Shown here piece after piece: positions 1-64,000 of a DNA stretch of 64,000 nucleotides. Each line of letters starts with the position of its first letter. The stretch's first letter is position 1. Under the pieces are notes generated by a model, which had not been told where the DNA came from, searched no databases, and saw only the letters and a program-made list of their open reading frames with translations. Both the position numbers and the translations under genes were made by a program. The stretch comes from Eledone cirrhosa (taxonomy: Eukaryota): contig CAXHJY010000080.1 of assembly GCA_964016885.1 (NCBI GenBank), positions 1-64,000 of the forward strand. Reading direction: 5' to 3'.

Positions 1-5
1 GAAAC

Positions 6-39
6 TATATATATATATATATATAGATATAGATATATA
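6..39. repeat. (TA)n microsatellite with TAGA interruptions
   Basis: Seen directly. Confidence 0.85.
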
Positions 40-217
40 GTTAATAAAAGATCATATTTGAATGAGAAAACAGACAAATATAGGTGAAGAAAAAAATTAT
101 TATAGCTCAAAATAAACTATTCAGAATGCTAAATACAATTCAGTTTGAGTTGTATGAACTCCTTGTTTGAAAGTGTTTAAATAACAATATTAACTCATGG
201 GGCAAATATTTCAATAA

Positions 218-255
218 TATATATATATATATATATTGTGTGTGTGTGTATATAT
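218..255. repeat. Compound (TA)n(TG)n microsatellite
   Basis: Seen directly. Confidence 0.85.
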
Positions 256-1145
256 CAAAAGAAAGTGTACAACCAATCAAGGAGAGATAAGAGATTAGTT
301 GTGAGAATTATAAGCCAGTAGTGAAGAGGACAGTCTGCTCAATGTATATTAAGTGCAAGGCAAGCTAACAGTGAAAGTAAATGAATCATACATCATGCAA
401 AAAGTGTACAGGCAGAGCGTTAATATAAAAATTATTGTCAGAGAATACAGAACCAAATTCTTGAATAAATATATTTATTGGTTTACAATTGTTTCAGAAG
501 CCAGACCACAATTCAGTTCATAAATAGCCCCTTTAGTTATGAATGACCATGGGTTTTACACCTAGAAAGTTTATCTCAAGGCAAGGTGATTTTGTGGAAG
601 ACCAGTAGTTGCTCATACATACCAGAGATACATTTTTGAATGTGTAGAGAATAATTATATTGTTGAACTTTAAAAAAAAATTGTCATTTTCTTGTGATCT
701 TAAAATGAAGAATTACGTGCATTAATGGATATTGTATTATTTGAATATTAATATAAAGCATATTGAATGATTGCATATGATATGCTGAAGAGTTGCACAA
801 AATATACTGAATAGTTGCATAAAATAGTGTCTTGATTTATTGTGGTAGGTGTATCTAGTTATCAGAAAATATTTTGAATGAGAAATGGCATGTCCCATCC
901 CTGATTCAGTTAGTTTAGATGAATTGAGTCTTTCAATAAAAAATATAATTATTTCATACAGAAATCGTATATGTTCTTCTAAGATAAAATGTTATTTATT
1001 GTATTTTTTTAGTATAAAATCTTCATATATATATACAAATACATTTATCCTTTTGTCTCCATTTGATAAATGTGTTAATTGATGTCTGAGATCTGTATAA
1101 TAGAATTAATGAAACTATTCTTAATTTCATATGTGAGTAAAAGTA

Positions 1146-1256
1146 TGTGGCCTAATGTTTAGGGTGTTGGACTCATGGTCATAATATCGTGGATTTGATT
1201 CCTGGACCAATTGGTGAATTGTATTCTTGAGCAAAATACTTTATTCATGCTGCTCT
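1146..1256 (+). mobile_element. Degenerate tRNA-derived SINE 5' fragment
   Basis: A-box-like tggcctaatgtt, B-box-like ggatttgattcc about 43 nt later, then ttcttgagcaaaatacttt resembling the conserved segment that follows the tRNA head in many animal SINEs. Confidence 0.6.
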
Positions 1257-1590
1257 TTCTGCCAGGAGTTTTGACTGGTAGATAGTGTCAGTAACAGAAA
1301 GACCAATGGAAACATCATTTCCTTGGTCTGATCTAAAAATTGGTTCCTTTCCTTTTCCATATGAGAAATAATAGTTTTGTTACTTTGTAAATAAAAATTC
1401 CAGTAATGATTTATTACTTAGCATTTTCAAAAAATAGTATTGAATTCCTCATTAACTTCTAACAGATTTTAATTCTGAAAATGGTTAAGAGAAAACTATT
1501 TATTTTTGCAAAATAGAATGAAAAAATATATAGATAATATCAACTATAGAAGTAATAATTATACTGTCATTTTAAAGCTTTTTATTCCAG

Positions 1591-2136
1591 AATGTCAATC
1601 AGTAAGAGCTGATATTATATTTGTTATTGGAACATCTTTGAAAGCTACTGCAGTAGATTTCCAGCATATGATGAATTTTACCCAAGAATTTTTGAAATAT
1701 TTTGAGATTGATTCAGGTAATGTGAGGATAGGATTATTGGTGTATAATTCCAAACAGCTTGTACAATTTAATCTAAATAGCTTTCAAACAGAAGCTGACA
1801 TAGACAGTGCAATCGGGAACATATCCTTTGTACAAAGGAAGCCATATATATCGAAAGCTTTCAATGTTATGGAAAAAAGGATGTTTACACCTGTGAGTGG
1901 AGACCGTCATGATGTAGATAACATCGTAATTTTTCTAACTAATCAAATTTACAAGGAAGATATAAAAAAGCTTATTAAAAAATATAGAGGTACAAAAACT
2001 ACCAGATACAATTTGTATGCTTTGGGTCTTGGAGTATCTGGATTAATGCCTACTGCGAAAAATTCAGCTGCCTACGAAATAAGTACTCTGTATTTGAGAA
2101 AACATCTACCAGATATTATCAATTTAATATGTCCAG
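1591..2136 (+). CDS. Divergent VWA exon, 546 nt, phase 1-1, MIDAS degenerate
   Basis: Acceptor tttattccag|, donor cag|gtgagt; CQSVRADIIFVI...GNVRIG..VQFNLN..MFT..SGDR..NIVIFLT..ICP aligns with the array VWA. Confidence 0.88.
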
Positions 2137-5100
2137 GTGAGTTATATTAATTTTTTCATTCTCATTCTGTCATATTGAATATAGCAATTTACTCATTGAA
2201 TATTTTACTGAATATTATTTTCACTTCTATGGTATTATCATAAATTTTTATTTGTACAATGGAGTCTTTTTTTTTTTTGTTTTCTGGTATCAGTGATTCT
2301 TCATGTTGCAACTTAATGGATTGTATATGTACAGTTATATATGTGTGCAGTAATGTATGTACAAGTGAATTATGGGACAATATATATGCAGTTGCTATAA
2401 GATTTCATTGAGGAAATTAAGGCATAGCATTTGTAGAGAGTCTGATGATTTGTGTAGTTTTTACATAGTACAAATGGCATTGTGGATATGTTTTCTGGTG
2501 TTGTGGAGTAGATATGTTTTCTGGTGTTGTGGAGTAGATATGTTTTCTGGTGTTGTGGGTATGTTATCTGGTGTTGTGGATATGTTCTCTGGTGTTGTGG
2601 GTACATTCTCTGGTATTGTGGGTACATTCTCTGGTGTTGTGGGTATGTTCTCTGATGTTGTAGGTACATTGTCTGGCATTGTGGGTACATTCTCTGGTGT
2701 TGTGGGTATGTTCTCTGGTGTTGTGGATATGTTCTCTGGTGTTGTGGGTACATTCTCTGGTGTTGTGGGTACATTCTCTGGTGTTGTGGATATGTTCTCT
2801 GGTGTTGTGGGTACATTGTCTGGTATTGTGGGTACATTCTCTGGTGTTGTGGGTACATTCTCTGGTGTTGTGGATATGTTCTCTGGTGTTGTGGGTACAT
2901 TGTCTGGTATTGTGGGTACATTCTCTGGCGTTGTGGGTACATTCTCTGGCATTGTGGGTACATTCTCTGGCATTGTGGGTACATTCTCTAGTATTGTGGG
3001 TACATTCCTCTGCTGTTGTGGGTATGTTCTGTGAGGTTGTGATTAAGGTCTTCAGTACTGTAACTATGTAATGTTTGTACTTTGGTGCAGATAAATGAAA
3101 TTGTCTTGTCCACATTGATGTAAAGGTTTTAAAGTCTCCCTGTCTTTGTTCATAGGAAATGAATATGTCCACAAAGAGGCTTTTCCAAACATAATGATGA
3201 GATAGTAAAATAGGGACTATGTGCAATGAGATGTAACTACAAATAAAGAAGGAAGTAGCAAGTGGGATAATTTATCCCTGCGGTACACCTTTGTGGATAT
3301 ATATAGAGCAATGTTAATGACAACCATGTTAAAATGGTAAAACCTGATTGGAAGCTTTCAATCATGTTTTGTTAGTTTTTAAGATCAAATATCAATGGCA
3401 CCTTCCCTTTCATCAAAGGTTTTAAGGAGAAAAGACCATTATATGGAGGTCTCTCAAATATTACTTTGATGATACCTGATGCAACAACAAAACAAGGTTT
3501 ACATGGCCATTTTCCCTGTTAAAAGTAGAGGATAGCCTTAGAGATCAAATTACAGGAGATCATTTTTAAGGCAATGTTTACCAGCTAGATGCCCCTCTTT
3601 GGATTATTTTTAACATTTGTTCTTTATCATATTTTAAAAATGAACTACACTGCTTATATAATTTAATTTTGCAAATTCGCAAGAATTCTGAAGAGTTTAT
3701 CAAAATGACTTTTCAAAATAATTGAAAGAAAGATGCTTACATAAGATTATGTTGGAATGTTTTAATAAAAAATGTAAACACTTTATAACAAGAAGTACTG
3801 TATTCTAAAACCAAGGCCAGTTTCAGGCAGGATGGGATTAAAACAAATTCTTTTGTCATGATGTGAAAAAACTCCCTTGCCTTAAAATGCACACACACAT
3901 AAAATGAAGCCCATATACATTAAATATGACATATTCTCAATTAGTAGATTATCTAATTTAATTAAACAATTTCATTTGTGAAATTGGTTCTAAGTGGGTT
4001 TAATAAATGTGTGAAACAGAATCCTAAAAAAAATAATTTATTTTGAAATCGGTGCGAAATATTTTTCCATTTTCACAGATTAAATTTCTTATGCAGCTGC
4101 CATTAAGCTTATCTAACATGCATTATATTTCACAGCATTAATAAAATAATTCAGCTTCAGTTTTCATAGTTAATATTGGAAATTGATTTGATAATTTCCT
4201 CTATGGTAAATTTTTTTTTTTTTTTTTTTTTTCAAATTTTAAATCTTTAAATATTTCCTCATCACTATATTTCTTGAACACTATCCTTTCTACCAATTTT
4301 TATTTCTTGTGTTGTTACTGATTAACATTTGTTTTTTGTTCTGTCTTTATTTTATTTTAATGTTAATATGCATGAAATTTGTTTTGCTTCGTTTTTGTTT
4401 TATTTTCACATATTTTAACTATTTTCACCACTCAATATTTGTTTAAATGAGTATTGTTTTTCTTCCTCATAATTATATATTTTTCCAAACGTATTTATCA
4501 AATAATTACATGAGCTGTAATATTCAATAATAAAACTTGATAAAATATAGTTATCTAACAAGGTTTTAAACATGGATAAAAAATGTTATTTTTCTAAATT
4601 TTAATTGTTTTATCAATATTAGCTGAAGAAATTGGAATTTATATACATAAACTAAAATGTCTATGTAAAAAGAAACAAATAAAAAATTGAAATAACTCTG
4701 TAGGATATACACAAATTTATAACTTTTATTGTTATAAAAAATAAATGCAATCGTCATCACCATTTAACACCCATTTTCCCACACTAGCATGAGTTAGCAA
4801 TATATTCACTTATTGAAAAGATAGTAAATATTAAATTTTCAGAATCAAATTTTGAAATAAAATTTATATAAATAGTGTCTCCTAATAAGATAAGATTTAA
4901 ATATGTTGGCAAACAGTAACCACTCTTTGCAACAAAAAATAAATAGACAAATGGTTCCCTGGTATAGATATATATTTTATCATGACTACTTGTCTGAAAC
5001 CATACTTCAGGGTATAGTTGAAAGCAGTAAAGAAAGTCCTTGTCTGATAACATCAACTGGACAGCTCTCAAGATTGTGACAGAGACCAGTGATACATACC

Positions 5101-5328
5101 TTTGTTATAGGCAAAATATATTGATTTTCTTCATGTGTCACCTTGAGTCTTTCAACATCAAACACTTTCAACCTGTTGATTCAGGTAGCATTATCTGATT
5201 CCAGTGATATATAGTGGTGTGTAAATAACGCATGAAATAAAATTTGTTACTATTTTGTTTAAAGGCCTAAATAATCATGATATACACTAGTTTGTTTTAA
5301 ACTTTTATAATATGTATACACACACACA

Positions 5329-5368
<40 letters not shown>

Positions 5369-7092
5369 ATACAAATATATATAATATATATATAGTCTAA
5401 TCAGTATATCAGTATAGTTTGATGAAGCTGCCCAATTGTTAGAATATTTACTTAATTTTATATAGCAACAGAAAAGATGCCCTTTAAATCAACAAATATT
5501 TAAATATAAATATACATTCCTTCAAAATTGTAATAAGTTTAAAAATTACATGAGAACTAAAGCCCTTTTTAGCATAATCAAATATCAATAAAATCTAGGT
5601 TATTTATATAAATTCTATTCAGCTCATTGTCTTATTGCTAGATTGTAAAATATTGTAAATTGATTAAAGTGTTCTTAACTTAATATTTTATCATGTACAT
5701 CATAAAATAAGTTTAATTCTGGTAAATTGGTTATTAAATCTTTATATTGTATTAATTGCTGTAGTTATTTAATCTAAATATTTATTCATAATATTCATTA
5801 AATAATTTAATATATACTTAAAATATCTATTTCTACTTTAATTTATTCAAATAAAATGCATTTGTTATTGGTTATTTTTAATGATAAATAACATAATCAT
5901 AACATTAAGTTGTAATTTATAAATATTTTATCAAAGTATCATTGTGTGGTTATACATATGTTTACTATTTTATGCAATTGTATTATTAAACTGTATTACA
6001 TGTTAATGATAATATTACAATAATTTTATCAGAGTTATCATTGTCATTATTATTAATAGTAGTAAAAATAATGTGTCTAGTGTTTTAAATGGCAATCAAT
6101 TATATATGCTTAGTAAATATGGTCATGAGAATGAGTAGTCACTCGGTACCATAGTAGAGATAGATATATTCTTTATTAAGACCAAGCTTGAGACTTATTA
6201 ACCTCAGGTTTTTTCTGTGTACTCACTGTGTCATCAGACAAGACTAATTTTCAGAGGATTGAAAGAGAGTATATATAGAAAAAAACTACTCGCTTCCTCC
6301 TCCTTTCCCTATCCCCCATTCCTCACCACCCCTGTGGTTTTTATCTCTCTATATATAATGTCTCTCCATCTTCAGAAACAGTCTTATCTGAAGACCCTGT
6401 GAGTACATGGGAGAAACTCCAAAGTAACAAGACTTAAGCTTTCCTTATCAAAGAATATATAATATATATCTATTTATACTAATGTTTAATTATATTATAC
6501 TTACATAATAATTACAACAACGAAACATGAATAATTTCCTTCTATTGGATTAATATTTGGTTAACTATAATTATGAAACTCTTAACAGTTTATTAGAAAA
6601 AGACTAAATGATAGAGGTTTAGAAACAGAATTGTAATGTGTATTAAAAAATTAATTGCAAATATAAATAATTCCTACTAAAATCAATCATATTTAAAATT
6701 AATTACATATTCATTTGCCTTTTGTACATGATATATTTGACCAAAATAACAAACTCGCCTTAATCATATTTCAGCCACACCTACACCTCCTGGTAAGTAC
6801 TCATGCTTTATTTTCAATCGTGGGTAACCACAGTAAGTAAGGCACTAAATACATTAATATAGTGTAAACAACAAATTTAATATAGAAATGGCTTCTACAG
6901 GATTGGAACTGTTTCATTCAAAGGAGACAGCTTCCCTGTTATATGTATGTATAATATATATATATATATATATATATAGGTGAAACAATTGTTCTCGGTA
7001 TGGTGAACTAACTGTTCTGTAACCACTTCTACTTAACTCGTCCCATGGACTGAGTGCTCTACCACTACCGATATTACCTTCCAGTGTTCTAC

Positions 7093-7138
<46 letters not shown>

Positions 7139-10100
7139 GAATCTATATTGATATACAAAATATCGACTCCATAACCCCTCAATGTAAATTTGGCACAAAA
7201 ATACCAAAAACAGACCATCCTCCTATAGATAATGTTGGAGACAACACTTTTAATATCTTGCAAAAAAATAATATAGAACCAAGCAGTAAATTATATTTAT
7301 AAATGCTTTTAAAAGCTCTTTGTGAAACTCTTATTTTAAGCTAGTAATTTTACTTATTTTATCCATTTTATTTCTTTTTTAATTTCAGTTGTTACACAAC
7401 CAACTGGTAAGTCACACATTAATTCTTACTTTTATCTATTACTATATGGAAAGAAAAAAACAAACAAACAAAAAAAAAAAAAAAGACAGTACCAACATTC
7501 TATGCCGATATGTATTTTTGCATTTATCCACAGGGATATATATTACTGCTGTAATTTAACAGAATAAATACTAAATTATTGTTTAAATATTTTATACTTA
7601 AATTTATAAGGGGTGATATTTGGAAGTTTATTAAAATAATATAAGTTATCGTTAAAATGAAATTCTTTAAGGCTACTGACTGTTAGTTGTTAACATATCA
7701 GAGTGCCTTTTGAAATTCCATTTACTGTGCATCATTTTATGATTATATGATTAAATAGAATACCAGAAATATTAATAGCAGATATACAAGAGTTTTACAT
7801 AATAGAAAACATGAATTAACTATAATGATTTTAAGTAGTACAATAGTAAGATCAATAATTAAATAATTTTACTGAATATATATTTCTTATTTAACATTTA
7901 TTATAAAGAAAATATATTAAAAAAACATGATAAATTACATAGTCTGTTCAAAAGAATTCTATTAAAATTTCTAAATTTAATTTTGATGTTTTTACATCGC
8001 AATGTTCAAAATCAAATTGAATTTTATCCATTAGAACTAAACAATTTAAATTAAAATTACCATCACAGTATAATTTAAAGTATGTTTATCTCATTTTCTT
8101 ATCTATCCCTTTTGTTACTGTATTTCTAATGAAAGACAAACTATTTGGATGGATTAAGTAAAATATCTTAATTTCTCATTTTTTAGCTGGATTTTGGAAT
8201 GTAAGAAAGGTTCTACATAAACTCATGATAAAAGGTCTTTAGATAAATATAACCACTTTAAAACATCATTATATTGTAGAAACAGGGGTGTAAGGGCAGT
8301 TTGGTATCAAAAGTGTTAAATCTGAATTTATTAGTGTAAGAAAACAAGAAAAAATACAAATTTCTTTTTAAAAAAGATGTCTACAGCACAAAGAAAAGCT
8401 TATTTCAACAAAAGGTGAGTTCTGTTCAAGGTTGCCGCAGTGGTGGTCACTTAAGAATAAATTAATAAATTCAAATTTATTTTCACTTAAAAAAAAACAA
8501 TAATTAATTTTTTTATAACACATTTGGTTCAATTTGAAAAATATATGAAAATACTTTATATATTATACATTATTTTTACTTCAAAAGTAAAAAAAAAAAT
8601 GAAAATATTCCTTTACTTACTCAAGAGAATCTATATATAACTACTTCAGTAAATTTATTGAAAACATTTTGTATTCTTTGACTTAAAGAAGAGTTCTAAC
8701 ATTGATTGTATTTAACTTAGAGAGAAGAAAGGTGTCTGAAAATGTGAGTCATTGTGTATGTGGCCGTTGAGAATATAAGTTGTGCATGTTAAATTATGAG
8801 TTTCGTTTTACTGGTTTCAATCATTGAACTGGGGCCATGCTAGGGCACTGCAATCAATAATTGAAATTAAAAACATCTATATATACATTGCGTGAAATAG
8901 TTATAAAGAAAATACTTATCATTATTGAAATTATTGGTATATATTGTTGTTACAGCTCACAATTGTGTAGGTTTAGCAGGCTTCCTATGAGGGTGTGTTA
9001 ATAACAGAGACCTAGGTCATATATAACTGGGCACAATGATAGCTGTATAATCTTCTGCATTTAATCTTTACATACCTTCACATCTAGATCTATTCTTTGT
9101 CACACATGTAACAAATGAACAAACATATTTACCAAAAATTTGATGTCATTTAACCTAAAATTTTGTATTTAATTATTAATATCATGTAATAAGTTATCAA
9201 AAAATATCTAAAATCAGGTTTACTAATTCAAATGTTTATATTATCATTAGTAGTGGACAGGTCACTATTAAATATACAGTATTAGAGTAATGTAATGTAG
9301 TCAGTGTTGTTTTGTACTTTTGAAAAATGCCTTGCTAAAGTTTGATGAAATTAGGATGTTATGGGTTAATGTAAAATGAGGTACTATCTAGAATAATTCT
9401 ACACAGTAAACGTAGGTATGATATATATATATGTATGAGTCAGGAGCTCAGCCGTCGGGATCCTGACTCATTCATATAACCATACTCTACTACCCCAAGT
9501 ATTGAGCACTCTGATGAGTAATGGTCTAACCAGTTTATTACTGAATCCATCCTGATATATATATATATATTGGTCAAAGTACATTTGTAAAAAGTTCAAA
9601 CACAGACAATGGTATTTCAGGGAGCATTTGTATTTTGCATTGTGATGGCAGCATGTCATAATATATTTTTCAATATGAAATATTTGTTGTAGAAAGAGTA
9701 AATCCAAATGAATTTCATTCATATATATCATAGCATTGTGTAACAAAGTGAATAGTTTATGATACGGATGTTTCTGTTGCATTTATAATTTTGTTACTAA
9801 GTTGGCTACAATTATTCGTTATCAATTATATTCAGTTGTGTTTGGTGTTAATAAGAGGATTAGGATAGATCTAAGTACATAAAATTGTACTTAAATACAA
9901 TAACTGTTATCTAGACTAAAGATAACATGGATCATGTTAAAAAAAAAAACCTAAACCAACAGGCTGTTCATATAATAATATATATACATATTGAGCATTG
10001 ATTAAGGTTTTAACTTTATAGTCTTCATAGCAAGCTGTGAAAGTATATGTATATTTATAAAATTTATTTACTTATCTATTATTTGGCTCAAGGTAAAGAT

Positions 10101-13100
10101 AGGTTTTCAGAAATTTATCACTTTCGTTGGGTATCATTAAAGTCTGCAGACAATCTATGATGAATGTTAATTTGTTAAATATTTGAGTGTTATTAAAATC
10201 TCTAGTTCTTCTATGATAAATATTGAATTATTATATATGTGGCAGTGTTAATTGATGGCTACCTCCCTATTCTCTAGGTAAATGTAATGCTGCCAAATCA
10301 GACATTGTGTTCGTTCTGGATTCTTCAACTAGCGTTACTGATGTGAACTTCAAGAAAATCTTAGCTTTTGTAAAAGACTTTCTATCGGAGGCTAGTATTG
10401 ACAATGGTAATGTGAGAGTAGGGGCAGTGATTTATAGCACTGACGTACAAGTGCAGTTTCATTTGAATCACTACCATTCAAAGAGAGATATCCTCAATGC
10501 TATTGACAACATTGCCTATGTGTATGGAAGCACAAATACATATGGAGGTCTGCACACAGCCAGAAGACAGATGTTTACTGCAGAAAATGGTGACAGAGCC
10601 GGTATTCCTAATATTATTTTCCTTATTACTGATGGCGTTTCCAACATCAACGCTTTACAAACCATACCAGAAGCCGAAGCTATTCGTGCAGAAAAGATCC
10701 ATATTTACGCTATAGGTATAGGCCTTGCAGAAACTACAGAACTTGACAAAATTGCATCATATCCACCATCAGAAAACAGTTTCACTGTCGAAGATTTTAA
10801 TCAGCTTTATGATTTAAAACACCAAATATTTGATTCTTTCTGTCCGGGTACGTATATTACGTAGATTATGTCAGTTGTTGCGTTTCGTTTCTTTCATGTC
10901 GGTCAACATCACTTTGTAGTGTCATTCTACATATTAATTGTACACATGTTTATTGTGTTACATCTAATCTGTCTCCTTGGTCAATCATTTCTTTTGTTGT
11001 TCTTGCTGAAATTTCAGTTGAACGAGGTTTTGTTTTGTATTTGATCGATTGTAAATGTTGTTGTTACTGTTCACTATCAATGATATTTGTTCATATTATT
11101 ATACACATAACAGTTTATATTTTCTCCAATATGTTTGTGAGAAATATTCAATTTAAAATATAATCAAATTGACACAATTATAAAATTAGATATTCTGTTT
11201 TGTCTATGTATTGTGATGGGCTGTTGCCAGAATTTGTATATTCATAAGTAATATTCAATTATATTTGTTCACATTGCAGAATATGTTCTCTCTAATGTGA
11301 ATTATTATTGAAATTATTTCTTTTCTATGTGTTGATATCTATCCATATCACACTACATTCTTTATGTTGTTGTTGCTGGTTACTCTTGATGTTATCAACA
11401 TAATATTGTTATCGTTATATATCAGTCTGTTTTTACTAAGTTCCTGTTATATGTTTGGATATTTCTGTTGTTATATGGTGTTTTGAACAAGATAATCCAC
11501 TTGTTTCAGTAAGGTTACATGTGTCTTTATAATATTTGTAAAGAGAATTTCCTCTTACCGTGATTGTGAACGCTAGGCATAACTATGAGTAAATCTGGAA
11601 TTACTAATTATATCTGACTAGTTTATTGCACTTTTCCACTTTACAGTAAGACCTGAAGTAACAACTCCACATCCAAAACCACCTGGTAAGATATTTTAAA
11701 TGGTTTTCTTTGTTACTTAGTTTCAAATAAGAGATCTGTAACTATTGGCTAGAATTAAGTTCTTTAAAGTATACATGATCTAATTGAAGGAAAGTCTATG
11801 GAAATCTAGTGATTTCTTAAATATTTGAGTGTTATTAAATTCTCTAGATGTTCTATGATAAATATTGAATTATTATATATGTGGTAGTGTTAATTGATGG
11901 CTACCTCCCTATTCTCTAGGTAAATGTAATGCTGCTGAATCAGACATTGTGTTCGTTCTGGATTCTTCAACTAGCGTTACTGATGTGAACTTCAAGAAAA
12001 TCTTAGCTTTTGTGAAAGACTTTCTATCGGAGGCTAGTATTGACAATGGTAATGTGAGAGTAGGGGCAGTGATTTATAGCACTGACGTACAAGTGCAGTT
12101 TCATTTGAATCACTACCATTCAAAGAGAGATATCCTCAATGCTATTGACAACATTGCCTATGTGTATGGAAGCACAAATACATATGGAGGTCTGCACACA
12201 GCCAGAAGACAGATGTTTACTGCAGAAAATGGTGACAGAGCCGGTATTCCTAATATTATTTTCCTTATTACTGATGGCGTTTCCAACATCAACGCTTTTC
12301 AAACCATACCAGAAGCCAAAGCTATTCGTGCAGAAAACATCCATATTTACGCTATAGGTATAGGCCTTGCAGAAACTACAGAACTTGACAAAATTGCATC
12401 ATATCCACCATCAGAAAACAGTTTCACTGTCGAAGATTTTAATCAGCTTTATGATTTAAAACACCAAATATTTGATTCTTTCTGTCCGGGTACGTATATT
12501 ACGTAGATTATGTCAGTTGTTGCGTTTCGTTTCTTTCATGTCGGTCAACATCACTTTGTAGTGTCATTCTACATATTAATTGTACACATGTTTATTGTGT
12601 TACATCTAATCTGTCTCCTTGGTCAATCATTTCTTTTGTTGTTCTTGCAGAAATTTCAGTTGAACGAGGTTTTGTTTTGTATTTGATCGATTGTAAATGT
12701 TGTTGTTACTGTTCACTATCAATGATATTTGTTCATATTATAATACACATAACAGTTTATATTTTGTCCAATATGTTTGTGAGAAAGATTCAATTGAAAA
12801 TATAATCAAATTGACACAATTATAGAATTAGATATTCTGTTTTGTCTATGTATTGTGATGGGCTGTTGCCAGAATTTGTATATTCATAAGTAATATTCAA
12901 TTATATTTGTTCACATTGCAGAATATGTTCTCTCTAATGTGAATTATTATTGAAATTATTTCTTTTCTATGTGTTGATATCTATCCATATCACACTACAT
13001 TCTTTATGTTGTTGTTGCTGGTTACTCTTGATGTTATCAACATAATATTGTTATCGTTATATATCAGTCTGTTTTTACTAAGTTCCTGTTATATGTTTGG

Positions 13101-16100
13101 ATATTTCTGTTGTTATATGGTGTTTTGAACAAGATAATCCACTTGTTTCCGTAAGGTTACATGTGTCTATATAATATTTGTAAAGAGAATTTCCTCTTAC
13201 CGTGATTGTGAACGCTAGGCATAACTATGAGTAAATCTGGAATTACTAATTATATCTGACTAGTTTATTGCACTTTTCCACTTTACAGTAAGACCTGAAG
13301 TAACAACTCCACATCCAAAACCACCTGGTAAGATATTTTAAATGGTTTTCTTTGTTACTTAGTTTCAAATAAGAGATCTGTAACTATTGGCTAGAATTAA
13401 GTTCTTTAAAGTATACATGATCTAATTGAAGGAAAGTCTATGGAAATCTAGTGATTTCTTAAATATTTGAGTGTTATTAAATATTCTCTAGATGTTCTAT
13501 GATAAATATTGAATTATTATATATGTGGCAGTGTTAATTGATGGCTACCTCCCTATTCTCTAGGTAAATGTAATGCTGCTGAATCAGACATTGTGTTCGT
13601 TCTGGATTCTTCAACTAGCGTTACTGATGTGAACTTCAAGAAAATCTTAGCTTTTGTGAAAGACTTTCTATCGGAGGCTAGTATTGACAATGGTAATGTG
13701 AGAGTAGGGGCAGTGATTTATAGCACTGACGTACAAGTGCAGTTTCATTTGAATTACTACCATTCAAAGAGAGATATCCTCAATGCTATTGACAACATTG
13801 CCTATGTGTATGGAAGCACAAATACATATGGAGGTCTGCACACAGCCAGAAGACAGATGTTTACTGCAGAAAATGGTGACAGAGCCGGTATTCCTAATAT
13901 TATTTTCCTTATTACTGATGGCGTTTCCAACATCAACGCTTTACAAACCATACCAGAAGCCGAAGCTATTCGTGCAGAAAACATCCATATTTACGCTATA
14001 GGTATAGGCCTTGCAGAAACTACAGAACTTGACAAAATTGCATCATATCCACCATCAGAAAACAGTTTCACTGTCGAAGATTTTAATCAGCTTTATGATT
14101 TAAAACACCAAATATTTGATTCTTTCTGTCCGGGTACGTATATTACGTAGATTATGTCAGTTGTTGCGTTTCGTTTCTTTCATGTCGGTCAACATCACTT
14201 TGTAGTGTCATTCTACATATTAATTGTACACATGTTTATTGTGTTACATCTAATCTGTCTCCTTGGTCAATCATTTCTTTTGTTGTTCTTGCTGAAATTT
14301 CAGTTGAACGAGGTTTTGTTTTGTATTTGATCGATTGTAAATGTTGTTGTTACTGTTCACTATCAATGATATTTGTTCATATTATAATACACATAACAGT
14401 TTATATTTTGTCCAATATGTTTGTGAGAAATATTCAATTGAAAATATAATCAAATTGACACAATTATAGAATTAGATATTCTGTTTTGTCTATGTATTGT
14501 GATGGGCTGTGGCCAGAATTTGTATATTCATAAGTAATATTCAATTATATTTGTTCACATTGCAGAATATGTTCTCTCTAATGTGAATTATTATTGAAAT
14601 TATTTCTTTTCTATGTGTTGATATCTATCCATATCACACTACATTCTTTATGTTGTTGTTGCTGGTTACTCTTGATGTTATCAACATAATATTGTTATCG
14701 TTATATATCAGTCTGTTTTTACTAAGTTCCTGTTATATGTTTGGATATTTCTGTTGTTATATGGTGTTTTGAACAAGATAATCCACTTGTTTCAGTAAGG
14801 TTACATGTCTCTATATAATATTTGTAAAGAGAATTTCCTCTTACCGTGATTGTGAACGCTAGGCATAACTATGAGTTAATCTGGAATTACTAATTATATC
14901 TGACTAGTTTATTGAACTTTTCCACTTTACAGTAAGACCTGAAGTAACAACTCCACATCCAAAACCACCTGGTAAGATATTTTAAATGGTTTTCTTTGTT
15001 ACTTAGTTTCAAATAAGAGATCTGTAACTATTGGCTAGAATTAAGTTCTTTAAAGTATACATGATCTAATTGAAGGAAAGTCTATGGAAATCTAGTGATT
15101 TCTTAAATATTTGAGTGTTATTAAATATTCTCTAGATGTTCTATGATAAATATTGAATTATTATATATGTGGCAGTGTTAATTGATGGCTACCTCCCTAT
15201 TCTCTAGGTAAATGTAATGCTGCTGAATCAGACATTGTGTTCGTTCTGGATTCTTCAACTAGCGTTACTGATGTGAACTTCAAGAAAATCTTAGCTTTTG
15301 TGAAAGACTTTCTATCGGAGGCTAGTATTGACAATGGTAATGTGAGAGTAGGGGCAGTGATTTATAGCACTGACGTACAAGTGCAGTTTCATTTGAATCA
15401 CTACCATTCAAAGAGAGATATCCTCAATGCTATTGACAACATTGCCTATGTGTATGGAAGCACAAATACATATGGAGGTCTGCACACAGCCAGAAGACAG
15501 ATGTTTACTGCAGAAAATGGTGACAGAGCCGGTATTCCTAATATTATTTTCCTTATTACTGATGGCGTTTCCAACATCAACGCTTTACAAACCATACCAG
15601 AAGCCGAAGCTATTCGTGCAGAAAACATCCATATTTACGCTATAGGTATAGGCCTTGCAGAAACTACAGAACTTGACAAAATTGCATCATATCCACCATC
15701 AGAAAACAGTTTCACTGTCGAAGATTTTAATCAGCTTTATGATTTAAAACACCAAATATTTGATTCTTTCTGTCCGGGTACGTATATTACGTAGATTATG
15801 TCAGTTGTTGTCGTTTCTTTCATGTCGGTCAACATCACTTTGTAGTGTCATTCTTCATATTAATTGTACACATGTTTATTGTGTTACATCTAATCTGTCT
15901 CCTTGGTCAATCATTTCTTTTGTTGTTCTTGCTGAAATTTCAGTTGAACGAGGTTTTGTTTTGTATTTGATCGATTGTAAATGTTGTTGTTACTGTTCAC
16001 TATCAATGATATTTGTTCATATTATAATACACATAACAGTTTATATTTTGTCCAATATGTTTGTGAGAAATATTCAATTGAAAATATAATCAAATTGACA

Positions 16101-19100
16101 CAATTATAGAATTAGATATTCTGTTTTGTCTATGTATTGTGATGGGCTGTTGCCAGAATTTGTATATTCATAAGTAATATTCAATTATATTTGTTCACAT
16201 TGCAGAATATGTTCTCTCTAATGTGAATTATTATTGAAATTATTTTTTTTCTATGTGTTGATATCTATCCATATCACACTACATTCTTTATGTTGTTGTT
16301 GCTGGTTACTCTTGATGTTATCAACATAATATTGTTATCGTTATATATCAGTCTGTTTTTACTAAGTTCCTGTTATATGTTTGGATATTTCTGTTGTTAT
16401 ATGGTGTTTTGAACAAGATAATCCACTTGTTTCAGTAAGGTTACATGTGTCTATATAATATTTGTAAAGAGAATTTCCTCTTACCGTGATTGTGAACGCT
16501 AGGCATAACTATGAGTTAATCTGGAATTACTAATTATATCTGACTAGTTTATTGAACTTTTCCACTTTACAGTAAGACCTGAAGTAACAACTCCACATCC
16601 AAAACCACCTGGTAAGATATTTTAAATGGTTTTCTTTGTTACTTAGTTTCAAATAAGAGATCTGTAACTATTGGCTAGAATTAAGTTCTTTAAAGTATAC
16701 ATGATCTAATTGAAGGAAAGTCTATGGAAATCTAGTGATTTCTTAAATATTTGAGTGTTATTAAATATTCTCTAGATGTTCTATGATAAATATTGAATTA
16801 TTATATATGTGGCAGTGTTAATTGATGGCTACCTCCCTATTCTCTAGGTAAATGTAATGCTGCTGAATCAGACATTGTGTTCGTTCTGGATTCTTCAACT
16901 AGCGTTACTGATGTGAACTTCAAGAAAATCTTAGCTTTTGTGAAAGACTTTCTATCGGAGGCTAGTATTGACAATGGTAATGTGAGAGTAGGGGCAGTGA
17001 TTTATAGCACTGACGTACAAGTGCAGTTTCATTTGAATTACTACCATTCAAAGAGAGATATCCTCAATGCTATTGACAACATTGCCTATGTGTATGGAAG
17101 CACAAATACATATGGAGGTCTGCACACAGCCAGAAGACAGATGTTTACTGCAGAAAATGGTGACAGAGCCGGTATTCCTAATATTATTTTCCTTATTACT
17201 GATGGCGTTTCCAACATCAACGCTTTACAAACCATACCAGAAGCCGAAGCTATTCGTGCAGAAAACATCCATATTTACGCTATAGGTATAGGCCTTGCAG
17301 AAACTACAGAACTTGACAAAATTGCATCATATCCACCATCAGAAAACAGTTTCACTGTCGAAGATTTTAATCAGCTTTATGATTTAAAACACCAAATATT
17401 TGATTCTTTCTGTCCGGGTACGTATATTACGTAGATTATGTCAGTTGTTGCGTTTCGTTTCTTTCATGTCGGTCAACATCACTTTGTAGTGTCATTCTAC
17501 ATATTAATTGTACACATGTTTATTGTGTTACATCTAATCTGTCTCCTTGGTCAATCATTTCTTTTGTTGTTCTTGCTGAAATTTCAGTTGAACGAGGTTT
17601 TATTTTATATTTTATCGATTGTATATGTTGTTGTTACTGTTCACTATCAATGATATTTGTTCATATTATAATACACATAACAGTTTATATTTTCTCCAAT
17701 ATGTTTGTGAGAAATATTCAATTTAAAATATAATCAAATTGACACAATTATAGAATTAGATATTCTGTTTTGTCTATGTATTGTGATGGGCTGTTGCCAG
17801 AATTTGTATATTCATAAGTAATATTCAATTATATTTGTTCACATTGCAGAATATGTTCTCTCTAATGTGAATTATTATTGAAATTATTTCTTTTCTATGT
17901 GTTGATATCTATCCATATCACACTACATTCTTTATGTTGTTGTTGCTGGTTACTCTTGATGTTATCAACATAATATTGTTATCGTTATATATCAGTCTGT
18001 TTTTACTAAGTTCCTGTTATATGTTTGGATATTTCTGTTGTTATATGGTGTTTTGAACAAGATAATCCACTTGTTTCAGTAAGGTTACATGTCTCTATAT
18101 AATATTTGTAAAGAGAATTTCCTCTTACCGTGATTGTGAACGCTAGGCATAACTATGAGTAAATCTGGAATTACTAATTATATCTGACTAGTTTATTGCA
18201 CTTTTCCACTTTACAGTAAGAACTGAAGTAACAACTCCACATCTAAAACCACCTGGTAAGATATTTTAAATGGTTTTCTTTGTTACTTAGTTTCAAAGTA
18301 AGAGATCTGTAACTATTGGCTAGAATTAAGTTCTTTAAAGTATACATGATCTAATTGAAGGAAAGTCTATGGAAATCTAGTGATTTCTTAAATATTTGAG
18401 TGTTATTAAATTCTCTAGATGTTCTATGATAAATATTGAATTATTATATATGTGGCAGTGTTAATTGATGGCTACCTCCCTATTCTCTAGGTAAATGTAA
18501 TGCTGCTGAATCAGACATTGTGTTCGTTCTGGATTCTTCAACTAGCGTTACTGATGTGAACTTCAAGAAAATCTTAGCTTTTGTGAAAGACTTTCTATCG
18601 GAGGCTAGTATTGACAATGGTAATGTGAGAGTAGGGGCAGTGATTTATAGCACTGACGTACAAGTGCAGTTTCATTTGAATCACTACCATTCAAAGAGAG
18701 ATATCCTCAATGCTATTGACAACATTGCCTATGTGTATGGAAGCACAAATACATATGGAGGTCTGCACACAGCCAGAAGACAGATGTTTACTGCAGAAAA
18801 TGGTGACAGAGCCGGTATTCCTAATATTATTTTCCTTATTACTGATGGCGTTTCCAACATCAACGCTTTACAAACCATACCAGAAGCCGAAGCTATTCGT
18901 GCAGAAAACATCCATATTTACGCTATAGGTATAGGCCTTGCAGAAACTACAGAACTTGACAAAATTGCATCATATCCACCATCAGAAAACAGTTTCACTG
19001 TCGAAGATTTTAATCAGCTTTATGATTTAAAACACCAAATATTTGATTCTTTCTGTCCGGGTACGTATATTACGTAGATTATGTCAGTTGTTGCGTTTCG

Positions 19101-22100
19101 TTTCTTTCATGTCGGTCAACATCACTTTGTAGTGTCATTCTACATAGTAATTGTACACATGTTTATTGTGTTACATCTAATCTGTCTCCTTGGTCAATCA
19201 TTTCTTTTGTTGTTCTTGCTGAAATTTCAGTTGAACGAGGTTTTGTTTTGTATTTTATCGATTGTATATGTTGTTGTTACTGTTCACTATCAATGATATT
19301 TGTTCATATTATAATACACATAACAGTTTATATTTTCTCCAATATGTTTGTGAGAAATATTCAATTTAAAATATAATCAAATTGACACAATTATAGAATT
19401 AGATATTCTGTTTTGTCTATGTATTGTGATGGGCTGTTGCCAGAATTTGTATATTCATAAGTAATATTCAATTATATTTGTTCACATTGCAGAATATGTT
19501 CTCTCTAATGTGAATTATTATTGAAATTATTTCTTTTCTATGTGTTGATATCTATCCATATCACACTACATTCTTTATGTTGTTGTTGCTGGTTACTCTT
19601 GATGTTATCAACATAATATTGTTATCGTTATATATCAGTGTTTTTACTAAGTTCCTGTTATATGTTTGGATATTTCTGTTGTTATATGGTGTTTTGAACA
19701 AGATAATCCACTTGTTTCAGTAAGGTTACATGTCTCTATATAATATTTGTAAAGAGAATTTCCTCTTACCGTGATTGTGAACGCTAGGCATAACTATGAG
19801 TAAATCTGGAATTACTAATTATATCTGACTAGTTTATTGCACTTTTCCACTTTACAGTAAGACCTGAAGTAACAACTCCACATCCAAAACCACCTGGTAA
19901 GATATTTTAAATGGTTTTCTTTGTTACTTAGTTTCAAAGTAAGAGATCTGTAACTATTGGCTAGAATTAAGTTCTTTAAAGTATACATGATCTAATTGAA
20001 GGAAAGTCTATGGAAATCTAGTGATTTCTTAAATATTTGAGTGTTATTAAATTCTCTAGATGTTCTATGATAAATATTGAATTATTATATATGTGGCAGT
20101 GTTAATTGATGGCTACCTCCCTATTCTCTAGGTAAATGTAATGCTGCTGAATCAGACATTGTGTTCGTTCTGGATTCTTCAACTAGCGTTACTGATGTGA
20201 ACTTCAAGAAAATCTTAGCTTTTGTGAAAGACTTTCTATCGGAGGCTAGTATTGACAATGGTAATGTGAGAGTAGGGGCAGTGATTTATAGCACTGACGT
20301 ACAAGTGCAGTTTCATTTGAATTACTACCATTCAAAGAGAGATATCCTCAATGCTATTGACAACATTGCCTATGTGTATGGAAGCACAAATACATATGGA
20401 GGTCTGCACACAGCCAGAAGACAGATGTTTACTGCAGAAAATGGTGACAGAGCCGGTATTCCTAATATTATTTTCCTTATTACTGATGGCGTTTCCAACA
20501 TCAACGCTTTACAAACCATACCAGAAGCCGAAGCTATTCGTGCAGAAAACATCCATATTTACGCTATAGGTATAGGCCTTGCAGAAACTACAGAACTTGA
20601 CAAAATTGCATCATATCCACCATCAGAAAACAGTTTCACTGTCGAAGATTTTAATCAGCTTTATGATTTAAAACACCAAATATTTGATTCTTTCTGTCCG
20701 GGTACGTATATTACGTAGATTATGTCAGTTGTTGCGTTTCGTTTCTTTCATGTCGGTCAACATCACTTTGTAGTGTCATTCTACATAGTAATTGTACACA
20801 TGTTTATTGTGTTACATCTAATCTGTCTCCTTGGTCAATCATTTCTTTTGTTGTTCTTGCTGAAATTTCAGTTGAACGAGGTTTTGTTTTGTATTTTATC
20901 GATTGTAAATGTTGTTGTTACTGTTCACTATCAATGATATTTGTTCATATTATAATACACATAACAGTTTATATTTTGTCCAATATGTTTGTGAGAAATA
21001 TTCAATTAAAAATATAATCAAATTGACACAATTATAGAATTAGATATTCTGTTTTGTCTATGTATTGTGATGGGCTGTTGCCAGAATTTGTATATTCATA
21101 AGTAATATTCAATTATATTTGTTCACATTGCAGAATATGTTCTCTCTAATGTGAATTATTATTGAAATTATTTCTTTTCTATGTGTTGATATCTATCCAT
21201 ATCACACTACATTCTTTATGTTGTTGTTGCTGGTTACTCTTGATGTTATCAACATAATATTGTTATCGTTATATATCAGTCTGTTTTTACTAAGTTCCTG
21301 TTATATGTTTGGATATTTCTGTTGTTATATGGTGTTTTGAACAAGATAATCCACTTGTTTCAGTAAGGTTACATGTGTCTATATAATATTTGTAAAGAGA
21401 ATTTCCTCTTACCGTGATTGTGAACGCTAGGCATAACTATGAGTAAATCTGGAATTACTAATTATATCTGACTAGTTTATTGCACTTTTCCACTTTACAG
21501 TAAGACCTGAAGTAACAACTCCACATCCAAAACCACCTGGTAAGATATTTTAAATGGTTTTCTTTGTTACTTAGTTTCAAATTAAGAGATCTGTAACTAT
21601 TGGCTAGAATTAAGTTCTTTAAAGTATACATGATCTAATTGAAGGAAAGTCTATGGAAATCTAGTGATTTCTTAAATATTTGAGTGTTATTAAATTCTCT
21701 AGATGTTCTATGATAAATATTGAATTATTATATATGTGGCAGTGTTAATTGATGGCTACCTCCCTATTCTCTAGGTAAATGTAATGCTGCTGAATCAGAC
21801 ATTGTGTTCGTTCTGGATTCTTCAACTAGCGTTACTGATGTGAACTTCAAGAAAATCTTAGCTTTTGTGAAAGACTTTCTATCGGAGGCTAGTATTGACA
21901 ATGGTAATGTGAGAGTAGGGGCAGTGATTTATAGCACTGACGTACAAGTGCAGTTTCATTTGAATCACTACCATTCAAAGAGAGATATCCTCAATGCTAT
22001 TGACAACATTGCCTATGTGTATGGAAGCACAAATACATATGGAGGTCTGCACACAGCCAGAAGACAGATGTTTACTGCAGAAAATGGTGACAGAGCCGGT

Positions 22101-25100
22101 ATTCCTAATATTATTTTCCTTATTACTGATGGCGTTTCCAACATCAACGCTTTACAAACCATACCAGAAGCCGAAGCTATTCGTGCAGAAAACATCCATA
22201 TTTACGCTATAGGTATAGGCCTTGCAGAAACTACAGAACTTGACAAAATTGCATCATATCCACCATCAGAAAACAGTTTCACTGTCGAAGATTTTAATCA
22301 GCTTTATGATTTAAAACACCAAATATTTGATTCTTTCTGTCCGGGTACGTATATTACGTAGATTATGTCAGTTGTTGTCGTTTCTTTCATGTCGGTCAAC
22401 ATCACTTTGTAGTGTCATTCTTCATATTAATTGTACACATGTTTATTGTGTTACATCTAATCTGTCTCCTTGGTCAATCATTTCTTTTGTTGTTCTTGCT
22501 GAAATTTCAGTTGAACGAGGTTTTGTTTTGTATTTGATCGATTGTAAATGTTGTTGTTACTGTTCACTATCAATGATATTTGTTCATATTATAATACACA
22601 TAACAGTTTATATTTTGTCCAATATGTTTGTGAGAAATATTCAATTGAAAATATAATCAAATTGACACAATTATAGAATTAGATATTCTGTTTTGTCTAT
22701 GTATTGTGATGGGCTGTGGCCAGAATTTGTATATTCATAAGTAATATTCAATTATATTTGTTCACATTGCAGAATATGTTCTCTCTAATGTGAATTATTA
22801 TTGAAATTATTTCTTTTCTATGTGTTGATATCTATCCATATCACACTACATTCTTTATGTTGTTGTTGCTGGTTACTCTTGATGTTATCAACATAATATT
22901 GTTATCGTTATATATCAGTCTGTTTTTACTAAGTTCCTGTTATATGTTTGGATATTTCTGTTGTTATATGGTGTTTTGAACAAGATAATCCACTTGTTTC
23001 AGTAAGGTTACATGTCTCTATATAATATTTGTAAAGAGAATTTCCTCTTACCGTGATTGTGAACGCTAGGCATAACTATGAGTTAATCTGGAATTACTAA
23101 TTATATCTGACTAGTTTATTGAACTTTTCCACTTTACAGTAAGACCTGAAGTAACAACTCCACATCCAAAACCACCTGGTAAGATATTTTAAATGGTTTT
23201 CTTTGTTACTTAGTTTCAAATAAGAGATCTGTAACTATTGGCTAGAATTAAGTTCTTTAAAGTATACATGATCTAATTGAAGGAAAGTCTATGGAAATCT
23301 AGTGATTTCTTAAATATTTGAGTGTTATTAAATATTCTCTAGATGTTCTATGATAAATATTGAATTATTATATATGTGGCAGTGTTAATTGATGGCTACC
23401 TCCCTATTCTCTAGGTAAATGTAATGCTGCTGAATCAGACATTGTGTTCGTTCTGGATTCTTCAACTAGCGTTACTGATGTGAACTTCAAGAAAATCTTA
23501 GCTTTTGTGAAAGACTTTCTATCGGAGGCTAGTATTGACAATGGCAATGTGAGAGTAGGGGCAGTGATTTATAGCACTGACGTACAAGTGCAGTTTCATT
23601 TGAATTACTACCATTCAAAGAGAGATATCCTCAATGCTATTGACAACATTGCCTATGTGTATGGAAGCACAAATACATATGGAGGTCTGCACACAGCCAG
23701 AAGACAGATGTTTACTGCAGAAAATGGTGACAGAGCCGGTATTCCTAATATTATTTTCCTTATTACTGATGGCGTTTCCAACATCAACGCTTTACAAACC
23801 ATACCAGAAGCCGAAGCTATTCGTGCAGAAAACATCCATATTTACGCTATAGGTATAGGCCTTGCAGAAACTACAGAACTTGACAAAATTGCATCATATC
23901 CACCATCAGAAAACAGTTTCACTGTCGAAGATTTTAATCAGCTTTATGATTTAAAACACCAAATATTTGATTCTTTCTGTCCGGGTACGTATATTACGTA
24001 GATTATGTCAGTTGTTGCGTTTCGTTTCTTTCATGTCGGTCAACATCACTTTGTAGTGTCATTCTACATATTAATTGTACACATGTTTATTGTGTTACAT
24101 CTAATCTGTCTCCTTGGTCAATCATTTCTTTTGTTGTTCTTGCTGAAATTTCAGTTGAACGAGGTTTTGTTTTATATTTTATCGATTGTATATGTTGTTG
24201 TTACTGTTCACTATCAATGATATTTGTTCATATTATAATACACATAACAGTTTATATTTTCTCCAATATGTTTGTGAGAAATATTCAATTTAAAATATAA
24301 TCAAATTGACACAATTATAGAATTAGATATTCTGTTTTGTCTATGTATTGTGATGGGCTGTTGCCAGAATTTGTATATTCATAAGTAATATTCAATTATA
24401 TTTGTTCACATTGCAGAATATGTTCTCTCTAATGTGAATTATTATTGAAATTATTTCTTTTCTATGTGTTGATATCTATCCATATCACACTACATTCTTT
24501 ATGTTGTTGTTGCTGGTTACTCTTGATGTTATCAACATAATATTGTTATCGTTATATATCAGTCTGTTTTTACTAAGTTCCTGTTATATGTTTGGATATT
24601 TCTGTTGTTATATGGTGTTTTGAACAAGATAATCCACTTGTTTCAGTAAGGTTACATGTCTCTATATAATATTTGTAAAGAGAATTTCCTCTTACCGTGA
24701 TTGTGAACGCTAGGCATAACTATGAGTAAATCTGGAATTACTAATTATATCTGACTAGTTTATTGCACTTTTCCACTTTACAGTAAGAACTGAAGTAACA
24801 ACTCCACATCCAAAACCACCTGGTAAGATATTTTAAATGGTTTTCTTTGTTACTTAGTTTCAAAGTAAGAGATCTGTAACTATTGGCTAGAATTAAGTTC
24901 TTTAAAGTATACATGATCTAATTGAAGGAAAGTCTATGGAAATCTAGTGATTTCTTAAATATTTGAGTGTTATTAAATTCTCTAGATGTTCTATGATAAA
25001 TATTGAATTATTATATATGTGGCAGTGTTAATTGATGGCTACCTCCCTATTCTCTAGGTAAATGTAATGCTGCTGAATCAGACATTGTGTTCGTTCTGGA

Positions 25101-28100
25101 TTCTTCAACTAGCGTTACTGATGTGAACTTCAAGAAAATCTTAGCTTTTGTGAAAGACTTTCTATCGGAGGCTAGTATTGACAATGGTAATGTGAGAGTA
25201 GGGGCAGTGATTTATAGCACTGACGTACAAGTGCAGTTTCATTTGAATCACTACCATTCAAAGAGAGATATCCTCAATGCTATTGACAACATTGCCTATG
25301 TGTATGGAAGCACAAATACATATGGAGGTCTGCACACAGCCAGAAGACAGATGTTTACTGCAGAAAATGGTGACAGAGCCGGTATTCCTAATATTATTTT
25401 CCTTATTACTGATGGCGTTTCCAACATCAACGCTTTACAAACCATACCAGAAGCCGAAGCTATTCGTGCAGAAAACATCCATATTTACGCTATAGGTATA
25501 GGCCTTGCAGAAACTACAGAACTTGACAAAATTGCATCATATCCACCATCAGAAAACAGTTTCACTGTCGAAGATTTTAATCAGCTTTATGATTTAAAAC
25601 ACCAAATATTTGATTCTTTCTGTCCGGGTACGTATATTACGTAGATTATGTCAGTTGTTGCGTTTCGTTTCTTTCATGTCGGTCAACATCACTTTGTAGT
25701 GTCATTCTACATAGTAATTGTACACATGTTTATTGTGTTACATCTAATCTGTCTCCTTGGTCAATCATTTCTTTTGTTGTTCTTGCTGAAATTTCAGTTG
25801 AACGAGGTTTTGTTTTGTATTTTATCGATTGTATATGTTGTTGTTACTGTTCACTATCAATGATATTTGTTCATATTATAATACACATAACAGTTTATAT
25901 TTTCTCCAATATGTTTGTGAGAAATATTCAATTTAAAATATAATCAAATTGACACAATTATAGAATTAGATATTCTGTTTTGTCTATGTATTGTGATGGG
26001 CTGTTGCCAGAATTTGTATATTCATAAGTAATATTCAATTATATTTGTTCACATTGCAGAATATGTTCTCTCTAATGTGAATTATTATTGAAATTATTTC
26101 TTTTCTATGTGTTGATATCTATCCATATCACACTACATTCTTTATGCTGTTGTTGCTGGTTACTCTTGATGTTATCAACATAATATTGTTATCGTTATAT
26201 ATCAGTGTTTTTACTAAGTTCCTGTTATATGTTTGGATATTTCTGTTGTTATATGGTGTTTTGAACAAGATAATCCACTTGTTTCAGTAAGGTTACATGT
26301 CTCTATATAATATTTGTAAAGAGAATTTCCTCTTACCGTGATTGTGAACGCTAGGCATAACTATGAGTAAATCTGGAATTACTAATTATATCTGACTAGT
26401 TTATTGCACTTTTCCACTTTACAGTAAGACCTGAAGTAACAACTCCACATCCAAAACCACCTGGTAAGATATTTTAAATGGTTTTCTTTGTTACTTAGTT
26501 TCAAAGTAAGAGATCTGTAACTATTGGCTAGAATTAAGTTCTTTAAAGTATACATGATCTAATTGAAGGAAAGTCTATGGAAATCTAGTGATTTCTTAAA
26601 TATTTGAGTGTTATTAAATTCTCTAGATGTTCTATGATAAATATTGAATTATTATATATGTGGCAGTGTTAATTGATGGCTACCTCCCTATTCTCTAGGT
26701 AAATGTAATGCTGCTGAATCAGACATTGTGTTCGTTCTGGATTCTTCAACTAGCGTTACTGATGTGAACTTCAAGAAAATCTTAGCTTTTGTGAAAGACT
26801 TTCTATCGGAGGCTAGTATTGACAATGGTAATGTGAGAGTAGGGGCAGTGATTTATAGCACTGACGTACAAGTGCAGTTTCATTTGAATTACTACCATTC
26901 AAAGAGAGATATCCTCAATGCTATTGACAACATTGCCTATGTGTATGGAAGCACAAATACATATGGAGGTCTGCACACAGCCAGAAGACAGATGTTTACT
27001 GCAGAAAATGGTGACAGAGCCGGTATTCCTAATATTATTTTCCTTATTACTGATGGCGTTTCCAACATCAACGCTTTACAAACCATACCAGAAGCCGAAG
27101 CTATTCGTGCAGAAAACATCCATATTTACGCTATAGGTATAGGCCTTGCAGAAACTACAGAACTTGACAAAATTGCATCATATCCACCATCAGAAAACAG
27201 TTTCACTGTCGAAGATTTTAATCAGCTTTATGATTTAAAACACCAAATATTTGATTCTTTCTGTCCGGGTACGTATATTACGTAGATTATGTCAGTTGTT
27301 GCGTTTCGTTTCTTTCATGTCGGTCAACATCACTTTGTAGTGTCATTCTACATAGTAATTGTACACATGTTTATTGTGTTACATCTAATCTGTCTCCTTG
27401 GTCAATCATTTCTTTTGTTGTTCTTGCTGAAAATTCAGTTGAACAAGGTTGTTTTGTATTTTATCGATTGTAAATGTTGTTGTTACTGTTCACTATCAAT
27501 GATATTTGTTCATATTATAATACACATAACAGTTTATATTTTATCCAATATGTTTGTAAGAAATATTCAATTTAAAATATAATCAAATTGACACAATTAT
27601 AGAATTAGATATTCTGTTTTGTCTATGTATTGTGATGGGCTGTTGCCAGAATTTGTATATTCATAAGTAATATTCAATTATATTTGTTCACATTGCAGAA
27701 TATGTTCTCTCTAATGTGAATTATTATTGAAATTATTTCTTTTCTATGTGTTGATATCTATCCATATCACACTACATTCTTTACGTTGTTGTTGCTGGTT
27801 ACTCTTGATGTTATGAACATAATATTGTTATCGTTATATATCAGTCTGTTTTTACTAAGTTCCTGTTATATGTTTGGATATTTCTGTTGTTATATGGTGT
27901 TTTGAACAAGATCATCCACTTGTTTCAGTAAGGTTACATGTGTCTCTATAATATTTGTAAAGAGAATTTCCTCTTACCGTGATTGTGAACGCTAGGCATA
28001 ACTATGAGTAAATCTGGAATTACTAATTATATCTGACTAGTTTATTGCACTTTTCCACTTTACAGTAAGACCTGAAGTAACAACTCCACATCCAAAACCA

Positions 28101-31100
28101 CCTGGTAAGATATTTTAAATGGTTTTCTTTGTTACTTAGTTTCAAATAAGAGATCTGTAACTATTGGCTAGAATTAAGTTCTTTAAAGTATACATGATCT
28201 AATTGAAGGAAAGTCTATGGAAATCTAGTGATTTCTTAAATATTTGAGTGTTATTAAATTCTCTAGATGTTCTATGATAAATATTGAATTATTATATATG
28301 TGGCAGTGTTAATTTATGGCTACCTCCCTATTCTCTAGGTAAATGTAATGCTGCTGAATCAGACATTGTGTTCGTTCTGGATTCTTCAACTAGCGTTACT
28401 GATGTGAACTTCAAGAAAATCTTAGCTTTTGTGAAAGACTTTCTATCGGAGGCTAGTATTGACAATGGTAATGTGAGAGTAGGGGCAGTGATTTATAGCA
28501 CTGACGTACAAGTGCAGTTTCATTTGAATCACTACCATTCAAAGAGAGATATCCTCAATGCTATTGACAACATTGCCTATGTGTATGGAAGCACAAATAC
28601 ATATGGAGGTCTGCACACAGCCAGAAGACAGATGTTTACTGCAGAAAATGGTGACAGAGCCGGTATTCCTAATATTATTTTCCTTATTACTGATGGCGTT
28701 TCCAACATCAACGCTTTTCAAACCATACCAGAAGCCAAAGCTATTCGTGCAGAAAACATCCATATTTACGCTATAGGTATAGGCCTTGCAGAAACTACAG
28801 AACTTGACAAAATTGCATCATATCCACCATCAGAAAACAGTTTCACTGTCGAAGATTTTAATCAGCTTTATGATTTAAAACACCAAATATTTGATTCTTT
28901 CTGTCCGGGTACGTATATTACGTAAATTATGTCAGTTGTTGTTGTTTCTTTCATGTCGGTCAACATCACTTTGTAGTGTCATTCTACATATTAATTGTAC
29001 ACATGTTTATTGTGTTACATCTAATCTGTCTCCTTGGTCAATCATTTCTTTTGTTGTTCTTGCTGAAATTTCAGTTGAACGAGGTTTTGTTTTGTATTTG
29101 ATCGATTGTAAATGTTGTTGTTACTGTTCACTATCAATGATATTTGTTCATATTATAATACACATAACAGTTTATATTTTCTCCAATATGTTTGTGAGAA
29201 ATATTCAATTGAAAATATAATCAAATTGACACAGTTATAGAATTAGATATTCTGTTTTGTCTATGTATTGTGATGGGCTGTTGCCAGAATTTGTATATTC
29301 ATAAGTAATATTCAATTATATTTGTTCACATTGCAGAATATGTTCTCTCTAATGTGAATTATTATTGAAATTATTTCTTTTCTATGTGTTGATATCTATC
29401 CATATCACACTACATTCTTTATGTTGTTGTTGCTGGTTACTCTTGATGTTATCAACATAATATTGTTATCGTTATATATCAGTCTGTTTTTACTAAGTTC
29501 CTGTTATATGTTTGGATATTTCTGTTGTTATATGGTGTTTTGAACAAGATAATCCACTTGTTTCAGTAAGGTTACATGTCTCTATATAATATTTGTAAAG
29601 AGAATTTCCTCTTACCGTGATTGTGAACGCTAGGCATAACTATGAGTAAATCTGGAATTACTAATTATATCTGACTAGTTTATTGCACTTTTCCACTTTA
29701 CAGTAAGACCTGAAGTAACAACTCCACATCCAAAACCACCTGGTAAGATATTTTAAATGGTTTTCTTTGTTACTTAGTTTCAAATAAGAGATCTGTAACT
29801 ATTGGCTAGAATTAAGTTCTTTAAAGTATACATGATCTAATTGAAGGAAAGTCTATGGAAATCTAGTGATTTCTTAAATATTTGAGTGTTATTAAATTCT
29901 CTAGATGTTCTATGATAAATATTGAATTATTATATATGTGGCAGTGTTAATTTATGGCTACCTCCCTATTCTCTAGGTAAATGTAATGCTGCTGAATCAG
30001 ACATTGTGTTCGTTCTGGATTCTTCAACTAGCGTTACTGATGTGAACTTCAAGAAAATCTTAGCTTTTGTGAAAGACTTTCTATCGGAGGCTAGTATTGA
30101 CAATGGTAATGTGAGAGTAGGGGCAGTGATTTATAGCACTGACGTACAAGTGCAGTTTCATTTGAATCACTACCATTCAAAGAGAGATATCCTCAATGCT
30201 ATTGACAACATTGCCTATGTGTATGGAAGCACAAATACATATGGAGGTCTGCACACAGCCAGAAGACAGATGTTTACTGCAGAAAATGGTGACAGAGCCG
30301 GTATTCCTAATATTATTTTCCTTATTACTGATGGCGTTTCCAACATCAACGCTTTTCAAACCATACCAGAAGCCAAAGCTATTCGTGCAGAAAACATCCA
30401 TATTTACGCTATAGGTATAGGCCTTGCAGAAACTACAGAACTTGACAAAATTGCATCATATCCACCATCAGAAAACAGTTTCACTGTCGAAGATTTTAAT
30501 CAGCTTTATGATTTAAAACACCAAATATTTGATTCTTTCTGTCCGGGTACGTATATTACGTAAATTATGTCAGTTGTTGTTGTTTCTTTCATGTCGGTCA
30601 ACATCACTTTGTAGTGTCATTCTACATATTAATTGTACACATGTTTATTGTGTTACATCTAATCTGTCTCCTTGGTCAATCATTTCTTTTGTTGTTCTTG
30701 CTGAAATTTCAGTTGAACGAGGTTTTGTTTTGTATTTGATCGATTGTAAATGTTGTTGTTACTGTTCACTATCAATGATATTTGTTCATATTATAATACA
30801 CATAACAGTTTATATTTTCTCCAATATGTTTGTGAGAAATATTCAATTGAAAATATAATCAAATTGACACAGTTATAGAATTAGATATTCTGTTTTGTCT
30901 ATGTATTGTGATGGGCTGTTGCCAGAATTTGTATATTCATAAGTAATATTCAATTATATTTGTTCACATTGCAGAATATGTTCTCTCTAATGTGAATTAT
31001 TATTGAAATTATTTCTTTTCTATGTGTTGATATCTATCCATATCACACTACATTCTTTATGTTGTTGTTGCTGGTTACTCTTGATGTTATCAACATAATA

Positions 31101-34100
31101 TTGTTATCGTTATATATCAGTCTGTTTTTACTAAGTTCCTGTTATATGTTTGGATATTTCTGTTGTTATATGGTGTTTTGAACAAGATAATCCACTTGTT
31201 TCAGTAAGGTTACATGTCTCTATATAATATTTGTAAAGAGAATTTCCTCTTACCGTGATTGTGAACGCTAGGCATAACTATGAGTAAATCTGGAATTACT
31301 AATTATATCTGACTAGTTTATTGCACTTTTCCACTTTACAGTAAGACCTGAAGTAACAACTCCACATCCAAAACCACCTGGTAAGATATTTTAAATGGTT
31401 TTCTTTGTTACTTAGTTTCAAATAAGAGATCTGTAACTATTGGCTAGAATTAAGTTCTTTAAAGTATACATGATCTAATTGAAGGAAAGTCTATGGAAAT
31501 CTAGTGATTTCTTAAATATTTGAGTGTTATTAAATTCTCTAGATGTTCTATGATAAATATTGAATTATTATATATGTGGCAGTGTTAATTTATGGCTACC
31601 TCCCTATTCTCTAGGTAAATGTAATGCTGCTGAATCAGACATTGTGTTCGTTCTGGATTCTTCAACTAGCGTTACTGATGTGAACTTCAAGAAAATCTTA
31701 GCTTTTGTGAAAGACTTTCTATCGGAGGCTAGTATTGACAATGGTAATGTGAGAGTAGGGGCAGTGATTTATAGCACTGACGTACAAGTGCAGTTTCATT
31801 TGAATCACTACCATTCAAAGAGAGATATCCTCAATGCTATTGACAACATTGCCTATGTGTATGGAAGCACAAATACATATGGAGGTCTGCACACAGCCAG
31901 AAGACAGATGTTTACTGCAGAAAATGGTGACAGAGCCGGTATTCCTAATATTATTTTCCTTATTACTGATGGCGTTTCCAACATCAACGCTTTTCAAACC
32001 ATACCAGAAGCCAAAGCTATTCGTGCAGAAAACATCCATATTTACGCTATAGGTATAGGCCTTGCAGAAACTACAGAACTTGACAAAATTGCATCATATC
32101 CACCATCAGAAAACAGTTTCACTGTCGAAGATTTTAATCAGCTTTATGATTTAAAACACCAAATATTTGATTCTTTCTGTCCGGGTACGTATATTACGTA
32201 AATTATGTCAGTTGTTGTTGTTTCTTTCATGTCGGTCAACATCACTTTGTAGTGTCATTCTACATATTAATTGTACACATGTTTATTGTGTTACATCTAA
32301 TCTGTCTCCTTGGTCAATCATTTCTTTTGTTGTTCTTGCTGAAATTTCAGTTGAACGAGGTTTTGTTTTGTATTTGATCGATTGTAAATGTTGTTGTTAC
32401 TGTTCACTATCAATGATATTTGTTCATATTATAATACACATAACAGTTTATATTTTCTCCAATATGTTTGTGAGAAATATTCAATTGAAAATATAATCAA
32501 ATTGACACAGTTATAGAATTAGATATTCTGTTTTGTCTATGTATTGTGATGGGCTGTTGCCAGAATTTGTATATTCATAAGTAATATTCAATTATATTTG
32601 TTCACATTGCAGAATATGTTCTCTCTAATGTGAATTATTATTGAAATTATTTCTTTTCTATGTGTTGATATCTATCCATATCACACTACATTCTTTATGT
32701 TGTTGTTGCTGGTTACTCTTGATGTTATCAACATAATATTGTTATCGTTATATATCAGTCTGTTTTTACTAAGTTCCTGTTATATGTTTGGATATTTCTG
32801 TTGTTATATGGTGTTTTGAACAAGATAATCCACTTGTTTCAGTAAGGTTACATGTCTCTATATAATATTTGTAAAGAGAATTTCCTCTTACCGTGATTGT
32901 GAACGCTATGCATAACTATGAGTAAATCTGGAATTACTAATTATATCTGACTAGTTTATTGCACTTTTCCACTTTACAGTAAGACCTGAAGTAACAACTC
33001 CACATCCAAAACCACCTGGTAAGATATTTTAAATGGTTTTCTTTGTTACTTAGTTTCAAATAAGAGATCTGTAACTATTGGCTAGAATTAAGTTCTTTAA
33101 AGTATACATGATCTAATTGAAGGAAAGTCTATGGAAATCTAGTGATTTCTTAAATATTTGAGTGTTATTAAATATTCTCTAGATGTTCTATGATAAATAT
33201 TGAATTATTATATATGTGGCAGTGTTAATTGATGGCTACCTCCCTATTCTCTAGGTAAATGTAATGCTGCTGAATCAGACATTGTGTTCGTTCTGGATTC
33301 TTCAACTAGCGTTACTGATGTGAACTTCAAGAAAATCTTAGCTTTTGTGAAAGACTTTCTATCGGAGGCTAGTATTGACAATGGTAATGTGAGAGTAGGG
33401 GCAGTGATTTATAGCACTGACGTACAAGTGCAGTTTCATTTGAATCACTACCATTCAAAGAGAGATATCCTCAATGCTATTGACAACATTGCCTATGTGT
33501 ATGGAAGCACAAATACATATGGAGGTCTGCACACAGCCAGAAGACAGATGTTTACTGCAGAAAATGGTGACAGAGCCGGTATTCCTAATATTATTTTCCT
33601 TATTACTGATGGCGTTTCCAACATCAACGCTTTACAAACCATACCAGAAGCCGAAGCTATTCGTGCAGAAAACATCCATATTTACGCTATAGGTATAGGC
33701 CTTGCAGAAACTACAGAACTTGACAAAATTGCATCATATCCACCATCAGAAAACAGTTTCATTGTCGAAGATTTTAATCAGCTTTATGATTTAAAACACC
33801 AAATATTTGATTCTTTCTGTCCGGGTACGTATATTACGTAGATTATGTCAGTTGTTGCGTTTCGTTTCTTTCATGTCGGTCAACATCACTTTGTAGTGTC
33901 ATTCTACATATTAATTGTACACATGTTTATTGTGTTACATCTAATCTGTCTCCTTGGTCAATCATTTCTTTTGTTGTTCTTGCTGAAATTTCAGTTGAAC
34001 GAGGTTTTGTTTTGTCTTTGATCGATTGTAAATGTTGTTGTTACTGTTCACTATCAATGATATTTGTTCATATTATAATACACATAACACTTTATATTTT

Positions 34101-37100
34101 GTCCAATATGTTTGTGAGAAATATTCAATTGAAAATATAATCAAATTGACACAATTATAGAATTAGATATTCTGTTTTGTCTATGTATTGTGATGGGCTG
34201 TTGCCAGAATTTGTATATTCATAAGTAATATTCAATTATATTTGTTCACATTGCAGAATATGTTCTCTCTAATGTGAATTATTATTGAAATTATTTCTTT
34301 TCTATGTGTTGATATCTATCCATATCACACTACATTCGTTATGTTGTTGTTGCTGGTTACTCTTGATGTTATCAACATAATATTGTTATCGTTATATATC
34401 AGTCTGTTTTTACTAAGTTCCTGTTATATGTTTGGATATTTCTGTTGTTATATGGTGTTTTGAACAAGATAATCCACTTGTTTCAGTAAGGTTACATGTG
34501 TTTATATAATATTTGTAAAGAGAATTTCCTCTTACCGTGATTGTGAACGCTAGGCATAACTATGAGTAAATCTGGAATTACTAATTATATCTGACTAGTT
34601 TATTGCACTTTTCCACTTTACAGTAAGACCTGAAGTAACAACTCCACATCCAAAACCACCTGGTAAGATATTTTAAATGGTTTTCTTTGTTACTTAGTTT
34701 GAAATAAGAGATCTGTAACTATTGGCTAGAATTAAGTTCTTTAAAGTATACATGATCTAATTGAAGGAAAGTCTATGGAAATCTAGTGATTTCTTAAATA
34801 TTTGAGTGTTATTAAATATTCTCTAGATGTTCTATGATAAATATTGAATTATTATATATGTGGCAGTGTTAATTGATGGCTACCTCCCTATTCTCTAGGT
34901 AAATGTAATGCTGCTGAATCAGACATTGTGTTCGTTCTGGATTCTTCAACTAGCGTTACTGATGTGAACTTCAAGAAAATCTTAGCTTTTGTGAAAGACT
35001 TTCTATCGGAGGCTAGTATTGACAATGGTAATGTGAGAGTAGGGGCAGTGATTTATAGCACTGACGTACAAGTGCAGTTTCATTTGAATCACTACCATTC
35101 AAAGAGAGATATCCTCAATGCTATTGACAACATTGCCTATGTGTATGGAAGCACAAATACATATGGAGGTCTGCACACAGCCAGAAGACAGATGTTTACT
35201 GCAGAAAATGGTGACAGAGCCGGTATTCCTAATATTATTTTCCTTATTACTGATGGCGTTTCCAACATCAACGCTTTTCAAACCATACCAGAAGCCGAAG
35301 CTATTCGTGCAGAAAACATCCATATTTACGCTATAGGTATAGGCCTTGCAGAAACTACAGAACTTGACAAAATTGCATCATATCCACCATCAGAAAACAG
35401 TTTCATTGTCGAAGATTTTAATCAGCTTTATGATTTAAAACACCAAATATTTGATTCTTTCTGTCCGGGTACGTATATTACGTAGATTATGTCAGTTGTT
35501 GCGTTTCGTTTCTTTCATGTCGGTCAACATCACTTTGTAGTGTCATTCTACATATTAATTGTACACATGTTTATTGTGTTACATCTAATCTGTCTCCTTG
35601 GTCAATCATTTCTTTTGTTGTTCTTGCTGAAATTTCAGTTGAACGAGGTTTTGTTTTGTCTTTGATCGATTGTAAATGTTGTTGTTACTGTTCACTATCA
35701 ATGATATTTGTTCATATTATAATACACATAACACTTTATATTTTGTCCAATATGTTTGTGAGAAATATTCAATTGAAAATATAATCAAATTGACACAATT
35801 ATAGAATTAGATATTCTGTTTTGTCTATGTATTGTGATGGGCTGTTGCCAGAATTTGTATATTCATAAGTAATATTCAATTATATTTGTTCACATTGCAG
35901 AATATGTTCTCTCTAATGTGAATTATTATTGAAATTATTTCTTTTCTATGTGTTGATATCTATCCATATCACACTACATTCGTTATGTTGTTGTTGCTGG
36001 TTACTCTTGATGTTATCAACATAATATTGTTATCGTTATATATCAGTCTGTTTTTACTAAGTTCCTGTTATATGTTTGGATATTTCTGTTGTTATATGGT
36101 GTTTTGAACAAGATAATCCACTTGTTTCAGTAAGGTTACATGTGTTTATATAATATTTGTAAAGAGAATTTCCTCTTACCGTGATTGTGAACGCTAGGCA
36201 TAACTATGAGTAAATCTGGAATTACTAATTATATCTGACTAGTTTATTGCACTTTTCCACTTTACAGTAAGACCTGAAGTAACAACTCCACATCCAAAAC
36301 CACCTGGTAAGATATTTTAAATGGTTTTCTTTGTTACTTAGTTTGAAATAAGAGATCTGTAACTATTGGCTAGAATTAAGTTCTTTAAAGTATACATGAT
36401 CTAATTGAAGGAAAGTCTATGGAAATCTAGTGATTTCTTAAATATTTGAGTGTTATTAAATATTCTCTAGATGTTCTATGATAAATATTGAATTATTATA
36501 TATGTGGCAGTGTTAATTGATGGCTACCTCCCTATTCTCTAGGTAAATGTAATGCTGCTGAATCAGACATTGTGTTCGTTCTGGATTCTTCAACTAGCGT
36601 TACTGATGTGAACTTCAAGAAAATCTTAGCTTTTGTGAAAGACTTTCTATCGGAGGCTAGTATTGACAATGGTAATGTGAGAGTAGGGGCAGTGATTTAT
36701 AGCACTGACGTACAAGTGCAGTTTCATTTGAATCACTACCATTCAAAGAGAGATATCCTCAATGCTATTGACAACATTGCCTATGTGTATGGAAGCACAA
36801 ATACATATGGAGGTCTGCACACAGCCAGAAGACAGATGTTTACTGCAGAAAATGGTGACAGAGCCGGTATTCCTAATATTATTTTCCTTATTACTGATGG
36901 CGTTTCCAACATCAACGCTTTTCAAACCATACCAGAAGCCGAAGCTATTCGTGCAGAAAACATCCATATTTACGCTATAGGTATAGGCCTTGCAGAAACT
37001 ACAGAACTTGACAAAATTGCATCATATCCACCATCAGAAAACAGTTTCACTGTCGAAGATTTTAATCAGCTTTATGATTTAAAACACCAAATATTTGATT

Positions 37101-40100
37101 CTTTCTGTCCGGGTACGTATATTACGTAGATTATGTCAGTTGTTGTCGTTTCTTTCATGTCGGTCAACATCACTTTGTAGTGTCATTCTACATATTAATT
37201 GTACACATGTTTATTGTGTTACATCTAATCTGTCTCCTTGGTCAATCATTTCTTTTGTTGTTCTTGCTGAAATTTCAGTTGAACGAGGTTTTGTTTTGTA
37301 TTTGATCGATTGTAAATGTTGTTGTTACTGTTCACTATCAATGATATTTGTTCATATTATAATACACATAACAGTTTATATTTTGTCCAATATGTTTGTG
37401 AGAAATATTCAATTGAAAATATAATCAAATTGACACAAGTATAGAATTAGATATTCTGTTTTGTCTATGTATTGTGATGCGCTGTTGCCAGAATTTGTAT
37501 ATTCATAAGTAATATTCAATTATATTTGTTCACATTGCAGAATATGTTCTCTCTAATGTGAATTATTATTGAAATTATTTCTTTTCTATGTGTTGATATC
37601 TATCCATATCACACTACATTCTTTACGTTGTTGTTGCTGGTTACTCTTGATGTTATCAACATAATATTGTTATCGTTATATATCAGTCTGTTTTTACTAA
37701 GTTCCTGTTATATGTTTGGATATTTCTGTTGTTATATGGTGTTTTGAACAAGATAATCCACTTGTTTCAGTAAGGTTACATGTCTCTATATAATATTTGT
37801 AAAGAGAATTTCCTCTTACCGTGATTGTGAACGCTAGGCATAACTATGAGTAAATCTGGAATTACTAATTATATCTGACTAGTTTATTGCACTTTTCCAC
37901 TTTACAGTAAGACCTGAAGTAACAACTCCACATCCAAAACCACCTGGTAAGATATTTTAAATGGTTTTCTTTGTTACTTAGTTTCAAATAAGAGATCTGT
38001 AACTATTGGCTAGAATTAAGTTCTTTAAAGTATACATGATCTAATTGAAGGAAAGTCTATGGAAATCTAGTGATTTCTTAAATATTTGAGTGTTATTAAA
38101 TATTCTCTAGATGTTCTATGATAAATATTGAATTATTATATATGTGGCAGTGTTAATTGATGGCTACCTCCCTATTCTCTAGGTAAATGTAATGCTGCTG
38201 AATCAGACATTGTGTTCGTTCTGGATTCTTCAACTAGCGTTACTGATGTGAACTTCAAGAAAATCTTAGCTTTTGTGAAAGACTTTCTATCGGAGGCTAG
38301 TATTGACAATGGTAATGTGAGAGTAGGGGCAGTGATTTATAGCACTGACGTACAAGTGCAGTTTCATTTGAATCACTACCATTCAAAGAGAGATATCCTC
38401 AATGCTATTGACAACATTGCCTATGTGTATGGAAGCACAAATACATATGGAGGTCTGCACACAGCCAGAAGACAGATGTTTACTGCAGAAAATGGTGACA
38501 GAGCCGGTATTCCTAATATTATTTTCCTTATTACTGATGGCGTTTCCAACATCAACGCTTTACAAACCATACCAGAAGCCGAAGCTATTCGTGCAGAAAA
38601 CATCCATATTTACGCTATAGGTATAGGCCTTGCAGAAACTACAGAACTTGACAAAATTGCATCATATCCACCATCAGAAAACAGTTTCACTGTCGAAGAT
38701 TTTAATCAGCTTTATGATTTAAAACACCAAATATTTGATTCTTTCTGTCCGGGTACGTATATTACGTAGATTATGTCAGTTGTTGCGTTTCGTTTCTTTC
38801 ATGTCGGTCAACATCACTTTGTAGTGTCATTCTACATATTAATTGTACACATGTTTATTGTGTTACATCTAATCTGTCTCCTTGGTCAATCATTTGTTTT
38901 GTTGTTCTTGCTGAAATTTCAGTTGAACGAGGTTTTGTTTTGTATTTGATCGATTGTAAATGTTGTTGTTACTGTTCACTATCAATGATATTTGTTCATA
39001 TTATAATACACATAACAGTTTATATTTTGTCCAATATGTTTGTGAGAAATATTCAATTTAAAATATAATCAAATTGACACAATTATAGAATTAGATATTC
39101 TGTTTTGTCTATGTATTGTGATGGGCTGTTGCCAGAATTTGTATATTCATAAGTAATATTCAATTATATTTGTTCACATTGCAGAATATGTTCTCTCTAA
39201 TGTGAATTATTATTGAAATTATTTCTTTTCTATGTGTTGATATCTATCCATATCACACTACATTCTTTACGTTGTTGTTGCTGGTTACTCTTGATGTTAT
39301 CTCTTCTCTTGTTATCAACATAATATTGTTATCGTTATATATCAGTCTGTTTTTACTAAGTTCCTGTTATATGTTTGGATATTTCTGTTGTTATATGGTG
39401 TTTTGAACAAGATAATCCACTTGTTTCAGTAAGGTTACATGTCTCTATATAATATTTGTAAAGAGAATTTCCTCTTACCGTGATTGTGAACGCTAGGCAT
39501 AACTATGAGTAAATCTGGAATTACTAATTATATCTGACTAGTTTATTGCACTTTTCCACTTTACAGTAAGACCTGAAGTAACAACTCCACATCCAAAACC
39601 ACCTGGTAAGATATTTTAAATGGTTTTCTTTGTTACTTAGTTTCAAATAAGAGATCTGTAACTATTGGCTAGAATTAAGTTCTTTAAAGTATACATGATC
39701 TAATTGAAGGAAAGTCTATGGAAATCTAGTGATTTCTTAAATATTTGAGTGTTATTAAATTCTCTAGATGTTCTATGATAAATATTGAATTATTATATAT
39801 GTGGCAGTGTTAATTGATGGCTACCTCCCTATTCTCTAGGTAAATGTAATGCTGCTGAATCAGACATTGTGTTCGTTCTGGATTCTTCAACTAGCGTTAC
39901 TGATGTGAACTTCAAGAAAATCTTAGCTTTTGTGAAAGACTTTCTATCGGAGGCTAGTATTGACAATGGTAATGTGAGAGTAGGGGCAGTTATTTATAGC
40001 ACTGACGTACAAGTGCAGTTTCATTTGAATCACTACCATTCAAAGAGAGATATCCTCAATGCTATTGACAACATTGCCTATGTGTATGGAAGCACAAATA

Positions 40101-43100
40101 CATATGGAGGTCTGCACACAGCCAGAAGACAGATGTTTACTGCAGAAAATGGTGACAGAGCCGGTATTCCTAATATTATTTTCCTTATTACTGATGGCGT
40201 TTCCAACATCAACGCTTTACAAACCATACCAGAAGCCGAAGCTATTCGTGCAGAAAACATCCATATTTACGCTATAGGTATAGGCCTTGCAGAAACTACA
40301 GAACTTGACAAAATTGCATCATATCCACCATCAGAAAACAGTTTCACTGTCGAAGATTTTAATCAGCTTTATGATTTAAAACACCAAATATTTGATTCTT
40401 TCTGTCCGGGTACGTATATTACGTAGATTATGTCAGTTGTTGCGTTTCGTTTCTTTCATGTCGGTCAACATCACTTTGTAGTGTCATTCTACATATTAAT
40501 TGTACACATGTTTATTGTGTTACATCTAATCTGTCTCCTTGGTCAATCATTTCTTTTGTTGTTCTTGCTGAAATTTCAGTTGAACGAGGTTTTGTTTTGT
40601 ATTTGATCGATTGTAAATGTTGTTGTTACTGTTCACTATCAATGATATTTGTTCATATTATAATACACATAACAGTTTATATTTTGTCCAATATGTTTGT
40701 GAGAAATATTCAATTGAAAATATAATCAAATTGACACAATTATAGAATTAGATATTCTGTTTTGTCTATGTATTGTGATGGGCTGTTGCCAGAATTTGTA
40801 TATTCATAAGTAATATTCAATTATATTTGTTCACATTGCAGAATATGTTCTCTCTAATGTGAATTATTATTGAAATTATTTCTTTTCTATGTGTTGATAT
40901 CTATCCATATCACACTACATTCTTTACGTTGTTGTTGCTGGTTACTCTTGATGTTATCTCTTCTCTTGTTATCAACATAATATTGTTATCGTTATATATC
41001 AGTCTGTTTTTACTAAGTTCCTGTTATATGTTTGGATATTTCTGTTGTTATATGGTGTTTTGAACAAGATAATCCACTTGTTTCAGTAAGGTTACATGTC
41101 TCTATATAATATTTGTAAAGAGAATTTCCTCTTACCGTGATTGTGAACGCTAGGCATAACTATGAGTAAATCTGGAATTACTAATTATATCTGACTAGTT
41201 TATTGCACTTTTCCACTTTACAGTAAGACCTGAAGTAACAACTCCACATCCAAAACCACCTGGTAAGATATTTTAAATGGTTTTCTTTGTTACTTAGTTT
41301 CAAATAAGAGATCTGTAACTATTGGCTAGAATTAAGTTCTTTAAAGTATACATGATCTAATTGAAGGAAAGTCTATGGAAATCTAGTGATTTCTTAAATA
41401 TTTGAGTGTTATTAAATATTCTCTAGATGTTCTATGATAAATATTGAATTATTATATATGTGGCAGTGTTAATTGATGGCTACCTCCCTATTCTCTAGGT
41501 AAATGTAATGCTGCTGAATCAGACATTGTGTTCGTTCTGGATTCTTCAACTAGCGTTACTGATGTGAACTTCAAGAAAATCTTAGCTTTTGTGAAAGACT
41601 TTCTATCGGAGGCTAGTATTGACAATGGTAATGTGAGAGTAGGGGCAGTGATTTATAGCACTGACGTACAAGTGCAGTTTCATTTGAATCACTACCATTC
41701 AAAGAGAGATATCCTCAATGCTATTGACAACATTGCCTATGTGTATGGAAGCACAAATACATATGGAGGTCTGCACACAGCCAGAAGACAGATGTTTACT
41801 GCAGAAAATGGTGACAGAGCCGGTATTCCTAATATTATTTTCCTTATTACTGATGGCGTTTCCAACATCAACGCTTTACAAACCATACCAGAAGCCGAAG
41901 CTATTCGTGCAGAAAACATCCATATTTACGCTATAGGTATAGGCCTTGCAGAAACTACAGAACTTGACAAAATTGCATCATATCCACCATCAGAAAACAG
42001 TTTCACTGTCGAAGATTTTAATCAGCTTTATGATTTAAAACACCAAATATTTGATTCTTTCTGTCCGGGTACGTATATTACGTAGATTATGTCAGTTGTT
42101 GCGTTTCGTTTCTTTCATGTCGGTCAACATCACTTTGTAGTGTCATTCTACATATTAATTGTACACATGTTTATTGTGTTACATCTAATCTGTCTCCTTG
42201 GTCAATCATTTCTTTTGTTGTTCTTGCTGAAATTTCAGTTGAACGAGGTTTTGTTTTGTATTTTATCGATTGTAAATGTTGTTGTTACTGTTCACTATCA
42301 ATGATATTTGTTCATATTATAATACACATAACAGTTTATATTTTCTCCAATATGTTTGTGAGAAATATTCAATTGAAAATATAATCAAATTGACACAATT
42401 ATAGAATTAGATATTCTGTTTTGTCTATGTATTGTGATGGGCTGTTGCCAGAATTTGTATATTCATAAGTAATATTCAATTATATTTGTTCACATTGCAG
42501 AATATGTTCTCTCTAATGTGAATTATTATTGAAATTATTTCTTTTCTATGTGTTGATATCTATCCATATCACACTACATTCTTTACGTTGTTGTTGCTGG
42601 TTACTCTTGATGTTATCTCTTCTCTTGTTATCAACATAATATTGTTATCGTTATATATCAGTCTGTTTTTACTAAGTTCCTGTTATATGTTTGGATATTT
42701 CTGTTGTTATATGGTGTTTTGAACAAGATAATCCACTTGTTTCAGTAAGGTTACATGTCTCTATATAATATTTGTAAAGAGAATTTCCTCTTACCGTGAT
42801 TGTGAACGCTAGGCATAACTATGAGTAAATCTGGAATTACTAATTATATCTGACTAGTTTATTGCACTTTTCCACTTTACAGTAAGACCTGAAGTAACAA
42901 CTCCACATCCAAAACCACCTGGTAAGATATTTTAAATGGTTTTCTTTGTTACTTAGTTTCAAATAAGAGATCTGTAACTATTGGCTAGAATTAAGTTCTT
43001 TAAAGTATACATGATCTAATTGAAGGAAAGTCTATGGAAATCTAGTGATTTCTTAAATATTTGAGTGTTATTAAATTCTCTAGATGTTCTATGATAAATA

Positions 43101-46100
43101 TTGAATTATTATATATGTGGCAGTGTTAATTGATGGCTACCTCCCTATTCTCTAGGTAAATGTAATGCTGCTGAATCAGACATTGTGTTCGTTCTGGATT
43201 CTTCAACTAGCGTTACTGATGTGAACTTCAAGAAAATCTTAGCTTTTGTGAAAGACTTTCTATCGGAGGCTAGTATTGACAATGGTAATGTGAGAGTAGG
43301 GGCAGTTATTTATAGCACTGACGTACAAGTGCAGTTTCATTTGAATCACTACCATTCAAAGAGAGATATCCTCAATGCTATTGACAACATTGCCTATGTG
43401 TATGGAAGCACAAATACATATGGAGGTCTGCACACAGCCAGAAGACAGATGTTTACTGCAGAAAATGGTGACAGAGCCGGTATTCCTAATATTATTTTCC
43501 TTATTACTGATGGCGTTTCCAACATCAACGCTTTACAAACCATACCAGAAGCCGAAGCTATTCGTGCAGAAAACATCCATATTTACGCTATAGGTATAGG
43601 CCTTGCAGAAACTACAGAACTTGACAAAATTGCATCATATCCACCATCAGAAAACAGTTTCACTGTCGAAGATTTTAATCAGCTTTATGATTTAAAACAC
43701 CAAATATTTGATTCTTTCTGTCCGGGTACGTATATTACGTAGATTATGTCAGTTGTTGCGTTTCGTTTCTTTCATGTCGGTCAACATCACTTTGTAGTGT
43801 CATTCTACATATTAATTGTACACATGTTTATTGTGTTACATCTAATCTGTCTCCTTGGTCAATCATTTCTTTTGTTGTTCTTGCTGAAATTTCAGTTGAA
43901 CAAGGTTTTGTTTTGTATTTTATCGATTGTAAATGTTGTTGTTACTGTTCACTATCAATGATATTTGTTCATATTATAATACACATAACAGTTTATATTT
44001 TCTCCAATATGTTTGTGAGAAATATTCAATTGAAAATATAATCAAATTGACACAGTTATAGAATTAGATATTCTGTTTTGTCTATGTATTGTGATGGGCT
44101 GTTGCCAGAATTTGTATATTCATAAGTAATATTCAATTATATTTGTTCACATTGCAGAATATGTTCTCTCTAATGTGAATTATTATTTAAATTATTTCTT
44201 TTCTATGTGTTGATATCTATCCATATCACACTACATTCTTTATGTTGTTGTTGCTGGTTACTCTTGATGTTATCAACATAATATTGTTATCGTTATATAT
44301 CAGTCTGTTTTTACTAAGTTCCTGTTATATGTTTGGATATTTCTGTTGTTATATGGTGTTTTGAACAAGATAATCCACTTGTTTCAGTAAGGTTACATGT
44401 CTCTATATAATATTTGTAAAGAGAATTTCCTCTTACCGTGATTGTGAACGCTAGGCATAACTATGAGTAAATCTGGAATTACTAATTATATCTGACTAGT
44501 TTATTGCACTTTTCCACTTTACAGTAAGACCTGAAGTAACAACTCCACATCCAAAACCACCTGGTAAGATATTTTAAATGGTTTTCTTTGTTACTTAGTT
44601 TCAAATAAGAGATCTGTAACTATTGGCTAGAATTAAGTTCTTTAAAGTATACATGATCTAATTGAAGGAAAGTCTATGGAAATCTAGTGATTTCTTAAAT
44701 ATTTGAGTGTTATTAAATATTCTCTAGATGTTCTATGATAAATATTGAATTATTATATATGTGGCAGTGTTAATTGATGGCTACCTCCCTATTCTCTAGG
44801 TAAATGTAATGCTGCTGAATCAGACATTGTGTTCGTTCTGGATTCTTCAACTAGCGTTACTGATGTGAACTTCAAGAAAATCTTAGCTTTTGTGAAAGAC
44901 TTTCTATCGGAGGCTAGTATTGACAATGGTAATGTGAGAGTAGGGGCAGTGATTTATAGCACTAACGTACAAGTGCAGTTTCATTTGAATCACTACCATT
45001 CAAAGAGAGATATCCTCAATGCTATTGACAACATTGCCTATGTGTATGGAAGCACAAATACATATGGAGGTCTGCACACAGCCAGAAGACAGATGTTTAC
45101 TGCAGAAAATGGTGACAGAGCCGGTATTCCTAATATTATTTTCCTTATTACTGATGGCGTTTCCAACATCAACGCTTTACAAACCATACCAGAAGCCGAA
45201 GCTATTCGTGCAGAAAACATCCATATTTACGCTATAGGTATAGGCCTTGCAGAAACTACAGAACTTGACAAAATTGCATCATATCCACCATCAGAAAACA
45301 GTTTCACTGTCGAAGATTTTAATCAGCTTTATGATTTAAAACACCAAATATTTGATTCTTTCTGTCCGGGTACGTATATTACGTAGATTATGTCAGTTGT
45401 TGTCGTTTCTTTCATGTCGGTCAACATCACTTTGTAGTGTCATTCTACATATTAATTGTACACATGTTTATTGTGTTACATCTAATCTGTCTCCTTGGTC
45501 AATCATTTCTTTTGTTGTTCTTGCTGAAATTTCAGTTGAACGAGGTTTTGTTTTGTATTTGATCGATTGTAAATGTTGTTGTTACTGTTCACTATCAATG
45601 ATATTTGTTCATATTATAATACACATAACAGTTTATATTTTGTCCAATATGTTTGTGAGAAATATTCAATTGAAAATATAATCAAATTGACACAATTATA
45701 GAATTAGATATTCTGTTTTGTCTATGTATTGTGATGGGCTGTTGCCAGAATTTGTATATTCATAAGTAATATTCAATTATATTTGTTCACATTGCAGAAT
45801 ATGTTCTCTCTAATGTGAATTATTATTGAAATTATTTCTTTTCTATGTGTTGATATCTATCCATATCACACTACATTCTTTACGTTGTTGTTGCTGGTTA
45901 CTCTTGATGTTATCTCTTCTCTTGTTATCAACATAATATTGTTATCGTTATATATCAGTCTGTTTTTACTAAGTTCCTGTTATATGTTTGGATATTTCTG
46001 TTGTTATATGGTGTTTTGAACAAGATAATCCACTTGTTTCAGTAAGGTTACATGTCTCTATATAATATTTGTAAAGAGAATTTCCTCTTACCGTGATTGT

Positions 46101-49100
46101 GAACGCTAGGCATAACTATGAGTAAATCTGGAATTACTAATTATATCTGACTAGTTTATTGCACTTTTCCACTTTACAGTAAGACCTGAAGTAACAACTC
46201 CACATCCAAAACCACCTGGTAAGATATTTTAAATGGTTTTCTTTGTTACTTAGTTTCAAATAAGAGATCTGTAACTATTGGCTAGAATTAAGTTCTTTAA
46301 AGTATACATGATCTAATTGAAGGAAAGTCTATGGAAATCTAGTGATTTCTTAAATATTTGAGTGTTATTAAATATTCTCTAGATGTTCTATGATAAATAT
46401 TGAATTATTATATATGTGGCAGTGTTAATTGATGGCTACCTCCCTATTCTCTAGGTAAATGTAATGCTGCTGAATCAGACATTGTGTTCGTTCTGGATTC
46501 TTCAACTAGCGTTACTGATGTGAACTTCAAGAAAATCTTAGCTTTTGTGAAAGACTTTCTATCGGAGGCTAGTATTGACAATGGTAATGTGAGAGTAGGG
46601 GCAGTGATTTATAGCACTGACGTACAAGTGCAGTTTCATTTGAATCACTACCATTCAAAGAGAGATATCCTCAATGCTATTGACAACATTGCCTATGTGT
46701 ATGGAAGCACAAATACATATGGAGGTCTGCACACAGCCAGAAGACAGATGTTTACTGCAGAAAATGGTGACAGAGCCGGTATTCCTAATATTATTTTCCT
46801 TATTACTGATGGCGTTTCCAACATCAACGCTTTACAAACCATACCAGAAGCCGAAGCTATTCGTGCAGAAAACATCCATATTTACGCTATAGGTATAGGC
46901 CTTGCAGAAACTACAGAACTTGACAAAATTGCATCATATCCACCATCAGAAAACAGTTTCACTGTCGAAGATTTTAATCAGCTTTATGATTTAAAACACC
47001 AAATATTTGATTCTTTCTGTCCGGGTACGTATATTACGTAGATTATGTCAGTTGTTGCGTTTCGTTTCTTTCATGTCGGTCAACATCACTTTGTAGTGTC
47101 ATTCTACATATTAATTGTACACATGTTTATTGTGTTACATCTAATCTGTCTCCTTGGTCAATCATTTGTTTTGTTGTTCTTGCTGAAATTTCAGTTGAAC
47201 GAGGTTTTGTTTTGTATTTGATCGATTGTAAATGTTGTTGTTACTGTTCACTATCAATGATATTTGTTCATATTATAATACACATAACAGTTTATATTTT
47301 GTCCAATATGTTTGTGAGAAATATTCAATTTAAAATATAATCAAATTGACACAATTATAGAATTAGATATTCTGTTTTGTCTATGTATTGTGATGGGCTG
47401 TTGCCAGAATTTGTATATTCATAAGTAATATTCAATTATATTTGTTCACATTGCAGAATATGTTCTCTCTAATGTGAATTATTATTGAAATTATTTCTTT
47501 TCTATGTGTTGATATCTATCCATATCACACTACATTCTTTACGTTGTTGTTGCTGGTTACTCTTGATGTTATCTCTTCTCTTGTTATCAACATAATATTG
47601 TTATCGTTATATATCAGTCTGTTTTTACTAAGTTCCTGTTATATGTTTGGATATTTCTGTTGTTATATGGTGTTTTGAACAAGATAATCCACTTGTTTCA
47701 GTAAGGTTACATGTCTCTATATAATATTTGTAAAGAGAATTTCCTCTTACCGTGATTGTGAACGCTAGGCATAACTATGAGTAAATCTGGAATTACTAAT
47801 TATATCTGACTAGTTTATTGCACTTTTCCACTTTACAGTAAGACCTGAAGTAACAACTCCACATCCAAAACCACCTGGTAAGATATTTTAAATGGTTTTC
47901 TTTGTTACTTAGTTTCAAATAAGAGATCTGTAACTATTGGCTAGAATTAAGTTCTTTAAAGTATACATGATCTAATTGAAGGAAAGTCTATGGAAATCTA
48001 GTGATTTCTTAAATATTTGAGTGTTATTAAATATTCTCTAGATGTTCTATGATAAATATTGAATTATTATATATGTGGCAGTGTTAATTGATGGCTACCT
48101 CCCTATTCTCTAGGTAAATGTAATGCTGCTGAATCAGACATTGTGTTCGTTCTGGATTCTTCAACTAGCGTTACTGATGTGAACTTCAAGAAAATCTTAG
48201 CTTTTGTGAAAGACTTTCTATCGGAGGCTAGTATTGACAATGGTAATGTGAGAGTAGGGGCAGTGATTTATAGCACTAACGTACAAGTGCAGTTTCATTT
48301 GAATCACTACCATTCAAAGAGAGATATCCTCAATGCTATTGACAACATTGCCTATGTGTATGGAAGCACAAATACATATGGAGGTCTGCACACAGCCAGA
48401 AGACAGATGTTTACTGCAGAAAATGGTGACAGAGCCGGTATTCCTAATATTATTTTCCTTATTACTGATGGCGTTTCCAACATCAACGCTTTACAAACCA
48501 TACCAGAAGCCGAAGCTATTCGTGCAGAAAACATCCATATTTACGCTATAGGTATAGGCCTTGCAGAAACTACAGAACTTGACAAAATTGCATCATATCC
48601 ACCATCAGAAAACAGTTTCACTGTCGAAGATTTTAATCAGCTTTATGATTTAAAACACCAAATATTTGATTCTTTCTGTCCGGGTACGTATATTACGTAG
48701 ATTATGTCAGTTGTTGTCGTTTCTTTCATGTCGGTCAACATCACTTTGTAGTGTCATTCTACATATTAATTGTACACATGTTTATTGTGTTACATCTAAT
48801 CTGTCTCCTTGGTCAATCATTTCTTTTGTTGTTCTTGCTGAAATTTCAGTTGAACGAGGTTTTGTTTTGTATTTGATCGATTGTAAATGTTGTTGTTACT
48901 GTTCACTATCAATGATATTTGTTCATATTATAATACACATAACAGTTTATATTTTGTCCAATATGTTTGTGAGAAATATTCAATTGAAAATATAATCAAA
49001 TTGACACAATTATAGAATTAGATATTCTGTTTTGTCTATGTATTGTGATGGGCTGTTGCCAGAATTTGTATATTCATAAGTAATATTCAATTATATTTGT

Positions 49101-52100
49101 TCACATTGCAGAATATGTTCTCTCTAATGTGAATTATTATTGAAATTATTTCTTTTCTATGTGTTGATATCTATCCATATCACACTACATTCTTTACGTT
49201 GTTGTTGCTGGTTACTCTTGATGTTATCTCTTCTCTTGTTATCAACATAATATTGTTATCGTTATATATCAGTCTGTTTTTACTAAGTTCCTGTTATATG
49301 TTTGGATATTTCTGTTGTTATATGGTGTTTTGAACAAGATAATCCACTTGTTTCAGTAAGGTTACATGTCTCTATATAATATTTGTAAAGAGAATTTCCT
49401 CTTACCGTGATTGTGAACGCTAGGCATAACTATGAGTAAATCTGGAATTACTAATTATATCTGACTAGTTTATTGCACTTTTCCACTTTACAGTAAGACC
49501 TGAAGTAACAACTCCACATCCAAAACCACCTGGTAAGATATTTTAAATGGTTTTCTTTGTTACTTAGTTTCAAATAAGAGATCTGTAACTATTGGCTAGA
49601 ATTAAGTTCTTTAAAGTATACATGATCTAATTGAAGGAAAGTCTATGGAAATCTAGTGATTTCTTAAATATTTGAGTGTTATTAAATATTCTCTAGATGT
49701 TCTATGATAAATATTGAATTATTATATATGTGGCAGTGTTAATTGATGGCTACCTCCCTATTCTCTAGGTAAATGTAATGCTGCTGAATCAGACATTGTG
49801 TTCGTTCTGGATTCTTCAACTAGCGTTACTGATGTGAACTTCAAGAAAATCTTAGCTTTTGTGAAAGACTTTCTATCGGAGGCTAGTATTGACAATGGTA
49901 ATGTGAGAGTAGGGGCAGTGATTTATAGCACTGACGTACAAGTGCAGTTTCATTTGAATCACTACCATTCAAAGAGAGATATCCTCAATGCTATTGACAA
50001 CATTGCCTATGTGTATGGAAGCACAAATACATATGGAGGTCTGCACACAGCCAGAAGACAGATGTTTACTGCAGAAAATGGTGACAGAGCCGGTATTCCT
50101 AATATTATTTTCCTTATTACTGATGGCGTTTCCAACATCAACGCTTTACAAACCATACCAGAAGCCGAAGCTATTCGTGCAGAAAACATCCATATTTACG
50201 CTATAGGTATAGGCCTTGCAGAAACTACAGAACTTGACAAAATTGCATCATATCCACCATCAGAAAACAGTTTCACTGTCGAAGATTTTAATCAGCTTTA
50301 TGATTTAAAACACCAAATATTTGATTCTTTCTGTCCGGGTACGTATATTACGTAGATTATGTCAGTTGTTGCGTTTCGTTTCTTTCATGTCGGTCAACAT
50401 CACTTTGTAGTGTCATTCTACATATTAATTGTACACATGTTTATTGTGTTACATCTAATCTGTCTCCTTGGTCAATCATTTGTTTTGTTGTTCTTGCTGA
50501 AATTTCAGTTGAACGAGGTTTTGTTTTGTATTTGATCGATTGTAAATGTTGTTGTTACTGTTCACTATCAATGATATTTGTTCATATTATAATACACATA
50601 ACAGTTTATATTTTGTCCAATATGTTTGTGAGAAATATTCAATTTAAAATATAATCAAATTGACACAATTATAGAATTAGATATTCTGTTTTGTCTATGT
50701 ATTGTGATGGGCTGTTGCCAGAATTTGTATATTCATAAGTAATATTCAATTATATTTGTTCACATTGCAGAATATGTTCTCTCTAATGTGAATTATTATT
50801 GAAATTATTTCTTTTCTATGTGTTGATATCTATCCATATCACACTACATTCTTTACGTTGTTGTTGCTGGTTACTCTTGATGTTATCTCTTCTCTTGTTA
50901 TCAACATAATATTGTTATCGTTATATATCAGTCTGTTTTTACTAAGTTCCTGTTATATGTTTGGATATTTCTGTTGTTATATGGTGTTTTGAACAAGATA
51001 ATCCACTTGTTTCAGTAAGGTTACATGTCTCTATATAATATTTGTAAAGAGAATTTCCTCTTACCGTGATTGTGAACGCTAGGCATAACTATGAGTAAAT
51101 CTGGAATTACTAATTATATCTGACTAGTTTATTGCACTTTTCCACTTTACAGTAAGACCTGAAGTAACAACTCCACATCCAAAACCACCTGGTAAGATAT
51201 TTTAAATGGTTTTCTTTGTTACTTAGTTTCAAATAAGAGATCTGTAACTATTGGCTAGAATTAAGTTCTTTAAAGTATACATGATCTAATTGAAGGAAAG
51301 TCTATGGAAATCTAGTGATTTCTTAAATATTTGAGTGTTATTAAATTCTCTAGATGTTCTATGATAAATATTGAATTATTATATATGTGGCAGTGTTAAT
51401 TGATGGCTACCTCCCTATTCTCTAGGTAAATGTAATGCTGCTGAATCAGACATTGTGTTCGTTCTGGATTCTTCAACTAGCGTTACTGATGTGAACTTCA
51501 AGAAAATCTTAGCTTTTGTGAAAGACTTTCTATCGGAGGCTAGTATTGACAATGGTAATGTGAGAGTAGGGGCAGTTATTTATAGCACTGACGTACAAGT
51601 GCAGTTTCATTTGAATCACTACCATTCAAAGAGAGATATCCTCAATGCTATTGACAACATTGCCTATGTGTATGGAAGCACAAATACATATGGAGGTCTG
51701 CACACAGCCAGAAGACAGATGTTTACTGCAGAAAATGGTGACAGAGCCGGTATTCCTAATATTATTTTCCTTATTACTGATGGCGTTTCCAACATCAACG
51801 CTTTACAAACCATACCAGAAGCCGAAGCTATTCGTGCAGAAAACATCCATATTTACGCTATAGGTATAGGCCTTGCAGAAACTACAGAACTTGACAAAAT
51901 TGCATCATATCCACCATCAGAAAACAGTTTCACTGTCGAAGATTTTAATCAGCTTTATGATTTAAAACACCAAATATTTGATTCTTTCTGTCCGGGTACG
52001 TATATTACGTAGATTATGTCAGTTGTTGCGTTTCGTTTCTTTCATGTCGGTCAACATCACTTTGTAGTGTCATTCTACATATTAATTGTACACATGTTTA

Positions 52101-55100
52101 TTGTGTTACATCTAATCTGTCTCCTTGGTCAATCATTTCTTTTGTTGTTCTTGCTGAAATTTCAGTTGAACGAGGTTTTGTTTTGTATTTTATCGATTGT
52201 AAATGTTGTTGTTACTGTTCACTATCAATGATATTTGTTCATATTATAATACACATAACAGTTTATATTTTCTCCAATATGTTTGTGAGAAATATTCAAT
52301 TGAAAATATAATCAAATTGACACAATTATAGAATTAGATATTCTGTTTTGTCTATGTATTGTGATGGGCTGTTGCCAGAATTTGTATATTCATAAGTAAT
52401 ATTCAATTATATTTGTTCACATTGCAGAATATGTTCTCTCTAATGTGAATTATTATTGAAATTATTTCTTTTCTATGTGTTGATATCTATCCATATCACA
52501 CTACATTCTTTATGTTGTTGTTGCTGGTTACTCTTGATGTTATCAACATAATATTGTTATCGTTATATATCAGTCTGTTTTTACTAAGTTCCTGTTATAT
52601 GTTTGGATATTTCTGTTGTTATATGGTGTTTTGAACAAGATAATCCACTTGTTTCAGTAAGGTTACATGTCTCTATATAATATTTGTAAAGAGAATTTCC
52701 TCTTACCGTGATTGTGAACGCTAGGCATAACTATGAGTAAATCTGGAATTACTAATTATATCTGACTAGTTTATTGCACTTTTCCACTTTACAGTAAGAC
52801 CTGAAGTAACAACTCCACATCCAAAACCACCTGGTAAGATATTTTAAATGGTTTTCTTTGTTACTTAGTTTCAAAGTAAGAGATCTGTAACTATTGGCTA
52901 GAATTAAGTTCTTTAAAGTATACATGATCTAATTGAAGGAAAGTCTATGGAAATCTAGTGATTTCTTAAATATTTGAGTGTTATTAAATTCTCTAGATGT
53001 TCTATGATAAATATTGAATTATTATATATGTGGCAGTGTTAATTGATGGCTACCTCCCTATTCTCTAGGTAAATGTAATGCTGCTGAATCAGACATTGTG
53101 TTCGTTCTGGATTCTTCAACTAGCGTTACTGATGTGAACTTCAAGAAAATCTTAGCTTTTGTGAAAGACTTTCTATCGGAGGCTAGTATTGACAATGGTA
53201 ATGTGAGAGTAGGGGCAGTGATTTATAGCACTGACGTACAAGTGCAGTTTCATTTGAATTACTACCATTCAAAGAGAGATATCCTCAATGCTATTGACAA
53301 CATTGCCTATGTGTATGGAAGCACAAATACATATGGAGGTCTGCACACAGCCAGAAGACAGATGTTTACTGCAGAAAATGGTGACAGAGCCGGTATTCCT
53401 AATATTATTTTCCTTATTACTGATGGCGTTTCCAACATCAACGCTTTACAAACCATACCAGAAGCCGAAGCTATTCGTGCAGAAAACATCCATATTTACG
53501 CTATAGGTATAGGCCTTGCAGAAACTACAGAACTTGACAAAATTGCATCATATCCACCATCAGAAAACAGTTTCACTGTCGAAGATTTTAATCAGCTTTA
53601 TGATTTAAAACACCAAATATTTGATTCTTTCTGTCCGGGTACGTATATTACGTAGATTATGTCAGTTGTTGTCGTTTCTTTCATGTCGGTCAACATCACT
53701 TTGTAGTGTCATTCTACATATTAATTGTACACATGTTTATTGTGTTACATCTAATCTGTCTCCTTGGTCAATCATTTCTTTTGTTGTTCTTGCTGAAATT
53801 TCAGTTGAACGAGGTTTTGTTTTGTATTTTATCGATTGTAAATGTTGTTGTTACTGTTCACTATCAATGATATTTGTTCATATTATAATACACATAACAG
53901 TTTATATTTTCTCCAATATGTTTGTGAGAAATATTCAATTGAAAATATAATCAAATTGACACAATTATAGAATTAGATATTCTGTTTTGTCTATGTATTG
54001 TGATGGGCTGTTGCCAGAATTTGTATATTCATAAGTAATATTCAATTATATTTGTTCACATTGCAGAATATGTTCTCTCTAATGTGAATTATTATTGAAA
54101 TTATTTCTTTTCTATGTGTTGATATCTATCCATATCACACTACATTCTTTATGTTGTTGTTGCTGGTTACTCTTGATGTTATCAACATAATATTGTTATC
54201 GTTATATATCAGTCTGTTTTTACTAAGTTCCTGTTATATGTTTGGATATTTCTGTTGTTATATGGTGTTTTGAACAAGATAATCCACTTGTTTCAGTAAG
54301 GTTACATGTCTCTATATAATATTTGTAAAGAGAATTTCCTCTTACCGTGATTGTGAATGCTAGGCATAACTATGAGTAAATCTGGAATTACTAATTATAT
54401 CTGACTAGTTTATTGCACTTTTCCACTTTACAGTAAGACCTGAAGTAACAACTCCACATCCAAAACCACCTGGTAAGATATTTTAAATGGTTTTCTTTGT
54501 TACTTAGTTTCAAATAAGAGATCTGTAACTATTGGCTAGAATTAAGTTCTTTAAAGTATACATGATCTAATTGAAGGAAAGTCTATGGAAATCTAGTGAT
54601 TTCTTAAATATTTGAGTGTTATTAAATATTCTCTAGATGTTCTATGATAAATATTGAATTATTATATATGTGGCAGTGTTAATTGATGGCTACCTCCCTA
54701 TTCTCTAGGTAAATGTAATGCTGCTGAATCAGACATTGTGTTCGTTCTGGATTCTTCAACTAGCGTTACTGATGTGAACTTCAAGAAAATCTTAGCTTTT
54801 GTGAAAGACTTTCTATCGGAGGCTAGTATTGACAATGGTAATGTGAGAGTAGGGGCAGTGATTTATAGCACTAACGTACAAGTGCAGTTTCATTTGAATC
54901 ACTACCATTCAAAGAGAGATATCCTCAATGCTATTGACAACATTGCCTATGTGTATGGAAGCACAAATACATATGGAGGTCTGCACACAGCCAGAAGACA
55001 GATGTTTACTGCAGAAAATGGTGACAGAGCCGGTATTCCTAATATTATTTTCCTTATTACTGATGGCGTTTCCAACATCAACGCTTTACAAACCATACCA

Positions 55101-58100
55101 GAAGCCGAAGCTATTCGTGCAGAAAACATCCATATTTACGCTATAGGTATAGGCCTTGCAGAAACTACAGAACTTGACAAAATTGCATCATATCCACCAT
55201 CAGAAAACAGTTTCACTGTCGAAGATTTTAATCAGCTTTATGATTTAAAACACCAAATATTTGATTCTTTCTGTCCGGGTACGTATATTACGTAGATTAT
55301 GTCAGTTGTTGTCGTTTCTTTCATGTCGGTCAACATCACTTTGTAGTGTCATTCTACATATTAATTGTACACATGTTTATTGTGTTACATCTAATCTGTC
55401 TCCTTGGTCAATCATTTCTTTTGTTGTTCTTGCTGAAATTTCAGTTGAACGAGGTTTTGTTTTGTATTTGATCGATTGTAAATGTTGTTGTTACTGTTCA
55501 CTATCAATGATATTTGTTCATATTATAATACACATAACAGTTTATATTTTGTCCAATATGTTTGTGAGAAATATTCAATTGAAAATATAATCAAATTGAC
55601 ACAATTATAGAATTAGATATTCTGTTTTGTCTATGTATTGTGATGGGCTGTTGCCAGAATTTGTATATTCATAAGTAATATTCAATTATATTTGTTCACA
55701 TTGCAGAATATGTTCTCTCTAATGTGAATTATTATTGAAATTATTTCTTTTCTATGTGTTGATATCTATCCATATCACACTACATTCTTTACGTTGTTGT
55801 TGCTGGTTACTCTTGATGTTATCTCTTCTCTTGTTATCAACATAATATTGTTATCGTTATATATCAGTCTGTTTTTACTAAGTTCCTGTTATATGTTTGG
55901 ATATTTCTGTTGTTATATGGTGTTTTGAACAAGATAATCCACTTGTTTCAGTAAGGTTACATGTCTCTATATAATATTTGTAAAGAGAATTTCCTCTTAC
56001 CGTGATTGTGAACGCTAGGCATAACTATGAGTAAATCTGGAATTACTAATTATATCTGACTAGTTTATTGCACTTTTCCACTTTACAGTAAGACCTGAAG
56101 TAACAACTCCACATCCAAAACCACCTGGTAAGATATTTTAAATGGTTTTCTTTGTTACTTAGTTTCAAATAAGAGATCTGTAACTATTGGCTAGAATTAA
56201 GTTCTTTAAAGTATACATGATCTAATTGAAGGAAAGTCTATGGAAATCTAGTGATTTCTTAAATATTTGAGTGTTATTAAATATTCTCTAGATGTTCTAT
56301 GATAAATATTGAATTATTATATATGTGGCAGTGTTAATTGATGGCTACCTCCCTATTCTCTAGGTAAATGTAATGCTGCTGAATCAGACATTGTGTTCGT
56401 TCTGGATTCTTCAACTAGCGTTACTGATGTGAACTTCAAGAAAATCTTAGCTTTTGTGAAAGACTTTCTATCGGAGGCTAGTATTGACAATGGTAATGTG
56501 AGAGTAGGGGCAGTGATTTATAGCACTGACGTACAAGTGCAGTTTCATTTGAATCACTACCATTCAAAGAGAGATATCCTCAATGCTATTGACAACATTG
56601 CCTATGTGTATGGAAGCACAAATACATATGGAGGTCTGCACACAGCCAGAAGACAGATGTTTACTGCAGAAAATGGTGACAGAGCCGGTATTCCTAATAT
56701 TATTTTCCTTATTACTGATGGCGTTTCCAACATCAACGCTTTACAAACCATACCAGAAGCCGAAGCTATTCGTGCAGAAAACATCCATATTTACGCTATA
56801 GGTATAGGCCTTGCAGAAACTACAGAACTTGACAAAATTGCATCATATCCACCATCAGAAAACAGTTTCACTGTCGAAGATTTTAATCAGCTTTATGATT
56901 TAAAACACCAAATATTTGATTCTTTCTGTCCGGGTACGTATATTACGTAGATTATGTCAGTTGTTGCGTTTCGTTTCTTTCATGTCGGTCAACATCACTT
57001 TGTAGTGTCATTCTACATATTAATTGTACACATGTTTATTGTGTTACATCTAATCTGTCTCCTTGGTCAATCATTTGTTTTGTTGTTCTTGCTGAAATTT
57101 CAGTTGAACGAGGTTTTGTTTTGTATTTGATCGATTGTAAATGTTGTTGTTACTGTTCACTATCAATGATATTTGTTCATATTATAATACACATAACAGT
57201 TTATATTTTGTCCAATATGTTTGTGAGAAATATTCAATTTAAAATATAATCAAATTGACACAATTATAGAATTAGATATTCTGTTTTGTCTATGTATTGT
57301 GATGGGCTGTTGCCAGAATTTGTATATTCATAAGTAATATTCAATTATATTTGTTCACATTGCAGAATATGTTCTCTCTAATGTGAATTATTATTGAAAT
57401 TATTTCTTTTCTATGTGTTGATATCTATCCATATCACACTACATTCTTTACGTTGTTGTTGCTGGTTACTCTTGATGTTATCTCTTCTCTTGTTATCAAC
57501 ATAATATTGTTATCGTTATATATCAGTCTGTTTTTACTAAGTTCCTGTTATATGTTTGGATATTTCTGTTGTTATATGGTGTTTTGAACAAGATAATCCA
57601 CTTGTTTCAGTAAGGTTACATGTCTCTATATAATATTTGTAAAGAGAATTTCCTCTTACCGTGATTGTGAACGCTAGGCATAACTATGAGTAAATCTGGA
57701 ATTACTAATTATATCTGACTAGTTTATTGCACTTTTCCACTTTACAGTAAGACCTGAAGTAACAACTCCACATCCAAAACCACCTGGTAAGATATTTTAA
57801 ATGGTTTTCTTTGTTACTTAGTTTCAAATAAGAGATCTGTAACTATTGGCTAGAATTAAGTTCTTTAAAGTATACATGATCTAATTGAAGGAAAGTCTAT
57901 GGAAATCTAGTGATTTCTTAAATATTTGAGTGTTATTAAATTCTCTAGATGTTCTATGATAAATATTGAATTATTATATATGTGGCAGTGTTAATTGATG
58001 GCTACCTCCCTATTCTCTAGGTAAATGTAATGCTGCTGAATCAGACATTGTGTTCGTTCTGGATTCTTCAACTAGCGTTACTGATGTGAACTTCAAGAAA

Positions 58101-61100
58101 ATCTTAGCTTTTGTGAAAGACTTTCTATCGGAGGCTAGTATTGACAATGGTAATGTGAGAGTAGGGGCAGTTATTTATAGCACTGACGTACAAGTGCAGT
58201 TTCATTTGAATCACTACCATTCAAAGAGAGATATCCTCAATGCTATTGACAACATTGCCTATGTGTATGGAAGCACAAATACATATGGAGGTCTGCACAC
58301 AGCCAGAAGACAGATGTTTACTGCAGAAAATGGTGACAGAGCCGGTATTCCTAATATTATTTTCCTTATTACTGATGGCGTTTCCAACATCAACGCTTTA
58401 CAAACCATACCAGAAGCCGAAGCTATTCGTGCAGAAAACATCCATATTTACGCTATAGGTATAGGCCTTGCAGAAACTACAGAACTTGACAAAATTGCAT
58501 CATATCCACCATCAGAAAACAGTTTCACTGTCGAAGATTTTAATCAGCTTTATGATTTAAAACACCAAATATTTGATTCTTTCTGTCCGGGTACGTATAT
58601 TACGTAGATTATGTCAGTTGTTGCGTTTCGTTTCTTTCATGTCGGTCAACATCACTTTGTAGTGTCATTCTACATATTAATTGTACACATGTTTATTGTG
58701 TTACATCTAATCTGTCTCCTTGGTCAATCATTTCTTTTGTTGTTCTTGCTGAAATTTCAGTTGAACGAGGTTTTGTTTTGTATTTTATCGATTGTAAATG
58801 TTGTTGTTACTGTTCACTATCAATGATATTTGTTCATATTATAATACACATAACAGTTTATATTTTCTCCAATATGTTTGTGAGAAATATTCAATTGAAA
58901 ATATAATCAAATTGACACAATTATAGAATTAGATATTCTGTTTTGTCTATGTATTGTGATGGGCTGTTGCCAGAATTTGTATATTCATAAGTAATATTCA
59001 ATTATATTTGTTCACATTGCAGAATATGTTCTCTCTAATGTGAATTATTATTGAAATTATTTCTTTTCTATGTGTTGATATCTATCCATATCACACTACA
59101 TTCTTTATGTTGTTGTTGCTGGTTACTCTTGATGTTATCAACATAATATTGTTATCGTTATATATCAGTCTGTTTTTACTAAGTTCCTGTTATATGTTTG
59201 GATATTTCTGTTGTTATATGGTGTTTTGAACAAGATAATCCACTTGTTTCAGTAAGGTTACATGTCTCTATATAATATTTGTAAAGAGAATTTCCTCTTA
59301 CCGTGATTGTGAATGCTAGGCATAACTATGAGTAAATCTGGAATTACTAATTATATCTGACTAGTTTATTGCACTTTTCCACTTTACAGTAAGACCTGAA
59401 GTAACAACTCCACATCCAAAACCACCTGGTAAGATATTTTAAATGGTTTTCTTTGTTACTTAGTTTCAAATAAGAGATCTGTAACTATTGGCTAGAATTA
59501 AGTTCTTTAAAGTATACATGATCTAATTGAAGGAAAGTCTATGGAAATCTAGTGATTTCTTAAATATTTGAGTGTTATTAAATATTCTCTAGATGTTCTA
59601 TGATAAATATTGAATTATTATATATGTGGCAGTGTTAATTGATGGCTACCTCCCTATTCTCTAGGTAAATGTAATGCTGCTGAATCAGACATTGTGTTCG
59701 TTCTGGATTCTTCAACTAGCGTTACTGATGTGAACTTCAAGAAAATCTTAGCTTTTGTGAAAGACTTTCTATCGGAGGCTAGTATTGACAATGGTAATGT
59801 GAGAGTAGGGGCAGTGATTTATAGCACTAACGTACAAGTGCAGTTTCATTTGAATCACTACCATTCAAAGAGAGATATCCTCAATGCTATTGACAACATT
59901 GCCTATGTGTATGGAAGCACAAATACATATGGAGGTCTGCACACAGCCAGAAGACAGATGTTTACTGCAGAAAATGGTGACAGAGCCGGTATTCCTAATA
60001 TTATTTTCCTTATTACTGATGGCGTTTCCAACATCAACGCTTTACAAACCATACCAGAAGCCGAAGCTATTCGTGCAGAAAACATCCATATTTACGCTAT
60101 AGGTATAGGCCTTGCAGAAACTACAGAACTTGACAAAATTGCATCATATCCACCATCAGAAAACAGTTTCACTGTCGAAGATTTTAATCAGCTTTATGAT
60201 TTAAAACACCAAATATTTGATTCTTTCTGTCCGGGTACGTATATTACGTAGATTATGTCAGTTGTTGTCGTTTCTTTCATGTCGGTCAACATCACTTTGT
60301 AGTGTCATTCTACATATTAATTGTACACATGTTTATTGTGTTACATCTAATCTGTCTCCTTGGTCAATCATTTCTTTTGATGTTCTTGCTGAAATTTCAG
60401 TTGAACGAGGTTTTGTTTTGTATTTTATCGATTGTAAATGTTGTTGTTACTGTTCACTATCAATGATATTTGTTCATATTATAATACACATAACAGTTTA
60501 TATTTTGTCCAATATGTTTGTGAGAAATATTCAATTGAAAATATAATCAAATTGACACAATTATAGAATTAGATATTCTGTTTTGTCTATGTATTGTGAT
60601 GGGCTGTTGCCAGAATTTGTATATTCATAAGTAATATTCAATTATATTTGTTCACATTGCAGAATATGTTCTCTCTAATGTGAATTATTATTGAAATTAT
60701 TTCTTTTCTATGTGTTGATATCTATCCATATCACACTACATTCTTTATGTTGTTGTTGCTGGTTACTCTTGATGTTATCAACATAATATTGTTATCGTTA
60801 TATATCAGTCTGTTTTTACTAAGTTCCTGTTATATGTTTGGATATTTCTGTTGTTATATGGTGTTTTGAACAAGATAATCCATTTGTTTCAGTAAGGTTA
60901 CATGTCTCTATATAATATTTGTAAAGAGAATTTCCTCTTACCGTGATTGTGAACGCTAGGCATAACTATGAGTAAATCTGGAATTACTAATTATATCTGA
61001 CTAGTTTATTGCACTTTTCCACTTTACAGTAAGACCTGAAGTAACAACTCCACATCCAAAACCACCTGGTAAGATATTTTAAATGGTTTTCTTTGTTACT

Positions 61101-63512
61101 TAGTTTCAAATAAGAGATCTGTAACTATTGGCTAGAATTAAGTTCTTTAAAGTATACATGATCTAATTGAAGGAAAGTCTATGGAAATCTAGTGATTTCT
61201 TAAATATTTGAGTGTTATTAAATATTCTCTAGATGTTCTATGATAAATATTGAATTATTATATATGTGGCAGTGTTAATTGATGGCTACCTCCCTATTCT
61301 CTAGGTAAATGTAATGCTGCTGAATCAGACATTGTGTTCGTTCTGGATTCTTCAACTAGCGTTACTGATGTGAACTTCAAGAAAATCTTAGCTTTTGTGA
61401 AAGACTTTCTATCGGAGGCTAGTATTGACAATGGTAATGTGAGAGTAGGGGCAGTGATTTATAGCACTGACGTACAAGTGCAGTTTCATTTGAATTACTA
61501 CCATTCAAAGAGAGATATCCTCAATGCTATTGACAACATTGCCTATGTGTATGGAAGCACAAATACATATGGAGGTCTGCACACAGCCAGAAGACAGATG
61601 TTTACTGCAGAAAATGGTGACAGAGCCGGTATTCCTAATATTATTTTCCTTATTACTGATGGCGTTTCCAACATCAACGCTTTACAAACCATACCAGAAG
61701 CCGAAGCTATTCGTGCAGAAAACATCCATATTTACGCTATAGGTATAGGCCTTGCAGAAACTACAGAACTTGACAAAATTGCATCATATCCACCATCAGA
61801 AAACAGTTTCACTGTCGAAGATTTTAATCAGCTTTATGATTTAAAACACCAAATATTTGATTCTTTCTGTCCGGGTACGTATATTACGTAGATTATGTCA
61901 GTTGTTGTCGTTTCTTTCATGTCGGTCAACATCACTTTGTAGTGTCATTCTACATATTAATTGTACGCATGTTTATTGTGTTACATCTAATCTGTCTCCT
62001 TGGTCAATCATTTCTTTTGTTGTTCTTGCTGAAATTTCAGTTGAACGAGGTTTTGTTTTGTATTTTATCGATTGTAAATGTTGTTGTTACTGTTCACTAT
62101 CAATGATATTTGTTCATATTATAATACACATAACAGTTTATATTTTGTCCAATATGTTTGTGAGAAATATTCAATTGAAAATATAATCAAATTGACACAA
62201 TTATAGAATTAGATATTCTGTTTTGTCTATGTATTGTGATGGGCTGTTGCCAGAATTTGTATATTCATAAGTAATATTCAATTATATTTGTTCACATTGC
62301 AGAATATGTTCTCTCTAATGTGAATTATTATTGAAATTATTTCTTTTCTATGTGTTGATATCTATCCATATCACACTACATTCTTTATGTTGTTGTTGCT
62401 GGTTACTCTTGATGTTATCAACATAATATTGTTATCGTTATATATCAGTCTGTTTTTACTAAGTTCCTGTTATATGTTTGGATATTTCTGTTGTTATATG
62501 GTGTTTTGAACAAGATAATCCACTTGTTTCAGTAAGGTTACATGTGTCTATATAATATTTGTAAAGAGAATTTCCTCTTACCGTGATTGTGAACGCTAGG
62601 CATAACTATGAGTAAATCTGGAATTACTAATTATATCTGACTAGTTTATTGCACTTTTCCACTTTACAGTAAGACCTGAAGTAACAACTCCACATCCAAA
62701 ACCACCTGGTAAGATATTTTAAATGGTTTTCTTTGTTACTTAGTTTCAAATAAGAGATCTGTAACTATTGGCTAGAATTAAGTTCTTTAAAGTATACATG
62801 ATCTAATTGAAGGAAAGTCTATGGAAATTTAGTGATTTCTTAAATATTTGAGTGTTATTAAATTCTCTAGATGTTCTATGATAAATATTGAATTATTATA
62901 TATGTGGCAGTGTTAATTGATGGCTACCTCCCTATTCTCTAGGTAAATGTAATGCTGCTGAATCAGACATTGTGTTCGTTCTGGATTCTTCAACTAGCGT
63001 TACTGATGTGAACTTCAAGAAAATCTTAGCTTTTGTGAAAGACTTTCTATCGGAGGCTAGTATTGACAATGGTAATGTGAGAGTAGGGGCAGTGATTTAT
63101 AGCACTGACGTACAAGTGCAGTTTCATTTGAATCACTACCATTCAAAGAGAGATATCCTCAATGCTATTGACAACATTGCCTATGTGTATGGAAGCACAA
63201 ATACATATGGAGGTCTGCACACAGCCAGAAGACAGATGTTTACTGCAGAAAATGGTGACAGAGCCGGTATTCCTAATATTATTTTCCTTATTACTGATGG
63301 CGTTTCCAACATCAACGCTTTTCAAACCATACCAGAAGCCGAAGCTATTCGTGCAGAAAACATCCATATTTACGCTATAGGTATAGGCCTTGCAGAAACT
63401 ACAGAACTTGACAAAATTGCATCATATCCACCATCAGAAAACAGTTTCACTGTCGAAGATTTTAATCAGCTTTATGATTTAAAACACCAAATATTTGATT
63501 CTTTCTGTCCGG
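1591..63512 (+). CDS. Partial multi-exon gene for a giant tandem VWA-domain extracellular protein (collagen VI / matrilin-type VWA modules); 5' and 3' ends outside the window
   Basis: 68 GT-AG bounded phase 1-1 exons join in one open frame: 546 + 18 + 18 + 33x570 + 32x39 nt. No start codon, signal peptide or terminal exon seen. Confidence 0.85.
2481..3030. repeat. 21-bp minisatellite (consensus tgtgggtacattctctggtgt), roughly 25-26 copies, intronic
   Basis: Seen directly; causes the overlapping heptad-repeat ORFs on both strands. Confidence 0.95.
4211..4232. repeat. Poly(T) tract, 22 nt
   Basis: Seen directly. Confidence 0.9.
5318..5364. repeat. Compound (CA)n(TA)n microsatellite
   Basis: Seen directly. 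Confidence 0.9.
6191..6245 (-). ncRNA. Decayed hammerhead-like motif (inverted paralog of 6380-6434)
   Basis: Minus strand reads agtcttgt CTGATGA cacagtgagtacacagaa aaaa cctgagg tta ataagtct; stem II broken and GAAA changed to AAAA in this register. Confidence 0.4.
6380..6434 (+). ncRNA. Minimal type I hammerhead ribozyme-like motif
   Basis: Stem I agtcttat/acaagact (7 of 8 pairs), core CUGAAGA, stem II ccctgtg-agta-catggga (closing C.A mismatch), GAAA, stem III ACU-ccaa-AGU, cleavage triplet GUA. Confidence 0.6.
6775..6792 (+). CDS. 18-nt micro-exon, phase 1-1, encodes ATPTPP
   Basis: atatttcag|ccacacctacacctcctg|gtaagt; ends like the 39-nt array linker (cctg|gtaag). Confidence 0.75.
6955..6978. 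repeat. (TA)n microsatellite
   Basis: Seen directly. Confidence 0.9.
7096..7135. repeat. (TA)20 microsatellite
   Basis: Seen directly. Confidence 0.9.
7389..7406 (+). CDS. 18-nt micro-exon, phase 1-1, encodes VVTQPT
   Basis: Long pyrimidine tract, aatttcag|ttgttacacaaccaactg|gtaagt. Confidence 0.75.
8801..8851. mobile_element. Possible short interspersed-repeat fragment
   Basis: GC-richer island ctggtttcaatcattgaactggggccatgctagggcactg resembling, from memory, a common octopus SINE end; not verified by search. Confidence 0.3.
10278..10847 (+). CDS. VWA exon, unit 1 (570 nt; private variants AAKS, EKIHI)
   Basis: ccctattctctag| acceptor, ccgg|gtacgt donor; GKC..DIVFVLDSSTS..GSTNT..ITDG..FCP with MIDAS DxSxS/T/D and flanking Cys pair. 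Confidence 0.93.
11647..11685 (+). CDS. Linker exon 1 (39 nt, VRPEVTTPHPKPP)
   Basis: cttttccactttacag| acceptor, cctg|gtaaga donor, phase 1-1, Pro/Thr rich. Confidence 0.85.
11920..12489 (+). CDS. VWA exon, unit 2 (L>F, E>K)
   Basis: Same splice sites and open frame as unit 1. Confidence 0.93.
13289..13327 (+). CDS. Linker exon 2
   Basis: As linker 1. Confidence 0.85.
13564..14133 (+). CDS. VWA exon, unit 3 (H>Y)
   Basis: As unit 1. Confidence 0.93.
14933..14971 (+). CDS. Linker exon 3
   Basis: As linker 1. Confidence 0.85.
15208..15777 (+). CDS. VWA exon, unit 4
   Basis: As unit 1. Confidence 0.93.
16573..16611 (+). CDS. Linker exon 4
   Basis: As linker 1. Confidence 0.85.
16848..17417 (+). 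CDS. VWA exon, unit 5 (H>Y)
   Basis: As unit 1. Confidence 0.93.
18217..18255 (+). CDS. Linker exon 5 (variant VRTEVTTPHLKPP)
   Basis: As linker 1 with two substitutions. Confidence 0.85.
18491..19060 (+). CDS. VWA exon, unit 6
   Basis: As unit 1. Confidence 0.93.
19858..19896 (+). CDS. Linker exon 6
   Basis: As linker 1. Confidence 0.85.
20132..20701 (+). CDS. VWA exon, unit 7 (H>Y)
   Basis: As unit 1. Confidence 0.93.
21501..21539 (+). CDS. Linker exon 7
   Basis: As linker 1. Confidence 0.85.
21775..22344 (+). CDS. VWA exon, unit 8
   Basis: As unit 1. Confidence 0.93.
23140..23178 (+). CDS. Linker exon 8
   Basis: As linker 1. Confidence 0.85.
23415..23984 (+). CDS. VWA exon, unit 9 (H>Y)
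   Basis: As unit 1. Confidence 0.93.
24784..24822 (+). CDS. Linker exon 9 (variant VRTEVTTPHPKPP)
   Basis: As linker 1 with one substitution. Confidence 0.85.
25058..25627 (+). CDS. VWA exon, unit 10
   Basis: As unit 1. Confidence 0.93.
26425..26463 (+). CDS. Linker exon 10
   Basis: As linker 1. Confidence 0.85.
26699..27268 (+). CDS. VWA exon, unit 11 (H>Y)
   Basis: As unit 1. Confidence 0.93.
28066..28104 (+). CDS. Linker exon 11
   Basis: As linker 1. Confidence 0.85.
28339..28908 (+). CDS. VWA exon, unit 12 (L>F, E>K)
   Basis: As unit 1. Confidence 0.93.
29704..29742 (+). CDS. Linker exon 12
   Basis: As linker 1. Confidence 0.85.
29977..30546 (+). CDS. VWA exon, unit 13 (L>F, E>K)
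   Basis: As unit 1. Confidence 0.93.
31342..31380 (+). CDS. Linker exon 13
   Basis: As linker 1. Confidence 0.85.
31615..32184 (+). CDS. VWA exon, unit 14 (L>F, E>K)
   Basis: As unit 1. Confidence 0.93.
32980..33018 (+). CDS. Linker exon 14
   Basis: As linker 1. Confidence 0.85.
33255..33824 (+). CDS. VWA exon, unit 15 (T>I)
   Basis: As unit 1. Confidence 0.93.
34624..34662 (+). CDS. Linker exon 15
   Basis: As linker 1. Confidence 0.85.
34899..35468 (+). CDS. VWA exon, unit 16 (L>F, T>I)
   Basis: As unit 1. Confidence 0.93.
36268..36306 (+). CDS. Linker exon 16
   Basis: As linker 1. Confidence 0.85.
36543..37112 (+). CDS. VWA exon, unit 17 (L>F)
   Basis: As unit 1. Confidence 0.93.
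37908..37946 (+). CDS. Linker exon 17
   Basis: As linker 1. Confidence 0.85.
38183..38752 (+). CDS. VWA exon, unit 18
   Basis: As unit 1. Confidence 0.93.
39567..39605 (+). CDS. Linker exon 18
   Basis: As linker 1. Confidence 0.85.
39840..40409 (+). CDS. VWA exon, unit 19
   Basis: As unit 1. Confidence 0.93.
41224..41262 (+). CDS. Linker exon 19
   Basis: As linker 1. Confidence 0.85.
41499..42068 (+). CDS. VWA exon, unit 20
   Basis: As unit 1. Confidence 0.93.
42883..42921 (+). CDS. Linker exon 20
   Basis: As linker 1. Confidence 0.85.
43156..43725 (+). CDS. VWA exon, unit 21
   Basis: As unit 1. Confidence 0.93.
44525..44563 (+). CDS. Linker exon 21
   Basis: As linker 1. Confidence 0.85.
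44800..45369 (+). CDS. VWA exon, unit 22 (D>N)
   Basis: As unit 1. Confidence 0.93.
46180..46218 (+). CDS. Linker exon 22
   Basis: As linker 1. Confidence 0.85.
46455..47024 (+). CDS. VWA exon, unit 23
   Basis: As unit 1. Confidence 0.93.
47839..47877 (+). CDS. Linker exon 23
   Basis: As linker 1. Confidence 0.85.
48114..48683 (+). CDS. VWA exon, unit 24 (D>N)
   Basis: As unit 1. Confidence 0.93.
49494..49532 (+). CDS. Linker exon 24
   Basis: As linker 1. Confidence 0.85.
49769..50338 (+). CDS. VWA exon, unit 25
   Basis: As unit 1. Confidence 0.93.
51153..51191 (+). CDS. Linker exon 25
   Basis: As linker 1. Confidence 0.85.
51426..51995 (+). CDS. VWA exon, unit 26
   Basis: As unit 1. 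Confidence 0.93.
52795..52833 (+). CDS. Linker exon 26
   Basis: As linker 1. Confidence 0.85.
53069..53638 (+). CDS. VWA exon, unit 27 (H>Y)
   Basis: As unit 1. Confidence 0.93.
54434..54472 (+). CDS. Linker exon 27
   Basis: As linker 1. Confidence 0.85.
54709..55278 (+). CDS. VWA exon, unit 28 (D>N)
   Basis: As unit 1. Confidence 0.93.
56089..56127 (+). CDS. Linker exon 28
   Basis: As linker 1. Confidence 0.85.
56364..56933 (+). CDS. VWA exon, unit 29
   Basis: As unit 1. Confidence 0.93.
57748..57786 (+). CDS. Linker exon 29
   Basis: As linker 1. Confidence 0.85.
58021..58590 (+). CDS. VWA exon, unit 30
   Basis: As unit 1. Confidence 0.93.
59390..59428 (+). CDS. Linker exon 30
   Basis: As linker 1. 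Confidence 0.85.
59665..60234 (+). CDS. VWA exon, unit 31 (D>N)
   Basis: As unit 1. Confidence 0.93.
61030..61068 (+). CDS. Linker exon 31
   Basis: As linker 1. Confidence 0.85.
61305..61874 (+). CDS. VWA exon, unit 32 (H>Y)
   Basis: As unit 1. Confidence 0.93.
62670..62708 (+). CDS. Linker exon 32
   Basis: As linker 1. Confidence 0.85.
62943..63512 (+). CDS. VWA exon, unit 33 (L>F)
   Basis: As unit 1. Confidence 0.93.
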
Positions 63513-64000
63513 GTACGTATATTACGTAGATTATGTCAGTTGTTGTCGTTTCTTTCATGTCGGTCAACATCACTTTGTAGTGTCATTCTACATATTAATT
63601 GTACACATGTTTATTGTGTTACATCTAATCTGTCTCCTTGGTCAATCATTTCTTTTGTTGTTCTTGCTGAAATTTCAGTTGAACGAGGTTTTGTTTTGTA
63701 TTTGATCGATTGTAAATGTTGTTGTTACTGTTCACTATCAATGATATTTGTTCATATTATTATACACATAACAGTTTATATTTTGTCCAATATGTTTGTG
63801 AGAAATATTCAATTGAAAATATAATCAAATTGACACAATTATAGAATTAGATATTCTGTTTTGTCTATGTATTGTGATGGGCTGTTGCCAGAATTTGTAT
63901 ATTCATAAGTAATATTCAATTATATTTGTTCACATTGCAGAATATGTTCTCTCTAATGTGAATTATTATTGAAATTATTTCTTTTCTATGTGTTAATATC

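Follow-up and report, generated by a model that had tools for sequence, protein, structure and literature searches.

Near-identical VWA domains in Eledone cirrhosa: a coding array that is likely the spliced middle of one giant gene

Human genes provide examples of coding tandem arrays whose repeat unit is a folded domain encoded by several exons and whose copy number varies, among them the kringle IV-2 units of LPA and the SRCR units of DMBT1. The MIDAS motif of VWA domains is defined as DxSxS...T...D. In molluscs, abalone VERL is described as a homogenised coding array of 22 repeats of ~153 aa each (PMC4063459), and octovafibrin of octopus egg tethers as a 135-kDa protein with 29 EGF repeats and terminal C-type lectins (PMC10336842). 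The Pif/BMSP family is said to be defined by chitin-binding domains that follow VWA (PMC11291548), and papers on a semislug and a snail count VWA/EGF matrilin-like proteins among the components of adhesive or mucus. Further, a 2024 paper on octopus mucus lists in its text, without identifiers, VWFA and “collagen alpha” proteins of the skin mucus.

In this report, we analyse 64,000 nucleotides from Eledone cirrhosa (contig CAXHJY010000080.1, positions 1 to 64,000; hereafter, “the window”), in which an initial annotation had noted a long array of VWA exons. This array is likely the spliced middle of one giant gene, split by an assembly gap, with a product of ~18,000 aa. For the joint reading, namely that the gene is a single giant one and that its secreted, multivalent product cross-links mucus or tissue matrix by metal bridges, we estimate a probability of about 0.6.

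Architecture of the arrays

The counts given in the initial annotation are accurate. The window contains 33 VWA units of 1638-1659 bp, and every one of the 33 VWA exons is 570 nt long with AG/GT at its borders. A 39-nt linker exon is found in all 32 complete units; 30 match a strict pattern, and in the other two (units 5 and 9) the third linker residue is Thr instead of Pro. No copy interrupts the spliced frame with a stop, and the sum of 6,880 codons (33 × 190 + 32 × 13 + 182 + 12) is exact.

The window is part of an unanchored contig of ~165 kb (G000:C107, hereafter C107), along which this array, termed A, continues through units 34-39 for a total of 39 copies. It is followed by a second array, B, whose VWA unit is 64% identical to that of A. 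All 65 VWA exons (39 A and 26 B) are free of stops. The earlier view that array A runs past the window was thus correct, but the size that it implied was a ~2.6-fold underestimate. The features are collected in Table 1.

Table 1. Positions of the features in the window and on contigs C107 and C21
Feature	Position	Strand	Remarks
VWA0 exon	window 1591..2136	+	546 nt, phase 1; MIDAS degenerate, with Gly in place of Asp
Pro/Thr mini-exon, predicted	window 6775..6792	+	18 nt, splice-site scan
Pro/Thr mini-exon, predicted	window 7389..7406	+	18 nt, splice-site scan
Array A in window	window 10278..64000	+	33 VWA exons, 32 linker exons, period 1638-1659
First array-A VWA exon	window 10278..10847	+	570 nt
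First array-A linker exon	window 11647..11685	+	39 nt, Pro/Thr-rich
Unit 5 variant linker exon	window 18217..18255	+	
Unit 9 variant linker exon	window 24784..24822	+	
33rd array-A VWA exon, last in window	window 62943..63512	+	
End of array A	C107 73,350		
45-nt exon between A and B	C107 76,848-76,892		
Array B	C107 77,673-152,148		26 VWA exons
Pro/Thr mini-exons 3' of B	C107 from 156,278		
Signal-peptide-like exon	C21 19,468,504-576		
Exon to the left of the gap	C21 19,501,374-409		
Gap	C21 19,505,916		

That the module is a VWA domain, as first proposed, is borne out by a match to Pfam VWA (PF00092, E=1.5e-45) and by an AlphaFold model of Rossmann-type VWA fold (pLDDT 92.9), for which the nearest solved fold is the N2 domain of collagen VI alpha3 (TM 0.89). 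The key residues in A are Cys3, D15-S17-S19, T86, D119 and Cys189, and the MIDAS motif is found in both A and B. No variant within the arrays falls at a MIDAS residue or a Cys.

Splicing, copy number and the ends of the gene

Evidence for splicing comes from contigs assembled from sequencing runs that are not on record as RNA; the RNA status of X4, X8, X10, X11, X14 and X17 was read from their exon-centred cover. In X4, which is from the same species, a 639-nt contig (a 609-nt period plus 30 nt) leads from the end of VWA-A through 39 nt back to the start of VWA-A, with nearly nil intron cover. Contigs of 639 nt with the same return, ~10% diverged, are present in X8 and X14, from two other species, and the corresponding B join is present in X4 and X8. 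RNA-like contigs in three species therefore show unit-to-unit splicing, as the proposal of one spliced gene predicted.

A collapsed 639-nt contig fits a circular RNA as well as a tandem mRNA. The transcript could thus be a circle formed from one VWA-linker pair, with the array being either non-coding satellite for the most part or inflated by the assembly. We consider this very improbable. Relative to single-copy sequence, DNA contig depth is ~52-66x for A and ~27-38x for B; in X1, which may be the assembly's own sample, contig depths are 382 for A, 202-222 for B and 5.8-7.4 for a unique spacer. Contig depth is not copy number, but these values meet or exceed the assembled copies, which argues against over-expansion and favours the earlier view that the copies are real; going by depth, A may even have more than 39 copies. 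Further, most units are distinct (33/38 in A, 23/25 in B), the longest exact repeats are only 4,955 bp (A) and 5,611 bp (B), all 65 exons are intact, and protein models from O. sinensis and cuttlefish also contain near-identical copies in tandem.

The ends of the gene appear to lie on a chromosome-scale contig, C21, whose gap C107 likely fills, judging from links in other species. On the 5' side, the loose end of one contig from a relative (X17) matches the exon to the left of the gap with 4 mismatches in 30 (the next best site has 9) and joins it to VWA0; this link is a single contig. On the 3' side, the link is a predicted gene model of O. sinensis (XP_036368516.1, LOC115223644; 4,624 aa), which begins inside a B domain and runs through five B copies, two exons of the C107 tail and the right-hand exons of C21 to a stop. 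DNA searches with stretches near both C107 ends returned dispersed repeats only and no other overlapping contig. Near C107:164,550 lies a possible fourth tail exon whose donor is good but whose in-frame acceptor is unclear; we regard it as doubtful.

The signal-peptide-like exon is 84% identical to the start of the O. bimaculoides model XP_052831933.1. The product is thus likely secreted, as had been surmised; the O. sinensis model has no hydrophobic C-terminus. From these pieces, the chain would be ordered as a signal peptide, four degenerate VWA domains, 39 A, 26 B, a Pro/Thr repeat region of ~770 residues, 15-18 VWA domains with four EGF domains, and an acidic tail, for a likely total of 84-87 VWA domains. 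The Pro/Thr mini-exons predicted (57, encoding 728 aa) agree with the O. sinensis model. The two predicted in the window have no RNA-like contig signal.

XP_036368516.1, XP_052831933.1 and A0A0L8FLC0 (the last also from O. bimaculoides) are orthologous pieces, 64-92% identical by stretch. Each is partial, and array A and VWA0 are in none of them. The suspicion that other assemblies collapse the locus gained support. The suggestion that the gene may be undescribed needs qualifying, since databases contain pieces of it, each as a model of its own.

Both 5' models of O. bimaculoides end after the third VWA domain, and such a short isoform may be genuine. The locus might yield several shorter products, such as a 5' isoform of 630 aa, transcripts of A and B apart from each other, and heavily exon-skipped forms, with the full chain rare or absent. 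All array exons are in phase 1, so that skipping keeps the frame, and three VWA exons found in E. cirrhosa are missing from the O. sinensis model. The VWA0-A1 and A39-B1 joins were not seen in the RNA-like contigs; we infer them because splice sites and reading frame fit, and regions that lack contig cover (the VWA0 3' end and the A39-B1 join) were not counted as evidence. Depth in X4 is higher for B (11.6) than for A (8.0), contrary to the 39:26 ratio. A search for a longer protein with VWA0 as query gave no match, which is weak evidence. Against shorter products, an RNA-like contig continues beyond the O. bimaculoides end into VWA0, and the spliced arrays have no internal stop. VWA0 is partly covered by RNA-like contigs in four of four runs, one of which has the upstream join. 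The A/VWA0 depth ratio in X14 (346/9.03 = 38) also fits one chain with ~39 A units. Shorter products are thus an unlikely account of the locus, and a single giant transcript is very probable. Of the refuting conditions set out in the initial annotation, none that could be checked was borne out.

Homogenisation and proposed function

The arrays are more alike within species than between them, the concerted evolution known from VERL. B copies cluster by species in a tree, whereas single-copy domains cluster by position; B is 85-86% identical to its O. sinensis counterpart, versus 190-191/191 residues inside O. sinensis. Array A diverges by 0.3% internally and by ~10% from two other species. Unequal crossing-over and gene conversion would amplify and homogenise phase-1 exon pairs. 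Purifying selection within the arrays is weak: coding changes number 8 synonymous and 11 non-synonymous (p=0.044), and distinct indels number 12 in introns and none in exons (p=0.014), the latter test being weakened because AT-rich introns are indel-prone.

Given one giant transcript, a multivalent metal-dependent binder is the probable product. A Cys3-Cys189 disulfide would close each VWA domain, and these beads would be strung on an O-glycosylated Pro/Thr thread, their MIDAS faces turned outward. Each MIDAS would bind Mg, Mn or Zn together with a carboxylate that a partner supplies. Acidic residues are the likeliest partners, either in collagen or in neighbouring copies of the same chain; we propose them because 54 of the 57 predicted mini-exons contain Asp or Glu and because of the acidic tail.

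Alternatively, the giant protein could be mainly a passive spacer or space-filling scaffold, with specific partners bound by the diverse terminal domains alone and the number of copies under neutral drift. Copy number does seem variable among species (five B copies in the O. sinensis model; a B/VWA0 depth ratio of ~6 in X14), selection is weak, as noted, and for VERL, repeats 3-22 are said to be homogenised and to evolve neutrally (PMC4063459). Nonetheless, the five MIDAS residues are the same in A and B despite differences at 110 of 190 third codon positions; by contrast, the first MIDAS Asp is lost in the four N-terminal domains. We thus regard the spacer as improbable, less credible still than a set of shorter products, and retain the metal-dependent binder.

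As to the site of use, mucus or a gland secretion is the leading candidate, at a little under even odds; connective tissue or cartilage is possible but less so, and an egg coat or adhesive is unlikely. Three motifs and the locus identifier were absent from the readable portion of a table of skin-mucus peptides of O. vulgaris, and a motif search in four snail-mucus supplementary files gave no match. A far-reaching and doubtful extension is that a 2-MDa protein carries both halves of the cross-link (65 MIDAS beads; more than 50 carboxylate-bearing Pro/Thr repeats plus the acidic tail) and forms a self-assembling, metal-switchable gel whose stiffness is set by species-specific copy number, with similar giants collapsed in many mollusc assemblies.

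If the model is true, a very large secreted protein has been hidden under misnamed “collagen VI-like” or unnamed fragments, and an unanchored 165-kb contig gains its place in a chromosome gap. The locus would also offer a tractable case of concerted evolution, with one gene containing two arrays of folded domains, and an expressible repeat unit with which to study how molluscan mucus or matrix might be cross-linked multivalently through metals. More such collapsed giants may exist, to judge from the near-identical tandem domains in models from cuttlefish, sea slug, oyster and abalone.

Comparison with known families

Despite the database names, the protein is not a collagen VI. No Gly-X-Y helix is present in two orthologous models (longest run, 6 aa), and no collagen family was found in a Pfam scan of the O. 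sinensis model or is visible in A, B or the mini-exons. Collagen VI alpha3 does share the VWA fold (TM 0.89) and its tandem arrangement, and in a fish col6a3 model (XP_068581260.1) 20 of 22 domains are at least 90% identical. Such long chains have at most 22 VWA domains among those retrieved, versus 84-87 in the octopus gene model, and Pro/Thr linkers and EGF domains are found in the octopus protein only. Near-identical VWA arrays also occur in fish, lamprey, sponge and abalone models, with a maximum of 22 domains among those retrieved; the octopus total, if the model is true, is likely about four times the maximum in any retrieved protein. The scale is therefore new but the kind is not, given these arrays and abalone VERL.

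Alternation of VWA with EGF in the manner of matrilins is confined to the C-terminal part (four EGF stretches), and the tail is short and acidic, with no Pfam match to the matrilin coiled coil in the O. sinensis model. A gel-forming mucin was rejected: VWD/C8/TIL and cystine-knot domains are absent from the O. sinensis model by Pfam, and the 5' model has only VWA families. A mucin-like, Pro/Thr-rich tandem repeat region is present in the predicted mini-exons. The Pif/BMSP shell proteins were also set aside, as the Pfam scan of the O. sinensis model found no chitin-binding domains after VWA.

Mussel PTMP1 is likewise a molluscan secreted VWA protein, with a solved, zinc-occupied MIDAS and a TM of 0.90 to the A model, but has two VWA domains only. 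The VWA/EGF proteins of gastropod glue and mucus are also molluscan and secreted, and the likeness lies in their domain types. Octovafibrin is another secreted octopus bead-string of disulfide-closed domains, with a unit unrelated to VWA. LPA and DMBT1 are coding tandem arrays like this one, but of other domains. VERL, too, is built from another domain, whereas the octopus locus would combine two homogenised arrays and a mini-exon array in one gene.

Two arrays of VWA exons on one contig

All 33 units of array A claimed for the window by the initial annotation were found again at a spacing of 1638-1659 bp, each with a 570-nt VWA exon (starts 10278 to 62943) bounded by AG and GT. The 39-nt linker exon is present in all 32 complete units (30 follow the strict pattern and two are variants), and the spliced frame is free of stop codons throughout the window. 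The module's identity as a VWA domain was also borne out. Pfam recognizes it with E=1.5e-45, its predicted structure has a pLDDT of 92.9, and the nearest solved folds to this model are collagen VI alpha3 N2, integrin I domains and mussel PTMP1 (TM about 0.85-0.91). The domain has cysteines at positions 3 and 189 and a metal site (MIDAS) that, by established convention, we take to comprise D15, S17, S19, T86 and D119. The array does run past the window, as had been claimed, but it is larger than described: 39 A copies are followed by a second array, B, of 26. B units are 64% identical to A units, and their VWA exons contain no stop codons.

Features of contig G000:C107 of Eledone cirrhosa
Feature	Location	Strand	Remarks
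Contig G000:C107	164,757 bp		window = bases 1-64,000
VWA0, degenerate VWA exon	1591-2136	+	phase 1
Two predicted 18-nt exons	upstream of array A	+	phase 1
Array A, 39 copies	last ends at 73,350	+	phase 1
45-nt exon between A and B	76,848-76,892	+	phase 1
Array B, 26 VWA exons and 25 linker exons of 45 nt	77,673-152,148	+	phase 1
Three predicted Pro/Thr mini-exons downstream of B	156,278; 157,842; 163,158	+	phase 1
Doubtful fourth Pro/Thr mini-exon	near contig end	+	outside the phase-1 pattern

The intron after VWA0 contains a minisatellite of about 21-bp GT-rich units (window 2490-3030). The first introns of array B are either about 1,438 or about 1,801 bp long, and the arrangement of the two classes in blocks is likely a trace of unequal crossing-over.

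Splicing and copy number

Splicing was examined on C107:72,450-79,800 with contigs of four of the 21 listed runs. The RNA-like run X4, from the same species, covers exons and almost no intron apart from dispersed repeats. Its 639-nt contig leads from the end of an A exon through 39 letters back to the start of an A exon; it is a collapsed repeat of period 609, and the linker-exon contig has the same depth. The same return to the A exon is made by 639-nt contigs, about 10% diverged, in X8 and X14, which derive from two other organisms. For B, the linker is joined to the exon in X4 and X8, and a contig of 645 nt is present in X14. These exon-linker-exon contigs uphold the claimed in-frame splicing of units, and they fit a circular RNA as well as a tandem mRNA. 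Depth in X14 is 346 on A and 9.03 on VWA0, a 38-fold ratio that agrees with a chain of about 39 units, although depth on B exceeds that on A in X4.

The initial annotation had also asked whether the assembly was over-expanded. Units differ by 0.6% on average, and 33 of 38 in A and 23 of 25 in B are distinct; the longest exact repeats, 4,955 and 5,611 bp, are short enough for resolution by long reads. Run X1, which covers introns and is possibly the assembly's own sample, has contig depths of 382 on A, 202-222 on B and 5.8-7.4 on unique spacer (three contigs), so that A stands about 52-66 fold and B 27-38 fold over spacer, contig depth not being equal to copy number. These depths point to copies equal to or above the assembled number, not below. 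The array is real, spliced and bigger than first described.

A probable single gene across the C21 gap

On the chromosome-scale contig C21, VWA exons of the + strand lie between 19.48 and 19.64 Mb and are interrupted at 19,505,916 by a gap of 200 N. From sequence, we infer that C107 fills this gap. On the left, VWA0 is partly covered in all four runs examined and its 5' end is reached in one; the loose end of a 1,143-nt contig of X17 matches the C21 mini-exon 19,501,374-409 in frame at 26 of 30 letters. The second-best site in the 405 kb searched has 9 mismatches, and the chance expectation is <0.0003 locally and about 1 genome-wide. The three left-hand C21 VWA exons have counterparts in O. 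bimaculoides XP_052831933.1, as does a first exon, C21:19,468,504-576, which by hydrophobicity and position looks like a signal peptide. On the right, O. sinensis XP_036368516.1 starts inside a B domain and has five near-identical B copies; it goes on to match two C107 tail exons, the C21 Pro/Thr exons, 15 VWA and four EGF domains, and the acidic tail. Both gene ends sought in flanking DNA thus appear to lie on C21. The joins VWA0-A1 and A39-B1 are predicted purely from splice sites. The start of the gene is preceded, at a distance of 160 kb, by a further 200-N scaffold gap (C21:19,307,465-19,307,664).

The modelled protein would begin with a signal peptide, three VWA domains in which His replaces the first MIDAS Asp, and VWA0; continue with 39 A domains, 26 B domains and about 770 residues of Pro/Thr mini-exons; and end with the 15 VWA domains common to O. 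sinensis, up to three extra ones, four EGF domains and the acidic tail. A hydrophobic C-terminus was not found in the O. sinensis orthologue. With lengths borrowed from the O. sinensis and O. bimaculoides orthologues, we estimate 84-87 VWA domains, 18,100-18,600 aa and a gene span of at least 340 kb. The 57 Pro/Thr mini-exons predicted on C21 (728 aa, mostly 39-nt, 19,507,305-19,563,369) contain Asp or Glu in 54 cases, and in almost every mini-exon a single acidic residue stands close to the end; they form a third tandem array of the gene model, in which blocks of about 2.3-3.6 kb recur. At C21:19,566,303-19,566,749 lies a VWA exon that is shortened but keeps its phase-1 sites; this possible alternative exon is included in the O. 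bimaculoides model but not in that of O. sinensis. Because O. bimaculoides models end at the third-VWA donor (C21:19,495,141), where read-through soon meets a stop, only a few codons on, there may be a short isoform of 630 aa.

VWA and integrin I domains have their termini together on the face opposite the MIDAS, often disulfide-joined, and the MIDAS binds a ligand carboxylate via Mg or Mn. Load would then be carried through the predicted disulfide of each domain, with the domains hanging like beads, spaced about 5-6 nm from one another, on a string that would be stiff and is probably O-glycosylated. The 65 outward-facing predicted MIDAS sites could build high avidity out of weak single contacts. 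Since most mini-exons carry an acidic residue and the tail is acidic, chains might cross-link one another as well as collagen.

Evolution of the arrays and comparison with known systems

The domain tree comprised 63 domains, with four A and three B copies representing the arrays; VWA0 and other domains whose profile matches were weak or short were omitted, as were four divergent C21 domains. Single-copy domains cluster by position across species, those of E. cirrhosa being mostly sister to those of O. sinensis and O. bimaculoides. B copies cluster by species (E. cirrhosa, O. sinensis, cuttlefish), and sea-slug copies and most pond-snail copies form separate clades, a pattern that is one of concerted evolution and of repeated amplification in molluscs. 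Exon diversity within arrays is 0.3%, with 8 synonymous and 11 non-synonymous changes (per-site ratio near 0.38, p=0.044); all 12 distinct indels lie in introns, leaving the exons free of them (p=0.014). Compared over 190 codons, A has diverged from B at 110 third positions, 56 first positions and 38 second positions, and both retain the MIDAS and both cysteines.

A second VWA macrosatellite lies at G000:C4:320.19-320.25 Mb, with more copies at 319.99 and 320.42-320.89 Mb; its period is about 14.1 kb, its units are 97-99.5% identical, and its VWA is 44% identical to A.

An identity as collagen VI was rejected: the database names "collagen alpha-3(VI)" and "COL6A" reflect the domain only, and a triple helix is lacking from the orthologous models. 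No more than 22 VWA domains were counted in any of the 195 proteins retrieved as the best 150 cluster representatives per library search; given that scope, and since collapsed assemblies understate counts, 84-87 domains would be a provisional record. Near-identical VWA domains make up 20/22 in a fish model, 13/19 in lamprey, 12/20 in shark, 16/16 (partial domains) in a sponge and 7/8 in an abalone. Six animal models, among them fish, lamprey, shark and sponge ones, have 11-20 such domains, and homogenisation of VWA arrays may be a recurrent animal trait. Homogenised coding repeats also occur in LPA and DMBT1. Such repeats are already known from abalone VERL (PMC4063459). A literature search covering few subscription papers, and including four accession numbers (0 matches), did not find this gene described. 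Homogenised coding arrays are thus known; what is notable here is the scale, and the presence of two homogenised arrays in one gene.
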